Shown here: in pieces, positions 1 through 64,000 of the stretch
Layout of the letters: every line of letters starts with the position of its first letter
Position numbering within the stretch: position 1 is the stretch's first letter
Assembly (NCBI GenBank): GCA_965204155.1
Contig: OZ241971.1
Location: forward strand, 57,593 to 121,592
Direction: 5' to 3'
Source: Candidatus Rariloculaceae bacterium
Lineage (GTDB): Bacteria > Pseudomonadota > Gammaproteobacteria > Steroidobacterales > Rariloculaceae
Length of the DNA: 64,000 bases
Program-made: the position numbers and the translations under genes
Notes under the pieces: generated by a model
Databases searched by the model: none
The model's input: only the letters and a program-made list of their open reading frames with translations
Told to the model about the DNA's origin: nothing

Positions 1-126
1 CACGACCTTCCCGGGAATACCCTCGCGTACCGCGCGTATAAACGCATTGGTGCTGCCGAAGGCTGACATCGGAACGTCTATGCCCGCCATGGGCGGAGGC
101 AATGTATGGGCGTCGCCTTGCGTCAT
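1..126 (-). CDS. 5' part of a gene running off the window; possible Xre/MbcA/ParS-type antitoxin N-terminus
   Basis: Manual translation MTQGDAHTLPPPMAGIDVPMSAFGSTNAFIRAVREGIPGKVV. Strong RBS (GAGAGGAGG) before ATG at 126. 'FIRAVREGIP' resembles the Xre-like antitoxin HTH start. Only 42 aa visible. Confidence 0.4.
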   Translation of the reverse strand, partial: MTQGDAHTLPPPMAGIDVPMSAFGSTNAFIRAVREGIPGKVV

Positions 127-152
127 GGGACCCTCCTCTCTGGCGTTAACGT

Positions 153-195
153 AGTATAGCATCATTATGATGTCCTAATAACATCATTATGATGC
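153..195 (-). promoter_or_regulatory. Extended -10 promoter (TGcTATACT) overlapped by two palindromic operators CATCAT-T-ATGATG
   Basis: catcattatgatg at 160-172 and 182-194, 22 bp apart. TATACT at 153-158 on the minus strand with TG one base upstream. Confidence 0.65.
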
Positions 196-309
196 AAAAT
201 CAGTCCGGCGACGGTGCGTCGCCGCTGCGATTTGAACGCTTCGCTGGTGGGTAGCTAGTCTTCGCCCGGGCGCCACTCCAGGAGTTTCTTCAACGTTAAC
301 GACCGCTCG

Positions 310-333
310 AACGTGTTTGGGTCCGAACACGTT
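310..333 (-). terminator. Hairpin just downstream of the sulfatase stop; possible terminator
   Basis: aacgtgtt-N8-aacacgtt inverted repeat 6 bp after the stop at 339. No clear U-tract. Confidence 0.35.
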
Positions 334-338
334 TGCTG

Positions 339-1751
339 TCATTCTCCGCTGTGAATGCGCTCGCCTGCCAGCTGAAGCCTGCGAAGGACTTCAGGCTCCA
401 ACGCCGTAACGTCCTTGTACATGAAGTTATCGGGGTTGATCTCGAACAGGGTGTCCTCGCCGTTCAGTCGCATGAGCATGTGCTCGTGGTCGCGCACCGA
501 CCAGCCGGACGTGTTCGAACGATCGATGTCCGAGAACGCATACGGTCGGTCGATTCCCTCCTCCGAGGAGAGGAAACCTGCGAAGCTCACGCTGTCGTGA
601 ACGGTTCCGCCGAAGTCCGCGCCGGCGATCTCCCCGACGGTAGCGAAGATGTCGGTAATCGTGACCAGTCGATCCTCGCGCACGCCCTTGCGGGTGACTC
701 CCGCGCCTGACGCGAAGAAAGGCACATGCAGGCCGCCGGCGTACAGCGTCGACTTGGCCTGACGGTCCTGAATGACAGTCGGCTCGCTGCTGCCGTTGTC
801 CCCCGAGTAAATGATCAGCGTATCGTCGCGCTGCCCGAGTTCTTCCAGTTTCGAGAGCAGGTTGCCGACTTCGGTATCCATCGCCTCGACCATGGCGTTG
901 TAGCACTCTTCATCGTCCACGCTGCCGGCCGCACCCCCTGCACCCATGCCGCCGGCCTCGGCCGCACCGGCACCCATGGCGCCCATACCGCCGCGCCCGC
1001 ACATGTCATTGGTGAAGTGCGTCTCGGTCCGCTCCTGCATGCCGTGGAGGCTCTCGTCCGGCCAGTGTCTGGGGCCATGCGGGGCGTTGTAGGCCAGGGT
1101 GACGAACCAGGGCGAATCCTGTTCCTCGATCCATTCCTCGGCCAGCCGCGTGAGCTTGCTGGTGTTGTACTCGGTGCTGACTACCCTGACGGTTTCCATC
1201 TCCGGCGAATCGATCGTCAGATTCCAGCGGTCGTAACTGCCCTCGGCGCCGAAATTCCCTTCGATGACGCCCGCGAAATACGGTACGCCGTTGGCAACCG
1301 GGTAGGACTCGCCGTTTACTTCGTCCACACCGACGTGCCATTTGCCGATAAAGGCCGAAGCGTAGTTGCCGGTTTCCTCGTTGTCGCTCAGGAATTCATA
1401 GATCGTCTGATCCTCGAGGCGGATGGGAACGCCTCCCGTGAGGACTCCGTTGCGCGCTCCGTGCAGGCCCGTGAGATAGGCTGCGCGCGTCGTAAAGCAC
1501 ATGGGCGTCGCCCAGGCGTTGTCGAAGATCACGCCTTCGTTCGCGAGCGCCGACAAGACCGGCGTGTGGGGCGGGTTGGGATCGTAATGATATTCGGGAG
1601 AGTCCACGACACCCTGGTCGTCGGAAATGATCACAAGAATGTTGGGTTGCTCAGGCTGACTTTCCTGCACAAGCGCGAACAGGCCGACGACCGCCAGACC
1701 AAGGACCATGGCGACAACCGCAAGCTGTTTAATCATTTTATTCACCCCCAT
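339..1751 (-). CDS. Sulfatase family protein (N-terminal signal/anchor), non-canonical CFTTR motif
   Basis: PNILVIISDDQG, CFTTRAAYLTG, GKWHVG, GDNG. Gly/Ala/Met-rich insertion. Confidence 0.88.
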   Translation of the reverse strand: MGVNKMIKQLAVVAMVLGLAVVGLFALVQESQPEQPNILVIISDDQGVVDSPEYHYDPNPPHTPVLSALANEGVIFDNAWATPMCFTTRAAYLTGLHGARNGVLTGGVPIRLEDQTIYEFLSDNEETGNYASAFIGKWHVGVDEVNGESYPVANGVPYFAGVIEGNFGAEGSYDRWNLTIDSPEMETVRVVSTEYNTSKLTRLAEEWIEEQDSPWFVTLAYNAPHGPRHWPDESLHGMQERTETHFTNDMCGRGGMGAMGAGAAEAGGMGAGGAAGSVDDEECYNAMVEAMDTEVGNLLSKLEELGQRDDTLIIYSGDNGSSEPTVIQDRQAKSTLYAGGLHVPFFASGAGVTRKGVREDRLVTITDIFATVGEIAGADFGGTVHDSVSFAGFLSSEEGIDRPYAFSDIDRSNTSGWSVRDHEHMLMRLNGEDTLFEINPDNFMYKDVTALEPEVLRRLQLAGERIHSGE

Positions 1752-1807
1752 TTATTGTCATTTCACATACCGGCTGCGTCGACCCGCAAATCGCGCCAAT
1801 TCCATGT

Positions 1808-2938
1808 TCAGGGACCGGCTCGCTGAGCCTCGTATACCGCTGTTCCGGCTTCCTGCAGACACTCGATCGGGGGAGTGAGTTCCAGGTCCGGTTTGTGGAA
1901 GAAACTGGTCTCGATTTCGAACGGCGCGGTCATGTACTCGGGATCGAACATCGTCGTGTCGACATCGAGTGCCGTGCGGTCGTCGCGCCATCGGAATACG
2001 TGCGTGATCCGCTTCTGCGTACCCGATGGTAGCCCGCGCGCTATGCCCCAGGGATTGGGCTCGAAATTCCGGATGTCGACGCTCAATACGTCACCGTCCC
2101 ATTCGCCCGTGGCGTACCCCCACGTGTAGAGTTCGTCCGCCGGCGGATGCTCGCCGCCGATGTGGACGATCTGCTCCTCGCCTCCCCTGCGAAACACCAC
2201 CTGATCGGCGCGCCGCTCTATCTCCACGATATAGGCTTCAACGTGATGCGCGAACAGGTAGGGCTCCGGGGAGCACCAGGGGTTATCCGGCGCTGCGGTA
2301 TCGAACGCCCGAGCGATCTCCTTGCTTCTCTCATTCAATACGGGCACGAACCGGGTGGATTGCAAAGACATCGCAAATTCCGCGCGAATCTCCGGCGATA
2401 CCGGCTCATACATGTCCACGGGCCGCCCGCTGATTCCATGACGGGCAGCGACCTGCCAAATGCCATCGTAACCCTCCGCCGGTGTCGCGCCGATGGAGAT
2501 ATCCCTGGCAGACCCCCGGGCGGCCAGGGTCGAGGCCGCAACGATCCCGGGGCCGTGAGTCTGCGTCACGACCTCACCGCTCTCGAGCGTGAAAGACACG
2601 CTGTTGGCGACATTCCGTGAACCCGAGCGGAGCGGATTCCCAACCGCAACAACCCGATCGCCGACCTGCAACGAATCGTCCGACCATCCCCTGTCGATCT
2701 GCAGAATCGCCGACTGCATTTCGAAGCTCCACTCCTCGGTCGCGCCGCTGTCGGTAACCCCTTCCACGAAGACGTGCACATGCGGATTGACGAAATCGTA
2801 ACGCGTCACCGTGCCCGTCACCGACACTTCGCTGTTTCTGTCGTACACGGCGCCGCTGTGATGGCCCGAAGCGGCCGGCGGCAAAAGAAAAAACGCGCAG
2901 GCCAGCGCTGTGAGTCTGCGGAATTGGAGTCGTGTCAT
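1808..2938 (-). CDS. Secreted DUF6152-like domain fused to two-Cys partner domain
   Basis: Signal peptide then HHS..YD, NPHV, W.FE, L..GD.V...G.P. C-terminal WCSP..., GYATGEWDGDVL, DPEY, terminal Cys. Confidence 0.8.
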   Translation of the reverse strand: MTRLQFRRLTALACAFFLLPPAASGHHSGAVYDRNSEVSVTGTVTRYDFVNPHVHVFVEGVTDSGATEEWSFEMQSAILQIDRGWSDDSLQVGDRVVAVGNPLRSGSRNVANSVSFTLESGEVVTQTHGPGIVAASTLAARGSARDISIGATPAEGYDGIWQVAARHGISGRPVDMYEPVSPEIRAEFAMSLQSTRFVPVLNERSKEIARAFDTAAPDNPWCSPEPYLFAHHVEAYIVEIERRADQVVFRRGGEEQIVHIGGEHPPADELYTWGYATGEWDGDVLSVDIRNFEPNPWGIARGLPSGTQKRITHVFRWRDDRTALDVDTTMFDPEYMTAPFEIETSFFHKPDLELTPPIECLQEAGTAVYEAQRAGP

Positions 2939-3013
2939 CGGTCGTCCCCCCTGTTCACCAGTCTGAAGACAATCACTGATCGATTCATGGCAACCTCACC
3001 GCGTCGACGCGAC

Positions 3014-4642
3014 TCAGCGCCAGTGGGTCTCCCATTCCCGGACGAGTTCGGCCACCAGGTCGTGGTGCGCCGCCGCGATGTCGTGCCGTTCTCCGGGATC
3101 GGCGACGAGGTCGTAGAGTTGCCAGGAGATTGAACCCGTATCGTCGGGCGGTGCGGCGCCGACAATCTTGTAGTTTCCGCGAATCAACGCGCCGGTGCCG
3201 CCCCAGCCGACGCTATATGTTCCGGGATGTACCGCGTCAGCTTCGCCGGTCAGATAGGCCCAGGCCGAGCGGCCGGCGATGTCGTTGATCTCGCGTCCGT
3301 CTCTGTAGGGTCCGGCGCCCGGATGTTCCCTGCCCGCGATGTCCAGAAAAGTCGGCAGAAAGTCCATCACCGTCATGAAGGTGCTGCTGACGCCGTCGCC
3401 CTCGACGGCAGCCGGGTAATGCACGAACGCGGCCGCGCGAAGCCCGCCTTCGGTGACCGAGCCCTTCTGGCCCCTGAAGGGCGCCGACGCCGCCTCGCCA
3501 AACCCGAGGCCGTGGTCGATATACGAGTTGACCCGGCCGAAATTCTCGAAGCGGTTGTCGGCCACGACGGGGTCTCGGCCCCGGCGAGTGCTCGCCGTGC
3601 TATTCGTGCTGCCCGTGCCGAGGCCCTGCTCGCTGATAGAGGCGCCATGGTCAGCGGAAAACACGACCACCGTATTGTCGAGTTGCCCGCTTGCGTCCAG
3701 ATATTCGATAACCCGTCCAATACTCATGTCGAGGTATTCGATCACGCCGGCATAGATCTCCTGAGCGCGGGCGCGGCGTCGCTGCGCCTCGGCGCTAAGG
3801 TCCGCCCAGGGCTCGGCGCTTGGTTGAAAGCCTTCGAGGTCGGCGCCGGGCGGGATGACGCCGGCGTCCACGGCTCTGGCGAAGCGTTCTTCCCGCAGCG
3901 CGTCGTAACCCGCATCGTACCGGCCGGCATATCGATCCAGCCAGTCATCCGGAAGCTGCAACGGCAGGTGCGGTGCGTTGTAGGACATGAAGGCGAACCA
4001 GGGTCGGCCGGGCTCCGCGGAACTCAGATACTCGAGCATCTTGTCGGTAAATACCCGCGTGGAGTAGTAGTCCGCAGGGAGATCATCCCGCGTCAGGGGC
4101 TTTCCATCTTCCTCGAAGTCGTCCTGGAATTGGTCGGCGAAGTAGCCGCTTGAACTCGTCAGAAAGGAAAAGGATCGATCAAAACCACGGTCGGCGGGCG
4201 TGTAGCCCGAAACGTTTCCCAGATCCCACTTGCCCGTCATGTACGTCGAGTAGCCGGCGTCCTGCAACAACTCCGCGATGGTCGCGTAGTCGAGGCCGAG
4301 CACGCTCTCGCGAAAAGCCTCGGGGTGCGGCTGACTCGCGGCTTCGGCGCCGGCGCTTGCCATCAGCATCAGGCGCGTCGGTCTGCAGGCCCTTGCTGCA
4401 TGCAGATTGTTCAACCGCAGGCCCGCGTACGCCAGCCTGTCCAGATTCGGTGTCGCGATCTCGCTGCCAAACGAACCGATGTCGGTGAATCCCATGTCGT
4501 CCGCGAGGATGAAGAGGATGTTGGGACGGTCGTCTCCTCCCGCGGTCGACCCGACTGCCGGCTCAGATGCGGTTCCGTCTTGCGAGTGTCCCTGTACCGA
4601 TGCAACGAGCCACAGCGCCGTCAGGGCAAGAACTCTCTTCAT
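3014..4642 (-). CDS. Secreted arylsulfatase family protein
   Basis: RPNILFILADDMG, CRPTR, GKWDLG, APHLPLQ, YDLVADPGE. Signal peptide. Confidence 0.9.
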   Translation of the reverse strand: MKRVLALTALWLVASVQGHSQDGTASEPAVGSTAGGDDRPNILFILADDMGFTDIGSFGSEIATPNLDRLAYAGLRLNNLHAARACRPTRLMLMASAGAEAASQPHPEAFRESVLGLDYATIAELLQDAGYSTYMTGKWDLGNVSGYTPADRGFDRSFSFLTSSSGYFADQFQDDFEEDGKPLTRDDLPADYYSTRVFTDKMLEYLSSAEPGRPWFAFMSYNAPHLPLQLPDDWLDRYAGRYDAGYDALREERFARAVDAGVIPPGADLEGFQPSAEPWADLSAEAQRRRARAQEIYAGVIEYLDMSIGRVIEYLDASGQLDNTVVVFSADHGASISEQGLGTGSTNSTASTRRGRDPVVADNRFENFGRVNSYIDHGLGFGEAASAPFRGQKGSVTEGGLRAAAFVHYPAAVEGDGVSSTFMTVMDFLPTFLDIAGREHPGAGPYRDGREINDIAGRSAWAYLTGEADAVHPGTYSVGWGGTGALIRGNYKIVGAAPPDDTGSISWQLYDLVADPGERHDIAAAHHDLVAELVREWETHWR

Positions 4643-4729
4643 GAGTGCACCTTACTGCAAGTGTTCCCCTAATCATTGGAGCAGCCGAACAAGTCGGCCG
4701 GGCGCAGTGCCTGCGAGCCATCATAGCCC

Positions 4730-6163
4730 CTACGGGCGTACGGCGCTCCGCTCGACGTATTCGTCGAAGACTCCGCGGTCATACAGGTCGATGTAGAACG
4801 GATCCGGGTCGCAGGCGTCGACGTTGTACAGGGGGTTGTCGCCTCGGGATCGCCAGATCTCGTGCACGACCGGAAAATGATAGAACTCCGGGTCATGCAG
4901 TGTCAGGGTTTGCCGCAGCGTGTTGCCGTCGGCGCTGAGCCAGATCCGCTCCACGACCCTGGCGTTGCCGGAATAAGGGAAGTGCATCAGCCCGATGACA
5001 CCGGGCCGCAAGTGCGTGATGTCTATTCTCAGGTGGTCTTCCTCCCAGGTCATGACACCGAATCCGTTGGCCGACGGGACGATCTCGAGATCGTCCGGCA
5101 GGGTGTCCGCGAACCAGTCGCGCGCCATCCACTCGTCGCGCATCCGCAGTATGGATTCTTCGTCATGCACGAACTCGACCCGGTTGATGCCGAACATTCG
5201 GTCCCACATCGGCCCCCACGGCTGGCAGCGGGGTGTCGGTGCGTCCGTGGGATCGAACTGGGCGTAGACAGCGGCCCCTGCGTCGGTCAAGGCAAATGCG
5301 CGTTTGGTGAATGCTCCTCTGAAAGGTACAGGTGTACTGGCGCCTCCCCGGTTCGCACGGCCGCCGAACGCACCGTCGAGACGGAAAGGCGTCCGGGCCC
5401 ACTCCACGTCATTTTCGGGCCCCTCATCCGCAGGCACTGCGGTCCAGACAAGCTCGTTCTCGGAGTTGCTCGCACGGTAGACCCCGCTGAACGTACCGTC
5501 GCCGTTTAGCGTACCCGCCAGGCGGCCCTCGTACGGCACTCCGTTCCCCATGCGCAGCTTCAGGGTGAACTTGATGCCATCGCCGTCGACATGCAGGTCC
5601 TCGAGACCGCCGTGCGCCTGTACGACGTATTCGCCCTCGTATTCGATGATCGCGACATCGAACAGCAAAGGCGTTCGCGATTCAGGCTGAAAGACGAATC
5701 GCCACTCGCCCAGATAAGGCGCGACGTAGTCCGGATCCACGCTCCACGATGCAGGATCGTCGGACGAGAGGTCAGCGCCGCCACCAAGGGATACCCCGCT
5801 ACCCGTCTGATCGGTCGAGCCGTATTCGTCGCCGTCGCCGTCGATCATGTGTTGGACGAACACCCAGTTTCTTCCGTCCCTGCCCACTTCGCCGGTGACC
5901 ACGACCTCGTCACCGGGCGCGAAAGTGCCTTCCGCCAGTCCGCTTCTCGACGCGTTCGTGGCACTGGGCTGAACATGGAGCTGCCACCGCTCGCCGTCTT
6001 CGGAGACGGCTTCCCAGCGCACATGCGGGTTGCTCCAGTAGACGCGATCGATCGTGCCCCGAAACTCCATGTTGGTATTGGGCAGAAAATCGACATAGTG
6101 CGAATGGTGGGCCTGGGCAGCCGAAGCGAGCACCAGGCTCAGGAAAATGACATATCGATTCAT
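4730..6163 (-). CDS. Secreted DUF6152-like + extra beta-rich domain + partner domain
   Basis: Start MNRYVIF at 6163 (GAGG RBS). AQA-HHSH, WSNPHV, middle YLGEW...GTFSG domain, C-terminal PRCQPWGP...DACDPDPF. Confidence 0.78.
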   Translation of the reverse strand: MNRYVIFLSLVLASAAQAHHSHYVDFLPNTNMEFRGTIDRVYWSNPHVRWEAVSEDGERWQLHVQPSATNASRSGLAEGTFAPGDEVVVTGEVGRDGRNWVFVQHMIDGDGDEYGSTDQTGSGVSLGGGADLSSDDPASWSVDPDYVAPYLGEWRFVFQPESRTPLLFDVAIIEYEGEYVVQAHGGLEDLHVDGDGIKFTLKLRMGNGVPYEGRLAGTLNGDGTFSGVYRASNSENELVWTAVPADEGPENDVEWARTPFRLDGAFGGRANRGGASTPVPFRGAFTKRAFALTDAGAAVYAQFDPTDAPTPRCQPWGPMWDRMFGINRVEFVHDEESILRMRDEWMARDWFADTLPDDLEIVPSANGFGVMTWEEDHLRIDITHLRPGVIGLMHFPYSGNARVVERIWLSADGNTLRQTLTLHDPEFYHFPVVHEIWRSRGDNPLYNVDACDPDPFYIDLYDRGVFDEYVERSAVRP

Positions 6164-6205
6164 GACAACCTCATCAATGTGTTCGCGACGCAATAACCGG
6201 AGAGC

Positions 6206-8611
6206 CTAGTTGCCGCCGAAATCCTTGCTGAGCACGAGCGAGAGCATGCGCGGCGGCGCACGGTCGGCATAGTTGATCAGGTTCGGAGAACGTCCACGGG
6301 CCGGCCAGGGACCGTGGAAGATGCCTCCGAACAGGACGGCGCTGCGTTCATACGTCTTGTCGGCCAGGTTGGTACCTTCGAGCGACAGGGACAGCGCCTG
6401 TTCAGGCCAGGTCATCGTGATGCGGCCGTTCAGCAGGGCATAATCGGGCAAAACGGTGAATTCGTCCCTGTTGACGTTGCCGAAACTGACCATGTCGTCC
6501 TGCCAGGTGTAGTTCAGGCTGGTCCTGAGTTCCCCGCCCCAAACGTCCGCCGTGTAATTCAGTGCCGCGGCGTAAGAGTACTTGGGCGTATTGGTAATCT
6601 GGTCCCTTTCACCGAAAGGACCCGAGAGTACGGCATCGGTCTCGACTGCATCCACATGACCTACGGACAAATTGACGATCAGATCGTCGGTGAAGGCGAA
6701 GTCCATATCCGTTTCCCAACCGTCGCTCACGACGTCGCCGAAGCTTCTGAGGACCAGAATCACCGAACCGGTGGAAAAGTCGAGATCAAATCCCTGCCGG
6801 TTTTGCTGATCCATGTCGAACAGCGTGAAATTCCATCGCAATCGGCCGTCCATCCAGGTCGAACGCAGGCCGATCTCGCTGCTGATCACCTTCTCGGGCG
6901 GCAGCGGCGCCAGCTCGTAATCGTCCGGGTGGAACTGGGCCGGGTCACTCGCCCCCCTGCCGGCCGGATGCGAGTAGACACCCGCGCGGTAGGCTTTCGC
7001 ATGCGCCGCATAGATCATGAGGTCGTCGTTGATCCGATGATCGAGCGCCACCCGGTAGTCGGTCTCCGTCCAGTTCTCGGAGTCGGTGTCGACCCAGGTG
7101 CAGTTGGGATCCCGGACCAGGACATCAGCGGACGTGGCAGACGATGTTGTGCAGTTGTTCCATCCCCTGATATTGAAGTCGCCACTCTCCCATTCCTGGA
7201 ACCGCGCGGCGTTGTCTTCATCCGTGTACCGCAGGCCGAGCGTCAGACTCGTCGCGTCATTGGCGAAGTGATAGGTTCCCTGGGCAAACACGCCCAATGC
7301 CTCGTACTGCCACGTGTCGAACCAGATGTCCCGAAAGTCCGCGTCATTGTCCGGATTGTGGTTGCGGACGACGTAGCGATCCTCGGTCTCCTCGGCGTCG
7401 AAGTAGTTGATGCCCGAGACCAGATCGATCCGGCCGTCGGCCAGCGCCGAATTGAGCACGACCTCGACCGTCGTGGCCTCGGTCTGATAAGTCTCGTGGC
7501 GTATCTCCGCGCCGTAGCCGAGCCAGTCCACCGCCCGGGAGTTCCAGATGTCGTGCTGTCCCGCCGAGACCTTCAGGCTGTGGTCTTCGTTGAGGGCCCA
7601 GTTCACGCTCGCGCTGATCTGGCTGTTGTCGGCGCGCGACCAGGTGTCGCAGCCCGGGTCCCAGCTCGGCTCCATGTCGTAAAGGAAGCAGAAACCCGAC
7701 TGCGAGTAGTCGTCGAGAATCAGCCGTTGATCGCCTGATGTGAGTGCCGGCAGCCCGTTCATTACCAGCGATCTGTTGAGCTGTCCAAGGTGGTTGGACA
7801 GTGGATTGATCAGTTCGACCGAGGTGATCGTCCGGGTTGACGGATCGCCCATGGCCTCTTCCGTGCGGTACTTGAAATCGACCGTCACGTCGTCGTTCGG
7901 CACCCATCGAAAGGCCAGGCTGCCGAGCGTATCGTCGATGTCGCCCGTATCGCCCGAGTCGCCGGAAACGCCCACTCTCGTGAAGTAACCGTCGCGATTC
8001 AGGCTCGCGACATTGGCTTTCATGAAGAATGTGTCGCTGAGCGGGACGTTGACATCGAACTCCACGTCGGCGCGCCCGAAGTTGCCCGCCCGCAATTCCG
8101 CGTTGGCGTAGAACTCTTCGCTGGGCTTGCGCGTAATGACGCGGATTGCGCCGGCGGTCGAGTTTCGTCCGAACAGCGTGCCTTGCGGCCCGCGTAGCAC
8201 CTCGATCGACTCGACGTCGACGGCCCTCAGGGCATTCCGGTTGGGGCTCGGGAAGTAGACGTCGTCGATGTAGAACGCCACGGCGGACTGCGTGCCCTGG
8301 CCGGTAATGCCGCGAATGTTGAAATTCGGGTTCGTCGCGCCCTGGGTCCTCGACGGCCTGATATTGAGGTTCGGCGTGGCGGACTGGATATCGAACATGT
8401 CGACGATCACCCGCTCCTCGAGCACCTGGGTCGAAAAGGCCGCCACCGAGAGAGGCGTGTCCTGAAGCGACGCCTCGCGGCGTTCCGCCGTGACGACGAC
8501 CTCCTCGAGCGTCTGCGCAAAAGGCGCCGCAGGCGCGAGCATGGCCACGATTGCTCCGATCACCGGAATCGATCGACAAACTTCTCTGTGGACGACAGTG
8601 CTGAATCTCAT
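6206..8611 (-). CDS. TonB-dependent receptor
   Basis: TonB box-like TLEEVVVTA, plug motifs VYFP..N and VEVLRGPQGTLFGRNSTAGAI, beta-barrel pattern. Start MRFSTVV with GGGAG RBS. Confidence 0.95.
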   Translation of the reverse strand: MRFSTVVHREVCRSIPVIGAIVAMLAPAAPFAQTLEEVVVTAERREASLQDTPLSVAAFSTQVLEERVIVDMFDIQSATPNLNIRPSRTQGATNPNFNIRGITGQGTQSAVAFYIDDVYFPSPNRNALRAVDVESIEVLRGPQGTLFGRNSTAGAIRVITRKPSEEFYANAELRAGNFGRADVEFDVNVPLSDTFFMKANVASLNRDGYFTRVGVSGDSGDTGDIDDTLGSLAFRWVPNDDVTVDFKYRTEEAMGDPSTRTITSVELINPLSNHLGQLNRSLVMNGLPALTSGDQRLILDDYSQSGFCFLYDMEPSWDPGCDTWSRADNSQISASVNWALNEDHSLKVSAGQHDIWNSRAVDWLGYGAEIRHETYQTEATTVEVVLNSALADGRIDLVSGINYFDAEETEDRYVVRNHNPDNDADFRDIWFDTWQYEALGVFAQGTYHFANDATSLTLGLRYTDEDNAARFQEWESGDFNIRGWNNCTTSSATSADVLVRDPNCTWVDTDSENWTETDYRVALDHRINDDLMIYAAHAKAYRAGVYSHPAGRGASDPAQFHPDDYELAPLPPEKVISSEIGLRSTWMDGRLRWNFTLFDMDQQNRQGFDLDFSTGSVILVLRSFGDVVSDGWETDMDFAFTDDLIVNLSVGHVDAVETDAVLSGPFGERDQITNTPKYSYAAALNYTADVWGGELRTSLNYTWQDDMVSFGNVNRDEFTVLPDYALLNGRITMTWPEQALSLSLEGTNLADKTYERSAVLFGGIFHGPWPARGRSPNLINYADRAPPRMLSLVLSKDFGGN

Positions 8612-8856
8612 GTGAATACTCCCTTGCGCATTGTTTTGTTTTTCAATCGCCACCCATCCTGACGATGGCGACACAGGTGACTCCTTGGCACTTTATCTTA
8701 TCAATCTCACTAAGCGCCGATCCTCTGAAAGGAGCGGCAAATGGCTGAGTTTTTTGTAAAACTCCATGAATTTTGCGGTCGGGAAACGGCAGCGCCAGCG
8801 CGCCATAGGGCATAATCCTGACCTAAAAATCTGAAGGGCTCTTGAGGGATTCGATA

Positions 8857-10353
8857 ATGAAGCAACAACTTTTTTGGGGACCTCTTGTAGTGACGCTCCT
8901 TGCGGCGAACGCGGGTATCGCCCAAGAGCGGCCCAATATCGCCCTGATTCTGTCGGACGATCAGGGATGGTACGGGCTCTCCGTGCAGATGCACCCGGAC
9001 CTGCCCAACTCGAAAAGCGACTTCTTTCACACGCCCCGGCTGGAGGAGCTGGCCAGTCAGGGCATGCGCTTCTCCGACGCCTACTCGCCATCGCCGGCCT
9101 GCTCGCCGACCCGGCTGAGCATTCAGAATGGCATGAACCCGGCCACGAATCGCATGACCAAGGCCGAGCCCATCGCCACGGCGTTTAACAATTTTCCGTT
9201 GCTTCCGCCGAACCATCCGTATCCGATCGCGATCGACAGGGAATACACCACCGTCGGCGAGGTCCTGCAGGCGGCCGGTTACCGCACCGCGCACTACGGC
9301 AAGTGGCACCTCGGCGGTAACGAACCGCCCGAAGCCCACGGCTACGACGAGTCCGACGGGCCGGCCGGCAACGAGCTTGCCTGGGAGTGGGATGACCCGG
9401 ACAACCCGCTGGACATCATCGGCATGCCCGGGAAGGCGCTCGACTTCATACGGCGGGCCAACGAGGCCGGCCAGCCGGCGTTCGTGCAGCTTTCCGCTCT
9501 CGGGCTGCACGGTGCGGAGCACGCGTCAGCAGAAGCCGTCGCCCGGGCCCAGGCGCGCCCCAGGGGCGAAATGCACGGTAGTGTTCGCAGTGCAGCGGTC
9601 ACTGAAGATCTCGACACCAGTGTCGGCATCTTCATGGACGGCCTCGACGAACTCGGCCTGAGCGACAACACCTACGTCATCTACATGGGCGACAACGGGC
9701 ACGTGCGCCAGCAAAACGCCATGCCCAGCAACCACCCGGACAGCCCCGCTCCGCTGATGGGCGACAAGGGCAACCTCTCCGAAGGCGGCATTCGCGTGCC
9801 CTTCATCATCCGCGGGCCGGGCATCGAGGCCAACGCCTGGTCGAGCGTGCCGATCGTCGGCTTCGACCTCTTCCCGACCTTCGCGGAGTGGGCCGAGGTC
9901 GACCCGGCCGAACTGCCTGCCGGCCTCGAAGGCGGCAGCTTCGCTGCGGTGCTTGAGAATGGCGGAGTGGGTGAGGTTCAGCGCCCACGCGAGGGGCTGG
10001 TATTTCATTTCCCCCATTACCAGTCGGGAACGCCCCAGTCGGCCATTCGTGTCGGCGATTACAAGCTGATCAAGTATTATGAAGGCAACTGGACGGTGCT
10101 GTTCGACCTCGCCAACGATATCGGTGAGCGCAACAACCTGGCGATGCAGATGCCGGAGAAGGCGGCGGAGTTGGAAGCCACGCTGGACGAGTACCTGGCA
10201 TCGGTGAATGCGGACCTTCCGGCCATCAACCAGGACTACGATCCGACCCAGCCGACAGGCTTCCCCGGCCGCCGGAGAAGGGGGGCGGACCCGAATGTCA
10301 TCGTTCCCTACGACACCACCCATGACCCGGAGAGTTTTTACTTTGGGGAGTGA
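8857..10353 (+). CDS. Secreted sulfatase family protein
   Basis: RPNIALILSDDQG, CSPTR, GKWHLG, GDNG, KGNLSEGGIRVP, LFDLANDIGE. Confidence 0.92.
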   Translation: MKQQLFWGPLVVTLLAANAGIAQERPNIALILSDDQGWYGLSVQMHPDLPNSKSDFFHTPRLEELASQGMRFSDAYSPSPACSPTRLSIQNGMNPATNRMTKAEPIATAFNNFPLLPPNHPYPIAIDREYTTVGEVLQAAGYRTAHYGKWHLGGNEPPEAHGYDESDGPAGNELAWEWDDPDNPLDIIGMPGKALDFIRRANEAGQPAFVQLSALGLHGAEHASAEAVARAQARPRGEMHGSVRSAAVTEDLDTSVGIFMDGLDELGLSDNTYVIYMGDNGHVRQQNAMPSNHPDSPAPLMGDKGNLSEGGIRVPFIIRGPGIEANAWSSVPIVGFDLFPTFAEWAEVDPAELPAGLEGGSFAAVLENGGVGEVQRPREGLVFHFPHYQSGTPQSAIRVGDYKLIKYYEGNWTVLFDLANDIGERNNLAMQMPEKAAELEATLDEYLASVNADLPAINQDYDPTQPTGFPGRRRRGADPNVIVPYDTTHDPESFYFGE

Positions 10354-10457
10354 CAACCGACCGTGCCGATGACTCGCCTACGGCCGCATCAGGCTTAACC
10401 GGGGGATAGACGGTAAAGGAAATCCTTCCCTCATTTTTGAACGCGGAGATTGGTTCA

Positions 10458-11273
10458 ATGAAAACCACAAGTTGGCTTGGCAAAGGGTTGCCGGTTGCAG
10501 CGGTTGCGCTGGTTGCCCTGACTTCGGCAGGGTCGGCGCATGCGCATCACAGCACCGCCATCTTCGACCAGAGCAAGGAGTTTTCGATCGAGGGCACCGT
10601 GGTTGAATTCGTTCAGCAAAATCCTCACGCACGGCTTGACGTTGAGGCGGCGGGCCCGGATGGGGAGGTGCATGTCTACACGCTGGACTTTGGCAATGGC
10701 GACCGAATTCTCGATACCTACGGTCTGGACGAGAACAGCTTTCAACCCGGAGACCGGATCAGCGTCACCGGTGCGCCATCGCGCTTCGAGAACGACACGC
10801 GAATGCTCGTTTCCAGCATGACGTTACCGGATGGCCGATTCGCCGATGGCGGCTCGCATTCCGGCCCGCGTCAGGGTGAAGGCCGGCGCACCGGCCCGCC
10901 CTGGGCAGTCGACCTGGACATCACGCTGCCTGTAGTCGAAGTCAACGGAGTCGTGACATCTCTCGACTGGGCAGACCCCGAAATCACCATGTTGATTACC
11001 GGCACGCATCAGGGCAGCGATGAAGTCGCCGTGTACGAAGTGCGCGCCGCCGGAGCGACCTCTCTTTACGAACGACAGAACTTTACCCCCGAGGACTTCC
11101 CCATCGGCGGCGAAGTCAGCGCCAGCGGTTATTTCATTCCGGAGCGGGGAAACCTCATCTTCCCGCACAACATATGGACGGATACGCGTGACCTCTACAA
11201 CCAGGTTCACGCAATCAACAACGCCAGGGAGCATCTCGGCTGGCCGCCGAAGGAGTTTGACCGGCCGCGATGA
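10458..11273 (+). CDS. Secreted tandem (double) DUF6152-like protein
   Basis: AHA-HHSTAIFD, NPHARL, then a second degenerate repeat (WADP...YEV...DFPIGGEV...IFP). Confidence 0.72.
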   Translation: MKTTSWLGKGLPVAAVALVALTSAGSAHAHHSTAIFDQSKEFSIEGTVVEFVQQNPHARLDVEAAGPDGEVHVYTLDFGNGDRILDTYGLDENSFQPGDRISVTGAPSRFENDTRMLVSSMTLPDGRFADGGSHSGPRQGEGRRTGPPWAVDLDITLPVVEVNGVVTSLDWADPEITMLITGTHQGSDEVAVYEVRAAGATSLYERQNFTPEDFPIGGEVSASGYFIPERGNLIFPHNIWTDTRDLYNQVHAINNAREHLGWPPKEFDRPR

Positions 11274-11361
11274 AACCGGTCGGACTGGCCTGATTCGAAT
11301 TGGTGGATATGCCGGTGTTCGCGGCAGGTCGATGAACACCTGTGCGAGCGAGAGTGCCGCC

Positions 11362-12786
11362 CTATTGCATCCGTTCCGGAACGAAGTCCAGGTCCGCTCC
11401 CATCGGAATCGGTTCTTCTTCCTGCAAGCTATTGCGATGATCTTCAAGAATCTGGCGCATCGGATATCTTGTCCATGAATTTACAAGCGCGGTACCGCGG
11501 AGTTCGCGTGGATCCTGCTTTATGTTGTACAACAACGGGAATCCAACAGGCTGAGGCGAACTCGTTCCTGTAGCTTGCTCGAAAAAGTGCAGCTTCCAGT
11601 CTCTCCACTTGATCGCCTGTAATCGCGAGCCGACGTAGACTGGAAACCCCTCGCGTCCCGATTTCTCGTCGCCGCGGAAAAACCCGACAAGACTGATTCC
11701 ATCAAGGATTCGGTCCTGGGGCGCCTCCGAACCGAACAACTCGGCGAACGTGGGCAGCAAATCCACCATATGCACGATTTCGTTGCTGACGCGTCCAGCT
11801 TCAATTCCGTCTGGCCAGCGGATCAGGAATGGAACACGCAGCGAGCCCTCCAGCGCGGTGAAATACGTGCCACGCCAGGGACCCGGCGATCCTGCCCATT
11901 CCGGTTGCATATCGGGTCCGTTGTCTGACGTAAATATGAGTATTGTGTTCTCCGTCAAGCCACTTGCTTCCAGGGCATCGATAATTCGCCCGGTGTACGC
12001 ATCCATCTGTGCCAGAATGTCGCCCCAATATCCCGACGATGTGGAGCCGTCAAAATCCGGATGCGGCAGTATCGGATAGTGTGGCTGGGTCATCGGAAGA
12101 TAGAGAAAGAAAGGTGCGTTACCGGAAGCACTTCTTTGCCCGATGAACTCGACTGCTCTTTCCATTATTCGCCTGTCAATCTGTCGGCGTTCTTCAATGT
12201 CGTATGGACGGATCTCTACAGGAGCTGCACCGCGCCGTGCCTGTAGCGTATGTGGCACGGCATTCATCGGGTGTGCGTTCTCGTCGTAGGTCTGGTTGTC
12301 GATCCAGAGTGCCTCGTCCGTACTGTTTGCAATTCCAAACCACTCGTCAAACCCATGATCGGTTGGGAAACGACCGTTGACCTGCCCCAGGTGCCACTTC
12401 CCGAAGATCGCCGTATCGTAACCGGCGTCACTTGCCAACTCTGCCAGGGTAACTTCCCAGTTGACCAATCCATAGTCTGCCAAGGAACCTGGAACGGAAT
12501 GCAGCCCGGAGCGTATGGGATGACGCCCTGTCATCAGCGCCGCCCGTGACGGCGTACATTGGGCTTCTACATTGAAATTGGTGAGACGCATACCGTCTTC
12601 GGCAATGCTGTCGATTCTTGGTGTTGCCGCCCCTCGCAGTTCCCCTCCTCCGTATGCTCCGATCTCGCCATAGCCGAGGTTGTCCATCAGGATCAGGACG
12701 ACGTTCGGTTGCGACCCCTGGCCGCTGGCCAAACCGCCGAACAAGCTGCCGACAATTAAAGCGCAGAACACTAACCTGATACGCAT
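11362..12786 (-). CDS. Secreted arylsulfatase (ARSA-like)
   Basis: PNVVLILMDNLGYG, CTPSRAALMTGR, GKWHLG, SDNGP, EGSLRVP. Start MRIRLVF at 12786. Confidence 0.93.
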   Translation of the reverse strand: MRIRLVFCALIVGSLFGGLASGQGSQPNVVLILMDNLGYGEIGAYGGGELRGAATPRIDSIAEDGMRLTNFNVEAQCTPSRAALMTGRHPIRSGLHSVPGSLADYGLVNWEVTLAELASDAGYDTAIFGKWHLGQVNGRFPTDHGFDEWFGIANSTDEALWIDNQTYDENAHPMNAVPHTLQARRGAAPVEIRPYDIEERRQIDRRIMERAVEFIGQRSASGNAPFFLYLPMTQPHYPILPHPDFDGSTSSGYWGDILAQMDAYTGRIIDALEASGLTENTILIFTSDNGPDMQPEWAGSPGPWRGTYFTALEGSLRVPFLIRWPDGIEAGRVSNEIVHMVDLLPTFAELFGSEAPQDRILDGISLVGFFRGDEKSGREGFPVYVGSRLQAIKWRDWKLHFFEQATGTSSPQPVGFPLLYNIKQDPRELRGTALVNSWTRYPMRQILEDHRNSLQEEEPIPMGADLDFVPERMQ

Positions 12787-12952
12787 TTGTCTGTATCGTC
12801 CTTTCAATGACCCGCAATGGAACTGAGTGACCCGTTTGGTGAGCTTATGGCAGCTCTGACAGGCTCTGGGATTGTCAATAATCAATCTCTAAAGATCAAC
12901 TCGCGCGCCCACTCGTGAGCGCCAAACACGGCGGAGCATCCATCGTCCCGAC

Positions 12953-14350
12953 CTACAGTCCGCCGTCCTGCGTGTTCCCTGGCGCCGGTGACACGAGCTG
13001 CTGCGGAGACTCGTCACGGCGCGAATCCCAGAGCCTCACCTCCGCTTCCATGCGCGTGATGACCTCCGTGAGTGCCTCGTGGGCGCGGCGTGCCTCCGGA
13101 GAAAGTTCGTTCACCGGCAGCGGAAGTTCCTCGCGCGGGTCCGCGATGAAATCGAAGAATCGTCCGTCGGGATAGAGCTTGTACTGTCCGTCGTGCACGA
13201 GGCGGAATGGGGTGCCAAAGCCACCCCGTACGGTGTCGGGACCCGGCGTTCGATTGCGGTAATAGTCGACGAAGATCCACTCGCGGGGGGACGGCACTGC
13301 CTGCGTCAGTGTGGGATAGAGGCTGACGCCGTCGTATCGGATGTTGTCGATCTGAACGCCTCCTGCCTCAAAGATCGTCGCAAACAGATCTGAAACGTCC
13401 ACGAGGTCGTCGCGCACTTGTCCGGGCGCGACGGTCCCTGGCCAGCTCGCGATCAACGGCACGTGCATGGCCGCATCGAGCGACCCACCCTTGTCGCCTT
13501 GCACCGGCCCCCGTTTCGTCATCGAGGTCACCTGCGAGTGGGCGCCATTGTCGCTGGTGAAAAACAGGAGAGTTCTTTCCCGGATGCCCAGCGAGTCGAG
13601 TTCGTCAATCAACCGGCCGACGATCTTGTCCTGGTAGCGGACATTGTCGGCGAAGTACCTGACATCGTTGACACTGGTTTCGTCGAAGGTGTCGTACCCG
13701 GCGCTGTCCGGGGTTGGCTGCCATGGATCGTGGGGAAGCGTGTCCATGAAAACCAGAAAGAATGGCCGATTCCGATGCCGCTCCATGAAGTCCATGGCGA
13801 ACTCCGCGAACAGATCGGGGCCGTACGCGCCCTCCCGACTGCGGGTCGACTCGCCGTCGCGGGTCAGAATGGGATTCTTGTAGCGATTCCACCAGTCGCC
13901 TTCCTCCAGCTGCCACACCAGGTACTCGTCGAAACCGAACAGGTGGGGCGTCTGGAAACTTCCGCCGAGCTGCCACTTTCCCGAAAAAGCCGTTGCGTAG
14001 CCGGCCGCCTGCAGGTAGTTGGCGATGGTGCGTTCTGCCGTGTGCAGATACCCGAAATTATCGTAATTGCGGAAGTTGTACTTGCCGGTCAGGAGCGCAA
14101 CGCGCGTCGGCGTACACAAGGGCATCGAGTACGCTTGGGTAAAACGAATACCCCCCGCGGCGAGCCGATCGAGGTTAGGGGTTTCGTAGGACGTGCCCCC
14201 ATAGCTGCCGAACGCTTCCACCCCGATATCGTCGGCCAGATAAACGATGATGTTGGGCGATTCGGTTTCCGCGTTGTCCTGAGCGTGGGCTGCCGACGCG
14301 ATGCCCAGGGCGGCCAATACCGCGATGTGCGACGCACACTTCACGGCCAT
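12953..14350 (-). CDS. Secreted sulfatase family protein
   Basis: PNIIVYLADDIG, CTPTRVALLTG, GKWQLG, SDNG. Confidence 0.92.
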   Translation of the reverse strand: MAVKCASHIAVLAALGIASAAHAQDNAETESPNIIVYLADDIGVEAFGSYGGTSYETPNLDRLAAGGIRFTQAYSMPLCTPTRVALLTGKYNFRNYDNFGYLHTAERTIANYLQAAGYATAFSGKWQLGGSFQTPHLFGFDEYLVWQLEEGDWWNRYKNPILTRDGESTRSREGAYGPDLFAEFAMDFMERHRNRPFFLVFMDTLPHDPWQPTPDSAGYDTFDETSVNDVRYFADNVRYQDKIVGRLIDELDSLGIRERTLLFFTSDNGAHSQVTSMTKRGPVQGDKGGSLDAAMHVPLIASWPGTVAPGQVRDDLVDVSDLFATIFEAGGVQIDNIRYDGVSLYPTLTQAVPSPREWIFVDYYRNRTPGPDTVRGGFGTPFRLVHDGQYKLYPDGRFFDFIADPREELPLPVNELSPEARRAHEALTEVITRMEAEVRLWDSRRDESPQQLVSPAPGNTQDGGL

Positions 14351-14370
14351 CGCCCCGCCGAAGGCTCAGC

Positions 14371-15291
14371 CTACTCGGTGGCCGTTACCGGAGCTGGCGA
14401 ATCATCCAGGTCCGTGAAGTCCAGGTCCAGAAACGTCGTACCGCCATCTTCCGTTGGAACGACAATATTGTTCTGGCTGTGGCAGTTCCACCAGTACTCC
14501 AGGCGAAGCGGCTGACCCGGCTCCTGGTGCATTCGCCCGTAGACCTGCCGCGTGTACCAGGGCTCTTCGAGCGCCTCGGGATCATAGATCCACACATCGG
14601 CCTGGAGGGTGTCTTCATCGACCAGCTGCCAGACTTCCGTTCCCTGGAGTTGATTGCTCAGGTAGGGCATGACGCGACCGATCCAGCCGCCGTTCGTGTA
14701 CATCGTATGCGTCACCAGCTTGTCGCCGTCCCAGAACCCGATGGTGTCGCCGTGTTCCGTATCGTAGGCCCAGTCCTCGGGGACGTGTCCCCGGCCGTCG
14801 GTATAGATTCTTCGGACCTCGTTTCTCGCCTGGCCCAGGTGCCAGGTCTGATGGGGCGTCACGGCAAACTCGTGCGGACGATTGTTCTTCAGCATGCCGG
14901 GATAGCCGCGGGCCTGACCGCAACCGGAATGGGGATCCCAGATTCTCCCCTGCTCCGCATTGTCGATCTGTTCCTGCATCATCTGCAGGTACTCGCCCTT
15001 GAGTTTTGCGTTGATGTTGCTTCCGACTCTGTCGTTATCGTACCCGCGTGTCAGGTGCTCCCATAAACCGGTCCAGTCCGGAACCTCGTCAGGCTCCAGC
15101 GTCTTGTCGTCGGCATTCTGCTCGAAGTACTGGTAGAGGTCCCATGCGGAGTCATGACGCAGGCCAAGCTCGACCATTTCCTGTTTCACCGCAGGCCAGT
15201 CCGGCCCCATATCCAACTGAGCATTTCCGATCAGCGGCACGAGCATCAGTGCCGTCGCCGACGCCCACAGCGTCTCGGTAATTCTTTTCAT
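14371..15291 (-). CDS. Secreted protein with only the DUF6152 partner domain plus an N-terminal helical extension
   Basis: Signal peptide; PDWTGLW, DPHSGC...GYP, RRIYTDGRGH, GDTIGFWDGDKLV, DPEALEEPW, terminal C. Confidence 0.72.
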   Translation of the reverse strand: MKRITETLWASATALMLVPLIGNAQLDMGPDWPAVKQEMVELGLRHDSAWDLYQYFEQNADDKTLEPDEVPDWTGLWEHLTRGYDNDRVGSNINAKLKGEYLQMMQEQIDNAEQGRIWDPHSGCGQARGYPGMLKNNRPHEFAVTPHQTWHLGQARNEVRRIYTDGRGHVPEDWAYDTEHGDTIGFWDGDKLVTHTMYTNGGWIGRVMPYLSNQLQGTEVWQLVDEDTLQADVWIYDPEALEEPWYTRQVYGRMHQEPGQPLRLEYWWNCHSQNNIVVPTEDGGTTFLDLDFTDLDDSPAPVTATE

Positions 15292-15573
15292 ATTCGGGCT
15301 TGCCCCAGAGAACACTGTCCGTCTACGGCTACTCAAACCGAACGAAACAGCGTACTCGCAACGTCAAAAGTTGAGGCTAAACCTTAGTCCAGTTTCTCGC
15401 GGGTAAGCAAGCGCAACATTCAGACCGGTATTGTTCATGGGTCCCCGGTTGCCGGTGAAGTTGGCCACTTCCTTGCGGTTCGGCTCGTATCACACGCCAG
15501 GCTCTCCAAAGAGTACTCGTGCGACAATGTCGATTCTGACCGCGCTTCTGATCCGCCTGGCGGGAGAGTAACA

Positions 15574-17049
15574 ATGAGTCAATTTCGTTCGCCACGGCCC
15601 CTTCTCTTCGCTTTCCTTCTGGGTTTACAACCACTTAGCGTCCTTGCTCAATCTATTGAGGGTCCGCCCTACGAGCGTGTGATCGTAGATCCCGCGCGGG
15701 ACCTGCAAACCACGCTGGATGGCGAGTTCACCCTGGCCGCCGTGGGCGATGTGGTCGCGCTGAGGCCGACCGCCAACCTGGCAGTGCCCGGGGTGCAGGC
15801 AATTTACGACGTGCTGCGCAACGCAGATGTCGCGTTCGGCAATCTGGAACAGACGATCGCGGACCCCGGGAAGGTCGCCCTCTACAACGACGGCCACCTG
15901 TTTCAAGCCCTGGCGAGACCGATCATCGCCGACGATCTGCGTGCCATCGGCTTCGACCTGATGAACTTCGCCAACAATCACACCACCCACTACAGCCTGA
16001 CCGGCATGCTGGAAACCATGAGCCACATGGACCGCGTGGGCATCGTCACGGCTGGTTGGGGACGTAACCTCGCGGAAGCGAGGAGCGCGAAGTTTCTCGA
16101 TACGCCACATGGGCGAATCGGCTTTCTCGGGATTACCACGAATTCATACTGGGATGCGCGGCCGGCGGGCGAGGACTCGCCCGGCGTTCCCGGCGCCAAC
16201 GCCCTGCGCCCCCAGCGAACCGTCACGATCTCACAGGAATCGTTCGATGCGCTGCGGCGCGCCCATGAGTCCTCCCCACACATGTTTCCGGCCGTCTTCC
16301 CCGTCACGAGCGGCCGCACGTTCGGCGACGAGGGCTACCGCATCCGGCTCTATGACGAATACTATGTGCCGGGCGACAAGGTCAGCTTCTCCTATTCGAT
16401 CCCGCCCGCGGAACTGGAGAGCTATGCCGCAGAAATCAGGGACGCCAAGTATCTGTCGGACTTCGTGGTGGCCAATATCCACACTCACCACTGGCAACTG
16501 CCCCCGGACGCACGCTCTGCGGGCGATGAGTCGCGCGACCCGCCCGACTTCCTCATGGAACTTGCCCACACCGCAATCGACAACGGCGCGGATGCCTTTT
16601 TCTCTCACGGAGAGGGCGAGCTACGCGGCATAGAAATCTACGACGGTAAACCCATCTTCTATCAATTGGGCAATTTCAATCGTCAGCCGTTCTTTCACGA
16701 GGTGTTCAATCCCGGGTACTGGGATTTGGTTGCTGCACGCAACCCCGGCGTCGACGTCGAGGGCCTCACGCGTGCGCAGGCCCAGGGACTCATCTATCCA
16801 GCCAACCACGACCGGGAGTACTTCGAGAGCGTCGTCGCCGTGAGCCATTACAGCGAGGGCGTCCTCGAGGAGATACGCCTCTACCCCGTCGATCTCAAGT
16901 TCGACGGACCTTTCGTAGACATCGGCACGCCGCATCTCGCGGACGGAGAAGTCGCTCAACGGGTGCTGGGCATTCTGCGGGAAGCTTCAGCCGCTTTTGG
17001 CACCGAGATACGTATCTCGGGCGATATCGGGATAATAGACGTCCTCTGA
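15574..17049 (+). CDS. Secreted CapA/PGA_cap-family metallophosphoesterase-fold protein
   Basis: LAAVGD, FGNLE, FANNH, IHTH, YQLGNF motifs; signal peptide. Confidence 0.85.
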   Translation: MSQFRSPRPLLFAFLLGLQPLSVLAQSIEGPPYERVIVDPARDLQTTLDGEFTLAAVGDVVALRPTANLAVPGVQAIYDVLRNADVAFGNLEQTIADPGKVALYNDGHLFQALARPIIADDLRAIGFDLMNFANNHTTHYSLTGMLETMSHMDRVGIVTAGWGRNLAEARSAKFLDTPHGRIGFLGITTNSYWDARPAGEDSPGVPGANALRPQRTVTISQESFDALRRAHESSPHMFPAVFPVTSGRTFGDEGYRIRLYDEYYVPGDKVSFSYSIPPAELESYAAEIRDAKYLSDFVVANIHTHHWQLPPDARSAGDESRDPPDFLMELAHTAIDNGADAFFSHGEGELRGIEIYDGKPIFYQLGNFNRQPFFHEVFNPGYWDLVAARNPGVDVEGLTRAQAQGLIYPANHDREYFESVVAVSHYSEGVLEEIRLYPVDLKFDGPFVDIGTPHLADGEVAQRVLGILREASAAFGTEIRISGDIGIIDVL

Positions 17050-17068
17050 ACCCGTAGGTCAGCTCCCG

Positions 17069-18097
17069 CTACTCCTCGAGTGTGCAATCGTAGCGGTTGA
17101 CAACTTCGCCCGGACGCCAGATCCAGCGGCCGTTCCACTCGTAGGGTTCCGTCAGCGTGTCCGGGTCGGTCACGGTCAGCTCGTAGAGCAGCGTTTCGTC
17201 ACCGTCCGCGAGCTGAAACCGTTCCCGGACCTGGACTGATTCGGTCTGACGGATCCCGAGACGGTTGAAGTAAGGCCAGTTGATTCGCGTCGTCGAGACG
17301 ACGAGGGCGCCGTCTTCCCAGCGTCCGGTGGAATAACCCATCGGTGAGGCCGGGTGGCCCGCAGGCACGTCGCCGTCGAGATGGATCTCGCGAACGGCGT
17401 CGAACTCTTCGAAACGCAGTTCGATGATGTTGCCGCGGTCGACGAATTCCATCGGATAGGGGTTGCCCATGAGCGGGGGCATGCCGGGCGGCTCGCAGCG
17501 CAGGATCGGGTTGTCCTCGAGATCGTTCCAGTCGGCTGCCGCCGCGGCGGCTTCGGCCGTTACGGGATACTCGCCCGGGGGCTGGAAGTACCACGTCCCC
17601 ACGTCGCGGCTCCAGACGCGGAAGATTCCGTCACCCTCAGCGGCGGCTACCCGAGCCGGATCGAGGACCCCCGATTCCAGCCCGATCACCGTGCCGGACC
17701 CACGCGCTTCCCGGCTGAATCCGACCAACAGCTCGATGTCGCCGGGCAGGAACAGATGCTCGGCGTGCATGTGTTGCTCGCGGCGGGACGACGTGAACCC
17801 GGCAACGCGCACCCGGTCGCCGACCCGAACCTGTTCGCCCGTCACACCGCGGCGGTTCAGCCAACTGACGGCGAGCGCCTCGAAATCCCAGACGACCTCG
17901 TTGCCGTCTTCATTCGTTGTCGCAACCTCGAACGCGATATGCGGGTTACGCCAGCGGAGGGAGATGAGCTCGCCCTCGATTTCGTGGAGCATCGAGCGGT
18001 CGTATTCGACGCTCGCGTGGTGCGCAACCGCTGCGCCGGACAGCGCAGCGAACAATGCGCCCGCCAACAGCTTCCCAATGGCTTCGATCAGCTTCAT
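17069..18097 (-). CDS. Secreted DUF6152-like + partner domain
   Basis: AVA-HHAS.EYD, WRNPH, WDFE; DNPILRCEPPGMP, GYSTGRWEDGALVV, DPDTL, RYDC. Confidence 0.82.
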   Translation of the reverse strand: MKLIEAIGKLLAGALFAALSGAAVAHHASVEYDRSMLHEIEGELISLRWRNPHIAFEVATTNEDGNEVVWDFEALAVSWLNRRGVTGEQVRVGDRVRVAGFTSSRREQHMHAEHLFLPGDIELLVGFSREARGSGTVIGLESGVLDPARVAAAEGDGIFRVWSRDVGTWYFQPPGEYPVTAEAAAAAADWNDLEDNPILRCEPPGMPPLMGNPYPMEFVDRGNIIELRFEEFDAVREIHLDGDVPAGHPASPMGYSTGRWEDGALVVSTTRINWPYFNRLGIRQTESVQVRERFQLADGDETLLYELTVTDPDTLTEPYEWNGRWIWRPGEVVNRYDCTLEE

Positions 18098-18281
18098 TTC
18101 AGTCTCCGAATCTGTGCGCGGACAGTTCTTGTGGCGAAATGCTACCATTTGCGCAGAAATGGCGATTGCACCGAAAGCCAGGGAGGCGCGTAATTCAGGC
18201 CCTGTAACGTTGGTAGTCGGCGAATTGGCGGCGGCAATCCGAACGGGTCACGAACCGACTTAGAAAGGGCAAACGCAAATC

Positions 18282-18557
18282 ATGGAAATTGTAGACTGGA
18301 TCACACCGGGGTTGCTGCTGGGCTTGTTTGCCTGGCAGCGGCACGACCTTGCCGAACTGCGGCGGGACGTGGCGGCGCTGGCGGAGCGCCTGACGCAGGT
18401 GGAGGGGAAGTTGGGAGAACGCATCACATCGCTGGAAGAGCGCATGACATCGCTGGGAGAGCGCATCGCATCGCTGGGAGAGCGCGTGGCACGAATGGAG
18501 GCGACCCTGGACCTGGTCGCGCAGGGACTGCGCATTGACCTGAAGCGGCGCGCGTAG
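18282..18557 (+). CDS. Small protein: N-terminal hydrophobic segment + heptad coiled coil
   Basis: WITPGLLLGLFAW followed by (G/E)ER(I/M)(T/A)SL heptad repeats. Confidence 0.7.
   Translation: MEIVDWITPGLLLGLFAWQRHDLAELRRDVAALAERLTQVEGKLGERITSLEERMTSLGERIASLGERVARMEATLDLVAQGLRIDLKRRA
18414..18488 (+). repeat. 21-bp tandem repeat x3.5 encoding heptads
   Basis: ggagaacgcatcacatcgctg / gaagagcgcatgacatcgctg / ggagagcgcatcgcatcgctg / ggagagcgcgtg. Confidence 0.85.
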
Positions 18558-18593
18558 CCAATAGCGATCCTTTCGGGATCCCGGCTGCCCAAC

Positions 18594-19061
18594 CTATCGG
18601 GACCCCGGCTGCAGCAACTCCATGACGGCCCCGTTCGGGCCGGTGACGTAAGCGAACTGCGTCCCGCTGGGACTGGTAATGGTATCGGATACCTCGGCGC
18701 CGCGGTCGCGGTACAGCGTCTTTGCCGCGGCGAGGTCCGGGACATTCACGCCAAAATGGCCCAGCCCCGGCGGGTTTTCCGGAGTCGCGGGATTGATCTC
18801 CAACCGCGAATTCTCGCCGAGTTGCAGAAATATCAGTATCAAATTGCCGTCATCGTCGTACCTGCGGTTCAACTCGGGCAGCCCGATGACCTCCGTGTAG
18901 TATCTGACCGCTTCGTCGACATCGGTGACGTTGACGCCGACATGCGTCAGCGTGAGCGTCGGTTCTTCGCGATCCTGTGCATCGACGAACTGACTGGTCA
19001 GCGCGGCCGAAACGGCCACGACGGCGAGCAACTGAAACACGTGGGAAACATTGATCTTCAT
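18594..19061 (-). CDS. Secreted VOC (glyoxalase/bleomycin resistance/dioxygenase) family protein
   Basis: Signal peptide; HVGVNV, LEINP, HFGVNV, MELLQ give the H/E/H/E metal ligands. Confidence 0.85.
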   Translation of the reverse strand: MKINVSHVFQLLAVVAVSAALTSQFVDAQDREEPTLTLTHVGVNVTDVDEAVRYYTEVIGLPELNRRYDDDGNLILIFLQLGENSRLEINPATPENPPGLGHFGVNVPDLAAAKTLYRDRGAEVSDTITSPSGTQFAYVTGPNGAVMELLQPGSR

Positions 19062-19098
19062 ATGGACTCTCGCAGCGTGTGATCGGAAGGCATCTGCC

Positions 19099-20148
19099 TC
19101 ATTCATCGCCGTACAGATAGGTGCAGTCGAAGGGCATCACGCGGGCGCCCGGGGTCACGATCCAGGAGCGGCTCCGCTCGATCGGCTCGGTCAGCGCATC
19201 CGGCGCCGTGATCGCCAAAGTGTAGAGCAGGCGCGATCCTTCTTCGCCGACCGTGAAGCGCTCCACGAAGGACGCACCCTCACCGAGCGGAACGCCTCTC
19301 GGAGCCATGTACTGCGTGCGCACGTGGCTCGTCTCCACGACCAGCGTATCGCCGTCCCAATACCCCGTCGAATGGCCGACGTGCGATTCCACCGGCTCGG
19401 GCCCGCCCCCGTTCATGTGGATCGTGCGCACCGTGTCGTATTCCTCCAGGCGTAGCAAAATGACATCCCCCTCATCGACGAATTCGATGGGATAGGGCTG
19501 ACCCATAATGAGCGGCATACCTTTGGGCTCACAGCCCGTCAGGCTCGACTGCAATACGGGATCGAACGCATCGGCCGCCGCGCGGGCTGCCTCGGTCAAT
19601 GGCAACGGACCCCTCCAGAGCGTGGCCGGCCCGGAGTCCGGATCGTCCGGAATGCCGGGCCGCCCGTAACCGGACGTCCACACACGGAACAGCGTCGGCG
19701 CGCCTGCGGCGGCCTGCTGGGCAGCGCTCTCTATGGGGACCTCAAGACCCAGACCGTAGGCCGTTTCGTTCCAGCGCGTCTCGGTCAGCCAAAGCACCGA
19801 TTCCAGCCCGTCCTCGGACAGGATATTCGTGCTGTACATGCGCGTGTCCGACCGCCGTGACGGCCACCCCGCCACCTTCACCGTGCTGCCGACCTCGTAG
19901 ATTTCCAGTGGCACTCCGTTGCGCCGGAAGTGGTTGAGCGGCGGGGCTTCGATCTCCCAGACCACGGGCGGATCGCTATCATCCTGCAGTTGCACTTCGA
20001 GCACGGCGTGCGGGTTTCTCCAGTTCGCGGTGACGAGGGTTCCCTCCACCTCCACGATCTGCCGGGTATCGAACTCGGTGTAGGCATGGTGCCCGCGGGC
20101 AACGAGGGCGGCGAGGAGAAGGCTGGTTGTGGCTAATGCTCTGAACAT
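19099..20148 (-). CDS. Secreted DUF6152-like + partner domain
   Basis: ARG-HHAYTEFD, WRNPH, WEIE; GCEPKGMP, GHSTGYWDGDTLVV, PFDC. Confidence 0.82.
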   Translation of the reverse strand: MFRALATTSLLLAALVARGHHAYTEFDTRQIVEVEGTLVTANWRNPHAVLEVQLQDDSDPPVVWEIEAPPLNHFRRNGVPLEIYEVGSTVKVAGWPSRRSDTRMYSTNILSEDGLESVLWLTETRWNETAYGLGLEVPIESAAQQAAAGAPTLFRVWTSGYGRPGIPDDPDSGPATLWRGPLPLTEAARAAADAFDPVLQSSLTGCEPKGMPLIMGQPYPIEFVDEGDVILLRLEEYDTVRTIHMNGGGPEPVESHVGHSTGYWDGDTLVVETSHVRTQYMAPRGVPLGEGASFVERFTVGEEGSRLLYTLAITAPDALTEPIERSRSWIVTPGARVMPFDCTYLYGDE

Positions 20149-20401
20149 TGTGACCTCTATGGGTTAACGACTTCTACGGGCGAAGGTCGGGCCTCTCGAT
20201 GTATTCGTCAAAGGCGCCGCGATCGTACAGATCGATATAGAACGGATCCGGTTCGCATGCGTCCATATTGTACTGGGGCGTGTCTACGCGCGTTCGCCAT
20301 AACTCGATGCACGGCATGCTTATCCAGGAACCTCTGCGAGTCTGCCAATTGCCGAACTGGTACGAAAACCGCCAATCAGTCCACTATCCTGAGATGTTAA
20401 C

Positions 20402-20429
20402 TATCAATACTATTAGGATAGTATTGATA
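20402..20429. promoter_or_regulatory. Perfect 12-bp inverted repeat, operator candidate upstream of MFS-ligW-gntR
   Basis: tatcaatactat-tagg-atagtattgata in an AT-rich intergenic region. Confidence 0.7.
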
Positions 20430-20496
20430 ATAGGCGGGTTCAATCCGTCCGTTAGTGGCAGTATGCGTCGTCAACCTACATCCGGAGCACCCTGGA

Positions 20497-21882
20497 ATGA
20501 CCCGAACTGAACTCCTGGCCGTGGTCGACGACCGGCCAATGACCCCCTTCCAGGTTAGTGTCATTGCGCTGTGCTGCCTCATCAACATGCTCGATGGCTT
20601 TGATATTCTCGCCATCGCGTTTACCGGCGCACGCATCGCCGCGGAAATGCAGTTCGACGCGAGGGTGCAGGGTTTCATCTACGCCGCCGGACCGCTGGGG
20701 ATGGCCCTTGGCGCCTTCGTGATATCGCCGCTGGCGGACATCATCGGGCGACGCAGGCAGATCATCCTCAGCGTCTCGGTGATTTCGTTCGGCATGATCG
20801 CGACGTTCTTCGTGCGCAATCCCACCGAACTGTTCATTCTTCGGCTCCTCACCGGCATCGGCATCGGCAGCATGCTGGCCAGCCTGAACACGGTCGTGGC
20901 CGAGTTTTCCAACCGGCGCCGGCGCAACCTTTCCCTGAGCGTCATGCACCTGGGCTACGGCATCGGCGCCGGTTTCGGCGGAATCCTCACCGTCTACCTG
21001 CTGGCGGCGTTTTCGGGGCTGGATGTGGCGGCCTGGCGCTATGTCTTTCTGGTGGGCGGTGCGATGACCCTGCTGACGCTGCCGTTCATCCTGTTTCTGC
21101 TGCCGGAGTCCATGGAGTTCGTCCTCTCCAAACGCCCGGCCAACGCACTTCAGCAGGTCAACCGGTTGCTGGCCAGGCTCGGGCACGCGCCGATCGACCG
21201 TTTGCCGGAGGCGTCCGCCCAGGCCCGGAAGACGCGCTCCGGACTGGCCGAGTTCTGGAACAACGTCGCCGCCCTGTTCGCAGATCGCCGGCTGGCCGTT
21301 TCCAGCACCAGTCTGTACGTCATCACGTTCTCCTATTCGGTGACCCTGTACTTCATGCTCTCCTGGACCACCCAGGTGCTGCTCGATTTCGGACTGGCCG
21401 AGAGCAATGCCATATTCGCGTCATCCCTGCTCACCGTCTTTGGCGCCCTCGGCGGCGTGACCCTTGGCCATTTCTCCGACTCGCTCGGCCTGCGCCGCCT
21501 CAGCATATTCTTCGTTTCGTCGGGTGCCGCCAGCCTCACGATATTCGGAACGGCGGAAGTCTGGGCGCCGGCGATCGGCATCGGGTCCGGCTCGATGACG
21601 GCGCTGCTGCTGTTGCTGGCGACCATCACGGGATTTCTGGTCGTAGGCTTTCTTACCGGATATCTCGCGACCGGCGCACGTGTATATCCGGCGAAGATTC
21701 GCAGCACCGGTCTGGGCGTGGCGGTTGGCGTCGGGCGGATCGGCGCTGCTGTTGGCCCCGCCGCCGCCGGGCTGATGCTGGCGGCAAACTGGAGCAGGCC
21801 AACCCTGTTCGTGGTATTTTCGCTGCCGCTGGTCATCTGCCTCATTGCCTACATGCAGATTCGCGGCTACGACGGAGAGTGA
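20497..21882 (+). CDS. MFS transporter, aromatic acid:H+ symporter (PcaK/BenK-like)
   Basis: DGFDILAI, LADIIGRR motif A, 12 hydrophobic segments, RSTGLG...GRIGA. Confidence 0.88.
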   Translation: MTRTELLAVVDDRPMTPFQVSVIALCCLINMLDGFDILAIAFTGARIAAEMQFDARVQGFIYAAGPLGMALGAFVISPLADIIGRRRQIILSVSVISFGMIATFFVRNPTELFILRLLTGIGIGSMLASLNTVVAEFSNRRRRNLSLSVMHLGYGIGAGFGGILTVYLLAAFSGLDVAAWRYVFLVGGAMTLLTLPFILFLLPESMEFVLSKRPANALQQVNRLLARLGHAPIDRLPEASAQARKTRSGLAEFWNNVAALFADRRLAVSSTSLYVITFSYSVTLYFMLSWTTQVLLDFGLAESNAIFASSLLTVFGALGGVTLGHFSDSLGLRRLSIFFVSSGAASLTIFGTAEVWAPAIGIGSGSMTALLLLLATITGFLVVGFLTGYLATGARVYPAKIRSTGLGVAVGVGRIGAAVGPAAAGLMLAANWSRPTLFVVFSLPLVICLIAYMQIRGYDGE

Positions 21883-21902
21883 TTCGCGGGACTGTGGTCT
21901 AG

Positions 21903-23087
21903 ATGCCTGAAAAAACACAAGGTACCAAAGCGATGGATGTGGACCCACCGTCCCGCAATGCCCAATTCCCAGGAGGCATCAAGCGCATTGCCGTGGAAGA
22001 GGCTTTCGTGACCCCGGAGATTGTCGAGCGCTGGCGCCGCATACTGGACACGAACTCCGGCGACATCGAGCCCGGATTCAAGGCTCTCATGGGCTTCTTT
22101 CTTTTCGCAGACACGCCGTTCACGACGAGCGCCGTGGAACGCCTGCTGGACCTCGGCGAGAAACGGATCGGCGACATGGATGCTGCCGGCATCGACATGC
22201 AGGTACTGTCGCTCACCTCGCCCGGGGTCCACGTGTTCGACGCCGATATCGCGACTGCACTCGCGGCGGAGTCCAACGACCGTTTGGCCGAAGCCATCGC
22301 GCAACGCCCGGACCGCTTCGGCGGGCTCGCGACCGTCGCGCCGCAGAACCCGGCAGCGGCGGCCAGAGAGATCGAGCGAGGATTCAACAATCTCGGGCTG
22401 CGCGGGGTCATTATCAACTCCCACGTCAATGGCGAATATCTGCACGACCAGAAGTACTGGGAAATTTTCGAGGCCGCCGAGGCGCTGGACGCCCCGGTGT
22501 ACATCCACCCGAACACACCGTCGGCCGGCATGCTCGAACCGTATCTGCCCGAGCTCTACGGGGCGATACTCGGCTTTGCCGCAGACACCGGGCTGCACCT
22601 GCTTCGCCTGATCCTATCCGGCCTGTTTGACCGGTTCCCGAATCTGAAAATGGTGGCCGGCCACCTGGGCGAGGCCCTTCCCTTCTGGATGTACCGCTTC
22701 GATTTCGCGCACCCGGGGATCGTTCAGAGCGGCGACGCGCCCGCCCTGAACAAAAAGCCCAGCGACTACCTCAAGGAGAATTTCCACTACACGACCAGCG
22801 GCATGCCCTGGGAACCGATGATCTCGCTGGTGCACCGACTGGTCGGCCCGGATCGACTGCTCTACGCGATGGACTACCCCTACCAGTACATTCCGGAGGA
22901 AGTGGACATGGTGGATGCGTTGCCGTTTGGCGAGGAGGATATGAGAAAGTTCTACCAGACGAATGCGGAGCGTCTGTTCAGGCTTTCGGTGAATGATTCC
23001 CCATGCGTCCAACGCGACAAAGCGACATACAGCCGCATCCGTCGTGACCAAGCTGCGCAACGGTCTTTAAGGGCTGGAAGCTTCTAA
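21903..23087 (+). CDS. ligW: Amidohydrolase-2 family non-oxidative aromatic decarboxylase, 5-carboxyvanillate decarboxylase-like
   Basis: RIAVEEAF, ERLLDLGEKRIGDMDAAGID, INSH, YIHP, GHLGEALPFW, YAMDYPYQY closely track LigW as I recall it. Confidence 0.8.
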   Translation: MPEKTQGTKAMDVDPPSRNAQFPGGIKRIAVEEAFVTPEIVERWRRILDTNSGDIEPGFKALMGFFLFADTPFTTSAVERLLDLGEKRIGDMDAAGIDMQVLSLTSPGVHVFDADIATALAAESNDRLAEAIAQRPDRFGGLATVAPQNPAAAAREIERGFNNLGLRGVIINSHVNGEYLHDQKYWEIFEAAEALDAPVYIHPNTPSAGMLEPYLPELYGAILGFAADTGLHLLRLILSGLFDRFPNLKMVAGHLGEALPFWMYRFDFAHPGIVQSGDAPALNKKPSDYLKENFHYTTSGMPWEPMISLVHRLVGPDRLLYAMDYPYQYIPEEVDMVDALPFGEEDMRKFYQTNAERLFRLSVNDSPCVQRDKATYSRIRRDQAAQRSLRAGSF

Positions 23088-23169
23088 CGGAAGCAATTGT
23101 TTGTGCAACGGTTAGACTAATACACTACTACCGTACTAGCGTCATTTTTCTGCATTATTTGGATACTCG

Positions 23170-23922
23170 ATGAGCGAAGCCCATTCCTACTTTCATTCCG
23201 TCACGTCCGCTTCGCTCTCCACGCGAATCGTAGCCCAGGTCCTGGACGCACTCTTCGCGGATCAATTCGAGGCAGGAGACCACATCGGCACCGAGAAGAG
23301 CCTGTGCGAGTCCTTTTCGGCGAGCCGGTTCCCTGTTCGAGAGGCGCTCGGGAAACTCAGTTCCATGGGCGTGGTCAGGGTCGTATCCGGGCAAAAGGGC
23401 GGAATCAAGGTTGCCCATCCCGACCGGGCCCTGCTCTCGGAACTGATCGCGATTCAGTTCAAGCTCGAGAAGATTTCCATCGAGGAGATGTTCGATGCCC
23501 GTATTCTGATCGAATGCGAAGCGATACGGTTAACCGCCCAAAACGCGACCAGGGAGCAGATCGAAGGCTTCAGGAGCTTGCTGAACGCCGCTCAAACCGA
23601 AGCGAACAAGCCTGACGCCACTCACCTGGATGTCATCCCCATCACTCGCGACCTTCGATTCGCATTGGTCGAGGCGTGTGGAAACAGGGCCACCGCGGCG
23701 CTTGCCCGCGCCAATATCGCACTCCTCTATCACCTGTCTGTGGAGTATGCCGACATTGAATCGATACGCACGGGATTCAGGTCCAGGTCGCTCGCGACGG
23801 TCATCTCGCACATCGAGAATCGTGACGCGGAATCTGCGCAAGAGCTCTACAGAAAGCATCTGACCTGGCACAAGAAGGATATGCTCGCGCGGTTCCGGCA
23901 GGCCAATCGGCAGGAAGAATAA
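23170..23922 (+). CDS. GntR/FadR-family transcriptional regulator
   Basis: wHTH (TEKSLCESFSASRFPVREAL) plus FCD-like C-terminus (ARILIE...N). Confidence 0.88.
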   Translation: MSEAHSYFHSVTSASLSTRIVAQVLDALFADQFEAGDHIGTEKSLCESFSASRFPVREALGKLSSMGVVRVVSGQKGGIKVAHPDRALLSELIAIQFKLEKISIEEMFDARILIECEAIRLTAQNATREQIEGFRSLLNAAQTEANKPDATHLDVIPITRDLRFALVEACGNRATAALARANIALLYHLSVEYADIESIRTGFRSRSLATVISHIENRDAESAQELYRKHLTWHKKDMLARFRQANRQEE

Positions 23923-24076
23923 CCGCGCCGGGCCTGACCCCGGCTATTTCAGGTAATCGCCCCAACGCGGGAGAATGACTGTGTCAGCGAATACAGCAGA
24001 CGTGACATCCTGGGCGATTCAATGTGTACCTATGGCAAGCGCTACCCGTTCGACGCTGCCGGCGAACCTGTCGGGA

Positions 24077-25603
24077 TTAATGTAGCGCCTCCTCCGCCGG
24101 CAATTCCGGGGTCGTTCGGCCTGCGCTGCCATGTAACGCGCGGACCAGGCCCTTCAGCCGTGAACGGACCTCACCGTAGCCGTCCGCGTCCCCTTTTGCC
24201 AGCAGGTTGTTCGCCTCCAGCGGATCCACCTCAAGGTCATAGAGTTCCTCGCGAGCTGTCGAGCCGATCAACTTGTATCGTTCGTCCCGAATCGCGTAGT
24301 CGCCGTACTCGATGCCGTGGTTCTGGTAATACCTGTCCGCATAATTGAAAGCGCGCAGTGACGCGCGGCTCGGTTCCTCGAAGTACGGCAGCAGGCTGAT
24401 TGCATCGACGGGCCCGCCTTCCGTCCCAGGCCGCGCTTCGTAACCTGCGATCTCCAGCACGGTTGCGAAGATGTCGACTGTATTGACAAGGCCCCCGACA
24501 CGCCCTCCCTGCGCAATGCCCGGACCCGCCGCGATCAACGGGACATGGATGCCCTGCTGGTAGAGCATGAACTTCGCGCGGTCGTATTCGAATGAGGTGT
24601 CGTAGGCAAACTCGTTGGTGCCGTTGTCGCCGATGAAAATCACCACGGTCCGGTCGCGAACCTCGGGGTCCAGCCCGCTTAGCAGGCGACCGATCTGAGC
24701 ATCCATCTCCTCGACCATGAGCCTCACGTAGACAGGCGTGTTGTCCAGATGAGCCGGGTCGTCCGGGTTTCGAAGCGTGGCGGCGCGCCCGGGCGGGGCG
24801 TGCTGCGGACCGTGGGGCAGATTCATGGCCAGCCAAAGGAACCACGGCCGTTCGCCCTGTGCGGCAATCCACTCCAGCGCGTCATCGACCTTGCGCGCCG
24901 GCGTGTAACCGGAGCGCGTCTCGAGCTCGCCGTTGACGTTCTCGAGCCAGGCGAAATAGCTTTCCGGCCCGTTCTCCATCAGAACCGAATAGTGATCGAA
25001 CCCCACGTTGCCCGGATGCCCGAGCCAGCCGTTTGCGGTATCTGCCAGGTGCCACTTGCCGATGGCCGCGCTCGCGTAACCCGTGCCGCCCTCGCGGAGA
25101 AGCGCGGGCAGGGTCACGGCATCGACGGGGAGTCCGCTCGAAACGCGATCGTATGCATCCGGCGCCGTCTCCCGCGCCGCCGCAATCGACCAGGGCACTG
25201 TGATCTGCCCTCGAACGCCCAGTCGCTGCTCGAGCGGCGAGCCGACCGGGACCGCGGGCGCCTCACCCCCTGCCCCGGGTCCCCGCGGGAGGGGCGACCC
25301 GACGCCGTTGCGGAAACCGAATTGCCCCGTGAGCATGGTCGCCCGCGTCGGCGAACACGTCGGCTGCGACCAGACCTGCTCGAACAGCAGTCCCGAGTCC
25401 GCCAGCGAGGCCAGTACGGGTGTTTGCGGCGGATTCTCGCCGATCCCGTACATCGGGATTCGGTCGACGCCGAGATCGTCGCCGATGATCAGCAGAATAT
25501 TGGGCCGCGTGGTTTCCGGGGAGACTTCATCGAGCCCCTCGCACGCAACAAGCGCGAACGCGGCAAGGCACACAAGACATGCGGGACGCGACACTCTACT
25601 CAC
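24077..25603 (-). CDS. Sulfatase, predicted lipoprotein
   Basis: Lipobox ALVA-C, PNILLIIGDDLG, CSPTRATMLTG, GKWHLA, GDNG. Confidence 0.9.
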   Translation of the reverse strand: MSRVSRPACLVCLAAFALVACEGLDEVSPETTRPNILLIIGDDLGVDRIPMYGIGENPPQTPVLASLADSGLLFEQVWSQPTCSPTRATMLTGQFGFRNGVGSPLPRGPGAGGEAPAVPVGSPLEQRLGVRGQITVPWSIAAARETAPDAYDRVSSGLPVDAVTLPALLREGGTGYASAAIGKWHLADTANGWLGHPGNVGFDHYSVLMENGPESYFAWLENVNGELETRSGYTPARKVDDALEWIAAQGERPWFLWLAMNLPHGPQHAPPGRAATLRNPDDPAHLDNTPVYVRLMVEEMDAQIGRLLSGLDPEVRDRTVVIFIGDNGTNEFAYDTSFEYDRAKFMLYQQGIHVPLIAAGPGIAQGGRVGGLVNTVDIFATVLEIAGYEARPGTEGGPVDAISLLPYFEEPSRASLRAFNYADRYYQNHGIEYGDYAIRDERYKLIGSTAREELYDLEVDPLEANNLLAKGDADGYGEVRSRLKGLVRALHGSAGRTTPELPAEEALH

Positions 25604-25736
25604 CGACCATCCTCCTCACCGGTCGTCCCCCTCGACCGTCTCGCTCTCATCGTAGCCGAACAGCGAATGATGAGCGTGACGACTCTTGCCCTATACTCAC
25701 CGGGAACACAGCCTTGACAGGAAAGGACCAGAAGCA

Positions 25737-26603
25737 ATGATTGCAGTGATTGGAGCCACGGGCAACACGGGTAGCGCGACTGCCAGGGAACTGATGTCGC
25801 TGGGCGAGGACCCGCTGTGCATCGTCCGCGATGCGGCGAAGGCGGAACGGGTGCTCGGCGCCGAAGCGAGAATCGCGGTCGCGGAGATCACCGACCGGGC
25901 GGCGCTCGAAAAAACGCTCTCCGGAGTCAGGAACCTGTTCGTGGTGACCGGCCACAACCCGCAATCGGGCGAGCAGCAGATCAACATTCTCGAAGCCGCG
26001 AAAGCCGTCGGCGTGGAGTTTTTCGTGAAGGTCTCCGGTGGCCGCGATATCGTCGGGCCCGAGGTCGAATCGATCGTCGGTCGCGGTCATCATGCGGTCG
26101 AGCAGGCCATGCGCAACAGCGGGCTGGCATGGTGCATATTGAGCCCCGGGCTGTTCATGCAGAACATGCTGGCGCAGGGGCCGTCCATCAGAGACGACGG
26201 CAAAATCGTGCAGCCCTATGCGAAGGACTTCCCGATCGCGTTCATCGACGTTCGGGATACCGGCGCGCTCGGTGCGCGGGTGCTGCTAAATCCAGCACAG
26301 CACGCCGGCAAGGTTCATGTTTTCACCGGAGCTACAACGAATCTCGAGGCGTTCGCAAACGATTTCTCAGAAGTACTGGGCAAGCCGATCAGCTACGTCG
26401 GCGTCACGGTCGAGCAGGCCGAAGCGGCGATGAAATCACGTGGAATGCCGGACTGGCTCATCGCGCACCTGGTCGCTATCTCCCGTGCCGGCAACGCGGG
26501 GGCGTTCTCGAATGAGAATATTCGGCCAATCGTGGACATCGTCGGCCGCGAGCCGCTCACGACCCGAGAGTTCGTCGAAGCGTACAAGGACGCGTTCAGC
26601 TAA
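25737..26603 (+). CDS. NmrA/atypical SDR family NAD(P)-binding protein
   Basis: IAVIGATGNTG Rossmann motif; FIDVRD; NmrA-like C-terminus. Confidence 0.88.
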   Translation: MIAVIGATGNTGSATARELMSLGEDPLCIVRDAAKAERVLGAEARIAVAEITDRAALEKTLSGVRNLFVVTGHNPQSGEQQINILEAAKAVGVEFFVKVSGGRDIVGPEVESIVGRGHHAVEQAMRNSGLAWCILSPGLFMQNMLAQGPSIRDDGKIVQPYAKDFPIAFIDVRDTGALGARVLLNPAQHAGKVHVFTGATTNLEAFANDFSEVLGKPISYVGVTVEQAEAAMKSRGMPDWLIAHLVAISRAGNAGAFSNENIRPIVDIVGREPLTTREFVEAYKDAFS

Positions 26604-26709
26604 TTCGCTGGTTCGCCCCGAATCAGAGGCCTCGCTCCTGGTCAGCCGGGCGCCTCGCCGATCTCGGTGCTCGCGCGACTCTTGCCACGAGCCCCTGGCT
26701 GAAGCGCCA

Positions 26710-27084
26710 TCAGCCGTGGATGGCGACGACTCCACAACAGATCGCCCAGAACAGACAGTACTCGTAACCGCCGATATTCCACAGCCACTTTCCGCCGGTG
26801 ACCTTCCAGACGGCCGCCGCGGCCACGAGGAGGTGCACGGCGCCGATCGCGCCGGCGATTGTGGTGTACACGCCCAGGATCAGCGCGATCGCAAGTACGA
26901 TCTCGATCACGCAGGAAACATACATCCAAGTCTTCGCCGGCTTGAATCCCGCAGCCTTGAACAAGCCCAGCGCCTCGGGGACGACGAACTTCGCGTAGAT
27001 ATGCGGAATGAAAAACGCTCCGCATATGATGCGAAGGATGTTGAACTCGTTCATCAAATTGAAGTTTTGCGCAAGCGCTGACAT
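26710..27084 (-). CDS. DoxX-family membrane protein
   Basis: LRIICGAFFIPHIYAKF, E..LAIALILG, WNIGGYEY. Confidence 0.82.
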   Translation of the reverse strand: MSALAQNFNLMNEFNILRIICGAFFIPHIYAKFVVPEALGLFKAAGFKPAKTWMYVSCVIEIVLAIALILGVYTTIAGAIGAVHLLVAAAAVWKVTGGKWLWNIGGYEYCLFWAICCGVVAIHG

Positions 27085-27164
27085 CGGTTCCCTCCTGAAC
27101 TCTCGTTGACCCGTGCGCCTTCGTCACGATTCGTGTAGCTGGCAAGGCGCACTGGATACGAGAG

Positions 27165-27170
27165 TATAAT
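27165..27170 (+). promoter_or_regulatory. Consensus -10 box (TATAAT) upstream of the yciI-like/sulfatase pair
   Basis: Perfect TATAAT 39 bp upstream of the ATG at 27209; -35 not obvious. Confidence 0.35.
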
Positions 27171-27208
27171 CGTGCCCCCGCCCGATTATGGCATCCCTTC
27201 GTTTGCCC

Positions 27209-27496
27209 ATGTTGTTCGTCATCCACTGTCTCGACAAGCCCGGTGTTGCGGAAACCCGAAACGCGCACATGGCGGCTCATCGCAACTACACCGCTGCGGT
27301 GACGATCCGGATTCTGCTCTCGGGACCGCTGACGGACGATGACGGCGAAACCGTGATAGGGAGCTTCTTTCTCGTGGACGCCGTGGATCGCACCGAGGTC
27401 GAGGCGTTTCAGAAGAACGACCCGCTCTTCGCGGCCGGCATCTGGGAGTCCATCTCGGTTCACGCGTTCTCCAAGCGAGTCGACAACCGGGACTGA
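27209..27496 (+). CDS. YciI-family protein
   Basis: MLFVIHCLDKPG..R..H..AH, SGPL..DDG...GS, DP. Confidence 0.85.
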   Translation: MLFVIHCLDKPGVAETRNAHMAAHRNYTAAVTIRILLSGPLTDDDGETVIGSFFLVDAVDRTEVEAFQKNDPLFAAGIWESISVHAFSKRVDNRD

Positions 27497-27497
27497 C

Positions 27498-28955
27498 ATG
27501 AACAAGTTGCTCTTGGCTTCGGCACTCTTCGTGTCTGCGCTCGTCGCATCGACCGCGCTGCTTGCGCAGGAGCGGGCGCCGAATATCCTGCTCATCATTG
27601 GCGACGATATCGGCGTGGAGCAGGTTTCCGCATTTGGAATCGGGCCGGAACCGGCACGGACACCCAATCTGGATGCCCTCGCAGCGCGCGGTATGCGTTT
27701 TTCCCGGGTGTGGACCCAGCCGATGTGCTCGCCGACCCGGGCGACGCTGCTGGCGGGCCGCTACGGTTTCCGCACCGGCGTAGGGAGTGGCGTTGGCGGC
27801 ATCGGCGTGACCGGGCCTTATCCCGGCGACCCCGTTCCGGGTACGGCCACACTAACCGAGGTAGACGAGGTTCTTGAAACCGATGTGCTGCCAATTATCG
27901 CTGTCTTTAACGGCGACCCCGATAATCCGCGAACAAACCGAGGGTTGCACCTTGACGAAGCCGCATTGCCGGCGCAGCTAAAGCTGTCGCGCGCCGCCGA
28001 ATACGCCACTGCCGCATTCGGCAAATGGCACCTCGCCGATCTCGAAAACGGCTGGCTCGAACACCCGGGGCGAATCGGCTTCGATCGCTATTCCGTGTTG
28101 ATGCTGAACGAGCCGGAGAGCTACTTTGCGTGGTGGGAAAACGTCGACGGGACGCTGGAAGAACGGCACGGCTACACACCGGCGAGAAAGATCGACGATG
28201 CGCTGGCCTGGATTGGAGAACAGCGCGACCAACCCTGGTTTGTGTGGCTCGCATTGAATCTGCCGCATTATCCGCAGCACATACCCGAAGTCCCGGGCCT
28301 CGATACGTCCGGGATTTCGCCTTCGGATCCCCATGCAGCGCTCGATGCCATGATCGCGCGCATGGATTACGAAATCGGCAGATTGCTGGAGGGAATGGGA
28401 GACGAGGCGCTTGCGGACACGATCATCGCATTTGTCGGCGACAACGGCACCACCGGAAACTCAATCGATCCGCCCTTCCATCCCGACCGGGCGAAATTCA
28501 CTATCTACGAAGGCGGGCTGCGCGTACCGCTGATCATTGCGGGACCGGGCATTCCCGAAGGCGCCGCGACGGACGCATTGGTCAACACGACCGACATCTA
28601 CTCTACGCTGCTGGATCTTGCGGATGCGCCGATTCCCGACGATCGGACGCTCGACGCCGTTTCCCTTGTACCCTACTTTGACGACCCATCTCGCCCGCCC
28701 TTGCGGACTTGGATATACGCCGAACACTTCATGACGAATCAGGGTATCGCGCTTGGCGGACACACGATACGCGATGACCGCTACAAGCTCGTCAGGATCA
28801 GGGAGCGGACGGAGTTGTACGACCTCGATGCGGATCCCTCCGAATCGCGCAATCTGCTCGGAGACGGAATCTCAGACGGAGAACAGCGCGTACTGGATCG
28901 CCTTCAGGAAACCGTGACCGCACTGCACGACTCGGAGAAAATGCCGGAGGATTGA
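27498..28955 (+). CDS. Secreted sulfatase (paralog of 24077-25603)
   Basis: PNILLIIGDDIG, CSPTRATLLAG, GKWHLA; long shared blocks with 24077-25603. Confidence 0.92.
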   Translation: MNKLLLASALFVSALVASTALLAQERAPNILLIIGDDIGVEQVSAFGIGPEPARTPNLDALAARGMRFSRVWTQPMCSPTRATLLAGRYGFRTGVGSGVGGIGVTGPYPGDPVPGTATLTEVDEVLETDVLPIIAVFNGDPDNPRTNRGLHLDEAALPAQLKLSRAAEYATAAFGKWHLADLENGWLEHPGRIGFDRYSVLMLNEPESYFAWWENVDGTLEERHGYTPARKIDDALAWIGEQRDQPWFVWLALNLPHYPQHIPEVPGLDTSGISPSDPHAALDAMIARMDYEIGRLLEGMGDEALADTIIAFVGDNGTTGNSIDPPFHPDRAKFTIYEGGLRVPLIIAGPGIPEGAATDALVNTTDIYSTLLDLADAPIPDDRTLDAVSLVPYFDDPSRPPLRTWIYAEHFMTNQGIALGGHTIRDDRYKLVRIRERTELYDLDADPSESRNLLGDGISDGEQRVLDRLQETVTALHDSEKMPED

Positions 28956-29112
28956 CCGCGAATTCCACATCCGCTTTATCGAGGAGTCCCTACCAGGGTG
29001 GGAACCGCAGCCCATGACCGTTTTTCTCCCGTGCACCGCCCCCGGTTTCGGCGACGATAACGGGATCGCATCATGTTATAAGATTCCAAGGGTATCGCAG
29101 AGGAGTCACACC

Positions 29113-30093
29113 ATGAACCGCGTGCAGTTTTTTCTGGCTGTCCTTGGGATCATCGCGTTTGCCGGCCCGTCGAACTCGCATCACAGCGACGCAATCTACG
29201 ATCGCGACGTCACGGTGGCGGGCGAAGGCGTCGTGACGCGCTACACCTACCGTAATCCGCACGTACTCATCGGTGTCGAGCTTGCGAACAATGACGGTGA
29301 AATTATTGAGTGGCTCGTCGAGACGGGCTCCACACCGATCATGAACCGCAGCGGCTGGTCGGCGGAGATGCTGAGCCCCGGCGACCGAATCAACGTGCGC
29401 CTGCACCCCGAGCGCACGGGAAATCTGCACGGTATCCTGCACTCGCTCGAGACGTCTGAAGGCCAGGTGTTCATGCAGATCGAGGATGCCGCAGTTGAGA
29501 CCGTCCCTGCCGAGAGCCTCGCGGGCGTCTGGCGAGGCGCACGCCAACCGGGCGCCTTTCAGCGGATGCGCAGCATGGCTGTCACCCCAGCGGCCGAGGC
29601 CGGGCGCGCGGCCTACGCCGAGAATGGACCCGATCCTAGCCGCGAATGCGATCCTGCAACCGCGCCGTTCAATATTGCCAGCGGCCTCTATCTGACCGGC
29701 ATCGAATTGCTCGACGACCGCGTGATCCTGCGCAACGAGTTCCTCGACGTCTACCGTGAGGTCTGGACGGACGGGCGCGAGCACCCGGCCGACGGCGAGT
29801 ACACGCTCCAGGGGCACTCCATCGGCTGGTGGGAAGACGACACGCTCGTGGTCGACACCCGCTTCTTCGAGGAAAACCCCAGCGGCAACGGCCGGGGCGG
29901 AACGCCGTCGAGCCGCCAGAAGCATGTCGTGGAGCGTTATTCGCTCACGGAGGACGGCATGCGCGCCGGCGTGGACTACGTTCTTGAAGACCCGGTGTAT
30001 CTCGCCGAGCCGTTCGAAGGCCGCGTCGAGATGATCTATTCGCCGCATCTCGAACTCGTCGACTACAACTGCATTCCCGGCACACTGGGCTGA
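29113..30093 (+). CDS. Secreted DUF6152-like + partner domain
   Basis: AGGAG RBS; SNS-HHSDAIYD, NPHV, WLVE; DPSREC, GHSIGWWEDDTLVV, DPVYL, YNC. Confidence 0.82.
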   Translation: MNRVQFFLAVLGIIAFAGPSNSHHSDAIYDRDVTVAGEGVVTRYTYRNPHVLIGVELANNDGEIIEWLVETGSTPIMNRSGWSAEMLSPGDRINVRLHPERTGNLHGILHSLETSEGQVFMQIEDAAVETVPAESLAGVWRGARQPGAFQRMRSMAVTPAAEAGRAAYAENGPDPSRECDPATAPFNIASGLYLTGIELLDDRVILRNEFLDVYREVWTDGREHPADGEYTLQGHSIGWWEDDTLVVDTRFFEENPSGNGRGGTPSSRQKHVVERYSLTEDGMRAGVDYVLEDPVYLAEPFEGRVEMIYSPHLELVDYNCIPGTLG

Positions 30094-30111
30094 ATCGGGT
30101 TGGAGCAGGGC

Positions 30112-31134
30112 ATGCGCGCGCTTCAGGTCAGCCTCTTGTCGGTAGCCTCGTTCGCGACCTTCTGCGCGTCAGCGCACCACAGCAACTATCAGTTCGACAC
30201 GGACACCGTCGTGACACTCGAAGGCACCGTGACGGGATTCGAGTGGAAGAATCCGCATATCTTCTTCAACATTGACACGACCGACGAGAACGGCGACCGC
30301 GTGAACTACCAGGTGGAAGGCGACGGCGTGGGAATGTCGGCGCCGCTGGGCTGGACAAGGGATGCGCTCGCGATTGGCGACCGCATCACCGTGGAGGCCA
30401 GCCCGCCCACCGATCCCCGGCGACGCTCCCTGCTCGGCCGAGGCGTGGTGAAGGCGGACGGCACGATCCTGCCGATGAACTCGGAGTTTCACTCCGGCTA
30501 TCCGGAACCGACCGTGGAGATCGGCGCGGCGACGGATATCTCGGGGCGCTGGCTCCCGCGTATAGAGGACTTCTACGCCGGCCTTCCGAACGGGGCCTCG
30601 CATCCGCTGACCGAGCGGGGGCGGGTCGCTGCCGAGGCGTTCAACCCACGGGAAAACCCGCAGTACGACTGTGTTCAGCACGCGGCGCCGCGGATCATGC
30701 TCTACCCGGCGATCAACGCCATCGAAACTCACGAGGACAGAATCACCCTTCGGCCGGACTGGTCGAACATCGAGCGGGTGGTCTGGATGGACGGGCGCAG
30801 CCACCCGGGCGGCGGCGAGCGAACGCCCCAGGGACATTCCATCGGTCACTGGGAGGGCGAGACGCTAGTGGTCGATACGGCGCTATTCTCTGCGCATCCC
30901 GCGAGCAGCCTTCGGCGGCTCCCGGTGCCATCGAGCGAGGAGAAGCATCTCGTGGAGCGCTTCACGCTTGCCGAAGGTGCAACAAGGTTGATGTACGAAA
31001 TCCTGGTGGAGGATCCTGTCTACTTGGCGGAGCCTGTGACTCAGACCCACGAGTGGGACTACCGGCCCGACATCGTGCCGGGAGAAATGGACTGCGACCT
31101 GGACTCCGCCCGGCGCCATTTGATTGACCGATGA
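30112..31134 (+). CDS. Secreted DUF6152-like + partner domain
   Basis: ASA-HHSNYQFD, WKNPH; NPQYDC, GHSIGHWEGETLVV, DPVYL, MDC. Confidence 0.82.
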   Translation: MRALQVSLLSVASFATFCASAHHSNYQFDTDTVVTLEGTVTGFEWKNPHIFFNIDTTDENGDRVNYQVEGDGVGMSAPLGWTRDALAIGDRITVEASPPTDPRRRSLLGRGVVKADGTILPMNSEFHSGYPEPTVEIGAATDISGRWLPRIEDFYAGLPNGASHPLTERGRVAAEAFNPRENPQYDCVQHAAPRIMLYPAINAIETHEDRITLRPDWSNIERVVWMDGRSHPGGGERTPQGHSIGHWEGETLVVDTALFSAHPASSLRRLPVPSSEEKHLVERFTLAEGATRLMYEILVEDPVYLAEPVTQTHEWDYRPDIVPGEMDCDLDSARRHLIDR

Positions 31135-31958
31135 CTACCATGGCTGTATTTCGACGCCTCGGATTCATGCTCATCGCGCTGGCCTGCGTGCCGGTGCTGT
31201 TTTCGCTGCGGGTCCTGGCCCACCACAGCCTGACCGTATTCGACAGGGACACGGAAGTCTCCATGGACGGCACCGTGGTCGAGTGGTACCTCGGCATGCC
31301 GCACGCTCATTTGAAGATCGAGACCACCGACGCGAACGGGCAAGCGACCGTCTACCAGCTCGATTTCGGCAATACCCCCCGCATGGTCGAGGACAACAAC
31401 TGGGACGAGAGCAGTTTTCAGCCAGGCGATCGGGTCAGCGTGACCGGCTCGCCCTCACGCCTCAGCAACGATTCACGGTTGCTGGTGGCAAGCCTCCGCC
31501 TGCCCGACGGTGAAGTTGCGACGCTTGCCTTCGCGCTCGAAGCTCCGCCTGCCTCTGAAGAGGTTGGTGGCGCGGGCGAAGGCGATGCCGTTGCCCGATT
31601 CACGGCCGGACTTCCGATGGAGCGTATCACCCTGCCGAGAATCACCTTTTCCGGAGAGATTACAGCCGCAAGCTGGACCGATACGAGCGTGACGATGACG
31701 GTCAGAGGCACGGAGGAAGGCGGGACGGAGCAGGAATACCGGCTGCAATATGTCGGAGCGCCGCTGCTTCATGAAGCCCAGGGTGCGCACGAGGACAATT
31801 TTCCGGTCGGTACGGCCGTTCGTGTCACAGGCTTCATCGACCGCGGGGAAGGCAATATCGTGTTTCCGGAAAATCTCCATGCGGGCGAGAAGACCATCGG
31901 CAATCGAATACGTGCGGCGCGCGCCGCCCTGCAGCATCTCGGGGTTATAGAACCCTGA
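31131..31958 (+). CDS. Secreted tandem DUF6152-like protein
   Basis: VLA-HHSLTVFD, GMPHAHL, second degenerate repeat; ATGA overlap with the upstream gene. Confidence 0.75.
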   Translation: MTTMAVFRRLGFMLIALACVPVLFSLRVLAHHSLTVFDRDTEVSMDGTVVEWYLGMPHAHLKIETTDANGQATVYQLDFGNTPRMVEDNNWDESSFQPGDRVSVTGSPSRLSNDSRLLVASLRLPDGEVATLAFALEAPPASEEVGGAGEGDAVARFTAGLPMERITLPRITFSGEITAASWTDTSVTMTVRGTEEGGTEQEYRLQYVGAPLLHEAQGAHEDNFPVGTAVRVTGFIDRGEGNIVFPENLHAGEKTIGNRIRAARAALQHLGVIEP

Positions 31959-31970
31959 CGAACAAGGTTC

Positions 31971-33068
31971 ATGTTCATGAAATGCACAGCCGGAATCTTT
32001 CCAGCCATTGCAACGCTGATGGCATCCCCGCTTGCAAACGCACATCACTCGTTTGCGGCGGAATTCGACAGAAACGATCCAGGGCAACTGGAAGGCGTCA
32101 TTACCGGCGTCAACTGGAGCAATCCCCACGTCAGCTACGAACTTGACATCGTCAACGATCAGGGTGAGACGGAATCCTGGGAAGTACAGACATTCCCGAC
32201 CGGCGGTCTGATCGGAAGGGGTTGGAACAGGGACACCCTGCCTGTCGGGAGTCGGGTCACGGTTTCCGGTTCCAGGGGCAGGAACTTCACGAAAAAACTG
32301 TATCTCGATCTCGATACTGTTGAGCTCTTCGATGGCGGCACATGGCGCCCCGTGGGCGGAAGCCTGGCGGCCGATGCGAATCTGGCAAACGCAGATGCCG
32401 GAGACGTGGACTTTGGCGGACAGCCAAACGAGTACCCGGCCGACATCACCGGCGCCTGGAACAACAGACACAACTTCAGAGTGACTGTCGACGATCTCAC
32501 CCCCAAACCGACCCCATTCACGGACGAGGGACGCGCGGTGTACGAAGCCACCGAGGAGTGGCAGGACGTGTACAAGTTTTGCGTACCGAACCTGCCCCGC
32601 CTGTTCGGTTCGCCGCGACGTATGGAAATTGTCGATGCCGGCGACTACTACCTGATGGTTTTCGGCGCTAGGGATATCGCCCGCCGCATATTCATGGACG
32701 GGCGGACGCCGGTGGCGCCCGATCACTTGTCGACGCTAGGGCACTCGAATGGCCGTTGGGAGGGCGACACGTTCATTGTCGAGACGACCAACCTGCTGCC
32801 GGGCTGGCTTGACGGCTCGGGATTGCCCATGTCCGGCGGGGACGGTACGCGACTGGTGGAAACCTACAACATCAGTGAAGACGGGTTGACGATCGACCGC
32901 GAAATGGTCATTCACGACGACTATTACACCGAGCCCCTGACGCGCCGGCGCGGATCCATTCGCGGAGATGTCCCGCTGTACCAGGATCTGCCCTGCAATC
33001 CTGTGCCGTTCATCGAAGATCTGGCGGAACGGGGATTGCTCGACGACGCTCTGAGGATGCATCAATAG
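31971..33068 (+). CDS. Secreted DUF6152-like + partner domain
   Basis: ANA-HHSFAAEFD, WSNPH; KFCVP, GHSNGRWEGDTFIV, PCNP. Confidence 0.85.
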   Translation: MFMKCTAGIFPAIATLMASPLANAHHSFAAEFDRNDPGQLEGVITGVNWSNPHVSYELDIVNDQGETESWEVQTFPTGGLIGRGWNRDTLPVGSRVTVSGSRGRNFTKKLYLDLDTVELFDGGTWRPVGGSLAADANLANADAGDVDFGGQPNEYPADITGAWNNRHNFRVTVDDLTPKPTPFTDEGRAVYEATEEWQDVYKFCVPNLPRLFGSPRRMEIVDAGDYYLMVFGARDIARRIFMDGRTPVAPDHLSTLGHSNGRWEGDTFIVETTNLLPGWLDGSGLPMSGGDGTRLVETYNISEDGLTIDREMVIHDDYYTEPLTRRRGSIRGDVPLYQDLPCNPVPFIEDLAERGLLDDALRMHQ

Positions 33069-33289
33069 GTATCGGAACTTCAGAAATCAGACCGTACGAG
33101 TGAGCGACGGCGAATTGATCGGTTCGACGACGCAGGTCTACGATGACGCCCGGTTCGGTAAGCTCATGCACGACGGCGAGAGCGCGCACCTCTGCCGCAT
33201 CCGCGTCGCCAATCTCCGCGAGCCCCGTGTTGATAACGTCCCCGATACCCGGGTACCAATAGCTGTTGCCAATCGTCACAGGAAATGCG

Positions 33290-35026
33290 TCACTCGACAA
33301 CCACTACGCCGACTTCTGCCGCGTAGTCGTACCACGCCTCGACGAGTTCGTTCAGCAGTTCCGGACGGGCCGCGGCCAGATCGTTCCGCTCGTAGGGATC
33401 CGTCTGCATTTCGAACAGTTCCCAGCTCGCCTGCCCGTCCTCATCCGGCATCCAGAGCAACTTCCAGTCGCCGCGGACCAGCGCCCGCTGGCCGCTGAGT
33501 TCCCAGCCGATGACTTCGTCGGGGGCATGTACGGGCCCGTCATCGCCGAGCAAATGCCCGAGAAAGGAAGTCCCGCGCATGGGAAGAACCGGCCGGTGCA
33601 TGTACATGTCGCCGGGGTGCTCCGCGCCCGCGAGTTCGAGCAAGGTGGGCATCACGTCCTGTATCGTCAGATAGGCGTGAGAAATACTGCCGGGATCCGC
33701 GAGCGATCCGTGATTCGCGAACGCGGCAACGCGCACACCCCCTTCGGCCATGGCGGTCTTCACATCGCGGAACGGCGCCATGGCTGCTTCCGCCCAGCCA
33801 CGGCCAATGTCCGTGAACGAATCCCGGTCGCCGATATTCTCAAGGCTGTTGTCATAGCCCTCCGCCCTTGCTTCATTGAAACTGCCGGAGGCGCCGTTGT
33901 CCGACATGAACAGAATGAACGTCTCCTCGAGCTGATCCGTCGCGCGCAGATACTCCAGCAGGCGGCCGATGTGGAAATCCATGTTGCCCATCATGGCCGC
34001 GAAGACCTCCATGCGCCGCTCCTGTTCAGCCCGCTCTTCCGCGCCGAGCGATGACCAGGGGGCGGACTGTCGTTGAAAACCCGCCATGTCCGGGGCCGCC
34101 GGCAGGACACCGAGCTCGTGCGCGCGCCCGGCACGCCGGTCGCGAATGACGTCATACCCTTCCGAATACTGACCCGCATACCGGTCGCGCCAGTCTTCCG
34201 GCGCCTGCATCGGCCAATGCGGCGCGCTCAACGCGAGATACGCGAAGAACGGCCGGCCGGTTCCGCGGTTTGCGTCCACGTACTCGATGATCTTGTCGGT
34301 AAAGAACCCGGTGGAGTAATAATCGGGTGAAAGCTCTTTGACGACATCCCAGTTCTCGCGAAAGACCAGCGGGTCGGCCCGATCGATGCCGCCGTGCGCG
34401 CCCCCGTCTGCCGGCCTGAGGTGCAGTGCCGTCCCGGTGGTGTGCGCGAACGATGAATCGAACCCCCGGCCGGCGGGGTTGTGTTCCTCCACCAGCGCCC
34501 GTCCGAGATCCCACTTGCCGGCCATGTAGGTGTGATAGCCCGCATCGCGCAGGACTTCGGGCAGCGCGGCAACGCGATAACTCAGATAGCCTTCGTATCC
34601 CGGCTGCGCGTAGCCGGGTTCGTCCTGAGACGGTTCGCGTCCGTCGTCGTAGTCCCGCTTGATGTTCATCGAGCCGATGCCGGCCTCGTGATTGTCCATC
34701 CCGGACAGGAGCATTGCGCGAGCTGGCGCGCAGACCGGCGCCGCGTGGAAGTTGGCGAGGCGAACGCCGTCCATCGCCAGTGCATCGAGATTCGGCGTCG
34801 GAATCTCCCCGCCGAAGGAGCCGATGTCCGTATAGCCCATGTCATCCGTGACGATCAGCAGGATATTCGGCCGGTCTTCCGAATCGGCCGCCGTTTCGTC
34901 AGGTGAGTCGTCGGCATGTGCAGGTTCCTGCGAGACCGCGACGCCTGCAACCGCCATGAGACCGATCACTGCAGTCGCAGTGCGCAAGCTGCTCATGATT
35001 TCGCGTATCGCCGACTGCCTGATCAT
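33290..35026 (-). CDS. Secreted arylsulfatase (AtsA-like)
   Basis: RPNILLIVTDDMG, CAPARAMLLSG, GKWDLG, APHWPMQAP, SDNG. Start placed at 35026 (GAGAGGG RBS), not 35764. Confidence 0.9.
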   Translation of the reverse strand: MIRQSAIREIMSSLRTATAVIGLMAVAGVAVSQEPAHADDSPDETAADSEDRPNILLIVTDDMGYTDIGSFGGEIPTPNLDALAMDGVRLANFHAAPVCAPARAMLLSGMDNHEAGIGSMNIKRDYDDGREPSQDEPGYAQPGYEGYLSYRVAALPEVLRDAGYHTYMAGKWDLGRALVEEHNPAGRGFDSSFAHTTGTALHLRPADGGAHGGIDRADPLVFRENWDVVKELSPDYYSTGFFTDKIIEYVDANRGTGRPFFAYLALSAPHWPMQAPEDWRDRYAGQYSEGYDVIRDRRAGRAHELGVLPAAPDMAGFQRQSAPWSSLGAEERAEQERRMEVFAAMMGNMDFHIGRLLEYLRATDQLEETFILFMSDNGASGSFNEARAEGYDNSLENIGDRDSFTDIGRGWAEAAMAPFRDVKTAMAEGGVRVAAFANHGSLADPGSISHAYLTIQDVMPTLLELAGAEHPGDMYMHRPVLPMRGTSFLGHLLGDDGPVHAPDEVIGWELSGQRALVRGDWKLLWMPDEDGQASWELFEMQTDPYERNDLAAARPELLNELVEAWYDYAAEVGVVVVE

Positions 35027-35218
35027 GGCCGTGCCCTCTCGATCAAACGCCTTTGCGGCAGGCTGCCATTTGAACCGGCGCAAGGCAAGCAATAAGGTAG
35101 TCGACGTGCTGCAGAGGCCGCTCGGGAGTCTCAGCGGAGAGCGGCACAATACGACTGGTCGTTTCCCCGACAACGGCCGTTGGGTAGAATCTGTCTTACG
35201 TCTCAATGGATGATGCAC

Positions 35219-35602
35219 ATGAAGAACCTGATTCTGGTGTCGGTCTGCTGCATTGGCCTGGTGACCGCGGCAATGGCCCACCACGGCGGCGGCAGCTACT
35301 GGACTGCCGACCGGCTGATCGGGCCCGTCTCGGGCACGGCAACCGACTTTTCCTTCAACTTTCCCCATGTCTCCTTCGCTCTGGACATTCCGGACGAACA
35401 GGGAAATGCGGTCAATCACCGGATGTCGATCCGGTGGACGCCTACCGTGCTCCGCAGTATGGGATGGCGGCGAGACACGATCGGGCCCGGTGACGAGCTC
35501 ACGATCACCTTCGTCCCGCACAAGCTGGACCCCACGGTCGGATCGCTGAGGAGCCTCGAGGTGAACGACGTGCCGCTGGCCATCGAACCGCCCGAAGAAT
35601 GA
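35219..35602 (+). CDS. Secreted stand-alone DUF6152-like protein
   Basis: AMA-HHGG, FNFPHV, GWRRDTIGPGDELT. Confidence 0.8.
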   Translation: MKNLILVSVCCIGLVTAAMAHHGGGSYWTADRLIGPVSGTATDFSFNFPHVSFALDIPDEQGNAVNHRMSIRWTPTVLRSMGWRRDTIGPGDELTITFVPHKLDPTVGSLRSLEVNDVPLAIEPPEE

Positions 35603-35644
35603 GTCCCGGGGAATGTGCCCCGGCTTGTGCCCCCCGGCGATAGT

Positions 35645-35714
35645 GGGCCTTGGGGTATGGGCCTTGGCGTATGGGCCCTGGGTTATGAGCCCTGGGGTGT
35701 AGGCCCTGGGAACA
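35645..35714 (+). repeat. Intergenic 14-bp G-rich tandem repeat x5
   Basis: gggccttggggtat / gggccttggcgtat / gggccctgggttat / gagccctggggtgt / aggccctgggaaca. Confidence 0.85.
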
Positions 35715-35733
35715 GGACTGACAGGAGTCATTG

Positions 35734-36579
35734 ATGATACGTACAGACCGCCGCCGCAGAACACGTAGCTGGCCCGCCCGCCTTGTGGCCGGCGCCATGC
35801 TCGCGGGCCTTTCCACGCTATCCGCCCAGCAGAACGATGAAGCCTTCGACCCGCGCGATCTCTCCGGGAACTGGGACCGGGAAACCGCCATCGTCACCTA
35901 CAGCAATGTACCGGGATCTTTCCGCAGCCCGGTCAACCTGCCACTACCCGATCAGGGGCCAACCGCAGAGCCACCCTTCACGGAGGAAGGGCGCAGGCAA
36001 TACCTGGAGAACATGCCCGGCTACGGCGCCAACCGCAGGGAGTTCGAGCGAAACGATCCGTTCGGGCGGTGCGAGCCCGCCGGCATTCCCCGAAACCTGA
36101 CGGTCGAGATCATCGAGCCTCACGACACTTTCGAGATTGTCCAGACGGACGATCGCATCCTGCAGTTCTTCGAGTACCGTCACGACTGGCGGGAGATCTG
36201 GATGGACGGCCGCGAGCTGCCCGCGTTCGAGGATACCTGGCCCACCTGGAACGGGTTCTCCGTCGGGCGTTTCGAGGGCGACACCCTCGTCGTGGAGACC
36301 ATCGGTTTCGATGCCAGGACCTGGTTGGACAAGTACGGCCACCCCCATTCCGAGGAGATGCGGCTGGAGGAGCGTTACCGCCGACTGGACGCAGATACAC
36401 TCGAACTGACCATGACGATCTGGGACCCGGTGATTTACAGCGAGCCCTGGGATAGCGACACGAAAATCTACTCGCTCAACCGAGATCGCCATCACCAGTG
36501 GGACGAGCAGATCTACTGCGTGCCGGCGGAGGAATTCTCGGCGCAGGATCTCTTCGGCACGGGAAACACCATCGACTGA
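35734..36579 (+). CDS. Secreted protein with only the DUF6152 partner domain
   Basis: DLSGNW, NDPFGRCEPAGIP, REIWMDGR, GFSVGRFEGDTLVV, DPVIYSEPW, IYC; AGGAG RBS. Confidence 0.82.
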   Translation: MIRTDRRRRTRSWPARLVAGAMLAGLSTLSAQQNDEAFDPRDLSGNWDRETAIVTYSNVPGSFRSPVNLPLPDQGPTAEPPFTEEGRRQYLENMPGYGANRREFERNDPFGRCEPAGIPRNLTVEIIEPHDTFEIVQTDDRILQFFEYRHDWREIWMDGRELPAFEDTWPTWNGFSVGRFEGDTLVVETIGFDARTWLDKYGHPHSEEMRLEERYRRLDADTLELTMTIWDPVIYSEPWDSDTKIYSLNRDRHHQWDEQIYCVPAEEFSAQDLFGTGNTID

Positions 36580-36628
36580 CCCGGGCCGGTTCGAGGCCGC
36601 CGCGATAACCCGAAGCGCAATGCCCCGG

Positions 36629-36988
36629 CTATTCGAGGATCTCCAGCGATGAGCGCTCCAGCGCCAGACGCGGCCTTCCTTCCCTGCCCAGGCGGCCCGA
36701 CACCCTGATTCGGTCGCCGACCTTCACCGTGTCTCTTGTCCAGCCGGAGCTCGCCATGCCGTTGAGATTGGAGGATTCGAGGTCCCAGAGCCTCGTGGCG
36801 CCGTCTTCCCCGGCGACCTCGATGTAATAGTGAACGTGGGGGTTTGCCCAGAAGACCTCCACCACGACTCCCTCAATCGTTCCGACCTCTTCGATGTAGT
36901 TGGCCGACAGCGCATGATGACCGTGTGCCGCCACGCACATGAGACTGGCGGCGCAGGCGATCAGGAGATTGCGACGAGCATGCTTCAT
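36629..36988 (-). CDS. Secreted stand-alone DUF6152-like protein
   Basis: AHG-HHALSANY, WANPHV, WDLE, GWTRDTVKVGDRI. Confidence 0.85.
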   Translation of the reverse strand: MKHARRNLLIACAASLMCVAAHGHHALSANYIEEVGTIEGVVVEVFWANPHVHYYIEVAGEDGATRLWDLESSNLNGMASSGWTRDTVKVGDRIRVSGRLGREGRPRLALERSSLEILE

Positions 36989-37005
36989 GGTTCCGCCCCC
37001 ATTCA

Positions 37006-38055
37006 TTACAGACGGTTACGCGACCGTCCCCAGTATTCCTCCAACCTCCCATCCAGTTGCAGCCCCCGGTAGAAGGCATGGGGGTCGCACGAGTACTCGC
37101 CGATTTCCGAGTCGTCCGGCAGGCGCTCTCGAACCTGGTGCATCAGTATCGGCCGATGATAGTTGATCGGGTCGCTGAGGCTGAACTCGATATGCAGATT
37201 TCCGTCATCGTCCAGATTCCAGCGCTCCGTGACGACGGCGCCGGCGTTGAAGGGCATTCCGGCCGCGTCCCATACCGCCCGCTTCAATCCCCGGGTCTCG
37301 ACCACAAGCGTTGAACCCTCCCAGCGCCCGATCGAGTAACCCATGGACAAGTGCGCGTCATCGATCCCATCCGGAAACGGTCTTCCATCCAGGTGGATCC
37401 TGCGCACCTCGTGCAGGTCCTCGTGAAGAACGAAGATCCGGCCCCTGCCCTCGACGACCTCGATATCGAACGGCCCGTGCGACATGCGCATCAGGCCGTC
37501 GGAGACGCAGCGCAGAATCGGGTCGTCGATGGTCAAATCATAGGCCTCCTGTGCCGCACGGCCCGCTTCGGTCTGATCGAACGAATACTTGCTGATGATG
37601 GCCGGCCCGCCCCAGATGCCGGTGAGATCGGCCGGATCGGGCGCCGGCGGCGGGCTCTCGGGCATCGGCTTCGGAGTCGCCCGCCAGGCTCCACGCGCTT
37701 CCCCTTCCTCGGTGACCGTGCCCGTCAGAACGCCGTCATCCAACACGCCTTCGAGAATGCTCAGGTGCACCCGGTCACCCACATCCGTCCAGTCGAAGTC
37801 GAAGCGAATGCGATCGTCCTCAAGGGCCAACAGATTCACGGGTCCACCATCGATATAGACGTTCACGCTGCCGCCCGACGGCTCGATCGTCAGCGTGCCA
37901 TACGCCGGCCAGCGCGAATTCCCCTGCTCCAGCCAGAGCAGCCACTCGCCGACAAGGGCGCTGTCCTGCGACGCTGCCCACGTCGGCAACAGCGCCAGTA
38001 CGAAGCAAACCTTCAAAGCGATCGTCTTGATACGGCGTAGCGGGGTTTCTTGCAT
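37006..38055 (-). CDS. Secreted beta-rich domain + DUF6152 partner domain
   Basis: LVGEW...GVLTG N-domain, then DLTGIW, DDPILRC, GYSIGRWEGSTLVV, YSCDP. Confidence 0.78.
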   Translation of the reverse strand: MQETPLRRIKTIALKVCFVLALLPTWAASQDSALVGEWLLWLEQGNSRWPAYGTLTIEPSGGSVNVYIDGGPVNLLALEDDRIRFDFDWTDVGDRVHLSILEGVLDDGVLTGTVTEEGEARGAWRATPKPMPESPPPAPDPADLTGIWGGPAIISKYSFDQTEAGRAAQEAYDLTIDDPILRCVSDGLMRMSHGPFDIEVVEGRGRIFVLHEDLHEVRRIHLDGRPFPDGIDDAHLSMGYSIGRWEGSTLVVETRGLKRAVWDAAGMPFNAGAVVTERWNLDDDGNLHIEFSLSDPINYHRPILMHQVRERLPDDSEIGEYSCDPHAFYRGLQLDGRLEEYWGRSRNRL

Positions 38056-38087
38056 CAGTGTCCCTTGGTGAGGTGTCTTGGTATACC

Positions 38088-38492
38088 CTAGTTCAGGGTT
38101 ACGCTGAAGTCGCCGACCATGTCGCCCTGGACCCATTCGCCGGACAGGCTCCGCTCCGCAGGGGAAGTGACGTTTTCGATGCGGCCTTCAATGCGGTAAC
38201 TGATCGTGTTCCCGTCGGCGTCCTCTCCGGTTCCTTCCAGCACGACCGTCCAGGTGGGGGCATCCAGAGACGCGCTGGTGATCGGAACTGCATGGCGCCC
38301 CGGGTTGATGATGCCGCCGATGTTCTCCCCATCGTATTCCAGAAGCAGCAGCACTCGATTGCGCTCCTCCGCGTTCGTGCCCCAGTAGCCGCTCCAGGTT
38401 CCCACCAGCGGATGGCCGTGCTGGGCAAGGCCAGGACCCTGCAAGCCGATAAGCAGTGCGGTAACGGCGGTGATTCTGGCGAAGTTGTGCAT
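38088..38492 (-). CDS. Secreted small beta-rich hypothetical protein with N-terminal QHGH
   Basis: Signal peptide GLA-QHGHPLVGTWSG; GAGG RBS. Confidence 0.72.
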   Translation of the reverse strand: MHNFARITAVTALLIGLQGPGLAQHGHPLVGTWSGYWGTNAEERNRVLLLLEYDGENIGGIINPGRHAVPITSASLDAPTWTVVLEGTGEDADGNTISYRIEGRIENVTSPAERSLSGEWVQGDMVGDFSVTLN

Positions 38493-38758
38493 GGCATTTG
38501 TCCTCGTTGGTCGCTTGCGGTGTAACTTCAGGATACCCAACAGTTGCAGCAATGATAATGAACCGGAGCGGGCACGTGCAGCCCGCGCTATTCCTTTTTT
38601 GCAAAAAAACGTGCTTTTTCAGTCCGGTGGATTGCCGCTCTACCATCGATGTGCAATCTTGGTCTCCATGAGGAGTGACCGCGCGACAGGCTTGCTCAGC
38701 ATGCGTGGATGAGCGGCGCAAAAACTTGTGTTCTGCAAATGAAAGGTGAGCTATTGCC

Positions 38759-39865
38759 ATGAAATGCAAGCCGATTCTCATTGCTCTCGCACTGGCCGCA
38801 TGGTTGCCGGCGGGACTCGCGCACCACTCGACGGCGGTCGATTTCGAAAAGGGCACCGAGATTGCGATCGAAGGCGTCATCACGCACACCGAGTTCGTCA
38901 ACCCGCATACGCGGTTCTATGTGGACGTAACGGGCGATGACGGAACCGTCGAGAACTGGCAGATCGAGACGCGCCCGGCACGCAACCTCGCAAACAGCGG
39001 TGTCACGCCGGATACCGTGAAAATGGGGACCCTCGTGCGTGCGGAGGGCGAGCCGAGCCGGCGTGGCCAGCGGTCCATGTGGTTGACCGGTCTCACCATC
39101 GAGGACGGGCCGCGCATTGCGTTCATCGACGCGGACGGCGGAAATGCGGGCGGCGGACAACAACAGGCCGGGCGGCGGCCTCCCGTCCTGCCGGCCGATT
39201 GGACGACGTTCTCCGAGATCGGGGCTGAGTATTCAAACGACGCGCCCTTCGATATCAGCGGAGGATGGAGCGGACGCTACAGATTCACGGTAACGGTCGA
39301 CGACCTTGAACCCAAGCCGGTACCCGCGACGGACGAGGCGCTGCGCCTGCGCGCGGAGAACCAGGTGTTCGGCACGGACGACGCATTGCGCTGTATCGGT
39401 GTCGGCCTGCCGCGGTTGTTCGGCAGTCCGGGCAACATGGAGATCTACGACCAGGGGCCGTTCTACCTGTTCGTCTATGTCAGCGGGGTCAGGCGTGTTT
39501 ACATGGACGGCCGCCAGGCGCCCGACGACTGGCCGCTGAGCATGTTGGGCTACTCGACGGGGCGCTGGGAGGGCGAATCGCTCGTCATCGAAACCACGCA
39601 CCTGAAACCCATGTGGCTCGATGGCAGCGGCTGGCCGATGTCCGGCGCCGAGACGCGCACTGTCGAGACGTATACGCCGTCGAACGATGGCGCAACCCTG
39701 GAAAGGACAATGACCATCCATGATCCGCTCTACACGGAACCGCTCGTACGCACCCGCGGCTTCGCTCGCAGTAATGACGCGTTGCGCGAGGGAATCTGCG
39801 ATCCGCAGGGGTTTTACCGCGACCTGCTGAACGAGGGTCTGATCGAGGATTATCTCGCGCTGTAA
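38759..39865 (+). CDS. Secreted DUF6152-like + partner domain
   Basis: GLA-HHSTAVDF, FVNPH, WQIE; DDALRC, GYSTGRWEGESLV, GICDP. Confidence 0.85.
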   Translation: MKCKPILIALALAAWLPAGLAHHSTAVDFEKGTEIAIEGVITHTEFVNPHTRFYVDVTGDDGTVENWQIETRPARNLANSGVTPDTVKMGTLVRAEGEPSRRGQRSMWLTGLTIEDGPRIAFIDADGGNAGGGQQQAGRRPPVLPADWTTFSEIGAEYSNDAPFDISGGWSGRYRFTVTVDDLEPKPVPATDEALRLRAENQVFGTDDALRCIGVGLPRLFGSPGNMEIYDQGPFYLFVYVSGVRRVYMDGRQAPDDWPLSMLGYSTGRWEGESLVIETTHLKPMWLDGSGWPMSGAETRTVETYTPSNDGATLERTMTIHDPLYTEPLVRTRGFARSNDALREGICDPQGFYRDLLNEGLIEDYLAL

Positions 39866-39922
39866 CGGTAGGAGGAGGCGCTAAAATTCTTGTGTTCTGC
39901 AAGTAACAGGCGGGCCAAACCG

Positions 39923-41068
39923 ATGAAATACAAGCCAATTCTCATTGCTTTCGTATTGGCCACATGGTTGCCGACAACACTCGCGCACCACAGCCGTTCG
40001 ATGTTCGACAGCGACACGCGAATCTCGGTGACGGGCGAGGTGACGCGAGTCGACTTCGTCAATCCCCACGTGTTCATCTACGTGGAAGGCGTCACTGAAA
40101 GCGGCGAGGTCGAGGAGTGGGGATTCGAGCTGCATTCGCCGAGCCACATGAACTTCAACGGATGGAAGACGGATACGCTGGAGGTTGGCGACCCGGTGGT
40201 TGCGTCCGGGAACCCGCCTCGCTCGGGCGCACGAAGGATCGCCGGAGGCGCGTCATTCACCCTGGCGAATGGAGAAGTCATCACCGCCGACAGAGGCCCG
40301 GACGCAGCCCCGGCCCGGGCTGCCGCGGAAGCCCCAACGGTATCCGAAGGCCGGGGCGGGCCGGCCGCGGGTGGACCTGGCAGGGACATGTCGGCCGGAG
40401 CGACGCCCAACGACGGGTGGAACGGCCTCTACCAGGTCGCTCCGCCCGATGGGATCTTCGGGCCGCCCGGGATACTGTATGAGCGGCCCTCCCGGGACGT
40501 TCGTGCGGAGTTTGCCGGGCTGTCCGGGCAATCCACTCGTTTCGTGCCCGTATTGAATGAGAAGGGAATGGCCGCCGGCCGGGCGTTCGGCAGCGATGCA
40601 TCGGACAGGCCCTGGTGCTCTCCGGACCCCTATCTTTTCGCGCATCATGAGAATTCCTACGTCGTGCAGATCGATCGCGGCCCGGAGCAGTTCGTTCTTC
40701 GCCGGGACGGCCATGAGCTGGTCGTTCATATCGACGGCGAGCATCCCCCGGCTGACGAACTCTTCACCTGGGGTTACGCGGTCGGGCAATGGGAGGGCGA
40801 GGTCCTGACCGTGGATGTCAGGAACTACGAACCCAATCCCTGGGGACTGGCGCGCGGGCTTCCGTCGGGTGCTCAGAAGCGCGTCACGCATGTTTTCCGC
40901 TGGCGCGAGGACCGAACGGCGCTGGATGTCGACACGACGATGTTCGATCCCGAGTACATGACCGCGCCGTTCACGATCGAGACGAGCTTCTTCCACAAGG
41001 AATACCTGGAGCTTTCTCCACCGATCGCGTGCCTTGAGCAAACCTATGAAGCGATACCGGCGGAATAA
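39923..41068 (+). CDS. Secreted DUF6152-like + partner domain (close paralog of 1808-2938)
   Basis: TLA-HHSRSMFD, FVNPHV, WGFE; long near-identical blocks with 1808-2938. Confidence 0.85.
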   Translation: MKYKPILIAFVLATWLPTTLAHHSRSMFDSDTRISVTGEVTRVDFVNPHVFIYVEGVTESGEVEEWGFELHSPSHMNFNGWKTDTLEVGDPVVASGNPPRSGARRIAGGASFTLANGEVITADRGPDAAPARAAAEAPTVSEGRGGPAAGGPGRDMSAGATPNDGWNGLYQVAPPDGIFGPPGILYERPSRDVRAEFAGLSGQSTRFVPVLNEKGMAAGRAFGSDASDRPWCSPDPYLFAHHENSYVVQIDRGPEQFVLRRDGHELVVHIDGEHPPADELFTWGYAVGQWEGEVLTVDVRNYEPNPWGLARGLPSGAQKRVTHVFRWREDRTALDVDTTMFDPEYMTAPFTIETSFFHKEYLELSPPIACLEQTYEAIPAE

Positions 41069-41098
41069 GCGATCGAATCATTTTGGGAGGAAATACCG

Positions 41099-41920
41099 AT
41101 GAAAAATCCTGTGGCTGTCTGCCTGTTGCTGGCTATGGCGGCGCCGGTCTCGTACGCGCATCACAGTCTCGCGATCTACAACGAAAACGAGCTGGTGTCG
41201 GTGACCGGCAACGTGGTCGAGTGGTTCCGGGGAAGGCCGCACTCGTACCTCAGGATAGAAGGGAGGGACGAGTTCGGGAACGAGAACACCTGGTATCTCG
41301 ACTTCGGCAGCACGAGCCGGCTCGTCAACACCAATGAATGGGACGATTCGACCTTCGACATCGGCGATGAGCTTTCCGTGATCGGCTTCCCGTCCCGTCT
41401 CAAGGACACCGACATCCTGGTGGAAAGCATGGTGGCGCCGTTCGGCAGCTTCGGCATGACCGAATCCTATTTCGGCGATCCCGATGACGCCGGGCCGATA
41501 CCGGAGTGGATAACGCTCCCCGCGATCGAGCTGTCGGGCACGATTGCCAGATCGGAATGGACAGGCTCCAGTGTCACGGTATGGGTACGCGGCTCGGTCG
41601 ACGGTGAAGCCGAGCGCGACTACGAGGTTCGCTTGTCCGCACCGGCATCGCTCTACGACATCCTTGCGATCTCCGAAGATCATGTTGCCCCGGGAAATGC
41701 AGCGAGAGTCGACGGCTACCTGGCTGATGAGGGTGAGCGGCTGATCGTCTTTCCCCGAATAGTGGACTTCGGCGACAGGGGACCGGTGAGAACGGCGATG
41801 ATGACCCAGAGAGCGGTTGCAGCGTACCTGGGCGTGGAAGTCCAGGGCCGGCGAGGCCCACCGGCCGGAATGGGCGGAGTGGATCGCGGCGGAGCGGGAA
41901 GTAACGAGGAAACGCCATGA
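41099..41920 (+). CDS. Secreted tandem DUF6152-like protein with Gly-rich tail
   Basis: SYA-HHSLAIY, GRPHSYL, ERDYEV second repeat. Confidence 0.78.
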   Translation: MKNPVAVCLLLAMAAPVSYAHHSLAIYNENELVSVTGNVVEWFRGRPHSYLRIEGRDEFGNENTWYLDFGSTSRLVNTNEWDDSTFDIGDELSVIGFPSRLKDTDILVESMVAPFGSFGMTESYFGDPDDAGPIPEWITLPAIELSGTIARSEWTGSSVTVWVRGSVDGEAERDYEVRLSAPASLYDILAISEDHVAPGNAARVDGYLADEGERLIVFPRIVDFGDRGPVRTAMMTQRAVAAYLGVEVQGRRGPPAGMGGVDRGGAGSNEETP

Positions 41921-42768
41921 AATACCAATCCATCGTATTCGGGCCGATGCTGGCCGTACTGATGCCGATTGCTGACGCGCATCACAGCACGACGATTTTT
42001 GACCAGGCGCAGACCGTCTCCTTCACCGGTACGGTGGTGGAGTGGTATTCGGGCCGGCCCCACGCCTATCTCAGGGTTCTTGCAACCGACGAATCGGGTG
42101 CGGAAACAACCTACACGCTCGAGTGGGGCGGCGTCAGCGCAATGGTTCGCGAGAACGACTGGGACGATTCGACCTTCGCTTTGGGCGATACGGTCAGTGT
42201 CACGGGCTTTCCGTCCCGGGTGCGCGACGGCGATATCCTGGTTGAGACCATGGACACCAATTTCGGCGCCTTCGCCATAGACGAACCCTACAGCTCGGAG
42301 GTCACTGCCGAGTCGCGCTTCGCCCCGCCGCCGGCGGGGATGGATTTGCCGGTTATCAAGATTACCGGCGTCGCGACCGGTGCCGACTGGCAGGATTCCG
42401 ATAACGCGATCGGTCACGTACGGGGCGCGGTGGAGGGCGAGGCCGAACGCGACTACCAGATCCACCTCGGCGATGCGACGTTCGCCTACGAGAACTTCTA
42501 CCTCAAGGAGGCGGATTTCGCACCGGGCACGCCGGTCATTGCGGAAGGCTTTCTGGCAGAGGAAGACACGCGTTTGATCCTGTTCCCGCGCTACATGGGT
42601 ATCGGCGACCAGCCGCCGTCACGACTGGGCCAGATTGGAAACATCATGGCGTCGCAGTATGTCGGCCTGGAATTCAGGTTTGAAGGTGGTGGCGGTCGCG
42701 GCGGAAACGCAGGCGGGCGTCCCGGCGGCGCTGGCGGGATGGCGCGCGGAGATGGCGCTGACGAGTAA
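41917..42768 (+). CDS. Secreted tandem DUF6152-like protein with Gly-rich tail
   Basis: ADA-HHSTTIFD, GRPHAYL, ERDYQI; ATGA overlap with the upstream gene. Confidence 0.78.
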   Translation: MKYQSIVFGPMLAVLMPIADAHHSTTIFDQAQTVSFTGTVVEWYSGRPHAYLRVLATDESGAETTYTLEWGGVSAMVRENDWDDSTFALGDTVSVTGFPSRVRDGDILVETMDTNFGAFAIDEPYSSEVTAESRFAPPPAGMDLPVIKITGVATGADWQDSDNAIGHVRGAVEGEAERDYQIHLGDATFAYENFYLKEADFAPGTPVIAEGFLAEEDTRLILFPRYMGIGDQPPSRLGQIGNIMASQYVGLEFRFEGGGGRGGNAGGRPGGAGGMARGDGADE

Positions 42769-42781
42769 TGGGGGATTACCG

Positions 42782-43612
42782 ATGGGTACGAAATTTCTGG
42801 CGGGCGGACTTGTCATGGCGTTGGGTGCTTCGCTTGCGTTCGCACATCACAGCCCGGCGCTTTATTTCAGAGACCAGATGGTGTCCGTGTCGGGTGTTGT
42901 GACCGAATGGCACTCGGGCCGCCCGCACGCCTACCTCGAGTTCGCCGGAACCGATGAGTCCGGCAACGAGAAGACGTACCGGATCGATTTCGGCGGTGGC
43001 AGTCTCATGGTGCGCGAAAACGAATGGGACGAGTCGACCTTCAGTCCGGGCGACGAGATCAGCGTGACAGGCAACCCGCCGCGCAGGGGCGATAACGAAA
43101 TCCTGATCAATACACTCGTCACCGATTTTGGACGGTTTACGCAGAGCAGGCCACACGGCGTACGGGCAGATCCGGCGGGTGGGCAAGCGCTGGGCCGTGG
43201 GCTGCCGATCATCGGGATCGACGCCACCGTAACGAGGGCGGACTGGAGTGAACCCAACGTCGTGCTATACGTGCGCGGCGGGGCCGATGGCGAGGCGGAA
43301 CGCGATTACGAGGTACTGCTGAGCGACCCGCCGATGTTGCTGGAGTTTGCGTATTTCACCGCCGACGACGCTGCGCCGGGTACGCCGGTTTCCGTGGACG
43401 GTTTTCTCGTGGAAGACGGTGATCGTGCGATCATTGTTCCGAATGATCTCGATCTCGGGGACCGCGGGCCGATCATCTATTCGCGATTCGTTCCGGGCCT
43501 GATTGCCGTGGCTCTCGGCGAGGAAGCCCCGGCGGGCGGCATGGGCCGCGCTCCGGGCGGCGAAGGCCCGGCAGGCGGCATGGGCCGCTTTGGCGGCGGT
43601 GGCGCCCAGTAG
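42782..43612 (+). CDS. Secreted tandem DUF6152-like protein with Gly/Met-rich tail
   Basis: AFA-HHSPALYF, GRPHAYL, ERDYEV; tail AGGMGR x2. Confidence 0.78.
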   Translation: MGTKFLAGGLVMALGASLAFAHHSPALYFRDQMVSVSGVVTEWHSGRPHAYLEFAGTDESGNEKTYRIDFGGGSLMVRENEWDESTFSPGDEISVTGNPPRRGDNEILINTLVTDFGRFTQSRPHGVRADPAGGQALGRGLPIIGIDATVTRADWSEPNVVLYVRGGADGEAERDYEVLLSDPPMLLEFAYFTADDAAPGTPVSVDGFLVEDGDRAIIVPNDLDLGDRGPIIYSRFVPGLIAVALGEEAPAGGMGRAPGGEGPAGGMGRFGGGGAQ

Positions 43613-43830
43613 GGACCGCATCAGGTCGAGTTCGCCGGGCCGATTGCCGCGGTAACCAGTACGAACGGCTCGCGGGCGCACAAGTAACGTTGATCGGGCA
43701 CCGAGCGGGCACTGGAACGGGTTCCGGTACGCGCGCTGGAACGAGTTTCGTTACGCACTCCGGGACAGGTGCCGGTGCGGGGTCTGGGGTATCATTGACC
43801 AGTACCTCTATCTCCGAACAGGTGGTTGCC

Positions 43831-44250
43831 ATGACTAATGTTTTTCGTAGCGGTTCTCCGTTGCCGTTCCTGACGGCCCTCTTTCTCTTGCTTATTTCCA
43901 CTTTCGCCTGGGCGCATCACGGCTGGACAGGCTATACCAGCGACATAGAAACGACCGTGGTGGTGACCGAACTCCATTTGGGCGCCGCGCATGACCAGTT
44001 GGTCGCAACCGACAGCGAAGGTCAGACCTGGGACCTGGTGCTGGCAACGCCCAATCGGAACCGTCGCCTGGGGTTTGACGAAAACACGCTGTCGGTGGGT
44101 GACGAGATCGATATTCTGGGCCGACTGCACCCTGCCAGGCCGGAAATCAAGGTGCACTGCATCTACATGAACGGCGAAACGACCTATACCTATTACGACT
44201 TCGACGGCACGACCAGCCTCTCCAAGCACAGCGACAGAGATCAGTGCTAG
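43831..44250 (+). CDS. Secreted stand-alone divergent DUF6152-like protein
   Basis: AWA-HHGWTGY, GAAHDQL in place of NPH, GFDENTLSVGDEI. Confidence 0.72.
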   Translation: MTNVFRSGSPLPFLTALFLLLISTFAWAHHGWTGYTSDIETTVVVTELHLGAAHDQLVATDSEGQTWDLVLATPNRNRRLGFDENTLSVGDEIDILGRLHPARPEIKVHCIYMNGETTYTYYDFDGTTSLSKHSDRDQC

Positions 44251-44490
44251 CTGAATAGACCTGGCGGAACCGCAGCCTGAACAACGGCTGCGGTACCGAT
44301 TCGATTGACTTCACAACAAAGCCGGCCGCGAAATTTGCCGAACCGGTACGAGAACCTTATGGTCCCGGACGGCGCCCCGCCGGGCATACTCAGTTGCTGA
44401 CGAAGAATGCGCGTCCTTTCGCAGATTTCGAAAGGGGATGTTGCGTACACTGGGAACCGCAACAGAAAGTCAGCGTTGCAGGGAGATCCC

Positions 44491-45414
44491 ATGGTTACCC
44501 GAGAACTCTTGACAGCTTCTCTCTTGATGGCCCTTATGCCCGTCACGGTCGCTCATCACAGTACGGCGATCTATGACAAGGATACGCAAGTATCCGCGTC
44601 GGGTACCGTAACCGACTGGTTCACGGGCCGGCCGCATTATGCGCTCACCTTCGTCGGTTCCGACGAGTTCGGCAACGAACAGACCTATGTACTGGATTTC
44701 GGCGGCATCAGCTCGTTGCCTCGTGAAAACAATTGGGACGATTCGACGTTTCAGGCGGGTGACCGGGTCAGCGTGGTTGGCAATCCTTCGCAACTGCGCA
44801 ACGACAACCGCATCCTGGTCGAGTCCCTCGGCACCGAATTCGGCGAGTATTCCGTCCAGCCGCGGGAGCCGACCAACGGGACCGGACCGCCGTTCTTCGT
44901 GCCCATCCCCGAGGAGATCGCGCTGCCTACGATCGAGATGCTCGCCATGCCGACAGGATGGGATTGGGCGGACCCGGCGGTCATTGTCAACGTGCACGGC
45001 GACGCGGAGGGCCAGCCGCCACGCGACTACGAAGTTCACCTGCCCGGCGCGACGGCGCTGCTCGAGGAGCATGATTTCAGCGAGGACGATTTGCAGGAGG
45101 ATGCGAACCTCATCGTCGCGGGCTTCCTGGTCGAAGAAGGCGGCCGCGCGATGGTCTTTCCGGCGATGTTCGGAATCCTGGGACAGCGGGGCCTGCGATT
45201 TCCCTACCACGGGCTGCAGATCGCCCACGACTACCTGGGCCTCGAATATACGCCTCCCGAGCGCGACGCACGGGCAACCGGGCGCCCGGGGCCGCCCGGT
45301 GGAGTCCGAGGCGCTGCCGGCCGAGAGCCTGGTGGCGCTGGAGGCCCTGGAGGCCGCGGGCCGGGTGGCGCTGGAGATGCCCGAGGCGAGGGCGAGGACC
45401 CCGAAGGCGAGTGA
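44491..45414 (+). CDS. Secreted tandem DUF6152-like protein with Gly/Pro/Arg-rich tail
   Basis: TVA-HHSTAIYD, GRPHYAL, PRDYEV; GGGAG RBS. Confidence 0.78.
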   Translation: MVTRELLTASLLMALMPVTVAHHSTAIYDKDTQVSASGTVTDWFTGRPHYALTFVGSDEFGNEQTYVLDFGGISSLPRENNWDDSTFQAGDRVSVVGNPSQLRNDNRILVESLGTEFGEYSVQPREPTNGTGPPFFVPIPEEIALPTIEMLAMPTGWDWADPAVIVNVHGDAEGQPPRDYEVHLPGATALLEEHDFSEDDLQEDANLIVAGFLVEEGGRAMVFPAMFGILGQRGLRFPYHGLQIAHDYLGLEYTPPERDARATGRPGPPGGVRGAAGREPGGAGGPGGRGPGGAGDARGEGEDPEGE

Positions 45415-45560
45415 CTCGTTAGCCTCTGACTGACAATCAACTCGACTGCCCGCACATTCCGCCGCAGGCAATTAACGTTGCCGTAATCTTTCACCGTGCG
45501 AACCGGGCACAACGCGCCCGAGCCTGACAACCGGATCACGGCCCGGGAACCGGCGCACGG

Positions 45561-46904
45561 TCAAACCGGAACGTGCTCTTCCCGGTCCTGCAGCAACGTG
45601 CGCCCGACAAGCAGGAAGCAGATAGCGGCCGCCACATCCCCCGCCACCATGATCATCATGGCCGCGCGCAGGCTGTCTGCCGATCCCAGTGTGCATGAAA
45701 CACCCGCCTCGCTGTCCAGGCAAAGCCAGCGCAGGGCACTGTCCGCCGGGATCCCCATCCCCGCGAAGAAGTCGCTGAGGGCGCCCAGGATCGGCGGGCC
45801 CAGCGCCAGGCCCAGGAGGCTCACGAACAGCAGCAGGATGGCCACGGCCGTCGAACGCATGCGCGGCGGGGCGATGGACTGGTTGATGGCGAACATCGGC
45901 CCCAGATAGCAGAAATGGCAGACGACCGCGGCCATGAGAAAGATCATGGCCGTGCGCGGGCCGTCGGCGAACAGTCCCGTGAGGTAGAGCGGAACCCCCA
46001 GCGCGACCCCGATTCCCGGAAGCCAGCTCTGCGCCGTGGGGAATCGCCGCATCAGTCGGTCCGCCAGCACGCCGCCGGAGAAGGTCCCGATACCAGCGGC
46101 AACGCCCGTCACCATGCCGACGGAAAGACCAGCCGCGGCAAGGTTCAGCTCATGGACGCGCACGAAATATGAGGTCAGGTATTGCCCCAGGCTGAATCCG
46201 CCGAGGGCTGCGAAGACGGTTCCGGCGACGACGAAACGATAGGTCGGCTTGCCGAACAGGTACCGGGCGGCCGGAATCAGACGGCCGGCCGCCTTGGGCG
46301 GGGTGGTTCGTTGCGGTTCTCGCACCGTGAGCCGGATCAACAACGACAGCAGAATGCCCGCAACGCCCAGAACTCCGAACGTCACACGCCATCCGTAGTT
46401 GAATGCGATCCAGGAGGCGCCCACCGCGGCCAGCAGGTTGCCCATGGGCACGCCCAGGGCAAAGATCGAAAAAGCCGTGCCCCGGCGCTCGGGCGGGAAA
46501 TAGTCGGAAATCAACGACTGCGACGGCGGGGAGCAGCCGGCCTCCCCGATGCTGACGCCGATCCGGGCCAGCAGCAGGTGAAGGTAGCTTGCCGCCAGAC
46601 CGGTCACCGCGGTCATGGCGCTCCAGAGCCCGATGGCCAGGGAGACGATGAAGACCCGGTTGCCTCGGTCCGCCCAGCGCGCGATGGGGATCCCGGTGAC
46701 CGTATAGAGGATTGCGAACGCCGGGCCTCCGAGCAGCCCGAGCTGAAAATCCGAGAGCAAAAACTCGTTTCTCAGCGGCTCCTGGAGCACGCCCACGACG
46801 ACCCGGTCCAGGAAATTGAACGTATAACCCAGCAGCAGGCACAACAGCACGTATCCGCTGTAGGCACGGGTCGGCGGTGTTGCTGTGCCGGCTAGCGGCC
46901 GCAT
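45561..46904 (-). CDS. MFS transporter (spinster-like)
   Basis: NFLDR, RWADRGNR, GEAGCSPPSQSLISDYFP. Confidence 0.88.
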   Translation of the reverse strand: MRPLAGTATPPTRAYSGYVLLCLLLGYTFNFLDRVVVGVLQEPLRNEFLLSDFQLGLLGGPAFAILYTVTGIPIARWADRGNRVFIVSLAIGLWSAMTAVTGLAASYLHLLLARIGVSIGEAGCSPPSQSLISDYFPPERRGTAFSIFALGVPMGNLLAAVGASWIAFNYGWRVTFGVLGVAGILLSLLIRLTVREPQRTTPPKAAGRLIPAARYLFGKPTYRFVVAGTVFAALGGFSLGQYLTSYFVRVHELNLAAAGLSVGMVTGVAAGIGTFSGGVLADRLMRRFPTAQSWLPGIGVALGVPLYLTGLFADGPRTAMIFLMAAVVCHFCYLGPMFAINQSIAPPRMRSTAVAILLLFVSLLGLALGPPILGALSDFFAGMGIPADSALRWLCLDSEAGVSCTLGSADSLRAAMMIMVAGDVAAAICFLLVGRTLLQDREEHVPV

Positions 46905-48523
46905 AGCGTTCGCATCAGGATGAAAGCCTCCCGCGGGACCGCATCGCCCCGCCAGGCAACGTGGAAATCGGGCCGCGCCAGCACGAGCTTCCGAGCGTGC
47001 TCGGGACGGCGCGGCATGTCCACGACATCCAGTGGTGCGTCCATGGAACGGGCGGCTGCTACCAGTGTTTCCACCGAAACGTCAGGATCGTTGCGAAACA
47101 ATGTGTACCCTGCTCCCAGCGTGTCGTACAGGGATCTCCCGTCCGGCAATTCCATGTGCGGCATACGGCAACCGGGAACCGTAGACGGCGTGTAATTGTA
47201 AACGTCATAGGTGGGCGCGTTTTCGCCGTCATAGGCGATGATGGGCGACGCATCGTAAAAATAGCCGAAGTTGAGCCCGGCGCAGCAGTAGGAGTGGAGG
47301 TTGAGTTCGTAGATGTTCTCGCGGACGTATTCGCGTGCCGAAACGCCCGCGGGCGAGTCCTCCGCAATTTCCGCCGGCACGTCCCACCGGCTCTTCAGAT
47401 GCTTCATGGAGCTGTTCATTGCGAGCTCCGAAACTTGCCCGGTGATGGGGTGCCGTTCGGCGGCGTACGCATCGAGCATGCCCTCCCCTCCCCATCCCCG
47501 GAGAACGGCATCGAGAAGCCAGCCCAGGCCCATTGCGTCGGCGATCCCGGCGTTCATGCCGTAACCGCCGAAGGGAATCCAGACGTGGGCCGCGTCCCCG
47601 GCGAGAAACACGCGGCCTTCGCGCATGCGTGTGGTCACGAGCCGCCTCCCGACCCAGTCCTGTTCGCTGATGATCTCAAGTGGAAAGTCGTCATCGACCC
47701 CGAGTATGCGCCGTAGAGCAACGTCGCGAGGGACGCTCTGCGCCCTGGCGCCCGGGCGGAGATTGCTGTTAACCATCCACTCGCTTTCGCCGTCAATGCA
47801 AAACGACGTGCCCTGAATGTCCGGCGCAACGGTGACGATACCCCACGCCGGTCCGGCAGGCATCTTCTCGATCAGCCCCGGCGCGCGGATGTGGCTCGCC
47901 TGGACATGGGCGAGTTCGGGGTCGCCCTCGAATGCCGCCCCCATGCCCTTGCGCACGGCTGAGCGGGCGCCGTCGCAGCCCACAAGGAACCTTGCCTCAA
48001 TTTCCACGTCTCCAGCGGCCCTGCAAGCGGTAGCGAAAACCGCCGTACCGTCATCGGAGAAATCGTCCACTCGGGCGCCGAACATCAACTCCAGGCCTGG
48101 CGTCGCCTGCGCCGCCGCCATCATCACCGGTTCCATATGGATCTGGTTGATGCGGTGAGGCGGCTCCAGAGTGGGCCAGTGGCTGTCCACGCTCTCGTCG
48201 CCCCGCCGGCGCCCGGACCGGCCGGCGATCGGGATATGCCCTATTTCAAACCCCGTGAAGCTCGTGCGCAGTGAAACGCTGTGAGGATACTCGTCCGGCA
48301 GACCGGCAGCACGTACATCGTCCGCGAAACCAAGCCGGCGGAAAAACTCCATCGACCTCGCCGAGACGTGGTTGCAGCGAACCGTCAGCGGCTTGGGCGT
48401 CCGTCGCTCGTCAACGACAATCACGCCATGTCCCCGCTGCGCCAGGTCGATCCCCGCAACCAGGCCCACGGGGCCGGCGCCCACCACGAGGACATCGCAG
48501 ACTCTCTTGTTGTTGGTCACCAT
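46892..48523 (-). CDS. FAD-dependent monooxygenase (aromatic hydroxylase family)
   Basis: VVGAGPVG, VGCDGARS, FLAGDAAH..P.GG.GMN.GIADA, PGCRMPH, RPD.HVAWRG. Confidence 0.92.
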   Translation of the reverse strand: MVTNNKRVCDVLVVGAGPVGLVAGIDLAQRGHGVIVVDERRTPKPLTVRCNHVSARSMEFFRRLGFADDVRAAGLPDEYPHSVSLRTSFTGFEIGHIPIAGRSGRRRGDESVDSHWPTLEPPHRINQIHMEPVMMAAAQATPGLELMFGARVDDFSDDGTAVFATACRAAGDVEIEARFLVGCDGARSAVRKGMGAAFEGDPELAHVQASHIRAPGLIEKMPAGPAWGIVTVAPDIQGTSFCIDGESEWMVNSNLRPGARAQSVPRDVALRRILGVDDDFPLEIISEQDWVGRRLVTTRMREGRVFLAGDAAHVWIPFGGYGMNAGIADAMGLGWLLDAVLRGWGGEGMLDAYAAERHPITGQVSELAMNSSMKHLKSRWDVPAEIAEDSPAGVSAREYVRENIYELNLHSYCCAGLNFGYFYDASPIIAYDGENAPTYDVYNYTPSTVPGCRMPHMELPDGRSLYDTLGAGYTLFRNDPDVSVETLVAAARSMDAPLDVVDMPRRPEHARKLVLARPDFHVAWRGDAVPREAFILMRTLCGR

Positions 48524-48585
48524 CGGGGAACCTCGGGAGCACGGGACACTTCTGGTACCAATGATGACCGCTGCCCGAGATCAGA

Positions 48586-48601
48586 TCAATCGAATGATTG
48601 A
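48586..48601. promoter_or_regulatory. Palindromic operator candidate TCAATC-N4-GATTGA
   Basis: Perfect 6-bp arms in the divergent region between the monooxygenase and the TetR fusion. Related copies at 50657, 52691 and 55508. Confidence 0.55.
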
Positions 48602-48755
48602 AAATTCTTGTCTATTGTGGAGAATGCCCAACGAGTCCCGAACAACGGGACTCCGTTCTCCCATGCAAGGCCACCTGGCGCGAGCGACGCGCATTGCTTG
48701 TTACCAATTCAATCGTGTTAGGGTATTAGTCACATAATGACACGGTGGGTGGTCC

Positions 48756-49634
48756 ATGGCGGGTAAGCGGCACAGTCGATCCGAAATCGAGGGATTGCTG
48801 AAGAAGGCGGCCCGGCTCCAGGCCGGCGGGAAACGCGTCGTCGATGTCGCCGACAGGCTCGGCGTATCGAAACAGACGTTGTTTCGCTGGCGGCGAGAGT
48901 TCGGAGACGAGGTCAACGGGCTGGGCGTTCCCCAGCGGACGACTCGCAAGACGATTCTCGATACGGCGGAGCGATTGCTGGCCGAGGAAGGCATGGCCGT
49001 TTCGCTGCGGCGCATCATGGCCAAGGCAAACGTCAATATCGCCGCCATCCACTATCATTTCGGTGACCGTCAGGCATTGATCGATGCCCTGGTGGATCGA
49101 AGGCTCGGGACCATCAACGGCGCGCGTCTCAAGCGTTTGGCGGAAGCAAGGGAGAAATCCGATCCGGCCGGAATCGAGGACCTGGTACAGGCGTTCATGG
49201 GGCCCAGCGTGGAGGCGAGCCTGAGTGCGGACCCCGGTTGGCAGCACTTTTCTCGGTTTCTCGTCTGGCTGGTGAACGATCCGCAAACGACTTCCCGGAC
49301 CTTGCTCAAGAACGTCTACGGCGAGCTGCACCCCCGTTTCCAGGCTGCATTCCGCAAACGGAAGCCAGATTTATCGGAGACGGATTTTCACTGGCGATAC
49401 CACTCGATGATCGCGATCATGGCCGCAGCCGGCCATAATCGGGATCGCCTGATTCGACTGTCAGGGGGAGAGTGCGGTAACGAGGACTATTCGGCGACCA
49501 TGGCCGCGCTGACGCCCATTGCGGTCGCGATCTGGACCGCGCCTCCATCGAACGCCGGCGTCGAGCATGTCACCGTAGGCATCGAATCTCTCGATGCCGC
49601 TGCTGTTTCAACCGTGAACTACACGATGGGATAA
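48756..49634 (+). CDS. TetR/AcrR (PsrA-like) regulator with N-terminal IS3-family transposase OrfA-like HTH
   Basis: aa 1-50 KRHSRSEI..LL......G..V..VA.RLGVSKQTLFRWRREFG. aa ~60-110 TRKTILDTAERLLAEEG..SLRRI...ANVNIAAIHYHFG. Confidence 0.85.
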   Translation: MAGKRHSRSEIEGLLKKAARLQAGGKRVVDVADRLGVSKQTLFRWRREFGDEVNGLGVPQRTTRKTILDTAERLLAEEGMAVSLRRIMAKANVNIAAIHYHFGDRQALIDALVDRRLGTINGARLKRLAEAREKSDPAGIEDLVQAFMGPSVEASLSADPGWQHFSRFLVWLVNDPQTTSRTLLKNVYGELHPRFQAAFRKRKPDLSETDFHWRYHSMIAIMAAAGHNRDRLIRLSGGECGNEDYSATMAALTPIAVAIWTAPPSNAGVEHVTVGIESLDAAAVSTVNYTMG

Positions 49635-50597
49635 CCGCCCCAAGCCCTCGATCTCGATCTCGATTTCGCACTCGCGCTCCTGAAAGTTGATGTTGCGGTG
49701 AGCGCGCGGGTAGTTTCCCATGCCCTTTGCGGAAGTACCGCAACTGATGATGTCGCCCGGCTCGAGCGTGAAGTAGCGGCTTGCCTCGGCCACGAGTTGC
49801 TGGACGGAATAGGTGTAACTCGCCGTCGTATCCGACGAGAATTGTTCACCGTCTACGTACCCGTCGACGCGCAGGGTGTTCGGGTCCGGGATCTCGTCGG
49901 CGGTCGTGATCCACGGTCCCATCGGGCCGAAGGTATCGGTCGCCTTCGACCGCGCATGGTAAACAAAGTAGACGTCCCGATCTTCGGGGCCGTGCAATCT
50001 GCGCCAGGACAGGTGTTCAGGCTGCAGCAGGTCCGGTTCCCGCGTCGTCGCGATGCTGTCCATGCCGAACTTCATCCCGTGGGAGGTCACGTCGTCCATA
50101 ACGCTGTAGCCGAACACGAAATCCAGCGCGTCAGCTTCGTCGATGTTCCGCGCCCGCCTGCCGAGGATCACGCAAAGCTCCGGCTCCGGCATCGTGTGGC
50201 CATAGTGACTCTTTACGACCACGGACTTGCCATGCCCAATGAGACTGGACGGCGCCTTGAGAAAGAAATTCGGCACGCCGGGATCGACGTGCGCAGCCTT
50301 TCGAATGCCCACGTTATTGAATGCCACGCCGAAAATCTTCGTCGGATGGCGTTGCGGCGGCAGCCAGTCGGCCGACTCGATTTCCAGCAGCGGAACGCCA
50401 GCGCTGGCCAGACTGGCCACAACCTCCGAGACCCTTCGCAGCTCTCCCGGACCGGCCTCAACCAACGCCTGAAACGTAGCGGGAGCGCCTTGCATTGCGC
50501 AGGCACGGTAGGCGTCGCGCAAAACCACCAGATGGGCCTCGTCGACCCTGACAACCAGTTCCGGCCTGTCCTCAATCAGTATCGTTCCGAACTGCAC
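49608..50597 (-). CDS. Fumarylacetoacetate hydrolase family protein
   Basis: KIFGVAFN, FFLKAPSS, PEPEL, GYSVMDDVT, K..DTFGPMGP, LEPGDIISCGT; GTG start with GGGAGG RBS. Confidence 0.88.
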   Translation of the reverse strand: MQFGTILIEDRPELVVRVDEAHLVVLRDAYRACAMQGAPATFQALVEAGPGELRRVSEVVASLASAGVPLLEIESADWLPPQRHPTKIFGVAFNNVGIRKAAHVDPGVPNFFLKAPSSLIGHGKSVVVKSHYGHTMPEPELCVILGRRARNIDEADALDFVFGYSVMDDVTSHGMKFGMDSIATTREPDLLQPEHLSWRRLHGPEDRDVYFVYHARSKATDTFGPMGPWITTADEIPDPNTLRVDGYVDGEQFSSDTTASYTYSVQQLVAEASRYFTLEPGDIISCGTSAKGMGNYPRAHRNINFQERECEIEIEIEGLGRLSHRVVHG

Positions 50598-50722
50598 GGT
50601 CCCTCCCTCTGCGGATACGGTCTCCGGCCGACATCGTAGACTCTCTGGCGCCGAATTAAAACGGTCGATAGAATCCGCACATAGCAGCGGCCCCGACCGC
50701 GAACGCGAACAACCTCGGAAAG

Positions 50723-51175
50723 ATGCCAATGAAACCTGAAGAAAGAAGAGCCATCGAGTGGGACTGCGCCCAACTGCTCGCCCGGTTCTATCGTTGCCTG
50801 GACGAGCGCGCCTACCGGGAGACGGCAGACCTCTTTGTGGAGGATGGCGAGTGGCTTCGCATGGGTGAACTGCTAAGCGGCAGGGACAAGATTCTGAGCG
50901 TGCTGGAGCAGCGGTCGGAATCGGTTGCCATCCGCCACTTGCTTTCGAACGTTCTCGTCGATGTCGACAGCCCCGAATCCGCTACGGTCCATGCGTACGT
51001 CACCGTCTTCATCCACCGCGATGGAGAAGCGGCCGCGTCGCCGGCCACATTGGAGCACCCCGTTGCGATCTGGTCCCTGCGAGTTCGGTGCGTATCGGTC
51101 GAAGGCGTCTGGAAGACCCAAAGCCATCGCGGCGAACGGGTAATGGTCCGAAGGGATGTCGCGCCTCTGCCTTGA
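50723..51175 (+). CDS. SnoaL-like/NTF2-fold protein
   Basis: LLARFYRCLDER, LF..DGEW, L.GR..I, IRHLLSNV.V. Confidence 0.82.
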   Translation: MPMKPEERRAIEWDCAQLLARFYRCLDERAYRETADLFVEDGEWLRMGELLSGRDKILSVLEQRSESVAIRHLLSNVLVDVDSPESATVHAYVTVFIHRDGEAAASPATLEHPVAIWSLRVRCVSVEGVWKTQSHRGERVMVRRDVAPLP

Positions 51176-51236
51176 GCAGCGCCACCTGGTGATTGCAGGT
51201 GTCGCAAGGATACAGCCAACGGCAATGGATGACTGG

Positions 51237-51479
51237 CTAATGGGCAGCGGCCATTGCCGGGTGGTAGAAGTGCTCGATCGGAATATCGAATACACGGGCG
51301 AAGCGATGTAGCTGCCGCCGTGGCACATAGGCCATGAGCACATGCGCTTCAACGGCACCGTTGCCCGCCAATATTACACTTTCGCCATCTTCGCCCTCAG
51401 CCACATCGACGTGGTGACGGCGAAACACCTCAAGTACAGACGCTCGGGCAACAGCTCCGGAACCGCCGTGATCTCGCAT
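51237..51479 (-). CDS. Small hypothetical protein, possible HicA-like (alpha-beta3-alpha) partner
   Basis: 80 aa, 21 bp downstream of the HicB-like gene; helix/strand pattern resembles HicA but the GSH motif is absent. Confidence 0.45.
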   Translation of the reverse strand: MRDHGGSGAVARASVLEVFRRHHVDVAEGEDGESVILAGNGAVEAHVLMAYVPRRQLHRFARVFDIPIEHFYHPAMAAAH

Positions 51480-51500
51480 GACTTCAGATAGGCCAGGTGA

Positions 51501-51947
51501 TTACGTAGCAGTTGCGTAGGCCGTGTCTGGTTCGAGGTACGCAATTCCCGAGAACGGCAATTGCCATGACTCGGCTTGAACGGACTCCCTCAGGTCGTGC
51601 AAAGACGCCGTGTTGAGTGAGTAGTGCCTTTCCGCATTCAACCAAAGGTTCCATACATCCTGCGGGGCAACCTTGAGAATGTGCTCGATGGTGCCGTAAA
51701 TCTTCAAGTGTTCGGTGATGGTCCCCGCCAAACCTGTCACGAACCGGTGCTTGACATCCTCAAGATCGTGCCCTGCGGCTGCATAGTCAAGCTCCAGACC
51801 GTGGGCGAACCAACAGTCTTCATCTTGAATAATAAGTACCCTTAGCGCGTTCACATATATCGTATGTACATCATCATTTTGTTGATGCACAACACTTGCG
51901 CTATCGCCAGGCGAACCTTTGGACGTCAAGTTGGGGTCATCGTTCAC
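51501..51947 (-). CDS. HicB-like (partial RNase H fold) protein in a low-GC segment
   Basis: LRVLIIQDEDCWFAHGLELDYAAAGHDLEDVKHRF matches the HicB N-domain pattern. Start uncertain (GTG 51947 or TTG 52034). Confidence 0.55.
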   Translation of the reverse strand: MNDDPNLTSKGSPGDSASVVHQQNDDVHTIYVNALRVLIIQDEDCWFAHGLELDYAAAGHDLEDVKHRFVTGLAGTITEHLKIYGTIEHILKVAPQDVWNLWLNAERHYSLNTASLHDLRESVQAESWQLPFSGIAYLEPDTAYATAT

Positions 51948-52221
51948 TATGCACTCACGGAGACAAAAAATAGAAAATGCGATGAATGGAAGGTCAGTCG
52001 AGAGGGGAACGCTTTCGGCGCTGCCTTTTAGCAAAAATACATGAACATGTCAAGAGTATTTCCGCACAACTAGGATATTACTGAAGCGATATACGAAAGT
52101 ACAATACTTTGATGGGATATATGCACAAAAATTCCAGAAATGGCAGAGAGTTCGCCATGAGCAATTAGCCAATTCGTGGGGGAATCGGTCCGGAAGAAAG
52201 TGGGGTTGTGTCTAACCCGCA

Positions 52222-52650
52222 TCAGGCCGTCTTCAGGCCGGACGCCAGTATGCCCCTGACCCCAGCTTCCTCGTCCTTGATGGACACGTCACCCGTGACG
52301 CCGACCGCCCCGATGCATACGCCATGATCGTCGAAAATCTTGACGCCGCCGGCGTCGGCGAGAAACTTCCGGTTCGAATTCTCGTTGAGGTAGTCGTTGA
52401 ATAGCGGCCGGGACTCCAGAAAGCCCTGCAGGCCGGATGTCGTCGGGAAACCCAGCCCGGCGGCCGCACAGGCCTTGCCGAAAGCCAGTTCATACCGGAA
52501 GAAGCTCGCCCCGTCGGCCCGCTGGAAGGCGACGACGTGACCGCCGTCGTCCACTACGGCCGCGGCCAGGGGCTTCAGCCCCATGTCCTTGCCCGCTGCC
52601 AGGGTCCGTGCGCAGATTTCGTTGGCTGCCGCCAGGGGAATCGATGCCAT
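52222..52650 (-). CDS. GlcG/HbpS family heme-binding protein
   Basis: AVVDDGGHVVAFQRADGA, A.GKA, GGV.I....IGAVGVTGD...DE. Confidence 0.9.
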   Translation of the reverse strand: MASIPLAAANEICARTLAAGKDMGLKPLAAAVVDDGGHVVAFQRADGASFFRYELAFGKACAAAGLGFPTTSGLQGFLESRPLFNDYLNENSNRKFLADAGGVKIFDDHGVCIGAVGVTGDVSIKDEEAGVRGILASGLKTA

Positions 52651-52778
52651 GAGTGGTTCTCCTCGAAGTCAGATGTGTCTGCAAGCCGTTTCAATCATAT
52701 GATAGAGTAACCGGCATTCTATCGTGCAGTGAATGGAAAACGATGAACATTACGTTTCGGAAGACGGAGTCCTGACCG

Positions 52779-53687
52779 GTGGATGCCAGACCCTGTCCCG
52801 GGCCCGGACAACCGGGCGCTCCGGCTTATCGCCTGCCCCGCAACACTTGCGATACGCATGTTCACGTTGTGGGTCCGTTCGATCGCTATCCGTTGGTGGA
52901 GAAGCGAGTGTATACCCCGCCCGAGGCGACGGCCCGGGATCTTGAGAATTACCTGCGGATCTCCGGAATCGACCGTGTCATCGTCGTTCACGTCACAGTC
53001 GCCGGAACGACGCCGGACATTACTCTGGATGCCATGGCGCAACTGGGCAAATCCGCCCGCGGGGCGGTTCTGCCCGACGAAACGGTGTCGGACGAACAGA
53101 TTGCCGCCTGGCACCGGGCAGGGATCCGCGCCGCGCGAATAACCGGTTTCGGCGGCGAGCCGCTGACCGAAGCGAAGATTCGCACCATCGCCGACAAGGT
53201 GGCGCCGTACGGGTGGCACCTGCTCTACATGAGTCTGGGCGCCGAGGAATGGGAAAGACTGCTTCCCGTGTTGCTGGATCTGCCCGTTGAGGTCTGTGTC
53301 GACCACATGGGCGGACGGCTCTACGACTTCGATGCGGGAACCGACCAGCCCGCATTTCAGTCCCTTCTCAGGACGGTAGGCGAAGGCTCGATATGGACCA
53401 AGATTTCCGGCTACTACCGCTACTCGAGCGACCAGTCGTATCCCTGGCCGCGTTCGCTGCCGTTTGCCCAGGCGCTCGTCGACGCGAATCCCGAACGCCT
53501 GATATGGGGCTCCGACTGGCCCTACCCGGCCCTGTTCCACAAACCGATGCACAAGACGGTGGGTCCCATCGACTGGCTCGCCCAACTCGACGTCCCGGCC
53601 CGGGACCTGGAGCGAATCCTGGTGCACAACGCCGCGAAGCTCTACGACTTCCCATCCGATTCGACAGAGGCACAAGCCGACGGCTGA
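52779..53687 (+). CDS. Amidohydrolase family protein, LigI (2-pyrone-4,6-dicarboxylate lactonase)-like
   Basis: TCDTHVHVVGP..RYP, VDHMG, WTKISG.YR, RLIWGSDWP. Confidence 0.75.
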   Translation: MDARPCPGPGQPGAPAYRLPRNTCDTHVHVVGPFDRYPLVEKRVYTPPEATARDLENYLRISGIDRVIVVHVTVAGTTPDITLDAMAQLGKSARGAVLPDETVSDEQIAAWHRAGIRAARITGFGGEPLTEAKIRTIADKVAPYGWHLLYMSLGAEEWERLLPVLLDLPVEVCVDHMGGRLYDFDAGTDQPAFQSLLRTVGEGSIWTKISGYYRYSSDQSYPWPRSLPFAQALVDANPERLIWGSDWPYPALFHKPMHKTVGPIDWLAQLDVPARDLERILVHNAAKLYDFPSDSTEAQADG

Positions 53688-53695
53688 TCGGCCTA

Positions 53696-54580
53696 TCAGC
53701 CAATTGGCTCGTATTCGGCTGAATTGGCGACCCATCCTTTCTCGACAAAGTCGTCGCGTACGGGCGAAAAGACATCGATCAGGAGGTTCCTGACCGAACC
53801 GGGGCTGCCGGTTACCGTGTGAATGAGACCGACCGGAAAGACGCCAATGCACGGTGCGTCGATGCGTTCATGCCGGTCGGCCCGCCAGGCCGTGGAATCC
53901 GGCATCCATGGCACGCGCAGGTGATAAACGAAGGAGCCCCTTAGCCCCAGGGATGCCTGCTCGAACGCCGAATGATTGTGTGGGCTGAGCCGGGTCGGGT
54001 CCCGTGCTCCCTTGTACTCGACCCAGTTGATGCTAATGGCGTCCGACTGGATCATGCGGGTCCGGTCGGCATGGGGTAACGTCGCAAGCTCGGCGATCTC
54101 GTAGCGGTTGATTCGGCCTGGATTGGAGGTGCGCCGAAAGTTCCTTCGCGGCGGAACGATCCTTTCGTCGGCCCTCGTGTAATGAGCCAAGTTGATCGCG
54201 CGCCGCCGAAGTGCCTCCGGTGGTTTCGAGTGGGCTATCGCGACCTGCGCCGATTCGCCGACGACAACCTGGAATCTGCCCGCAGGTACGATCGCGACGG
54301 AGCCCGCACCGAGTTCAACGGTATTGTCGACGTTCCCGTTGGCACCGTCGACACTCCCGGCGGCATCGTCAACACGCTCGATCCGCGCGTTGCCCGCGGA
54401 TAGCATCACAATGGATTCGAACTCTCCCGCGCGCTCCAGCCGGGCGGCACTCGATGGCTGCCAGAGCTCAACAGCGAAGTTCTGCGCCGTCACAACCTGG
54501 GACTCCGCATCTCCTGCTGCATCGGACAGTCGCAACAGCGTCTCCTCACGAACCGGATAGATGTCCAATGCCCTATCCAA
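53696..54580 (-). CDS. Hypothetical protein with probable cupin double-stranded beta-helix domain(s)
   Basis: PHNHSAFEQ...H...P..IHT and LIDVFSP.R.DF cupin-like motifs. Confidence 0.6.
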   Translation of the reverse strand: MDRALDIYPVREETLLRLSDAAGDAESQVVTAQNFAVELWQPSSAARLERAGEFESIVMLSAGNARIERVDDAAGSVDGANGNVDNTVELGAGSVAIVPAGRFQVVVGESAQVAIAHSKPPEALRRRAINLAHYTRADERIVPPRRNFRRTSNPGRINRYEIAELATLPHADRTRMIQSDAISINWVEYKGARDPTRLSPHNHSAFEQASLGLRGSFVYHLRVPWMPDSTAWRADRHERIDAPCIGVFPVGLIHTVTGSPGSVRNLLIDVFSPVRDDFVEKGWVANSAEYEPIG

Positions 54581-54625
54581 CTGATATTTCCGTACCGGTG
54601 GCCGCAGGCCCGCTCTTGGCGACGC

Positions 54626-55498
54626 TCATGCAGAAACGTTCTTGAGAAGAAACTCGAGGTGTCGCGCGTTGAATCGCTCGCTGTCTTCGAAGTACGGAGC
54701 GTGGATGCAACCCTCGAAGAACTCCAGTTCCGAGTTCGGAATCAGTTCGCCGAGCTTTCTCGGCAGCGCCGTACTCGTCAGAGCGTCCTTGACGCCCTTT
54801 GCGATCAGGGTCGGCGCCCGGATCGACCGATACTCGTCTTCGGAACAGAAGCTCAGGTGCGCAGTCTCTTCCAGGTGATGCACGGCGAAGTGCTTGTAAC
54901 GCTCGCGGATGAGCGGTTGCCTGAAGACATTGCGACGGGCCGCGATGATGTCGTCGAAAATCTCGTCCTCGCGAATGATCGCCCTGATCCCCTTTTCCGC
55001 GCCTTCCCACGTCGATTCGTCGGCTTCGGTGATGTGCGTTCGAAGAATGCGTTCCGCCCGCTCCTTCTCGAAGTACAGCCCGGCGGGGGACACGAGCGTC
55101 AACGTGCTGGTCCGGTCGGGATAGTCCACGGCAAAGCGGGCGACGACGCGCGAACCCATGCTGGTTCCGACCACCGACGCCTTGTCCAACCCGACAGCGT
55201 CCATGAAGTCGATCATGTGCCTTGCCAGCACCGGCGCGTGATAGTCCATCGCCGGCTTGTCGGAGAAACCGGTGCCCATGAGATCGATGGCATACGTGTT
55301 GAAGTGCTCGCCATGTGCCGCGAGGTTCTTGATCCACACATCGCAGTGGCTCCCGAACCCGTGAATCAGCAACAACCCCGGCAGCTCATCCGAACCGCTG
55401 CGCAGGTAACGCGTGCGCACATCGCCCGCCATGGCGTAGCCCTGCTCGAAGGCGACGCCCTGCAGCCAGGTCCAGATGCTGCGGTAGCTGGTGGTCAT
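54626..55498 (-). CDS. Alpha/beta hydrolase, meta-cleavage-product hydrolase-like
   Basis: LIHGFG, DLMGTGFSDKP, GTSMG nucleophile elbow, G.KD, C.HAPYFE. Confidence 0.85.
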   Translation of the reverse strand: MTTSYRSIWTWLQGVAFEQGYAMAGDVRTRYLRSGSDELPGLLLIHGFGSHCDVWIKNLAAHGEHFNTYAIDLMGTGFSDKPAMDYHAPVLARHMIDFMDAVGLDKASVVGTSMGSRVVARFAVDYPDRTSTLTLVSPAGLYFEKERAERILRTHITEADESTWEGAEKGIRAIIREDEIFDDIIAARRNVFRQPLIRERYKHFAVHHLEETAHLSFCSEDEYRSIRAPTLIAKGVKDALTSTALPRKLGELIPNSELEFFEGCIHAPYFEDSERFNARHLEFLLKNVSA

Positions 55499-55588
55499 GG
55501 ACCAGATTCTATCGAATGACTTAACGATGCGATAGACAGCCTGACCGGGCAAGACCTGTTGCAGGAGCGACAGAACGGCCTCAATGCA

Positions 55589-58500
55589 TCAGCGACCCCC
55601 GACGCCGCCCCTCACTCCTGGCGTGTAGGCGAATTGCAGCAGGTATGTGCGGTCGCCGGCGCCGACCAGCGGGGCGCCGGAACGCTCGCGCTCGGAGCTG
55701 TTGAGGTTGCGCACCGTCAACGACAGCGAATACGCGTCGCTGAAGGCGAATTGATGGCGCAAGTCCACAGTAACCACGCCACCGCTCGTGACCGTCTCGA
55801 TACCGTCGGCCAGATCGACGGCGTTCAGGATGTCCGTATCGGCCCGCAACGTGAGTCGAGTCGTTTGGCCGCGAAGGAACGTATTGTCCCGCCAGTTCAA
55901 GTTGAAGCGCACGTTCCCGGTCCACTCCCTGATGTTGGCTATATTCGCAGCCCCGCCGATACCGTTCGTGCCGACGACTTCCGACACTGGCTCCGCTACC
56001 GTGTCCTGAAAGAGGAAACTCAGCGTTCGGGTGGCATTGACCCTTACGGCCAACGCCGCGAACGGCGTGTCCCAGTTGGAGCTGACCGCGAGATTGATGC
56101 CCTCCATCCTGGTCGTGGCCAGGTTGGTGTAGAGACGGTAGTCGGCGCTCAGTTCCTCGCGAGTGGCAATGATGCCATCGCCATCGGGATCGCTTCCGTC
56201 CCAGCAAAGCTGGCCGTCCGGGTCCGGAACGCCATCCAGGTCCACATCTTCGGTAAGGTAGAATCCGCCCCACGCGGCCATGCCATTGGCGTTCATTGTG
56301 GAAAATGCGCACGGACTCAGGCCCGGGCTGCCTCCCCAGCTCCGGTTGATCGCCGACGACACGTCGATCCGGTCCTCAAAGTCGATGTTCACGTAAGAAG
56401 CTGACCAATTCAGGCTGTTGAGCGACCCAACGTCCCGGAATAGCGTCGCGTCCAGTCCAACGCTGAGATGCGCCGCCTGTTGCGGACCGAGCTCCGAATC
56501 GGCGCGGAAGACGGACGTCACGCCATGCCCGCCCCTGCGGCCCCCACCGGGGATCTCCGGCACGGAACTGCGACCCTGGGTCGGGGTGGTTTGCGCAAGG
56601 GTCGGTGCGCGGAAGGACGTTCCATACGAGGTTCGCAAGGCCACGCGGTCCGAAACATTCCAGGTCAGTCCCACCTTCGGATTGAAGGTTCCCCCCACCG
56701 TGCTGTAATCATCGTAGCGTCCGGCCAACTGCATGGAGAGATTTTCGTGGACCGGCACCGCCGCTTCCATCAGCACCGCAGCGATGGTCTGGTCTCCCGA
56801 GTAGGGCACCTGCGGTGAGGAAGTGGCCGTAAAGGTGATGTTGCGGTCGGCCGACTTGGTAAATTCGTTGTAGTCCACCGCCGAGGACTCCTGACGGTAC
56901 TCCGCGCCGACCACCGCCAGGACTTCACCACCGGGCAATTCCCAACCCGTATCGATGGAGAGCAGCGCGTTGACACCCAGCAAATCGGTTTCGAACATAC
57001 GTTGCACACCGTCACCCGGATACATGTAGTCGATGAGTTCCGGGGAATTGGCCAGTGAACCGCCTTCGAAAATCGTATCCGCGTTGGGCAGCAATGCGCT
57101 GAGGAACGGATTGAAAAACATGCATGAGCCTTCGCCCGGCATTCCTGTGGCCGGATCGCAGCCCGGACCGCCCAGGCCCGCCAGCGCGTTCTCGAAACGA
57201 TCAATCACGAGATCGTAACGATTCTGCGTCACCGCACTGCGACCGTAGGTCGTGCCAAGCTGGAGGCCGAAGGTCTCGTTCAGATCGATGTCGAGAGAGC
57301 CATGCAGGTTGTATGTGTCCGACTCCTGGAGCTGCTGGTCCTTGAACCCGATACCGGGACCGATGGCCACGTTGAGGGGAGGAGGCGGCGTTCTGACAGT
57401 CATTCCCCTCGACATGCCGACGGTCGGCTGCCCGATCCGATGCCAGTCGTCGTCGAGTGTCATGTAGTACTGCCAGGCGGGGTGGTCGGCGGTGATGGTT
57501 TCGTCCACGTAGTTCGGTATTGCGGCCGAACTCAAATTCTGTCCACGTCCTGTATCGAAGCTGGTTTGCTGGTTGTCCCAATTCTCGCGATGGCTGTAGC
57601 CGAAGTCGAGGGAACCCGAAACGCGGCTTGAAAAATCCCAGCGAACCGCAGCGAACAGCGAAGAACGGTTCGTATCTCTGCCGGTGGTGTGCGGAAAGTC
57701 ATAGCCGTGACAAGTTCCCGCCGTCCCGGGGACGGACGAGTCGTCTTCGGGAACGAGAAAGCCCTCATAGTTATAGTCCAAGCCCTCAATATCCACACCG
57801 CAGAGCGGATCGACCAATGTCTCGCCAGGGATGGTATTCCTACCCATGCCGATCGAGGGGGTCATGGATTCATACGCCGCGCCGTCGTTGGCGTTGCCGG
57901 TCATGTCCTGATAATCCATCAAGAGCATGCTGCCGTCCCACTCCGGGAAGGAATCGGCGTTGCTCCTGCCCACAGCCAACGCATCGATTTCCCGCGTGAT
58001 GCGGTGATCGAACGCCGCGATGAAACTGCCCATGCCATTTCCGAGCCCGGTGCCCCAGATCCCTTCGATCGCATTGGATCCGGTGTCGCTCAGGCTGTCC
58101 GGGTAAAGGTCCGTCTGCATGCGAAACTCGATGCCCTCGAAGCCATACCTCGGCACCAGGTTGATTACGCCGGCCACGGCGTCGGTTCCGTAGATGGCGC
58201 CACCGCCGTCGAGCAGCACATCGGCCCTGGCCATGGTAATGGCCGGCAGCACCGAATTGATATCCGAGGTGTACCAGCCGCCGCTGTTCGGCGCGGCGTA
58301 GTGGATCACTCGCGAGCCGTTGAGCAGCGTGAGCGTGTTTTCCTCTCCCAAGCTCCACAGGCTCACCCCGGCGGCGCGGTTGCCGGTGCCCGCCTGACCG
58401 CTGGTATTGCCTTCATCGACTCCCAGCGAAACCACGTTATTGGACGTGATATTGTCAGCGAAAAATTCGGAAATGGTCACCGAGGGATTGTCGAAGAAAT

Positions 58501-58702
58501 CCTCGTTGGTGACCTGCACCAGCGGCGAAGCGGTTTGCCCCTGGCCGAAGATACGGGAACCGGTGACGACGACCTCTTCCAGCGTCGACTCTTCGGACGC
58601 GCCGTCCCCCTCTGCCTGCCCGTCTTCCGCTTCCTGCGCGAACGCAACGCCAAACGCGAGCGCGGCGCCCGCCACGATAAGTCCTGCATGAATCATCTTC
58701 AC
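55589..58702 (-). CDS. TonB-dependent receptor (large, Cys-containing loops)
   Basis: TLEEVVVTGSRI, TLTLLNGSR, DGGGAIYGTDAVAGVIN, RYDDYSTVGGTFNPK, GTSFRAP. Confidence 0.95.
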   Translation of the reverse strand: MKMIHAGLIVAGAALAFGVAFAQEAEDGQAEGDGASEESTLEEVVVTGSRIFGQGQTASPLVQVTNEDFFDNPSVTISEFFADNITSNNVVSLGVDEGNTSGQAGTGNRAAGVSLWSLGEENTLTLLNGSRVIHYAAPNSGGWYTSDINSVLPAITMARADVLLDGGGAIYGTDAVAGVINLVPRYGFEGIEFRMQTDLYPDSLSDTGSNAIEGIWGTGLGNGMGSFIAAFDHRITREIDALAVGRSNADSFPEWDGSMLLMDYQDMTGNANDGAAYESMTPSIGMGRNTIPGETLVDPLCGVDIEGLDYNYEGFLVPEDDSSVPGTAGTCHGYDFPHTTGRDTNRSSLFAAVRWDFSSRVSGSLDFGYSHRENWDNQQTSFDTGRGQNLSSAAIPNYVDETITADHPAWQYYMTLDDDWHRIGQPTVGMSRGMTVRTPPPPLNVAIGPGIGFKDQQLQESDTYNLHGSLDIDLNETFGLQLGTTYGRSAVTQNRYDLVIDRFENALAGLGGPGCDPATGMPGEGSCMFFNPFLSALLPNADTIFEGGSLANSPELIDYMYPGDGVQRMFETDLLGVNALLSIDTGWELPGGEVLAVVGAEYRQESSAVDYNEFTKSADRNITFTATSSPQVPYSGDQTIAAVLMEAAVPVHENLSMQLAGRYDDYSTVGGTFNPKVGLTWNVSDRVALRTSYGTSFRAPTLAQTTPTQGRSSVPEIPGGGRRGGHGVTSVFRADSELGPQQAAHLSVGLDATLFRDVGSLNSLNWSASYVNIDFEDRIDVSSAINRSWGGSPGLSPCAFSTMNANGMAAWGGFYLTEDVDLDGVPDPDGQLCWDGSDPDGDGIIATREELSADYRLYTNLATTRMEGINLAVSSNWDTPFAALAVRVNATRTLSFLFQDTVAEPVSEVVGTNGIGGAANIANIREWTGNVRFNLNWRDNTFLRGQTTRLTLRADTDILNAVDLADGIETVTSGGVVTVDLRHQFAFSDAYSLSLTVRNLNSSERERSGAPLVGAGDRTYLLQFAYTPGVRGGVGGR

Positions 58703-58841
58703 TGAATTTCTCCTCTCGCAATTCGGTATCGGTCCAGTAACGGCCGATTGGCCATTCTTGAAAGTCCCTGCCTGTGGTTCATTTGAGCCGGCTACACTCG
58801 CCTTTCGTTCGTTTCAATCGGATACGGACCTGCAGCGGCGG

Positions 58842-60086
58842 CTACTGGAATTTCAGAAAGGCAGCGCTGGACTCGGGATCGCAGACCGCCGCAACGAATT
58901 CGCGGTCCGGCTGTTTCGTCAACCTGGCGGAACCGCCGAATGGCTCGGCCAGGTAAACGGGATCGGTCGTCGTCCAGGATATGTCGATGACCTTGCCGTC
59001 CCCGGCCAGTTCCATGCGGCCATGAATTTCCTTTTCGGCGCTGGAATCGATACCCCGTACAAGCCCCCAGATGGCGGGCGCAAAATTCGTGATGCTGAAC
59101 AGCAACGTAGCCTCGTCTTCGAATCGGCCCACCGCAAGCCCGTCCCGCCCGGGCACGTAATCGGCGGGGACCGCGGACTCGTCCAGCCAGATGGTATTGA
59201 CCACGCTGGTGGATTCCTTCTGAACGACGAGACGGTCCTCGTAGCGGTCAATGCGGACACCGGTCGGGGTCGTCACGAAGTTCGGGAAAATGCTCTCGAT
59301 GCAATGGTAGGTGGGGTCATTCAGATCGCGGACCCTTTCACGCTGCGCCTGACCGACTTCGGTCAGGACCATGCCGTTGCCCTGCCCGCCGGCGGGCGGC
59401 GCGGCGCCCCCAGCGGCCCCATCGGGCGGCGCGGTCCCCATACCCGCGCCACCGGGGGGCGCAGCCCCCATACCGGCGCCACCGGGAGGCGCGGCGCCCA
59501 TACCCATTCCGCGTCCGGCCGCGGCGCGGCCGCCGGAATCGCTATCGGCGCCTCCCAGCGGTTGCCCTCCGAAACTGGCATTCAGGGCCAGCCAGTTACC
59601 GCTGAAATCCGTGGAAGGTGGCGTAAGGTGGGACAGGTCCTGGCGGCCCCCGCGACCGCCACCCGCCGGTTGCGGTGTCTCCCCGGCGGCATACTCCTGT
59701 GGAATCACGCTGCCGGGCATGCCGTTCAGCGCAACGCCGTCCGCCGTCAGAACCCATAGCAACAGGGCGTACCGGTTGTCCGGGTTCCTGTCGGGGTTGG
59801 CGCCAACGGAAATTACATCGCCTGGCTGAAACGTGTCGGGTTGCCAGCCATAGCTGGCAACGCCCTGGACCGAGTGCGCTTCGAGAAGCCAGTCTTCGCC
59901 GCTGTCGAGCTCGATTCGAAGGAGTACGTGCGGGTTGGCCCAGCGAAACTCGGTCACCGTGCCGGTGAGCCGAATCGGGTTGGCCGCATCGAATCCGGTG
60001 CGCGAATGGTGCGCTGGCGCCGATAGGGCAAACAGCGTCAGCAATACAAGAAAAACGCCGTGTATCGACGAATTCCGAGCGGGCAT
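58842..60086 (-). CDS. Secreted DUF6152-like + partner domain with Gly/Met/Pro repeat insert
   Basis: APA-HHSRTGFD, WANPHV, WLLE; NDPTYHC, GLAVGRFEDE, DPVYL, VCDP. Confidence 0.82.
   Translation of the reverse strand: MPARNSSIHGVFLVLLTLFALSAPAHHSRTGFDAANPIRLTGTVTEFRWANPHVLLRIELDSGEDWLLEAHSVQGVASYGWQPDTFQPGDVISVGANPDRNPDNRYALLLWVLTADGVALNGMPGSVIPQEYAAGETPQPAGGGRGGRQDLSHLTPPSTDFSGNWLALNASFGGQPLGGADSDSGGRAAAGRGMGMGAAPPGGAGMGAAPPGGAGMGTAPPDGAAGGAAPPAGGQGNGMVLTEVGQAQRERVRDLNDPTYHCIESIFPNFVTTPTGVRIDRYEDRLVVQKESTSVVNTIWLDESAVPADYVPGRDGLAVGRFEDEATLLFSITNFAPAIWGLVRGIDSSAEKEIHGRMELAGDGKVIDISWTTTDPVYLAEPFGGSARLTKQPDREFVAAVCDPESSAAFLKFQ
59389..59508 (-). repeat. 30-bp coding tandem repeat x4 (GAGMGAAPPG)
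   Basis: Four degenerate 30-bp units encoding (G/A)(G/A)MG(A/T)APP(G/D/A). Confidence 0.8.
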
Positions 60087-60339
60087 CCGAATCTCCTGGC
60101 AACTGTTGGTTTCGTGCAACCAGTACCAATATAGACGGAATCGGAGTCTGCTCGTGGACGGGTGACAGGAATTTCAAGCCCTGTTGCAGTAAAGTCATAT
60201 GGCGCTCGTGCCCGCCGCGATTGCCGCGCTGGCACAGCGACTGCCCGAAAAAGCCCTTCAACGGCGAATGGTGATATCGCGACTCTTGGCTAGCCTTGCC
60301 GAGCCGGGCAAGTGACCCGGTGATTGTGCACAAAATCGC

Positions 60340-61284
60340 CTATGCACCGATGGAATCCTGCAGCCGGGCGAGCAAGCGCATGGTTTGCAGGCAATCGGCG
60401 AAACTGGCCTCCGGTTCCCGTTGCTCCGCGACAGCGGAAACGAATTCCTGAACCTGCTCGGCCAGACCGGACCCGAACTTGTCCTTGACCAGTTCGTTGC
60501 CCTCGTGATCCACGAGTCTGACTTCGTTGGAAATCACGACGAGGGTGTCCTGTTCGCCGATGAAGCGGGTGCTGACCTGGATCTTGCCGTGATTGTTGAA
60601 TGACAGGGCACCGGTGACGAGCTGGCCGCGCCCCGTCTTCATGCCGACAGTGATGTCCATTGGAATGCCGAGTTCCGGATGGTCCGGCCCGGCCTGTGCC
60701 CAGCACTGCATGCCCTCGGCGCCGAACAGCCACTTGGCGGTGTCGACGCTGTGGCACGCGTGATGCCAGAGCAGGCTGTCGACCCACGTGCGCGGGTTGC
60801 CGTCGCGGTTCAGGTTCGTGCGCCGGAAAAAATAGGTCTGGAACACCATGTGGTGGATATCCAGATCACCGCGGTCGACCCTGTGCTTGACATGGCGAAA
60901 CATGGGCTGGAACCGGCGCGTGTGCGCCACCATGCACACCAGCGGCGAGCTTTCCGCCAACGCGGCAATCTCCTCGCAGTCGGCGAGATTGTCCGCCATG
61001 GGGATTTCCAGCAACACATGCTTGTTGCGGGAGATTGCGAGCCGGGCGTGCTCGGCGTGCAGGCCGGTTGGCGAGGCGATGATCGCGGCATCGACATCGT
61101 CGCGGCGCAGCGCTTCCTCGAGGTTCGTGGATGCGTACGGGATGTTCCAGCGCTCCGCAAAGGCCTTCGTATCGCCCTCATTACCGCCGACGATGGCCGT
61201 GACCGCTATGTCGGACAGCGGCCCGAGCGCCTTCATGTAGGCTTCGCCCTGTCCGCCTTCGCCGACCAGGCATGTCTTCAGCAT
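60340..61284 (-). CDS. ligC: 4-carboxy-2-hydroxymuconate-6-semialdehyde dehydrogenase-like (Gfo/Idh/MocA)
   Basis: EIPMAD, CMVAHTRRF, QTYFFRR.N.N..G.PR.W.D.LLWHHA.H.VD, GP.HPELGI.MD, LSFNN are diagnostic LigC-type blocks as I recall them. Confidence 0.82.
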   Translation of the reverse strand: MLKTCLVGEGGQGEAYMKALGPLSDIAVTAIVGGNEGDTKAFAERWNIPYASTNLEEALRRDDVDAAIIASPTGLHAEHARLAISRNKHVLLEIPMADNLADCEEIAALAESSPLVCMVAHTRRFQPMFRHVKHRVDRGDLDIHHMVFQTYFFRRTNLNRDGNPRTWVDSLLWHHACHSVDTAKWLFGAEGMQCWAQAGPDHPELGIPMDITVGMKTGRGQLVTGALSFNNHGKIQVSTRFIGEQDTLVVISNEVRLVDHEGNELVKDKFGSGLAEQVQEFVSAVAEQREPEASFADCLQTMRLLARLQDSIGA

Positions 61285-61401
61285 GGTTGATCCTCCAGGA
61301 GTCTTTGCAGCGCGCCATTTGCGCTGACACGCAGAAAACAACAAATAATCAATGGGTTACGTCGTCTTGCCATGCAAGGCTGCGCCGCGGGATGTTCCGA
61401 A

Positions 61402-62208
61402 TCAGGCGTTCATGGTCCCGACGACCGCCCTGGCATAGTAGCCGTCTCCGTCGCGCTCGGGCTCCGTCATCGGCCCGCCTTGACCAAACACCCAGTCGGC
61501 TTCATTGGGATCGATGCGATGCACTTCCCCGGTCGCGCGGCTCGTGCGCGTCGGCGTGTTCCTGTACGGGGCGGCCTGCGCGTAGACCGACTCGATGAAG
61601 GCGTCGGGAAAGTAGATCTGCGTGGTGACGACCTTGTTGCGGAAATAGATTTTCGCGTGGATGTGAATCGTTCGTGCGAAGATCGGCAGCCAGGGCGGCC
61701 CACCTTCCTCGAGATACCAGCCGGGCAGAATCGTCTCGAATTCGCAATAGCCGTTCTCGTCGGTTGCCTGCGCGCCGCGGCACCAGGTCTGTCCGGCCGT
61801 ATCGACGCCCTGCGCCTCGAGCGTGGAATTCGAGTAAATGCCCAACGCATCGGCATGCCAGATATCGACGATGGCATTTTGAATCGGGAAACAGAGATTC
61901 GGCGGCGCGCTCGCCCAGGTGACATCGACGACCTGGATGCCAAGCCGCAAAGGCAGGCCTTCCTTGCCTTCGCTGATCCTGCTGCGCATCTCCGAGCCGT
62001 GGAAGTAGTAGGGCCCGTCGATGGTCTCGGGCGTCAATCCGCACGCGATGCCCGAGATCGGGTCGACCGGCCGAGGCACGATGATCGAATCTACACCCTG
62101 CAACTCGTCCTGTTCGGGCCGCAATGTCTGCCCGAGGCTCTTGCCGATCAGGCCAATGCCCGCCAGCGCACCGGTCTGCACCACTTTCCGGCGAGTCATT
62201 TTCTTCAT
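61402..62208 (-). CDS. Tat-exported intradiol ring-cleavage dioxygenase-like protein
   Basis: MKKMTRRKVV twin-arginine; TPETIDGPYY, VDIWHADALGIYS, RGAQATD, TILPGWY, RTIHIH. Confidence 0.88.
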   Translation of the reverse strand: MKKMTRRKVVQTGALAGIGLIGKSLGQTLRPEQDELQGVDSIIVPRPVDPISGIACGLTPETIDGPYYFHGSEMRSRISEGKEGLPLRLGIQVVDVTWASAPPNLCFPIQNAIVDIWHADALGIYSNSTLEAQGVDTAGQTWCRGAQATDENGYCEFETILPGWYLEEGGPPWLPIFARTIHIHAKIYFRNKVVTTQIYFPDAFIESVYAQAAPYRNTPTRTSRATGEVHRIDPNEADWVFGQGGPMTEPERDGDGYYARAVVGTMNA

Positions 62209-62293
62209 CCTTCACTCCGCGAGTGCATGTTAAGAGATAATTGTACCACTCGATAGCCAGGGTAGCATAAATGCGGCTACCGCAGCGGCGGGA

Positions 62294-63211
62294 TCATTCG
62301 CCCTGCGTCAACCAGCCAACATAGTCGCGGACGACGTCCGGTGACATCAAGTCGTGGCCGTCGTCGTACCAGATGCTCGTCACCTCGCCGGTCGTTCGAG
62401 TGACCATTTCGTGCGCCTGTTCCGGCGTCAACCAGTCGTCGTGTTCGCCCCACTGGTAGAGCACGCGCTTGTCCGCGCGCAGGTCCACGTAGTTCAGCGC
62501 ATCGGTGACCGCGGTTTCGCGCGCGTATTCGTCCAGGCGTTCCTGCCCGACCTGTTCGCGAACGGCGTCCGCAGTCGGATGGGCCATGGTCGGCCAGAAT
62601 TTCCCCAGTTCCGGTATCGCGGCCTGAATCACGAACGTGCCGACGCGGTCTTCGACACCGCTCAATATGCCGGCGAATCCGCCGCCGATGTTCTTGCCGA
62701 TGATGCTGATTTCCGAAGCATCGACATTCGGCTGCTGCGCGAGCAGATCGATGCTCCGGCGCACGTCGATGATCTGCTGGCGATAAATGTCCCGGTTGTG
62801 ATTCGGGATGGAATGATCTTCGCTGATTCGCCAGGCGTCGGGGCGGACCTTCGGCGAGTCGACCAGCATGACGACGTGTCCCTGCCTCGCCAGTCGGCGC
62901 GCTTCATCGATCTGCGTCGTACTGCCGCTGCCGGACGGGTGAAGGTAAATGGCCGCGGGCAGCGGGCCGTCGCTCGCGGGTTCGATGAGGTACGCCGTGA
63001 CGAAGCCGCGCACCGGGCTCTCGTAGATCACGTGTTGAACGCCTTCCTCGGTGCGGACCGGCTCGAAGCCCTGCAGCCCGTCGCCGATGTAGGCGAAGAA
63101 ATCCGGAGAGGGTGCAGGCAGTATTTCGGTGACTGGCATGTCGTTTGTCTGGCACGCGAGCAGACCCGGCACGAGCAATGTCGCCAGGGGAAGCGCTCGA
63201 TTTACTGCCAT
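62294..63211 (-). CDS. Lipoprotein, alpha/beta hydrolase fold (esterase/DLH-like) with non-canonical GKNIG elbow
   Basis: Lipobox LLA-C; LP...YLH..G; DVRRSIDLL..QPNVD..I.IIGKNIGG; G.HDD; GHD. Confidence 0.78.
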   Translation of the reverse strand: MAVNRALPLATLLVPGLLACQTNDMPVTEILPAPSPDFFAYIGDGLQGFEPVRTEEGVQHVIYESPVRGFVTAYLIEPASDGPLPAAIYLHPSGSGSTTQIDEARRLARQGHVVMLVDSPKVRPDAWRISEDHSIPNHNRDIYRQQIIDVRRSIDLLAQQPNVDASEISIIGKNIGGGFAGILSGVEDRVGTFVIQAAIPELGKFWPTMAHPTADAVREQVGQERLDEYARETAVTDALNYVDLRADKRVLYQWGEHDDWLTPEQAHEMVTRTTGEVTSIWYDDGHDLMSPDVVRDYVGWLTQGE

Positions 63212-64000
63212 TCGCCGAACCCCATCGCCTGGCCGACCCCCGCCATCGAGCGCACGACGAATACAAGCTCCCGTTCGCTGAACCGAAGATCCGTGACGCT
63301 GAGTATTCCCGCCAGTGTCACGATCTCCTTGAACTCAGAATTTCCCATCATCAGGTCGTCGCGGCTGATGCCCCTGAAGAAAGCCTCGTCGCCGTTCCGG
63401 CACGCGTCCATCATCGCACGGTCCAGTTCGGGATCGATCGCGACGTGCGAGAACCCGCCCGCCGCACAAACGGCGACGTGCTTGTCCGCGTTCCACGACT
63501 GGATCGCTCGACCGATCATCCGGCCGAAGCTGTAACACCGATTTGGGGTCGGCCGTTGCGGATCGAAGTAGCCGTTCACCATGACCGGCACGAACGGGAC
63601 CGGGGCGTCGCGGAGAATCCTTCGATACACGAAGGAGTACGCGTAGGGGCAACCGACGCGGACGCCGTTGTGGGCGATGATCGGTTCCCTGGCGTAGGCG
63701 AGATCGAACTCCTCCAGATGCGCGCAGGCAACGATGTGCGTGGCGAGGTCGCTCTCGACCGGGTAATCGATGTCCGCCTCCTCAGGCCTGAGCTGCTGCT
63801 GCGACCGGTAGCGCGCCGGGTTGTTGTGCGTCTTGAAAATGACGTCGTCGCCGGCGTTCTCCATGGTGATGTTCCTGACGTGATCGCCGCAATACACCAT
63901 GAATGTGGGTTTCACGCCGTCGGCGAACCATTCCAGGTGGTCGTCGCCGATCAGGACCAGCACGTCCGGCCGTACGTCGTTGAGAATCTTGTCGCCCAGG
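63202..64000 (-). CDS. LigB/DesZ-like class III extradiol dioxygenase (5' end outside window)
   Basis: RPDVLVLIGDDH, A.GGFSH, G.SE motifs; frame open to the window edge. Confidence 0.75.
   Translation of the reverse strand, partial: LGDKILNDVRPDVLVLIGDDHLEWFADGVKPTFMVYCGDHVRNITMENAGDDVIFKTHNNPARYRSQQQLRPEEADIDYPVESDLATHIVACAHLEEFDLAYAREPIIAHNGVRVGCPYAYSFVYRRILRDAPVPFVPVMVNGYFDPQRPTPNRCYSFGRMIGRAIQSWNADKHVAVCAAGGFSHVAIDPELDRAMMDACRNGDEAFFRGISRDDLMMGNSEFKEIVTLAGILSVTDLRFSERELVFVVRSMAGVGQAMGFGEWQ

Follow-up and report, generated by a model that had tools for sequence, protein, structure and literature searches.

The window analysed here is a stretch of 64,000 nucleotides from the genome of a marine bacterium, Candidatus Rariloculaceae, and it carries 19 genes encoding proteins with a DUF6152 domain. 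This number, first proposed in a sequence-only reading of the same DNA, was borne out by a Pfam hmmscan, in which PF19649 passes its gathering score of 27 bits in all 19 open reading frames (ORFs; 27.5 to 88.5 bits), once barely. Comparison with the ORF translations shows that the gene starts of that reading are the Met residues preceding each signal peptide, and the signal peptides of the family genes are indeed present. Ten of the genes are fusions of DUF6152 to a second, partner domain, six are tandem double-DUF6152 genes (the only six of the genome) and three encode DUF6152 only. The ORFs starting at 14371, 35734 and 37006, previously described as partner-only, contain no DUF6152 hit and no Pfam family above cut-off; in the alignment they correspond to the C-terminal part of the fusions. 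Pfam likewise recovers the eight expected sulfatases (PF00884, Sulfatase, E 1e-39 to 1e-57), which are Cys-type, and two TonB-dependent receptors (TBDRs; Plug and TonB_dep_Rec_b-barrel). The diversified paralogues of an exported two-domain module are real.

At the left end of the window, on the minus strand, the TBDR at 6206..8674 heads a string that continues 12 bp downstream with a fused gene bearing an inserted small beta-domain (4730..6163; PF19649 44.2 bits), an exported sulfatase (3014..4642; E 3.6e-57), a fused gene whose C-terminal half aligns to the partner (1808..2938; 80.1 bits) and, as the final gene of this TBDR operon, an exported sulfatase of the S1 (formylglycine) type (339..1751; E 1.4e-42, Cys-x-x-x-Arg, signal peptide). 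An exported sulfatase (8842..10353; E 1.5e-40, SGSH_C) and a tandem double-DUF6152 gene (10458..11273; 88.5 bits in two stretches) lie on the plus strand; a local HMM resolves the latter into domains of 83 and 41 bits, the second repeat being devoid of His-His. The exported partner-only gene at 14371..15291 (minus strand) aligns with the partner halves, has a sub-threshold Prim-Pol hit as its single Pfam match and a paralogue at 4.82 Mb with 66% identity, and heads a string with two exported sulfatases, one 20 bp downstream (12953..14350, minus; E 6.6e-53) and one at 11362..12885 (minus; E 1.9e-53). Two fused genes on the minus strand, 17069..18097 (59.7 bits) and 19099..20148 (53.7 bits), are accompanied by an exported VOC/glyoxalase-fold protein (18594..19106, minus; Glyoxalase_4, Glyoxalase; signal-peptide-like N-terminus), which overlaps the end of the second by 8 nt. 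The region 20455..23922 (plus) holds, according to Pfam, an MFS transporter, an Amidohydro_2 enzyme and a GntR/FCD regulator, and is followed by an exported sulfatase at 24077..25603 (minus; E 6.3e-40).

A further exported sulfatase (27498..28955, plus; E 7.4e-39) heads the array 29113-33068, composed on the plus strand of fused genes at 29113..30093 (79.2 bits), 30112..31134 (74.4 bits) and 31971..33068 (68.2 bits) and of a tandem gene with two domains at 31131..31958 (72.5 bits). The ATGA overlaps claimed earlier were found between this tandem gene and the preceding one, and again at 41917. The exported sulfatase at 33290..35026 (minus) has its PF00884 match at residues 299-714 of an 824-aa ORF; this ORF, which reaches 35764, is over-extended, with the likely start at ATG 35026 or 34996. 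A split pair on the plus strand comprises a DUF6152-only first half (35219..35602; 33.7 bits) and a partner-only second half (35734..36579) with neither a Pfam nor an NCBIfam match. On the minus strand, the DUF6152-only gene 36629..37006 (69.3 bits) overlaps by 1 nt the upstream gene 37006..38055, which encodes a small beta-domain plus partner without DUF6152, has no Pfam match and aligns with partner halves.

The second array, on the plus strand, opens with the fused gene whose protein was modelled (38759..39865; 65.1 bits) and with another fusion (39923..41068; 83.9 bits) that is 57-60% identical to 1808-2938. Tandem genes identified by Pfam and the local HMM follow at 41099..41920 (with a Gly/Met/Arg-rich tail), 41917..42768, 42782..43612 and 44491..45414, the last of which is missing in the related genome L001. 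Among them lies the weakest member of the family, a short DUF6152-only gene at 43831..44250, which is the sole borderline call (27.5 bits) and in the alignment shows AHHG and a His replacing NPH. An aromatic-type catabolic set occupies 45561..55552 (MFS, FAD aromatic-ring hydroxylase, TetR, FAA hydrolase, SnoaL_4, HbpS-like, Amidohydro_2 and alpha/beta hydrolase). At the right end, a fusion with a Gly/Met/Pro-rich linker (58842..60086, minus; 63.1 bits) is followed 139 bp downstream by a TBDR of 1037 aa (55589..58702, minus; Plug, TonB_dep_Rec_b-barrel).

Mis-assembly of repeated paralogues was ruled out as a source of this arrangement, since the genome is a single 5.03 Mb contig, the window paralogues share just 20-60% identity, and the array 38088-47833 recurs in two other MAGs at about 94% nucleotide identity.

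The family extends far beyond the window. About 287 genes, or about 7% of the genes of this bacterium, belong to it (120 fused, 92 DUF6152-only and 75 partner-only), with a genome-wide median identity to the best paralogue of 46%. The window is the genome's highest-density region for the family: the genome-wide density predicts 2.7 DUF6152 genes in 64 kb, where 19 are present (Poisson 1e-10), and eight sulfatases stand against 0.86 expected (4e-6). The domain was found in all 24 other genomes searched of the same taxonomic family (6 to over 90 matches); the genomes searched have tens to hundreds of matches, except for one small genome, whereas the 16 sister families searched have 0-1. Within a lineage-wide expansion of a single Sec-exported periplasmic module made of two parts, the window is the hot spot. 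These parts behave as a 1:1 unit, as seen in the 120 fusions and in 55 split pairs that are adjacent and on the same strand, in either gene order. In public data, the partner domain is present in at least 20,626 cluster representatives and 706 homologues of 38759-39865 were found; public homologues are labelled only 'DUF6152 family protein' or 'hypothetical'. In the library searched, no paper names the DUF6152 family or gives biochemistry for any member. The two-part secreted family is probably unstudied, and what the window holds is probably an undescribed periplasmic module, putatively metal-dependent and small-molecule-binding.

The DUF6152 half, about 100 residues, models as an OB-fold. 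In the AlphaFold2 (AF2) model of 38759-39865 (pLDDT 82, pTM 0.71; pLDDT below 50 at residues 18-24, the extreme N-terminus), this domain matches OB-folds such as SSB and PriB with a Foldseek probability of 1.0. Across 55 homologues and paralogues, its invariant residues are H22, H23, G39, P49, H50 and G90. A His-His pair sits at the predicted signal-peptidase site in 210/212 genomic copies, in agreement with the -3/-1 rule (position -1 is A in 167, G in 28, S in 11 and T in 4), and 209 of these 210 copies have a Pro-His, usually as Asn-Pro-His, 26-31 residues further on. These motifs are kept despite the divergence of the paralogues. The mature chain should begin with His-His after cleavage of the predicted signal peptide and, because DUF6152 comes first in the fusions, this end would remain free.

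The partner half, about 190 residues long and without a family name, models as a barrel-like beta domain with eight strands; the model of the partner-only protein 35734-36579 (202-aa region) has eight beta strands with a pLDDT of 83. Its invariant residues among the same homologues and paralogues are C212, G264, P328 and C347, which include the single Cys pair; Arg and Asp are among a handful of polar positions that are also invariant. The domain has no relative in Pfam or NCBIfam, and a PDB sequence search up to E 10 gave none either; PF19649 itself, a function-unknown family to which all 19 genes belong, covers as a 98-residue model the OB half alone. Foldseek gave no significant structural match, the best hits being streptavidin (E 0.056) and an FABP-like SAHS protein (probability 0.89), with TM scores of 0.25-0.44. 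The eight-stranded up-and-down topology resembles that of calycin-type barrels (avidin, FABP-like SAHS, lipocalins), but a helical segment at the N-terminus and the invariant pair of cysteines set the partner apart from them.

The explanation that we prefer, with a probability of about 0.4, is that a metal-holding His cluster and a small-molecule barrel together allow paralogue-specific binding or transformation of compounds. The unit, either fused or encoded by neighbouring and often translationally coupled genes, would hold a transition-metal ion at its His-His/His cluster and a small organic molecule in the fast-diverging partner barrel, so that each paralogue may act in the periplasm on a single class of small compounds, by binding them or by transforming them chemically. 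Such compounds would probably be anionic (sulfated, carboxylated or aromatic), and the module may work alongside exported hydrolases, for example the Cys-type sulfatases, with a loose link to outer-membrane TBDRs. Secreted proteins with His as residue 1 are metal binders whatever their fold, and they include LPMOs, CopC, YcnI and the 'signal-strapping' DUF4198, DUF6702, Ang-1 and Ang-2, some families having TonB-receptor neighbours (PMC12537917). DUF6152 is not named in that study. The module shares with these proteins a His right after the signal peptide, another conserved His downstream and a periplasmic or secreted location (PMC12537917); unlike them, it is an OB-fold rather than a beta-sandwich or cupredoxin-like domain, with a His-His pair, an obligate second barrel, hundreds of paralogues per genome and putative metal binding. 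The ligand-holding role of the barrel leans on a weak avidin/FABP-like resemblance, because the partner lacks a significant structural match. Six window genes carry a second OB repeat in place of the barrel, which the preferred explanation does not account for. The partner has no conserved His, Met or Cys metal ligand, which also speaks against it.

The sequence-only reading had regarded the locus as a system resembling polysaccharide utilization loci (PULs), with aryl sulfates and lignin-like aromatics as putative substrates; of this view the sulfatase association and the two TBDR-linked strings have stood. Sulfatases are the commonest operon-like neighbours of the family genome-wide, and 22/64 directly adjoin a family gene where 5.7 are expected, a four-fold enrichment (permutation maximum 14, n=2000). 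The corresponding linkage of TBDRs in this genome is marginal (13/89 against 8.0 expected, p about 0.05), with no enrichment at 5 kb in a distance test, and for 207/287 family genes (72%) no TBDR and no sulfatase lies within a three-gene distance. Sulfatase-adjacent modules are scattered on the family tree (23 changes for 23 tips), and their divergence does not track that of the sulfatases beside them (Mantel r = -0.08, p = 0.86); at three loci in other lineages no sulfatase adjoins the module. In Bacteroidota PULs (SusC/SusD, CAZymes, sulfatases), too, co-directional strings unite TBDRs with sulfatases and accessory proteins that are exported, but no SusD-like gene and no glycoside hydrolase or lyase was seen among the window ORFs scanned, and the module is mostly distant from TBDRs. 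The window locus is read here as neither a PUL nor a classic nutrient-uptake locus.

It is nevertheless conceivable, if unlikely, that the module is a non-catalytic, PUL-like periplasmic ligand shuttle passing compounds from TBDRs to sulfatases or inner-membrane MFS transporters, its paralogues covering heterogeneous substrates. Besides the sulfatase enrichment and the two strings, this would fit a third TBDR, of 1000 aa, directly upstream of the 37006-38055 orthologue in relatives, and the two MFS transporters of the window, which have no binding proteins. Expansions of Bug (TctC) proteins in Bordetella and Cupriavidus comprise tens to hundreds of diverged periplasmic paralogues per genome, mostly not beside a transporter, and the paralogue number observed here is within their range. 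Bug proteins, however, have an alpha/beta Venus-flytrap fold, whereas the module is an all-beta OB domain plus barrel whose invariant His triad suggests a metal site; a pure carrier needs no such triad, and the marginal TBDR adjacency, the 72% of copies without either neighbour and the absence of SusD or CAZymes from the ORFs scanned also argue against a shuttle.

Other enriched neighbours, which like the sulfatases count in favour of the preferred explanation, include metallo-beta-lactamase (MBL)-fold proteins (12/16), PQQ dehydrogenases (11/15), amidohydrolases and di-haem cytochrome c; these are exported enzymes, typically metal- or cofactor-dependent. Since about 40% of family gene sides have no operon-like neighbour, gene context is of little help. 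As such enzymes typically acquire their metal or cofactor in the periplasm, and as published N-terminal-His families bind or sequester metal (PMC12537917), DUF6152 might use the histidines at its N-terminus to scavenge a scarce metal, which it would supply to metalloenzymes exported by Sec (sulfatases, MBL-fold enzymes, amidohydrolases, PQQ dehydrogenases) or to a membrane importer, as in CopC/CopD or 'anglerases'. Gly/Met-rich tails, mildly enriched in the family (11/287 against 29/3561), would suit this role, which we hold to be distinctly improbable: about 290 strongly diverged paralogues per genome, all with a variable 190-residue barrel, exceed the needs of any known metallochaperone system, module and adjacent enzyme do not co-diverge, and many copies lie in arrays without an adjoining enzyme.

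In TIMPs, the N-domain is an OB-fold that chelates the zinc of the protease through residue 1, and the N-terminal residue of APRin has the same role. By analogy, the free N-terminus of the module could insert at the active-site metal of exported hydrolases, which would thus stay inactive until required. The typically metal-dependent enzymes beside the module and an NTR/C345C domain at rank 47 of the Foldseek hits are compatible with such an inhibitor, which is nonetheless very improbable given the missing co-divergence with neighbouring enzymes, the majority of copies without an enzyme neighbour, an obligate barrel left unexplained and the lack of TIMP hallmarks (Cys1 and its disulfides) in the alignment. 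The inserted beta-domain of 4730-6163 has a relative in the N-terminal part of 37006-38055 (27.6% over 105 aa, E 2e-4).

One half of the module considered here is catalogued as DUF6152 (PF19649) and the other half, a barrel-like beta domain referred to as the partner domain, has no family name; fused in one chain or encoded as a split pair, they form an undescribed, very large periplasmic protein module. The library of papers searched yielded none mentioning DUF6152 (PF19649), and none for Rariloculus. All 19 DUF6152 genes called in a sequence-only reading of the window exceed the 27-bit gathering score of PF19649 in a Pfam scan (27.5-88.5 bits), the sole borderline call being 43831-44250 with 27.5 bits against the 27-bit threshold. 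The starts and signal peptides proposed there agree with the translations, in which the coordinates match the Met preceding each signal peptide. The three genes described as partner-only (14371, 35734 and 37006) do correspond, in an alignment, to the C-terminal half of the fusions, and match no Pfam family over cut-off and no NCBIfam family. The 22 window genes that carry DUF6152, the partner domain or both (hereafter family genes) comprise ten fusions, with DUF6152 followed by the partner, six tandem double-DUF6152 genes, three DUF6152-only and three partner-only genes; the reported ATGA overlaps are present at 31131 and 41917.

The eight sulfatases and two TonB-dependent receptors (TBDRs) of the same reading were recovered by Pfam as eight PF00884 ORFs (134-194 bits) and two TBDR ORFs. 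S1 formylglycine sulfatases combine PF00884 with a motif of the Cys-x-Pro/Ala-x-Arg type; in the window, C-[RSTF]-[PT]-[ST]-R was seen in the six translations inspected (all except 27498-28955 and 33290-35026). The longest ORF at 33290-35764 (minus strand, 824 aa) is a sulfatase over-extended by roughly 250 codons, so that it runs over the DUF6152-only gene 35219-35602, which is divergent to it. The probable start of the sulfatase is 35026 or 34996; automatic annotation by longest ORF would hide the DUF6152-only gene. The rest of the window encodes MFS transporters, an FAD aromatic-ring hydroxylase, two Amidohydro_2 proteins, an FAA hydrolase, a SnoaL_4 protein, an alpha/beta hydrolase, an exported VOC-fold protein, and GntR and TetR regulators; given this content, the label of aromatic-type catabolic genes is fair. 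A further exported enzyme of the island, a PGA_cap (CapA-like) protein of metallophosphatase-like fold, is encoded at 15574-17049 (plus strand), with a partner-only gene on one side and a fusion on the other. Gly/Met/Pro-rich low-complexity stretches (GGMG and GAGMG repeats) occur in the linker of 58842-60086, a family gene, in the tails of the genes at 41099-45414 and in the sulfatase 339-1751, and are mildly enriched in the family (11/287 family genes vs 29/3561 other genes). Their Met-rich character recalls Cu(I)-binding motifs, but they may be no more than linkers.

The genome is assembled as one contig of 5.03 Mb, on which the window covers positions 57,593-121,592. Among named records the nearest is a Candidatus Rariloculaceae MAG (Gammaproteobacteria), 96% identical in amino acids for one gene. 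Profile HMMs built from its own sequences detected 212 DUF6152 ORFs and 195 partner-domain ORFs in the genome, namely 120 fused, 92 DUF6152-only and 75 partner-only genes. These approximately 287 genes amount to about 7% of the 3,848 gene calls, with counts per gene position being approximate because the calls come from a crude codon-usage caller. Pfam's own DUF6152 model gave at least 150 matches over cut-off in this genome, from 226 candidates. Fifty-five of the 75 partner-only genes have an adjacent DUF6152-only gene in the same orientation, either before or after them; the gaps run from -483 to +129 nt and are mostly small. These same-strand split pairs, together with the fusions, therefore identify the two parts as obligate partners, whether fused or split; the module bears signals for export, and its two parts operate in a 1:1 ratio. 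The region of the window is the genome maximum for the family and ties for the sulfatase maximum, and all six double-DUF6152 genes of the genome lie inside it.

DUF6152 occurs in every one of the 24 other genomes searched in the taxonomic family. Match counts range from 6, in a genome of 1.2 Mb, to at least 91, and first-look candidates number up to 255 per genome. Outside this family but within its order, 16 genomes hold 0-1 each, and none was found in 14 control genomes. Expansion of the module is a trait of the whole taxonomic family, whose members are marine Gammaproteobacteria, probably associated with sponges or sediments. The fused form is widespread, with 706 homologues of the window fusion 38759-39865, most of them full-length, in uncultured Gammaproteobacteria and other groups. 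In public sequence data the partner-domain profile matched 20,626 representatives of 50%-identity clusters with E <= 1e-3 (12,933 with E <= 1e-10) out of 1.84 billion. The family thus accounts for about 7% of gene calls in one genome and its partner half for more than 20,000 representatives, yet no member has been studied.

An AlphaFold2 model of the fusion 38759-39865, calculated from an alignment of 55 homologues and paralogues, reached a pLDDT of 82 and a pTM of 0.71, and is weak at the N-terminal tip (pLDDT <50). Its N-terminal domain is an OB-fold, matching SSB, PriB and the anticodon-binding domain of LysRS with Foldseek probability 1.0. Compared by sequence with the PDB, the whole protein found only a non-significant phage OB-fold SSB (E 0.38). 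In Pfam scans of the window proteins, DUF6152 was accompanied only by sub-threshold matches to unrelated families (DUF4131, tRNA_anti-codon and DUF5818). The residues invariant in the DUF6152 half of the 55-sequence alignment are H22, H23, G39, P49, H50 and G90. His-His directly follows a predicted signal-peptidase site of the A-x-A type, obeying the -3/-1 rule, in 210 of the 212 genomic DUF6152 copies and in all 19 window genes; the two other copies, one of them a 91-aa fragment, lack the N-terminal region in their ORF calls. Pro-His stands 26-31 residues past His-His in 209 of 210 copies, and a W/Y-x-x-E/D motif is common on the next strand in the window alignment. The His-His...Pro-His signature is constant and under strong purifying selection, and the mature chain is predicted from sequence to start with histidine, a putative His1 after cleavage.

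In histidine-brace copper proteins (LPMO, CopC and YcnI) a histidine is likewise residue 1 of the mature chain, and by sequence prediction the module resembles them. These proteins, however, are built on an immunoglobulin-like or cupredoxin-like beta-sandwich, whereas the DUF6152 model is an OB-fold and so departs from the class. Their copper is bound in a T-shaped site of three nitrogens (the N-terminal amine, the His1 imidazole and a second His); the corresponding tip of the DUF6152 model has a pLDDT below 50. No homology to the signal-strapping families DUF4198, DUF6702, Ang-1 and Ang-2 appeared in Pfam scans of the window proteins, and the text of the paper on signal strapping mentions neither DUF6152 nor an OB-fold (PMC12537917). 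The invariant His-His start on an OB-fold would, if metal is bound at all, constitute a new scaffold for an N-terminal-histidine metal site. Metal capture, or a metallochaperone serving exported metalloenzymes, is an explanation that we regard as quite unlikely. The OB-fold also evokes inhibitors of the TIMP/NTR type, which display Cys1 and conserved disulfides, whereas DUF6152 starts with His-His and has no conserved Cys, making a TIMP-like inhibitor very improbable.

The partner region of the partner-only gene 35734-36579 was modelled as a beta domain of eight strands with short helices in front of it (pLDDT 83). Invariant positions in the partner half of the 55-sequence alignment are C212, G264, P328 and C347; otherwise the barrel is rapidly diverging. 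A Foldseek search with the model found no significant structure, the best being streptavidin (E 0.056) and the FABP-like SAHS (probability 0.89), with TM values of 0.25-0.44. The partner profile found no relative among PDB sequences even at E 10, and nothing in Pfam at E 1 or NCBIfam at E 0.1; this half is thus without a family name and without a solved structural relative. Calycins (lipocalin, FABP and avidin) form a closed up-and-down barrel of 8-10 strands; the partner model has eight strands, and its streptavidin and SAHS matches fall short of significance. Periplasmic solute-binding proteins (ABC, TRAP and TTT/Bug) possess two alpha/beta lobes in a Venus-flytrap fold, whereas both models are almost all-beta, and none of their Pfam families matched the window family proteins scanned. 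A small beta-domain of about 100 aa forms the N-terminal extension of 37006-38055 (minus strand), a partner-only gene, and an insert in the DUF6152 gene 4730-6163 (minus strand); identity between the two is 27.6% (E 2e-4). Five ORFs of the genome were detected with an iterated HMM of this domain, four of which also carry the partner domain, and a stand-alone secreted protein of 154 aa (38088-38552, minus strand) resembles it weakly.

Our preferred reading, to which we assign a probability of roughly 40%, is a substrate-diversified binding or catalytic family with a putative metal and a ligand. Signal-peptide cleavage would expose His1, and the histidines, perhaps together with a Glu/Asp on strand 3, could hold a transition metal. 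Such binding is proposed because an N-terminal His is a natural chelator regardless of fold (PMC12537917). The barrel, with an invariant Arg and Asp, might hold a small, probably anionic organic molecule. Constant chemistry combined with a variable pocket fits a substrate-diversified family, and the paralogy is enormous. It is conceivable, if doubtful, that DUF6152 and the barrel represent a very large new class of periplasmic metalloenzymes transforming small organic molecules held in the barrel. A mononuclear centre on the free N-terminus of the OB-fold, either histidine-brace-like with Cu or of a 3-His/carboxylate type, would then oxidise or otherwise transform small organics in the partner barrel, with periplasmic PQQ dehydrogenases and c-type cytochromes as possible electron donors. 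If true, the approximately 290 Rariloculaceae paralogues would be a set of catalysts, diversified by substrate, that act on recalcitrant organic matter of sulfated, carboxylated or aromatic kinds. More broadly, if small organics are bound or transformed, the module would be a major and so far invisible part of organic-matter processing by these bacteria, including that of organosulfates.

Information on genomic context was obtained by clustering all gene calls and selecting families over-represented within three genes of a family member. These were an unnamed exported family of 272-293 aa (14/14 near a family gene, expected 3.0, p 5e-10), exported proteins of metallo-beta-lactamase (MBL) fold (12/16, expected 3.5, p 8e-6), the main cluster of sulfatases (29/63, expected 13.7, p 1e-5), PQQ dehydrogenases (11/15, expected 3.3, p 3e-5), SnoaL_4 (5/5, expected 1.1, p 5e-4), di-haem cytochrome c (5/6, expected 1.3, p 2e-3) and amidohydrolases (7/11, expected 2.4, p 3e-3). 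The unnamed family (e.g. 3980398-3981216 and 1660673-1661554, both on the minus strand of the genome's contig C1) has 14-15 copies and no Pfam match; 14 copies directly adjoin a family gene in an operon-like manner, and the family is a candidate third component.

Sulfatases directly adjoin a family gene in 22 of 64 cases vs 5.7 expected (maximum 14 in 2000 permutations), and in 19 of 56 vs 8.6 expected once the window is removed; for this genome, the association with sulfatases is thus genuine. On the family tree, however, the modules next to sulfatases do not group together (23 changes for 23 tips), and co-divergence is absent from the 17 sulfatase/module pairs compared (Mantel r = -0.08, p = 0.86), which rules out both a sulfatase-specific subfamily and joint duplication of a sulfatase with its module. 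A sulfatase lies within three genes of only about 14% of the family. Adjacency to TBDRs is marginal (13 of 89 TBDRs adjoin a family gene vs 8.0 expected, p ~0.05) and there is no enrichment by distance, with 17% within 5 kb vs 16.5% for random positions. Neither a TBDR nor a sulfatase is near 72% of family genes; an operon-like neighbour is lacking on approximately 40% of family gene sides, and on 31% the neighbour is itself a family gene.

The sequence-only reading had interpreted the locus as a system akin to polysaccharide utilisation loci (PULs), to be checked by neighbourhood enrichment. Its observation was confirmed and its interpretation supported in part: in the module's own genome sulfatases are enriched, and the TBDR link is marginal. 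PULs pair a SusC-like TBDR with a SusD-like lipoprotein and contain glycoside hydrolases or lyases; neither hallmark was seen among the window ORFs scanned. No SusD match was found among the window ORFs scanned with Pfam and no glycoside hydrolase or lyase among about 50 of them; the genes adjoining both TBDRs are DUF6152 fusions, and the enzymes are sulfatases and aromatic-type catabolic enzymes. A non-catalytic shuttle within a PUL-like system, which the enriched sulfatases would suit and the marginal TBDR link would not, is unlikely. A related-locus search with a single protein retrieved four loci. Three loci examined in other lineages have variable neighbours (AP_endonuc_2, MBL, flavin monooxygenase, cytochrome b, TBDR and M49 peptidase) and no sulfatases. 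Two metagenomic lineages (L005 and L007) hold orthologues of the fusion 38759-39865 in a conserved neighbourhood of PSD/PSCyt proteins, ankyrin repeats and an FMN dehydrogenase, followed by AP_endonuc_2, a xylose-isomerase-like TIM barrel, as the immediate upstream neighbour of the orthologue; in one lineage an MBL-fold gene is found on the downstream side. In sum, exported hydrolases, and sulfatases most of all, share the module's genomic surroundings; the module does not appear to belong to a fixed TBDR-centred locus, and it is not dedicated to sulfatases.

That the window might be a mis-assembly of repeated paralogues, a concern voiced in the sequence-only reading, is ruled out by the single 5.03 Mb contig, by the divergence of the paralogues (20-60% identical) and by conservation of the array in two other MAGs. 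The array 38088-47833 has about 94% nucleotide identity in these two, and 83-90% in the MAG isolate SB0676_bin_28, which we take from its name to be sponge-derived. Recent tandem duplication as the origin of the array is mostly rejected, as for 14 of the 22 window genes the closest paralogue lies in another part of the genome; mutual closest relatives are limited to the double-DUF6152 genes and the pair of DUF6152 genes 1808/39923. The double-OB subfamily concentrated there is accounted for by none of the models.

The two related MAGs carry an insert of 3.4-5.1 kb at window position 38068-38088 (L002:3928-7330; L001:2222-7329), encoding a 1000-aa TBDR directly upstream of the orthologue of 37006-38055. 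The genome of the window lacks this insert, which indicates an indel of a TBDR beside a split module pair. The last double-DUF6152 gene, 44491-45414, is missing from OZ242031.1 (L001) and present in L002 (window 44292-45520 compared), so that even closely related genomes differ in the content of the array. For eight family genes, the window's genome contains paralogues of more than 90% identity at other places. DUF6152 matches with identical scores lie about 19 kb apart at C1:3965468-3965740 and C1:3984756-3985028, pointing to segmental duplication of recent date around 3.96-3.99 Mb.

Follow-up and report, generated by a model that had tools for sequence, protein, structure and literature searches.

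What does a second, histidine-free copy of the DUF6152 domain (PF19649) do in proteins whose paralogs carry a different partner domain, or none, at the same place? The window, a 64,000-nucleotide stretch of DNA from an uncultured marine gammaproteobacterium (Ca. Rariloculaceae), contains six plus-strand genes, starting at 10458, 31131, 41099, 41917, 42782 and 44491, each of which encodes a signal-peptide protein with two DUF6152 copies (hereafter doubles; genes A to F, Table 1). A census of the 5 Mb genome returned 212 DUF6152 ORFs, comprising about 84 stand-alone copies, about 120 copies fused to a partner domain and exactly 6 doubles.

All six ORFs of the original prediction were found at their positions on the plus strand, and a Shine-Dalgarno-like motif was located 5' of each proposed ATG; because such motifs precede the starts at 42782 and 44491, these were favoured over the longer ORFs (42635 and 44407). 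Four of the doubles form the run at 41099-45414, which proved co-directional and to enclose a stand-alone copy, as had been proposed. This atypical copy begins with HHGW, carries GAAH instead of NPH and Val instead of the acid, is the only one among 211 with Ala for Pro27, and is kept at the same position in L013, L014, L015 and L017. Directly upstream of the run lie two fused-type genes (OB with a ~250 aa partner domain), an order repeated in L013, L014 and L016. Gene E sits downstream of a sulfatase gene (8842-10353), and gene F is followed by a fused-type gene (31971-33068).

Table 1. Coordinates of the double-DUF6152 genes, their parts and neighbouring features in the window.
Feature	Position	Strand	Length	Parts or content	Evidence
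Gene A, double DUF6152	41099..41920	+	273 aa	signal peptide 41099-41158; N-OB (HHS...GRPH...WYLDFG) 41159-41458; acidic linker 41459-41506; C-OB and C-terminal helix 41507-41839; Gly/Arg/Pro tail 41840-41917	ORF and Shine-Dalgarno motif; Pfam DUF6152 60.2 bits; C-half profile 153.9 bits
Gene B, double DUF6152	41917..42768	+	283 aa	signal peptide 41917-41979; N-OB 41980-42279; linker 42280-42336; C-OB 42337-42675; tail 42676-42765	Pfam 58.3 bits; C-half profile 149.7 bits
Gene C, double DUF6152	42782..43612	+	276 aa	signal peptide 42782-42844; N-OB 42845-43144; linker 43145-43192; C-OB 43193-43525; Gly/Met tail 43526-43609	Pfam 69.9 bits
Gene D, double DUF6152	44491..45414	+	307 aa	signal peptide 44491-44553; N-OB 44554-44853; linker 44854-44913; C-OB 44914-45249	Pfam 47.7 bits; C-half profile 149.5 bits; Shine-Dalgarno motif
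Gene D tail	45250-45411	+	54 aa	Gly/Arg/Pro, acidic end	
Gene E, double DUF6152	10458..11273	+	271 aa	QNPH; without tail	Pfam 88.6 bits, 2 stretches; C-half profile 137.5 bits
Gene F, double DUF6152	31131..31958	+	275 aa	GMPH; without tail	Pfam 72.5 bits, 2 stretches; C-half profile 136.8 bits
Atypical stand-alone DUF6152	43831..44250	+	139 aa		Pfam 28.1 bits (cut-off 27)
Fused-type DUF6152 gene	38759-39865	+			Pfam 65.1 bits
Fused-type DUF6152 gene	39923-41068	+			Pfam 84 bits
Tandem DNA repeat	43511..43588	+	39 nt x 2	codes gene C Gly/Met tail	TRF score 114, 84% matches
Tandem DNA repeat	45308..45376	+	33 nt x 2.1	codes part of gene D tail	TRF score 96

The N-halves of all six doubles matched Pfam DUF6152 at 47.7-88.6 bits, above the gathering threshold of 27 bits. 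In six of six, an A-x-A stands directly before His-His-Ser, the cleavage site predicted from sequence. In the motif census of 211 paralogs of the genome (205 canonical plus the 6 doubles), His1, His2 and His28 were invariant (211/211). Canonical DUF6152 has a mature start of His-His-(Ser/Gly/Ala) and places N-P-H in the β1-β2 loop and W-x-x-E on β3; the doubles keep these elements, the last two in a shifted form. The residue before Pro-His was Asn in 176/205 canonical copies and Arg (4), Met (1) or Asn (1) in the doubles, position 45 was Trp in 194/205 and Tyr (5) or Trp (1), and position 48 was Glu in 171/205 and Asp (5) or Glu (1). Pro-His itself was retained in all six, as G-R-P-H (4), G-M-P-H (1) or Q-N-P-H (1). 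The predicted change from NPH to GRPH in four doubles was borne out, the four being the genes of the run, but the pattern [Y/W]xx[D/E][F/W]G, ascribed to four doubles only, was present in all six. The first OB of the doubles is a regular DUF6152 domain, whose mature form should start with His1-His2-Ser.

The prediction that a second, degenerate DUF6152 repeat replaces the partner domain in the six genes held in profile searches, hhalign and AlphaFold2. A profile built from the DUF6152 domains in the window scored 40, 26, 23, 11, 11 and 8.6 bits against the six C-halves, with gene F giving the best match (40 bits), while Pfam reported a second stretch in genes E and F and none in the other four doubles. 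In hhalign, N-halves and C-halves aligned over 76 columns (94.5% probability, E 7e-8), and C-halves aligned with the genome's canonical DUF6152 profiles at 97-98% probability (E ~1e-13). When the C-half profile was run against all 26,286 genome ORFs, every non-self match (29/29) was a DUF6152 domain. His1, His2 and His28 were all missing from the six C-halves, in agreement with the claimed loss of the His motifs, the His28 equivalent being Ser, Asn, Ala or Glu. Only the fold-determining residues were retained (the equivalents of Gly17, Tyr45, Gly69 and Gly76), together with a vestigial W-x-[D/E]-P-x at the position of the N-half's G-R-P-H; behind the second OB comes a conserved C-terminal helix. 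These results indicate that the C-half is a divergent, homologous DUF6152 repeat and that the internal repeat is well beyond chance. Since the C-half resembled its own N-half no more closely than it did the DUF6152 family at large, the doubles may equally have originated by fusion of two neighbouring paralogs as by internal duplication.

AlphaFold2 modelled the two domains of gene C (42845-43525) as two OB folds (pLDDT 85.4, pTM 0.72), that is, two β1-β2-β3-helix-β4-β5 units at a constant offset of ~109-110 residues, and gave the C-half alone a pLDDT of 90.7 and a pTM of 0.86; these models rest on shallow alignments (25 and 18 sequences). In Foldseek searches with the whole model, the best PDB matches were two-OB chains aligned over ~210 columns, including Thermus SSB 2fxq (E 1e-6), Teb1-AB, HIN-200 and POT1. 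Structural likeness of the second half to the first, named beforehand as the point on which the idea would stand or fall, was therefore present in both AlphaFold2 and Foldseek. A pTM of 0.72 in a chain whose two domains are joined by a disordered linker suggests defined inter-domain packing.

We propose, with a probability of roughly 0.6, that the His-less second OB is a fixed partner lobe of the first, His-bearing OB with its metal centre, in exported two-OB proteins. The doubles are predicted to be Sec-exported, soluble, strongly acidic proteins of ~245-285 mature residues with two homologous OB domains. A metal centre may be formed by His1 and the N-terminal amine together with His2, His28 and Asp48, by analogy with other secreted proteins starting with histidine, which have one. 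The second OB would pack on the first, occupying, to judge from its position, the place of the ~250-residue partner domain of the fused paralogs and giving a scaffold or substrate-facing surface, not chemistry. The doubles would probably act in the periplasm with fused-type proteins from the same, partly translationally coupled, operons; the coupling is suggested by ATGA stop/start overlaps at 41917, where the preceding gene is A, and at 31131, where it is the fused-type gene 30100-31134. The term 'pseudo-dimer' for such a two-OB DUF6152 protein is an analogy only.

A doubtful alternative treats the two OBs as beads on a string, the second being an autonomous ligand-binding (specificity) module on a flexible linker with no fixed pairing, much as an LPMO may carry an appended carbohydrate-binding module. 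The linker was indeed predicted to be disordered in the gene C model (residues 106-112, pLDDT <50), and its length ranged from 16 to 34 aa, with a Gly/Met-rich insert in L019. Moreover, the C-half of gene C folds confidently alone, and an invariant Trp (W134 in mature g42782) opens the L12 loop, on the face with which OB folds classically bind ligands. However, the full-chain pTM exceeds what two equally large, freely jointed domains would be expected to give, no known ligand-binding motifs were found, and the structural neighbours of the isolated C-half were generic OB folds (RPA32, Stn1, LysRS and SSB; TM 0.45-0.56).

It is unlikely, in our judgement, that His-His...Pro-His is not a metal site at all and that the doubles bind or chaperone organic substrates in the periplasm, for example sulfated or aromatic compounds on which the neighbouring sulfatases act, with the histidines engaged in ligand contact or acid-base chemistry. 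The 212 paralogs go far beyond the needs of metal homeostasis, and the DUF6152 arrays are embedded among sulfatase, TonB-receptor and aromatic-catabolism genes (8 sulfatases, 2 TonB-dependent receptors, an MFS transporter, an FAD aromatic hydroxylase and an FAA hydrolase in the neighbourhood), with an arylsulfotransferase adjoining a divergent array. Against this stand the invariance of the three histidines where almost all else varies, as is typical of metal or catalytic centres, and the precedent that the other tested families combining a signal peptide with His1 proved to be metalloproteins (PMC12537917).

Selection on both repeats was evident from dN/dS values of 0.05-0.34 for the C-half and 0.11-0.49 for the N-half, compared with 0.44 to >1 for the tails; against L017, gene A gave 0.37 (N-half) and 0.28 (C-half), and the C-half of gene B gave 0.05. 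Purifying selection on the C-half is at least as strong as on the N-half, and these values therefore support a functional rather than a decaying second repeat. A reading of the C-half as a decaying remnant left by duplication or fusion, without a function of its own, is thus very improbable: the family motifs are all lost and the second Pfam stretch is absent from four of the six doubles, but the selection analysis disfavours decay, and so do the full-length conservation in divergent homologues (26-55% identity) and the high-confidence fold of the C-half.

Gly-rich tails of 26-54 aa were confined, among the six doubles, to the four genes of the run. They often had acidic residues at the end. 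These Gly/Arg/Pro/Met segments match the low-complexity linker located behind the OB domain of 11-18 of the 120 fused paralogs; in the doubles they lie at the chain end, are under weak constraint and grow via tandem-repeat slippage, and repeat content differed in P0002, the ortholog of gene C. SSB-like binding of extracellular or periplasmic DNA is scarcely credible: although two OBs, a Gly-rich tail with an acidic tip and a Thermus aquaticus SSB as the top Foldseek match recall such a protein, the doubles carry Sec signal peptides in six of six cases, both OBs are strongly acidic (pI 4.1-4.8 in five of six genes, 5.5 for the g31131 C-half; net charge -4 to -16), sequence similarity to SSB is lacking and TM-scores reached only 0.26-0.31.

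Of 17 genomes from one Ca. Rariloculaceae genus, 6 carried the double architecture; it was missing from all 400 other Gammaproteobacteria searched, and a set of 1.84 billion proteins yielded about 10 clusters with it. The six N-domains formed an exclusive clade (support 0.96), the C-halves formed a clade with support 0.74, and the two trees had broadly congruent topologies. The 41099-, 41917- and 31131-types were immediate neighbours in one relative. The exclusive N-domain clade and this adjacency lead us to conclude that the architecture arose once, within one Ca. Rariloculaceae genus, and they support multiplication of the doubles via whole-gene tandem duplication inside DUF6152 arrays, the local expansion that the original prediction had envisaged.

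Among known systems, tandem-OB proteins (the Deinococcus-Thermus SSBs, PDB 2fxq and 2ihf, Teb1-AB/RPA70-AB, HIN-200 and POT1) share with the doubles two OBs per chain. In the SSB of Thermus/Deinococcus, the textbook example, two fused OBs stand in for a dimer of single-OB subunits and are followed by a flexible tail with an acidic tip. However, tandem-OB proteins work in the cytoplasm or nucleus, are basic, bind DNA and have neither a signal peptide nor a His motif, whereas the doubles are acidic and predicted to be exported; relative domain orientation also differs (rmsd 14-18 Å), and no sequence match of the doubles to any PDB chain was found. The resemblance is architectural analogy, not membership. 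The nearest neighbours of the isolated C-half, RPA32/RPA14 and Stn1/Ten1, likewise have an OB followed by a C-terminal helix, which in those complexes mediates OB-OB pairing, but they are eukaryotic DNA-metabolism proteins, at a TM of only 0.45-0.53 to the C-half and without sequence relation. CusF, a single-domain periplasmic OB-fold Cu(I)/Ag(I) metallochaperone, binds metal at an internal His/Met/Met/Trp site and leaves its N-terminus unused; like the doubles it is a small OB-fold protein, its periplasmic location and metal site being established and those of the doubles putative, and it was absent from the best 50 Foldseek matches of the gene C models.

His1 metalloproteins (the histidine-brace LPMO and CopC; DUF4198, DUF6702 and anglerases) and the doubles have in common signal-peptide cleavage directly before a conserved His, predicted in the doubles, and a second conserved His later; in sequence, the doubles contain His1 and His28 as candidate brace residues. 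DUF4198 (Ni), DUF6702 and anglerases are secreted N-terminal-histidine metalloproteins (PMC12537917). These His1 metalloproteins have β-sandwich or cupredoxin-like folds (an immunoglobulin-like or cupredoxin-like β-sandwich in LPMO and CopC), whereas the doubles have an OB fold, two consecutive N-terminal histidines and a putative metal site; with the fold predicted as OB by AlphaFold2 and Foldseek, an LPMO/CopC-type fold is ruled out for the models.

The closest comparison is with canonical DUF6152 proteins, on which the literature search found no paper mentioning the family. Both forms have the signal peptide, the His-His-Ser start, Pro-His, the aromatic-x-x-acid motif and the OB fold, and lie in the same arrays. 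Unlike the canonical forms, the doubles have a His-less OB where 120 paralogs have the ~250 aa partner and 84 have nothing, replace Asn by Arg before Pro-His, Trp by Tyr and Glu by Asp, add Phe-Gly, and bear Gly-rich tails in four of six cases. The doubles are a real, narrowly distributed, lineage-restricted variant of a very large, known, uncharacterised family.

The genes with two DUF6152 domains (doubles; N-half and C-half for the first and second domain) encode an exported protein of two OB folds: the histidines that are invariant in the family lie in the first OB, the second being a conserved, histidine-less paralog. A Sec-type signal peptide was predicted from sequence in all six doubles, with its A-x-A end abutting His-His-Ser. 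The genes had a GC3 of ~0.70-0.75 and a Shine-Dalgarno-like motif upstream of every proposed ATG, lay co-directional with fused-type genes (a DUF6152 OB followed by a partner domain), and overlapped the previous stop with their start codon at 41917 and 31131. The full-length alignment (reference g41099; genes are named by start position) gave 32-43% identity. Pfam DUF6152 (PF19649) matched the N-half of all six at 47.7-88.6 bits (cut-off 27) and called a second stretch in g10458 and g31131, while an NCBIfam search of the doubles returned no match. Both OB domains were strongly acidic (pI 4.1-4.8), except the g31131 C-half (5.5), and the mature proteins lacked cysteine and held as few as four histidines.

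Coordinates of the doubles and of associated features (window positions unless a locus or contig is named)
Feature	Position	Strand	Remark
Double g10458	10458-11273	+	real coding gene, outside the run
Double g31131	31131-31958	+	real coding gene, outside the run
Double g41099	41099-41920	+	real coding gene, run
Double g41917	41917-42768	+	real coding gene, run
Double g42782	42782-43612	+	real coding gene, run
Double g44491	44491-45414	+	real coding gene, run
Stand-alone DUF6152 gene	43831-44250		inside the run
Spacer before stand-alone gene	43612-43830		218 nt
Terminator-like hairpin	43721-43742		within the spacer
Tail-encoding tandem repeat	43511-43588		39 nt x 2
Tail-encoding tandem repeat	45308-45376		33 nt x 2.1
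TetR-family regulator	48756-49634		beside the run
Sulfatase	339-1751	-	Gly-Met-rich segment
Arylsulfotransferase	L018:1-705		ASST, PF05935
Divergent double	L019:1988-2827		metagenome contig
Stand-alone DUF6152 subgroup	C1 ~3.96-3.99 Mb, 5.007 Mb, 1.722 Mb		genome contig, outside the window

The second half had been predicted to be a degenerate DUF6152 repeat, and profile comparison, profile specificity and the predicted fold bore this out. An hhalign comparison of the six N-halves with the six C-halves detected the internal repeat at 94.5% probability (E 7e-8, 76 columns), and the C-half profile aligned to genome profiles of stand-alone (single-domain; 84 domains) and fused (121) DUF6152 at 97.8% and 98.0%, with E ~1e-13. 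Each of the six C-halves was matched by a profile of 15 window DUF6152 domains, with scores from 40 down to 8.6 bits. When the C-half profile was searched against the whole genome (26,286 stop-to-stop ORFs), the six doubles scored 137-154 bits, and every further match (29/29) was a canonical, that is stand-alone or fused, member of DUF6152, a family making up 0.8% of the genome's ORFs. A profile search of PDB sequences gave no match. Three C-halves retained a vestige of the motif, [D/E]-P-x after the invariant Trp, at the b1-b2 loop site where the N-half has G-R-P-H.

Built from 25 aligned sequences, the AlphaFold2 model of tail-less mature g42782 (pLDDT 85.4, pTM 0.72) contained the OB-fold order b1-b2-b3-helix-b4-b5 twice, as E13-23, E30-37, E42-48, H54-58, E71-77 and E85-93 in the N-half and E122-134, E139-146, E153-159, H162-169, E181-191 and E194-203 in the C-half. 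The offset of ~109-110 residues equalled the hhalign register; the two halves were connected by a disordered linker (106-112), and the second was followed by a C-terminal helix (213-223). The top Foldseek matches in the PDB were two-OB chains, namely Thermus aquaticus SSB 2fxq (E 1e-6), Teb1-AB, HIN-200 and POT1, which spanned ~210 columns with a differing domain orientation. Modelled alone (18 sequences), the C-half reached pLDDT 90.7 and pTM 0.86 and matched generic OB folds, RPA32, Stn1, the LysRS anticodon-binding domain, SSB and PriB. The twofold OB order and the Foldseek OB matches thus argue against structurally unlike halves, the outcome named in advance as contrary to a repeat.

The motif census covered 211 aligned DUF6152 domains of the genome (205 canonical and six doubles), numbered by position in the mature domain. 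His1, His2 and His28 were invariant (211/211) and Pro27 was present in 210/211. The residue preceding Pro-His was Asn in 176/205 canonical domains, compared with Arg in four doubles and Met and Asn in one each; the aromatic at 45 was Trp in 194/205, compared with Tyr in five doubles and Trp in one; and the acid at 48 was Glu in 171/205, compared with Asp in five doubles and Glu in one. Positions 49-50 were Phe/Trp-Gly in the doubles. GRPH had been described for four doubles, and these proved to be the genes of the run. The motif [Y/W]xx[D/E][F/W]G, ascribed to four, was indeed present, but in all six. At the site of His28 the C-halves had Ser, Asn, Ala or Glu, in agreement with the reported loss of the His motifs, and they retained the structural equivalents of Gly17, Tyr45, Gly69 and Gly76. 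In the N-half, dN/dS (Nei-Gojobori, window genes versus orthologues in the related MAGs L013, L016 and L017) ranged over 0.11-0.49, in the C-half over 0.05-0.34, and most tails gave 0.44 to more than 1, indicating that constraint on the C-half is no weaker than on the N-half and that the tails are weakly constrained.

In a maximum-likelihood tree of 211 N-domains and the six C-halves, the proposed comparison with the fused type placed the N-halves of the doubles in an exclusive clade (SH-like support 0.96). Their C-halves formed a clade of their own (0.74), and the branching was broadly congruent: g10458, g31131, then the four run genes. The exclusive N-half clade and the broadly congruent C-half clade indicate that the two-domain gene arose once and was then copied whole. 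The related loci L013 and L014 shared the window's order (fused, fused, double, double, double, stand-alone), with L013 reaching the fourth double, and the 42782-type was missing from L015. In L017, the 41099-, 41917- and 31131-types adjoined and were followed by the 31971-type fused gene, indicating that the window's two arrays were formerly one. The single N-half clade and the synteny in L013, L014 and L017 agree with the original prediction of expansion by local duplication, and synteny supports such spread of the doubles. The ancestral event may either have duplicated a domain within one gene or have fused two paralogs that lay side by side; by tree and hhalign, the C-half had no closer affinity to its own N-half than to DUF6152 at large.

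The 5.03 Mb genome, a MAG of Candidatus Rariloculaceae (Gammaproteobacteria), held 212 DUF6152 ORFs, an extreme paralog expansion, including ~84 stand-alone (mature 80-180 aa) and ~120 fused (300-400 aa, with a partner of ~250 aa) members. Exactly six were doubles (240-290 aa), all in one 35 kb stretch of the window. Among the 85 Ca. Rariloculaceae genomes examined, true doubles (above 70 bits) occurred in 6/17 same-genus genomes and in none from the 13 other genera; none was found in 400 genomes drawn across Gammaproteobacteria. A full-length g42782 homologue search gave nine matches swamped by tail low-complexity words and was replaced by the C-half profile, run exhaustively with HMMER against 1.84 billion cluster representatives, of which only 10 fell at E below 1e-10. 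Nine were 270-345 aa long with the C-half module at ~140-270. The tenth, P0017 (131 aa, metagenome), looks like a g10458-type chimera: its signal peptide, HHS and b1 correspond to the N-half and run directly into C-half elements, namely b3-b5 and the C-terminal helix. A deletion between the repeats could account for it, as could an artefact of assembly. Matches P0018-P0031 were rejected as noise, their long multi-stretch hits being cadherin-like and other repeat proteins. The divergent doubles P0013-P0016 likewise lay within DUF6152 arrays (fused-double-fused-fused in L018, preceded by an arylsulfotransferase; double-double-fused in L019). The suggested search of other taxa placed the doubles in one Ca. 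Rariloculaceae genus among the genomes covered and in about 10 of the clusters scanned.

The predicted low-complexity tails were present in the four run genes, the only ones among the 212 paralogs with a Gly-rich C-terminal tail. Tandem DNA repeats encoded part of the tails, and tail length differed between orthologues. Gly/Met/Arg/Pro segments (GGMG, GMGMG, GGRGG) occurred in 11-18 of 120 fused paralogs, always as a linker straight after the OB, and the divergent L019 double carried a Gly/Met-rich segment, GGGMGGGGMGAGGRGGGG, between its two OB domains rather than at the C-terminus. These positions suggest that the tail is the family's post-OB linker module turned terminal. Met made up 6.3% of Gly-rich segments in DUF6152 proteins versus 1.8% in the genome's other proteins (Fisher p 2e-6, with residues not independent), which recalls Met-rich copper-handling regions. 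Cu(I) binding by the tails is only a lead, because Met was missing in 5/11 tails examined and similar Gly-Met segments occurred in other proteins of the genome, including a sulfatase. Such segments, e.g. GRGGMGAMGAGAAEAGGMGAGG in that sulfatase, were also found in about a dozen other coding ORFs, making GGM-type low complexity a wider feature of the organism's proteins.

The window contained eight sulfatase genes, two TonB-dependent receptors, an MFS transporter, an FAD aromatic-ring hydroxylase, a fumarylacetoacetate-hydrolase-family gene and a TetR regulator. The arylsulfotransferase directly before the L018 array echoes this sulfatase-rich context. In the TetR-family regulator, the longest ORF matched a transposase-type HTH (PF01527, residues 4-62) before TetR_N, which could reflect a mis-set start or an unusual fusion. 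Between g42782 and the stand-alone gene, the spacer held a terminator-like hairpin (GTTCCGGTACGCGCGCTGGAAC then GAGTTTCGTT) and imperfect GGAACG repeats, and may divide transcription units inside the run. The stand-alone gene itself was atypical, with HHGW, G-A-A-H replacing N-P-H and Val at the acid position, and was the one copy of the 211 in which Ala took the place of Pro27; its Pfam score was borderline (28.1 versus 27), and four related genomes kept it in the corresponding place. A separate stand-alone subgroup elsewhere in the genome had a C-terminal motif in common, conserved and containing two Cys and additional His, C..L.DG..GC..G[FY][VL]TP[ML]HGD.ARGHG[VI]E..W[ND], which may provide a second site for a metal or a disulfide.

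The observation of tandem doubles is therefore confirmed, and the original interpretation partly supported. The doubles are a new, lineage-restricted architectural variant of DUF6152, a family already known but wholly uncharacterised, large and exported; no literature on DUF6152 or Rariloculus was found. They demonstrate that the partner position can hold a histidine-less copy of the same domain, and represent a clear, datable case in which a domain was duplicated and one copy then lost the functional motif while still under selection. At ~250 residues, cysteine-free, soluble, acidic and confidently folded in silico, a double is a convenient entry to expression, metal analysis and crystallography. 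Since they are restricted to one genus of uncultured bacteria, their general importance is limited; the interest is moderate, chiefly as a tractable family model and as a case of duplication with motif loss.

The invariant N-terminal His-His suggests an undescribed metal site on the OB fold. By analogy with LPMO, CopC, DUF4198, anglerases and similar secreted metalloproteins with His1 (PMC12537917), the metal centre would comprise the amine and imidazole of His1 together with His2, His28 and Asp48; DUF6152 is not among the families covered in that signal-strapping paper. The second OB would be a fixed partner lobe, in place of the partner domain of the fused paralogs, and would supply scaffold or substrate surface. 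The pseudo-dimer proposed originally is a hypothesis. The broadest reading takes the doubles as OB pairs of an "active/dead" kind, joined naturally in a single chain, that would reveal how the DUF6152 superfamily works; it is unlikely as a whole, with a probability of roughly one in eight. If true, the OB fold of DUF6152 would bear a metal centre built on its N-terminal histidine, the substrate pocket would need a second lobe, either another OB or the barrel partner, and the Gly/Met-rich segment would be a flexible arm capturing metal or partner. The family would then constitute a new class of periplasmic metalloproteins for sulfated or aromatic compounds, with the double as its smallest self-contained, experimentally tractable member.

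SSB-like DNA binding, raised by the Foldseek matches and the Gly-rich tail, was rejected on account of the signal peptides and acidic pI. In Deinococcus-Thermus SSB, two fused OB folds can stand in for a dimer. The likeness of the doubles to this protein is an architectural analogy only, as the doubles are acidic, secreted and not DNA binders.

What the first reader, a model, noticed from the sequence alone, without database searches (positions are those of the whole stretch)
48756..49634. IS3-family transposase HTH fused to a TetR repressor (two DNA-binding heads)
Seen: the first ~50 aa (KRHS.SEI..LL.....G..V.DVA..LGVSKQTLFRWRREFG) match the IS3/IS407-group OrfA pattern. They continue in frame into a complete PsrA-like TetR HTH and ligand domain. 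There is no OrfB/DDE gene and I found no terminal inverted repeats. Known: IS3 OrfA HTH binds IS ends and represses transposition. Inference: a domesticated transposase domain giving a ligand-responsive repressor a second DNA specificity. It controls an aromatic-catabolism cluster and might also bind IS ends.
Basis: partly seen in the sequence, partly recalled or inferred. Interest (0 to 1): 0.7.

Follow-up and report, generated by a model that had tools for sequence, protein, structure and literature searches.

The report
TetR repressor with captured transposase head
A ligand-sensing repressor of an aromatic-degradation gene cluster has permanently absorbed the DNA-binding head of a jumping-gene (IS3) regulator, so each dimer has four DNA-reading heads; the fusion is real, conserved and undescribed, but what the extra head does is untested.

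Summary
The ORF at 48756-49634 (+), 292 aa, scores above Pfam's own cut-offs for HTH_Tnp_1 (aa 4-62), TetR_N (67-112) and TetR_C_30 (145-258).

The fusion is not an assembly artefact. Seven 90%-identity clusters have the same architecture, at 96-51% identity. They come from at least eight independent assemblies of uncultured Gammaproteobacteria (Ca. Rariloculaceae-like).

The extra head aligns without gaps from Met1 with IS3-family OrfA proteins, at 42-52% identity. It lacks their leucine zipper, orfB/DDE gene and terminal repeats. It is single-copy and under purifying selection (dN/dS 0.03-0.36).

New here:
- The TetR part has a PsrA-box-like operator, TCWATC-N4-GATWGA. It occurs at two promoters in this cluster and in homologous loci. 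Unfused relatives in other phyla carry it upstream of their own genes.
- Every fused gene instead carries a 36-bp composite element upstream. It keeps one TetR half-site, bracketed by a family-specific inverted repeat (TGTTACC...GGTCACA). These arms are candidate sites for the extra heads.

That four-head model is an inference. Binding of IS ends is unlikely, because the genome holds no cognate IS3 element.

Verdict: a new variant of a known kind, of moderate interest.

The parts
48756..49634 (+). Whole fusion gene (292 aa plus stop): IS3-OrfA-type HTH, short linker, then a PsrA/NicR2-like TetR repressor
   Evidence: ORF; domains; full-length homologs; AF2 mean pLDDT 88.9
48765..48941 (+). HTH_Tnp_1 domain (aa 4-62). 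Three helices at aa 8-23, 28-35 and 39-52. The third helix, taken as the recognition helix from its position in the HTH, is largely invariant across the family (S38 K39 Q40 T41 F43 R44 W45 R46 R47).
   Evidence: 33.8 bits vs 24.1; helices, pLDDT 85-96; invariant columns; gap-free alignment from Met1 with OrfA proteins; dN/dS 0.03-0.36
48912..48932 (+). Linker (aa 53-59) at the place where OrfA proteins continue into their leucine zipper. It is the least constrained part of the protein.
   Evidence: pLDDT about 65; higher dN/dS in most unsaturated pairs; alignment
48954..49091 (+). TetR_N DNA-binding domain (aa 67-112), including VNIAAIHYHFG, taken here as the recognition helix
   Evidence: 54.7 bits; invariant in the family; the same motif occurs in unfused relatives
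49188..49529 (+). TetR_C_30 ligand-binding and dimerisation domain (aa 145-258)
   Evidence: 85.4 bits; PDB sequence matches to PsrA 2fbq (6.8e-28) and NicR 5fgl; Foldseek matches to NicR2 and PsrA, TM to target 0.78
48699..48734 (.). 36-bp composite element, 57 to 22 nt upstream of the ATG: arm TGTTACC (48699-48705), AAT, TetR half-site TCAATC (48709-48714), a degenerate right half, then arm AGTCACA (48728-48734; GGTCACA in relatives). It is found once per locus, upstream of every fused gene. Conservation begins exactly at the TG.
   Evidence: Arm start-to-start spacing is 29 nt in the six loci that carry a recognisable right arm (L003's right arm is degenerate). The arms are 6/7 complementary in 4 of 7 loci (about 0.002 per random 36-mer). 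Unfused relatives lack the arms.
48586..48601 (.). Perfect 16-bp palindrome TCAATCGAATGATTGA (operator of the TetR heads), in the divergent region between the FAD monooxygenase gene and the regulator. It overlaps a sigma-70-like -35 box (TTGAAA, 48598).
52691..52706 (.). Second operator, TCAATCATATGATAGA, between the divergent GlcG/HbpS-like gene (start 52650, minus strand) and the Amidohydro_2 gene (start 52779, plus strand)
   Evidence: Conserved in L022 and L023.
55508..55523 (.). Weak operator-like site, TCTATCGAATGACTTA (3 mismatches to the strict pattern), at the 5' end of the alpha/beta hydrolase gene. Doubtful.
46892..48523 (-). Divergent neighbour: FAD-dependent aromatic-ring hydroxylase, a probable regulated target
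   Evidence: FAD_binding_3 220 bits, Rng_hyd_C
49608..50729 (-). Convergent neighbour: fumarylacetoacetate-hydrolase-family enzyme. This family recurs beside the fused gene in L001, L002, L003 and L005.

Best explanation
SHOWN
- This is a single-copy, vertically kept host gene. The first ~55 codons of an IS3-family orfA (its own start codon and three-helix HTH, without zipper, frameshift site or orfB) are fused in frame to a complete PsrA/NicR2-like TetR repressor.
- The fusion arose once. All fused proteins share the same junction and at least 51% identity, whereas the nearest unfused TetRs are at most about 38% identical.
- The head has been kept under purifying selection in a small clade of uncultured Gammaproteobacteria (Ca. 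Rariloculaceae-like). It lies beside ring-cleavage and FAA-hydrolase genes.

INFERRED FROM COMPARATIVE SEQUENCE (strong)
- The TetR heads bind the 16-bp PsrA-box-like palindrome TCWATC-N4-GATWGA. This site sits at catabolic promoters of the cluster. Unfused relatives in other phyla carry it upstream of their own genes.

INFERRED (weaker, about 35-40%)
- In OrfA, the zipper dimerises the HTH. Here the TetR dimer takes that role, giving a four-headed repressor.
- At its own promoter the canonical palindrome has decayed to one half-site. It is bracketed symmetrically by the family-specific inverted repeat TGTTACC...GGTCACA. Each arm centre lies about 14.5 bp from the dyad, roughly one helical turn outside where the TetR heads sit.
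- In this model the two captured heads occupy the arms. The composite site then gives tight autorepression. In the L003-type loci, where the regulator heads the operon, it would control the whole operon.
- An aromatic pathway intermediate bound in the TetR_C_30 pocket would release the protein.
For: - Architecture and scores.
- Same architecture in P0001-P0007, in 24 sequence variants of cluster 1, and in GenBank MAGs L022 and L023.
- Start and head conserved with no indels.
- dN/dS of the head is 0.03-0.36, similar to the TetR_C domain.
- IS3 origin: tblastn hits fall on annotated IS3 transposases. Nearest single-domain relatives are OrfA proteins with full-length HTH_Tnp_1 including the zipper. 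The top fold match of the isolated head is an IS OrfA-type protein, 2rn7, though not significantly.
- No IS features. No compositional anomaly.
- Operator counts: 3 perfect sites in 5.03 Mb against a mean of 0.3 in shuffles. Two of the three lie within 4.1 kb of the gene.
- Operators also occur at divergent promoters in L001, L002 and L005.
- Perfect sites lie 8-90 nt upstream of unfused relatives' genes in Planctomycetia, Calditrichota, Rhizobium, Binatia and others, against about 0.8 expected in 815 kb.
- Published PsrA site at rpoS: TTCAAAC-N4-GTTTGAA (PMC13104628).
- Composite element. In G000 it is the only site matching the arm pair with at most 1 mismatch.
- AF2: a well-folded head joined by a 7-residue linker of lower confidence.
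Against: - No binding, expression or ligand data exist.
- The conserved arms overlap possible promoter elements. One reading is TTCAAT-18 nt-CAYAAT; another is an extended -10, TGnTAnnnT, in 5 of 7 loci. Part of the conservation may therefore be promoter conservation, not a protein site.
- Head and arms are both nearly invariant, so no covariation test is possible.
- One arm-pair match with at most 1 mismatch is what shuffled genomes also give (1-4). The case rests on cross-locus conservation, not on genome statistics.
- L002 and L003 have weaker arm symmetry.
- The HTH_Tnp_1/HTH_23 fold is also common in non-IS multi-HTH proteins, which top the library search by summed score.
Confidence: 0.55

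Rival explanations
1. The captured head is a generic affinity booster. It contacts flanking DNA with little or no sequence specificity, much as the N-terminal extension of SimR contacts the minor groove. The TGTTACC/GGTCACA blocks are then promoter elements or the site of another factor.
For: TetR N-terminal extensions that add non-specific DNA contacts are documented (SimR, PMC3241653). The arms overlap plausible -35/-10 or extended -10 motifs. The catabolic operators at 48586 and 52691 have no arms, so the head is not needed for site recognition there.
Against: The helix taken as the recognition helix (SKQT[LF]FRWRR) is largely invariant across 51%-identical proteins, which points to specific contacts. 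The arms form an inverted repeat centred exactly on the TetR half-site dyad. They are absent from unfused relatives.
Confidence: 0.25
2. The head is a functionless passenger: a frozen remnant of an old IS insertion that the TetR tolerates.
For: Catabolic operators need only the TetR heads. One genome of the genus (G012/L024) has lost most of the gene, and most genomes of the genus lack it.
Against: dN/dS of the head is 0.03-0.36 across lineages whose synonymous sites are saturated. Residues 1-62 have no indels or stops in the eight sequences aligned. There are 21 invariant residues within aa 1-50. A neutral 60-codon leader would have decayed.
Confidence: 0.07
3. One reading: the head still recognises ends of an IS3-family element and so couples IS activity to the aromatic signal.
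For: In IS3-family elements the OrfA/OrfAB HTH is the specific DNA-binding domain (PMC2909936) and, from established knowledge, it binds the element's ends. IS3 relatives of the head carry a conserved GAAGTGGTCC block 50-57 nt upstream of orfA, at a similar distance to TGTTACC here.
Against: The genome has one IS3-type element, with a stop in its rve domain. Its OrfA shows no BLASTP similarity to the head. No closer OrfA was found in 400 genomes of the class; the best was 44% identical. The similarity of the upstream element to IS left ends is no better than in shuffles (11/14 observed; shuffled maxima 9-12).
Confidence: 0.03
4. The head is not transposase-derived. It comes from a non-mobile HTH_23/HTH_Tnp_1-type regulator, and the Pfam name misleads.
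For: By total score, the top hits in the 1.84-billion-protein library are proteins with 5-11 tandem HTH repeats and no transposase features. The best identities to OrfA proteins are only 42-52%.
Against: The best single-domain matches are all OrfA-shaped: HTH followed by an RLKELERENARLK-type zipper, 90-120 aa. Homology runs gap-free from the initiator Met and ends exactly at the HTH/zipper boundary. Most of the best-listed annotated plasmid matches are IS3 family transposases (17 of the 25 rows shown; 7 have no annotated feature and 1 is a sulfotransferase-family gene).
Confidence: 0.1

Closest known systems
PsrA (P. aeruginosa PA3006, PDB 2fbq) and NicR2/NicR (P. putida, PDB 5fgl/5fhp): TetR_C_30-type repressors
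   Same: Residues 60-258 are this kind of protein. It is the best PDB sequence match (6.8e-28) and fold match (TM to target 0.78). The inferred operator, TCWATC-N4-GATWGA, is close to the PsrA box TTCAAAC-N4-GTTTGAA. Like these proteins, it probably autoregulates and controls catabolic genes.
   Different: It is not a PsrA ortholog (89.7 bits against a cut-off of 300). It sits with aromatic ring-cleavage genes rather than fatty-acid genes. It carries a 60-residue extra HTH domain that no solved TetR covers.
IS3-family OrfA proteins (for example IS911 OrfA, IS2 InsA)
   Same: Same HTH_Tnp_1 three-helix head, aligned from Met1 at 42-52% identity. In these proteins the HTH is the sequence-specific DNA-binding part and needs a dimerisation module (PMC2909936).
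   Different: No leucine zipper, no frameshift site, no orfB/DDE gene, no terminal repeats, and a single copy per genome. The recognition helix has family-specific changes: SEQTYYRWRK becomes SKQT[LF]FRWRR.
SimR (Streptomyces TetR with an N-terminal extension that binds the minor groove; PMC3241653)
   Same: A TetR whose DNA contacts are extended by an N-terminal addition.
   Different: The SimR extension is a flexible Arg/Lys-rich arm. Here the addition is a folded, independent HTH domain of foreign origin.
QacR-type long operators and double-TetR proteins such as Mce3R (PDB 9b7y)
   Same: Four HTH heads engage one long operator. For QacR (two dimers on one long inverted repeat) this rests on established knowledge; Mce3R, with two TetR units in one chain, appears.
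   Different: All four of their heads are TetR-type. Here two heads would be TetR-type and two transposase-type, within a single dimer.
Transposase capture in eukaryotes (SETMAR; KRAB/SCAN-transposase fusions, bioRxiv 10.1101/2020.05.07.082677)
   Same: A transposase DNA-binding domain is fused to a host domain, kept by selection, and no longer mobile.
   Different: This case is prokaryotic. Only the small OrfA head is captured, and the partner is already a DNA-binding repressor.

Membership tests
TetR family of regulators (TFR) | N-terminal TetR_N helix-turn-helix | tested here: met
   PF00440, 54.7 bits against a cut-off of 24, aa 67-112
TetR family of regulators (TFR) | All-helical C-terminal ligand-binding and dimerisation domain | tested here: met
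   TetR_C_30, 85.4 bits. The AF2 model is all-helical. Foldseek matches NicR2 and PsrA with TM to target 0.78.
TetR family of regulators (TFR) | Palindromic operator near its own gene or a divergent target | tested here: met
   TCWATC-N4-GATWGA at 48586 and 52691, in homologous loci, and upstream of unfused relatives. This is sequence evidence only.
TetR family of regulators (TFR) | Ligand-induced release from DNA | not testable with these tools
   Needs purified protein and candidate aromatic intermediates
PsrA equivalog (NCBIfam NF053516) | Score at or above the curated cut-off of 300 bits | tested here: not met
   89.7 bits
IS3-family insertion sequence / OrfA | HTH_Tnp_1 head at the N-terminus | tested here: met
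   33.8 bits against 24.1. Gap-free alignment with OrfA proteins from Met1.
IS3-family insertion sequence / OrfA | Leucine zipper after the HTH | tested here: not met
   Profile positions 58-75 are not matched. In alignment A5 the zipper region is replaced by the linker and TetR.
IS3-family insertion sequence / OrfA | Overlapping orfB with a DDE (rve) domain and a frameshift site | tested here: not met
   The downstream gene is a convergent FAA hydrolase. The only rve match in the genome is at 1.428 Mb.
IS3-family insertion sequence / OrfA | Terminal inverted repeats (TG...CA) and multiple copies | tested here: not met
   No flanking IS-type inverted repeats. One copy per genome.
Domesticated transposase-derived gene (operational criteria) | Single copy, immobile, orthologs in related genomes in comparable neighbourhoods, purifying selection on the captured domain | tested here: met
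   (loci beside FAA hydrolase, ring-cleavage dioxygenase, DUF6152 and MFS genes). (dN/dS 0.03-0.36). (host-like GC).

The most novel reading that the evidence does not exclude
The protein head and its DNA site were domesticated together. An IS3-family element landed in the right half of the ancestral TetR operator. Its left end (promoter plus OrfA-binding site) and the first ~55 codons of orfA were then welded to the repressor. This would have produced a four-headed, ligand-controlled repressor whose composite operator is half TetR box and half fossil IS end.
Probability: 0.12. Interest if true: 0.78.

Novelty: new variant of a known kind. Interest (0 to 1): 0.55.

Why it matters
TetR-family repressors are among the most numerous and most engineered bacterial sensors. 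They are almost always built as one HTH plus one ligand domain. A natural TetR that carries a second, unrelated HTH per subunit would show how operator length and specificity can be extended by domain capture.

It is also a clean prokaryotic example of transposase-domain domestication. That process is well documented in eukaryotes but rarely in bacteria.

The comparison offers a ready natural experiment on how a cis-element co-evolves with a new DNA-binding head. Unfused relatives carry a full palindrome. Fused genes carry a half-site plus new arms.

In practice, the TCWATC-N4-GATWGA operator and the family's aromatic-pathway context also define a candidate biosensor module.

Tried and rejected
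1. Fossil left-end idea. I compared the 60 nt upstream of seven fused genes with the 60 nt upstream of orfA in eight IS3 relatives from plasmids. The best 14-nt window was 11/14, and the maximum in 200 shuffles ranged 9-12, so this is not significant. Their left ends are of the TGAyCTGCCCCC...GAAGTGGTCC type.
2. Closer OrfA donors. None was found in the window's own genome: two IS66 TnpA genes and one unrelated IS3 OrfA. None was found in 400 genomes of the class, where the best was 44% identical. A word-based search with the 62-aa head found nothing.
3. More fused family members. A profile search of 5.8 billion proteins and 300 genomes of the order added none. Two apparently longer relatives, in G662 and G590, are ordinary TetRs. 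A Gemmatimonadaceae protein matched from residue 1 but has only a disordered leader and no HTH.
4. Arms beside the catabolic palindromes. None were found.
5. Genome-wide arm pairs. One hit with at most 1 mismatch is what shuffles also give.
6. A sigma-54 or CRP reading of the arms. I rejected both on spacing, by reasoning from the sequences.
7. A 16-nt inverted repeat at 48782/49641. It looks like chance: both arms encode 'EIEGL', on opposite strands.
8. Literature. No paper in the held library joins HTH_Tnp_1 with TetR in this sense.
9. Read or RNA evidence.

Full report
**1. What is there**

The window holds one ORF at 48756-49634 (+), 292 aa. Pfam places three domains above their curated cut-offs:
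- HTH_Tnp_1, aa 4-62: 33.8 bits against 24.1, matching profile positions 5-57 of 75.
- TetR_N, aa 67-112: 54.7 bits.
- TetR_C_30, aa 145-258: 85.4 bits.

The best NCBIfam match is PsrA, but at 89.7 bits against a cut-off of 300. The protein is therefore PsrA-like, not PsrA.

The AF2 model is confident (mean pLDDT 88.9). It shows a three-helix head (helices 8-23, 28-35, 39-52), a 7-residue linker of lower confidence, and then a standard all-helical TetR body. The body superposes on NicR2 and PsrA. No solved TetR covers the head.

**2. Is the fusion real?**

Yes.
- Seven 90%-identity clusters of full-length proteins (284-293 aa) have the same Pfam architecture, at 96-51% identity.
- The cluster holding the window's protein has 24 sequence variants from NCBI, ENA and Logan assemblies. 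None of them is named.
- I recovered DNA for the gene from five metagenome contigs (L001-L005) and two GenBank MAGs. One MAG is labelled Candidatus Rariloculaceae and the other Gammaproteobacteria.
- The start MAG[KR]RH is invariant. Residues 1-62 have no indels or stops in the eight sequences aligned. The helix taken as the recognition helix, SKQT[LF]FRWRR, is largely invariant.
- Nei-Gojobori dN/dS for the head is 0.03-0.36 in pairs that are not saturated. This is comparable to the TetR_C domain (0.08-0.29) and somewhat higher than TetR_N (0.03-0.22).
- Two listed relatives (P0008, P0009) are broken copies. In genome G012 only a 397-nt internal remnant survives.

**3. Where does the head come from?**

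- By tblastn, residues 1-50 hit 56 plasmid records at 42-49% identity. Seventeen of the 25 best-listed matches fall on genes annotated 'IS3 family transposase'; seven have no annotated feature and one is a sulfotransferase-family gene.
- In a library of 1.84 billion representatives, the best single-domain matches are 90-120-aa proteins at 46-52% identity. Each has the HTH followed by an RLKELERENARLK-type leucine zipper, which is the OrfA shape.
- The alignment is gap-free from the initiator Met to WRREYG. Homology ends exactly where OrfA proteins enter the zipper.
- So the gene has kept orfA's own start codon and head, and the zipper is replaced by the TetR body.
- Nothing else of an IS remains. 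There is no orfB: the next gene is a convergent FAA hydrolase, and the only rve match in the 5.03-Mb genome is 1.32 Mb away and carries a stop. There are no flanking terminal repeats. GC content is host-like. There is one copy per genome.
- No close donor was found. The genome's own IS3 OrfA is unrelated. The best match in 400 genomes of the class is 44% identical.
- One caveat: by summed score, the library search is topped by proteins with 5-11 tandem HTH repeats. The fold is therefore also used outside insertion sequences.

**4. Distribution and context**

Fused genes were found only in the window's genus among the GTDB representatives searched: G000, G001 and G014, plus the remnant in G012, out of 17 genomes. 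The order-wide search added none. Fused genes also occur in metagenome contigs.

Unfused relatives of the TetR part are 29-38% identical. They are common in the same order and in other phyla.

The neighbours recur: FAA hydrolase, LigB or intradiol-type dioxygenases, GlcG/HbpS-like, GFO/IDH/MocA oxidoreductase, DUF6152 proteins, MFS transporters and sulfatases. In L003 the regulator heads a homoprotocatechuate-type operon (Aldedh, LigB, FAA hydrolase, HpcH/HpaI).

**5. Cis-elements (new in this stage)**

(a) A 16-bp palindrome, TCWATC-N4-GATWGA.
- It has 3 perfect copies in the whole genome, against a mean of 0.3 in block shuffles. Two of them are in this cluster. One is at 48586, between the FAD monooxygenase gene and the regulator. 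The other is at 52691, between the GlcG-like and Amidohydro_2 genes.
- Homologous loci carry it at divergent catabolic promoters: L001 7858, L002 12605, L005 4960 and 10721, and L022/L023.
- The decisive point is that unfused relatives from Planctomycetia, Calditrichota, Rhizobium, Aquamicrobium, Binatia and others carry the same palindrome 8-90 nt upstream of their own genes. There are nine perfect sites, against about 0.8 expected in 815 kb.
- The palindrome therefore belongs to the TetR heads. It resembles the footprinted PsrA site TTCAAAC-N4-GTTTGAA (PMC13104628).
- An earlier first-reader note (e1-5263023) listed four sites. Two (48586, 52691) are solid. The other two (50657, 55508) have three mismatches and are doubtful.

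(b) A 36-bp composite element upstream of every fused gene.
- It lies at 48699-48734 in the window, 57 to 22 nt upstream of the ATG.
- Its layout is TGTTACC-AAT-TCAATC-RTGN-(degenerate half)-NNN-GGTCACA.
- Conservation starts exactly at the TG, and the sequences upstream of it are unrelated between loci.
- The outer 7-mers form an inverted repeat, 6/7 complementary in 4 of 7 loci (about 0.002 per random 36-mer). Their start-to-start spacing is a constant 29 nt in the six loci with a recognisable right arm.
- Their dyad centre coincides with the centre of a 16-bp TetR-type site that keeps only its left half.
- Unfused relatives have no such arms.

**6. Mechanism proposed**

Shown: the architecture, its single origin, selection on the head, and the IS3 affinity.

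Strongly inferred: the TetR heads bind TCWATC-N4-GATWGA and repress the catabolic promoters, and a pathway intermediate releases the protein.

Inferred with about 35-40% confidence:
- The TetR dimer replaces OrfA's zipper as the dimerisation module for the captured heads.
- At the gene's own promoter those heads bind the two arms. Each arm centre is about 14.5 bp from the dyad, so the next major groove on the same face is reachable through the 7-residue linker.
- This compensates for the lost half-site and gives a four-headed complex over the promoter.

Caveats:
- The arms overlap plausible promoter motifs: TTCAAT-18-CAYAAT, or an extended -10 (TGnTAnnnT) in 5 of 7 loci. A sigma-70-like promoter also overlaps the 48586 palindrome.
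- Neither the head nor the arms vary enough for a covariation test.

**7. Rivals**

- Non-specific affinity booster (SimR-like): 0.25.
- Functionless passenger: 0.07. Selection argues against it.
- IS-end binding: 0.03. The genome has no cognate IS.
- Head not transposase-derived: 0.10.

**8. Novelty**

- I found no paper in the held library describing an HTH_Tnp_1-TetR protein.
- None of the family members carries a name.
- Other notes of this scan report transposase heads fused to other host proteins, including an IS481-TetR case. I did not check those notes. They suggest the theme recurs, which tempers the surprise.
- Verdict: a new variant of a known kind, namely a TetR repressor with an added, domesticated OrfA head. 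Interest is moderate.

**9. Limits**

There are no binding, expression or ligand data. Only single-chain AF2 modelling was available.

Noticed in passing
proteins P0038-P0049: By summed score, the best library hits for the 62-aa head are 365-957-aa proteins. Each has 5-11 tandem copies of an HTH_23/HTH_Tnp_1-type motif and no obvious transposase domain. This is an unexplained multi-HTH repeat family.
   Followed up: partly
L024 6000-6396 (G012, OY761822.1): A genome of the same genus retains only a 397-nt internal fragment of the fusion gene (aa 78-209, 85% nt identity). Homology stops abruptly on both sides, so this is a gene remnant.
   Followed up: yes
L023 2102 vs 6001: In MAG OZ242031 the monooxygenase-side palindrome lies about 3.9 kb from the regulator. 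The sequence upstream of the 36-bp composite element is unrelated to the window's. The locus has been rearranged right at the element's TG boundary.
   Followed up: partly
G000:C1:3666749 (L102 4250-4265): The third perfect copy of the operator (TCAATCCCATGATTGA) lies at the 3' end of a thiolase-like gene, about 190 nt upstream of a family III CoA-transferase. It may be a distant regulon member, or chance.
   Followed up: partly
window 51700-52150: An AT-rich islet (GC 0.42-0.48, against about 0.60-0.65 in the flanks) lies between the SnoaL-like and GlcG-like genes.
   Followed up: no
G000:C1:562300 and 3494582 (L006, L007); 1428322-1429055 (L009): The genome's mobile-element load looks small. 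It has two copies of an IS66-type TnpA/TnpB (same score) and a single IS3-type element whose rve domain contains a TGA.
   Followed up: partly
window 48553-48562 and 48699-48708: There is a direct repeat, TGGTACCAAT / TGTTACCAAT. The first copy lies about 30 nt upstream of the monooxygenase start codon. It resembles the left arm of the composite element but is not conserved in L023.
   Followed up: partly
window 48782-48797 / 49641-49656: A 16-nt inverted repeat (88% complementary) brackets the gene. Both arms encode the peptide EIEGL, one in the regulator and one in the convergent FAA hydrolase. It is probably chance.
   Followed up: yes
window 48598-48625 and 48678-48692: A sigma-70-like promoter (TTGAAA-16-GAGAAT) overlaps the right half of the 48586 palindrome. 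A terminator-like hairpin sits just upstream of the composite element. The regulator may have two promoters.
   Followed up: no
protein P0122: A 60-aa metagenomic ORF carries the first ~30 residues of the family's head (GGKRHSPSEIEDMLMEAVELQAGGKRIADVADNL), followed by unrelated sequence. It is another broken copy or a contig-end artefact.
   Followed up: no
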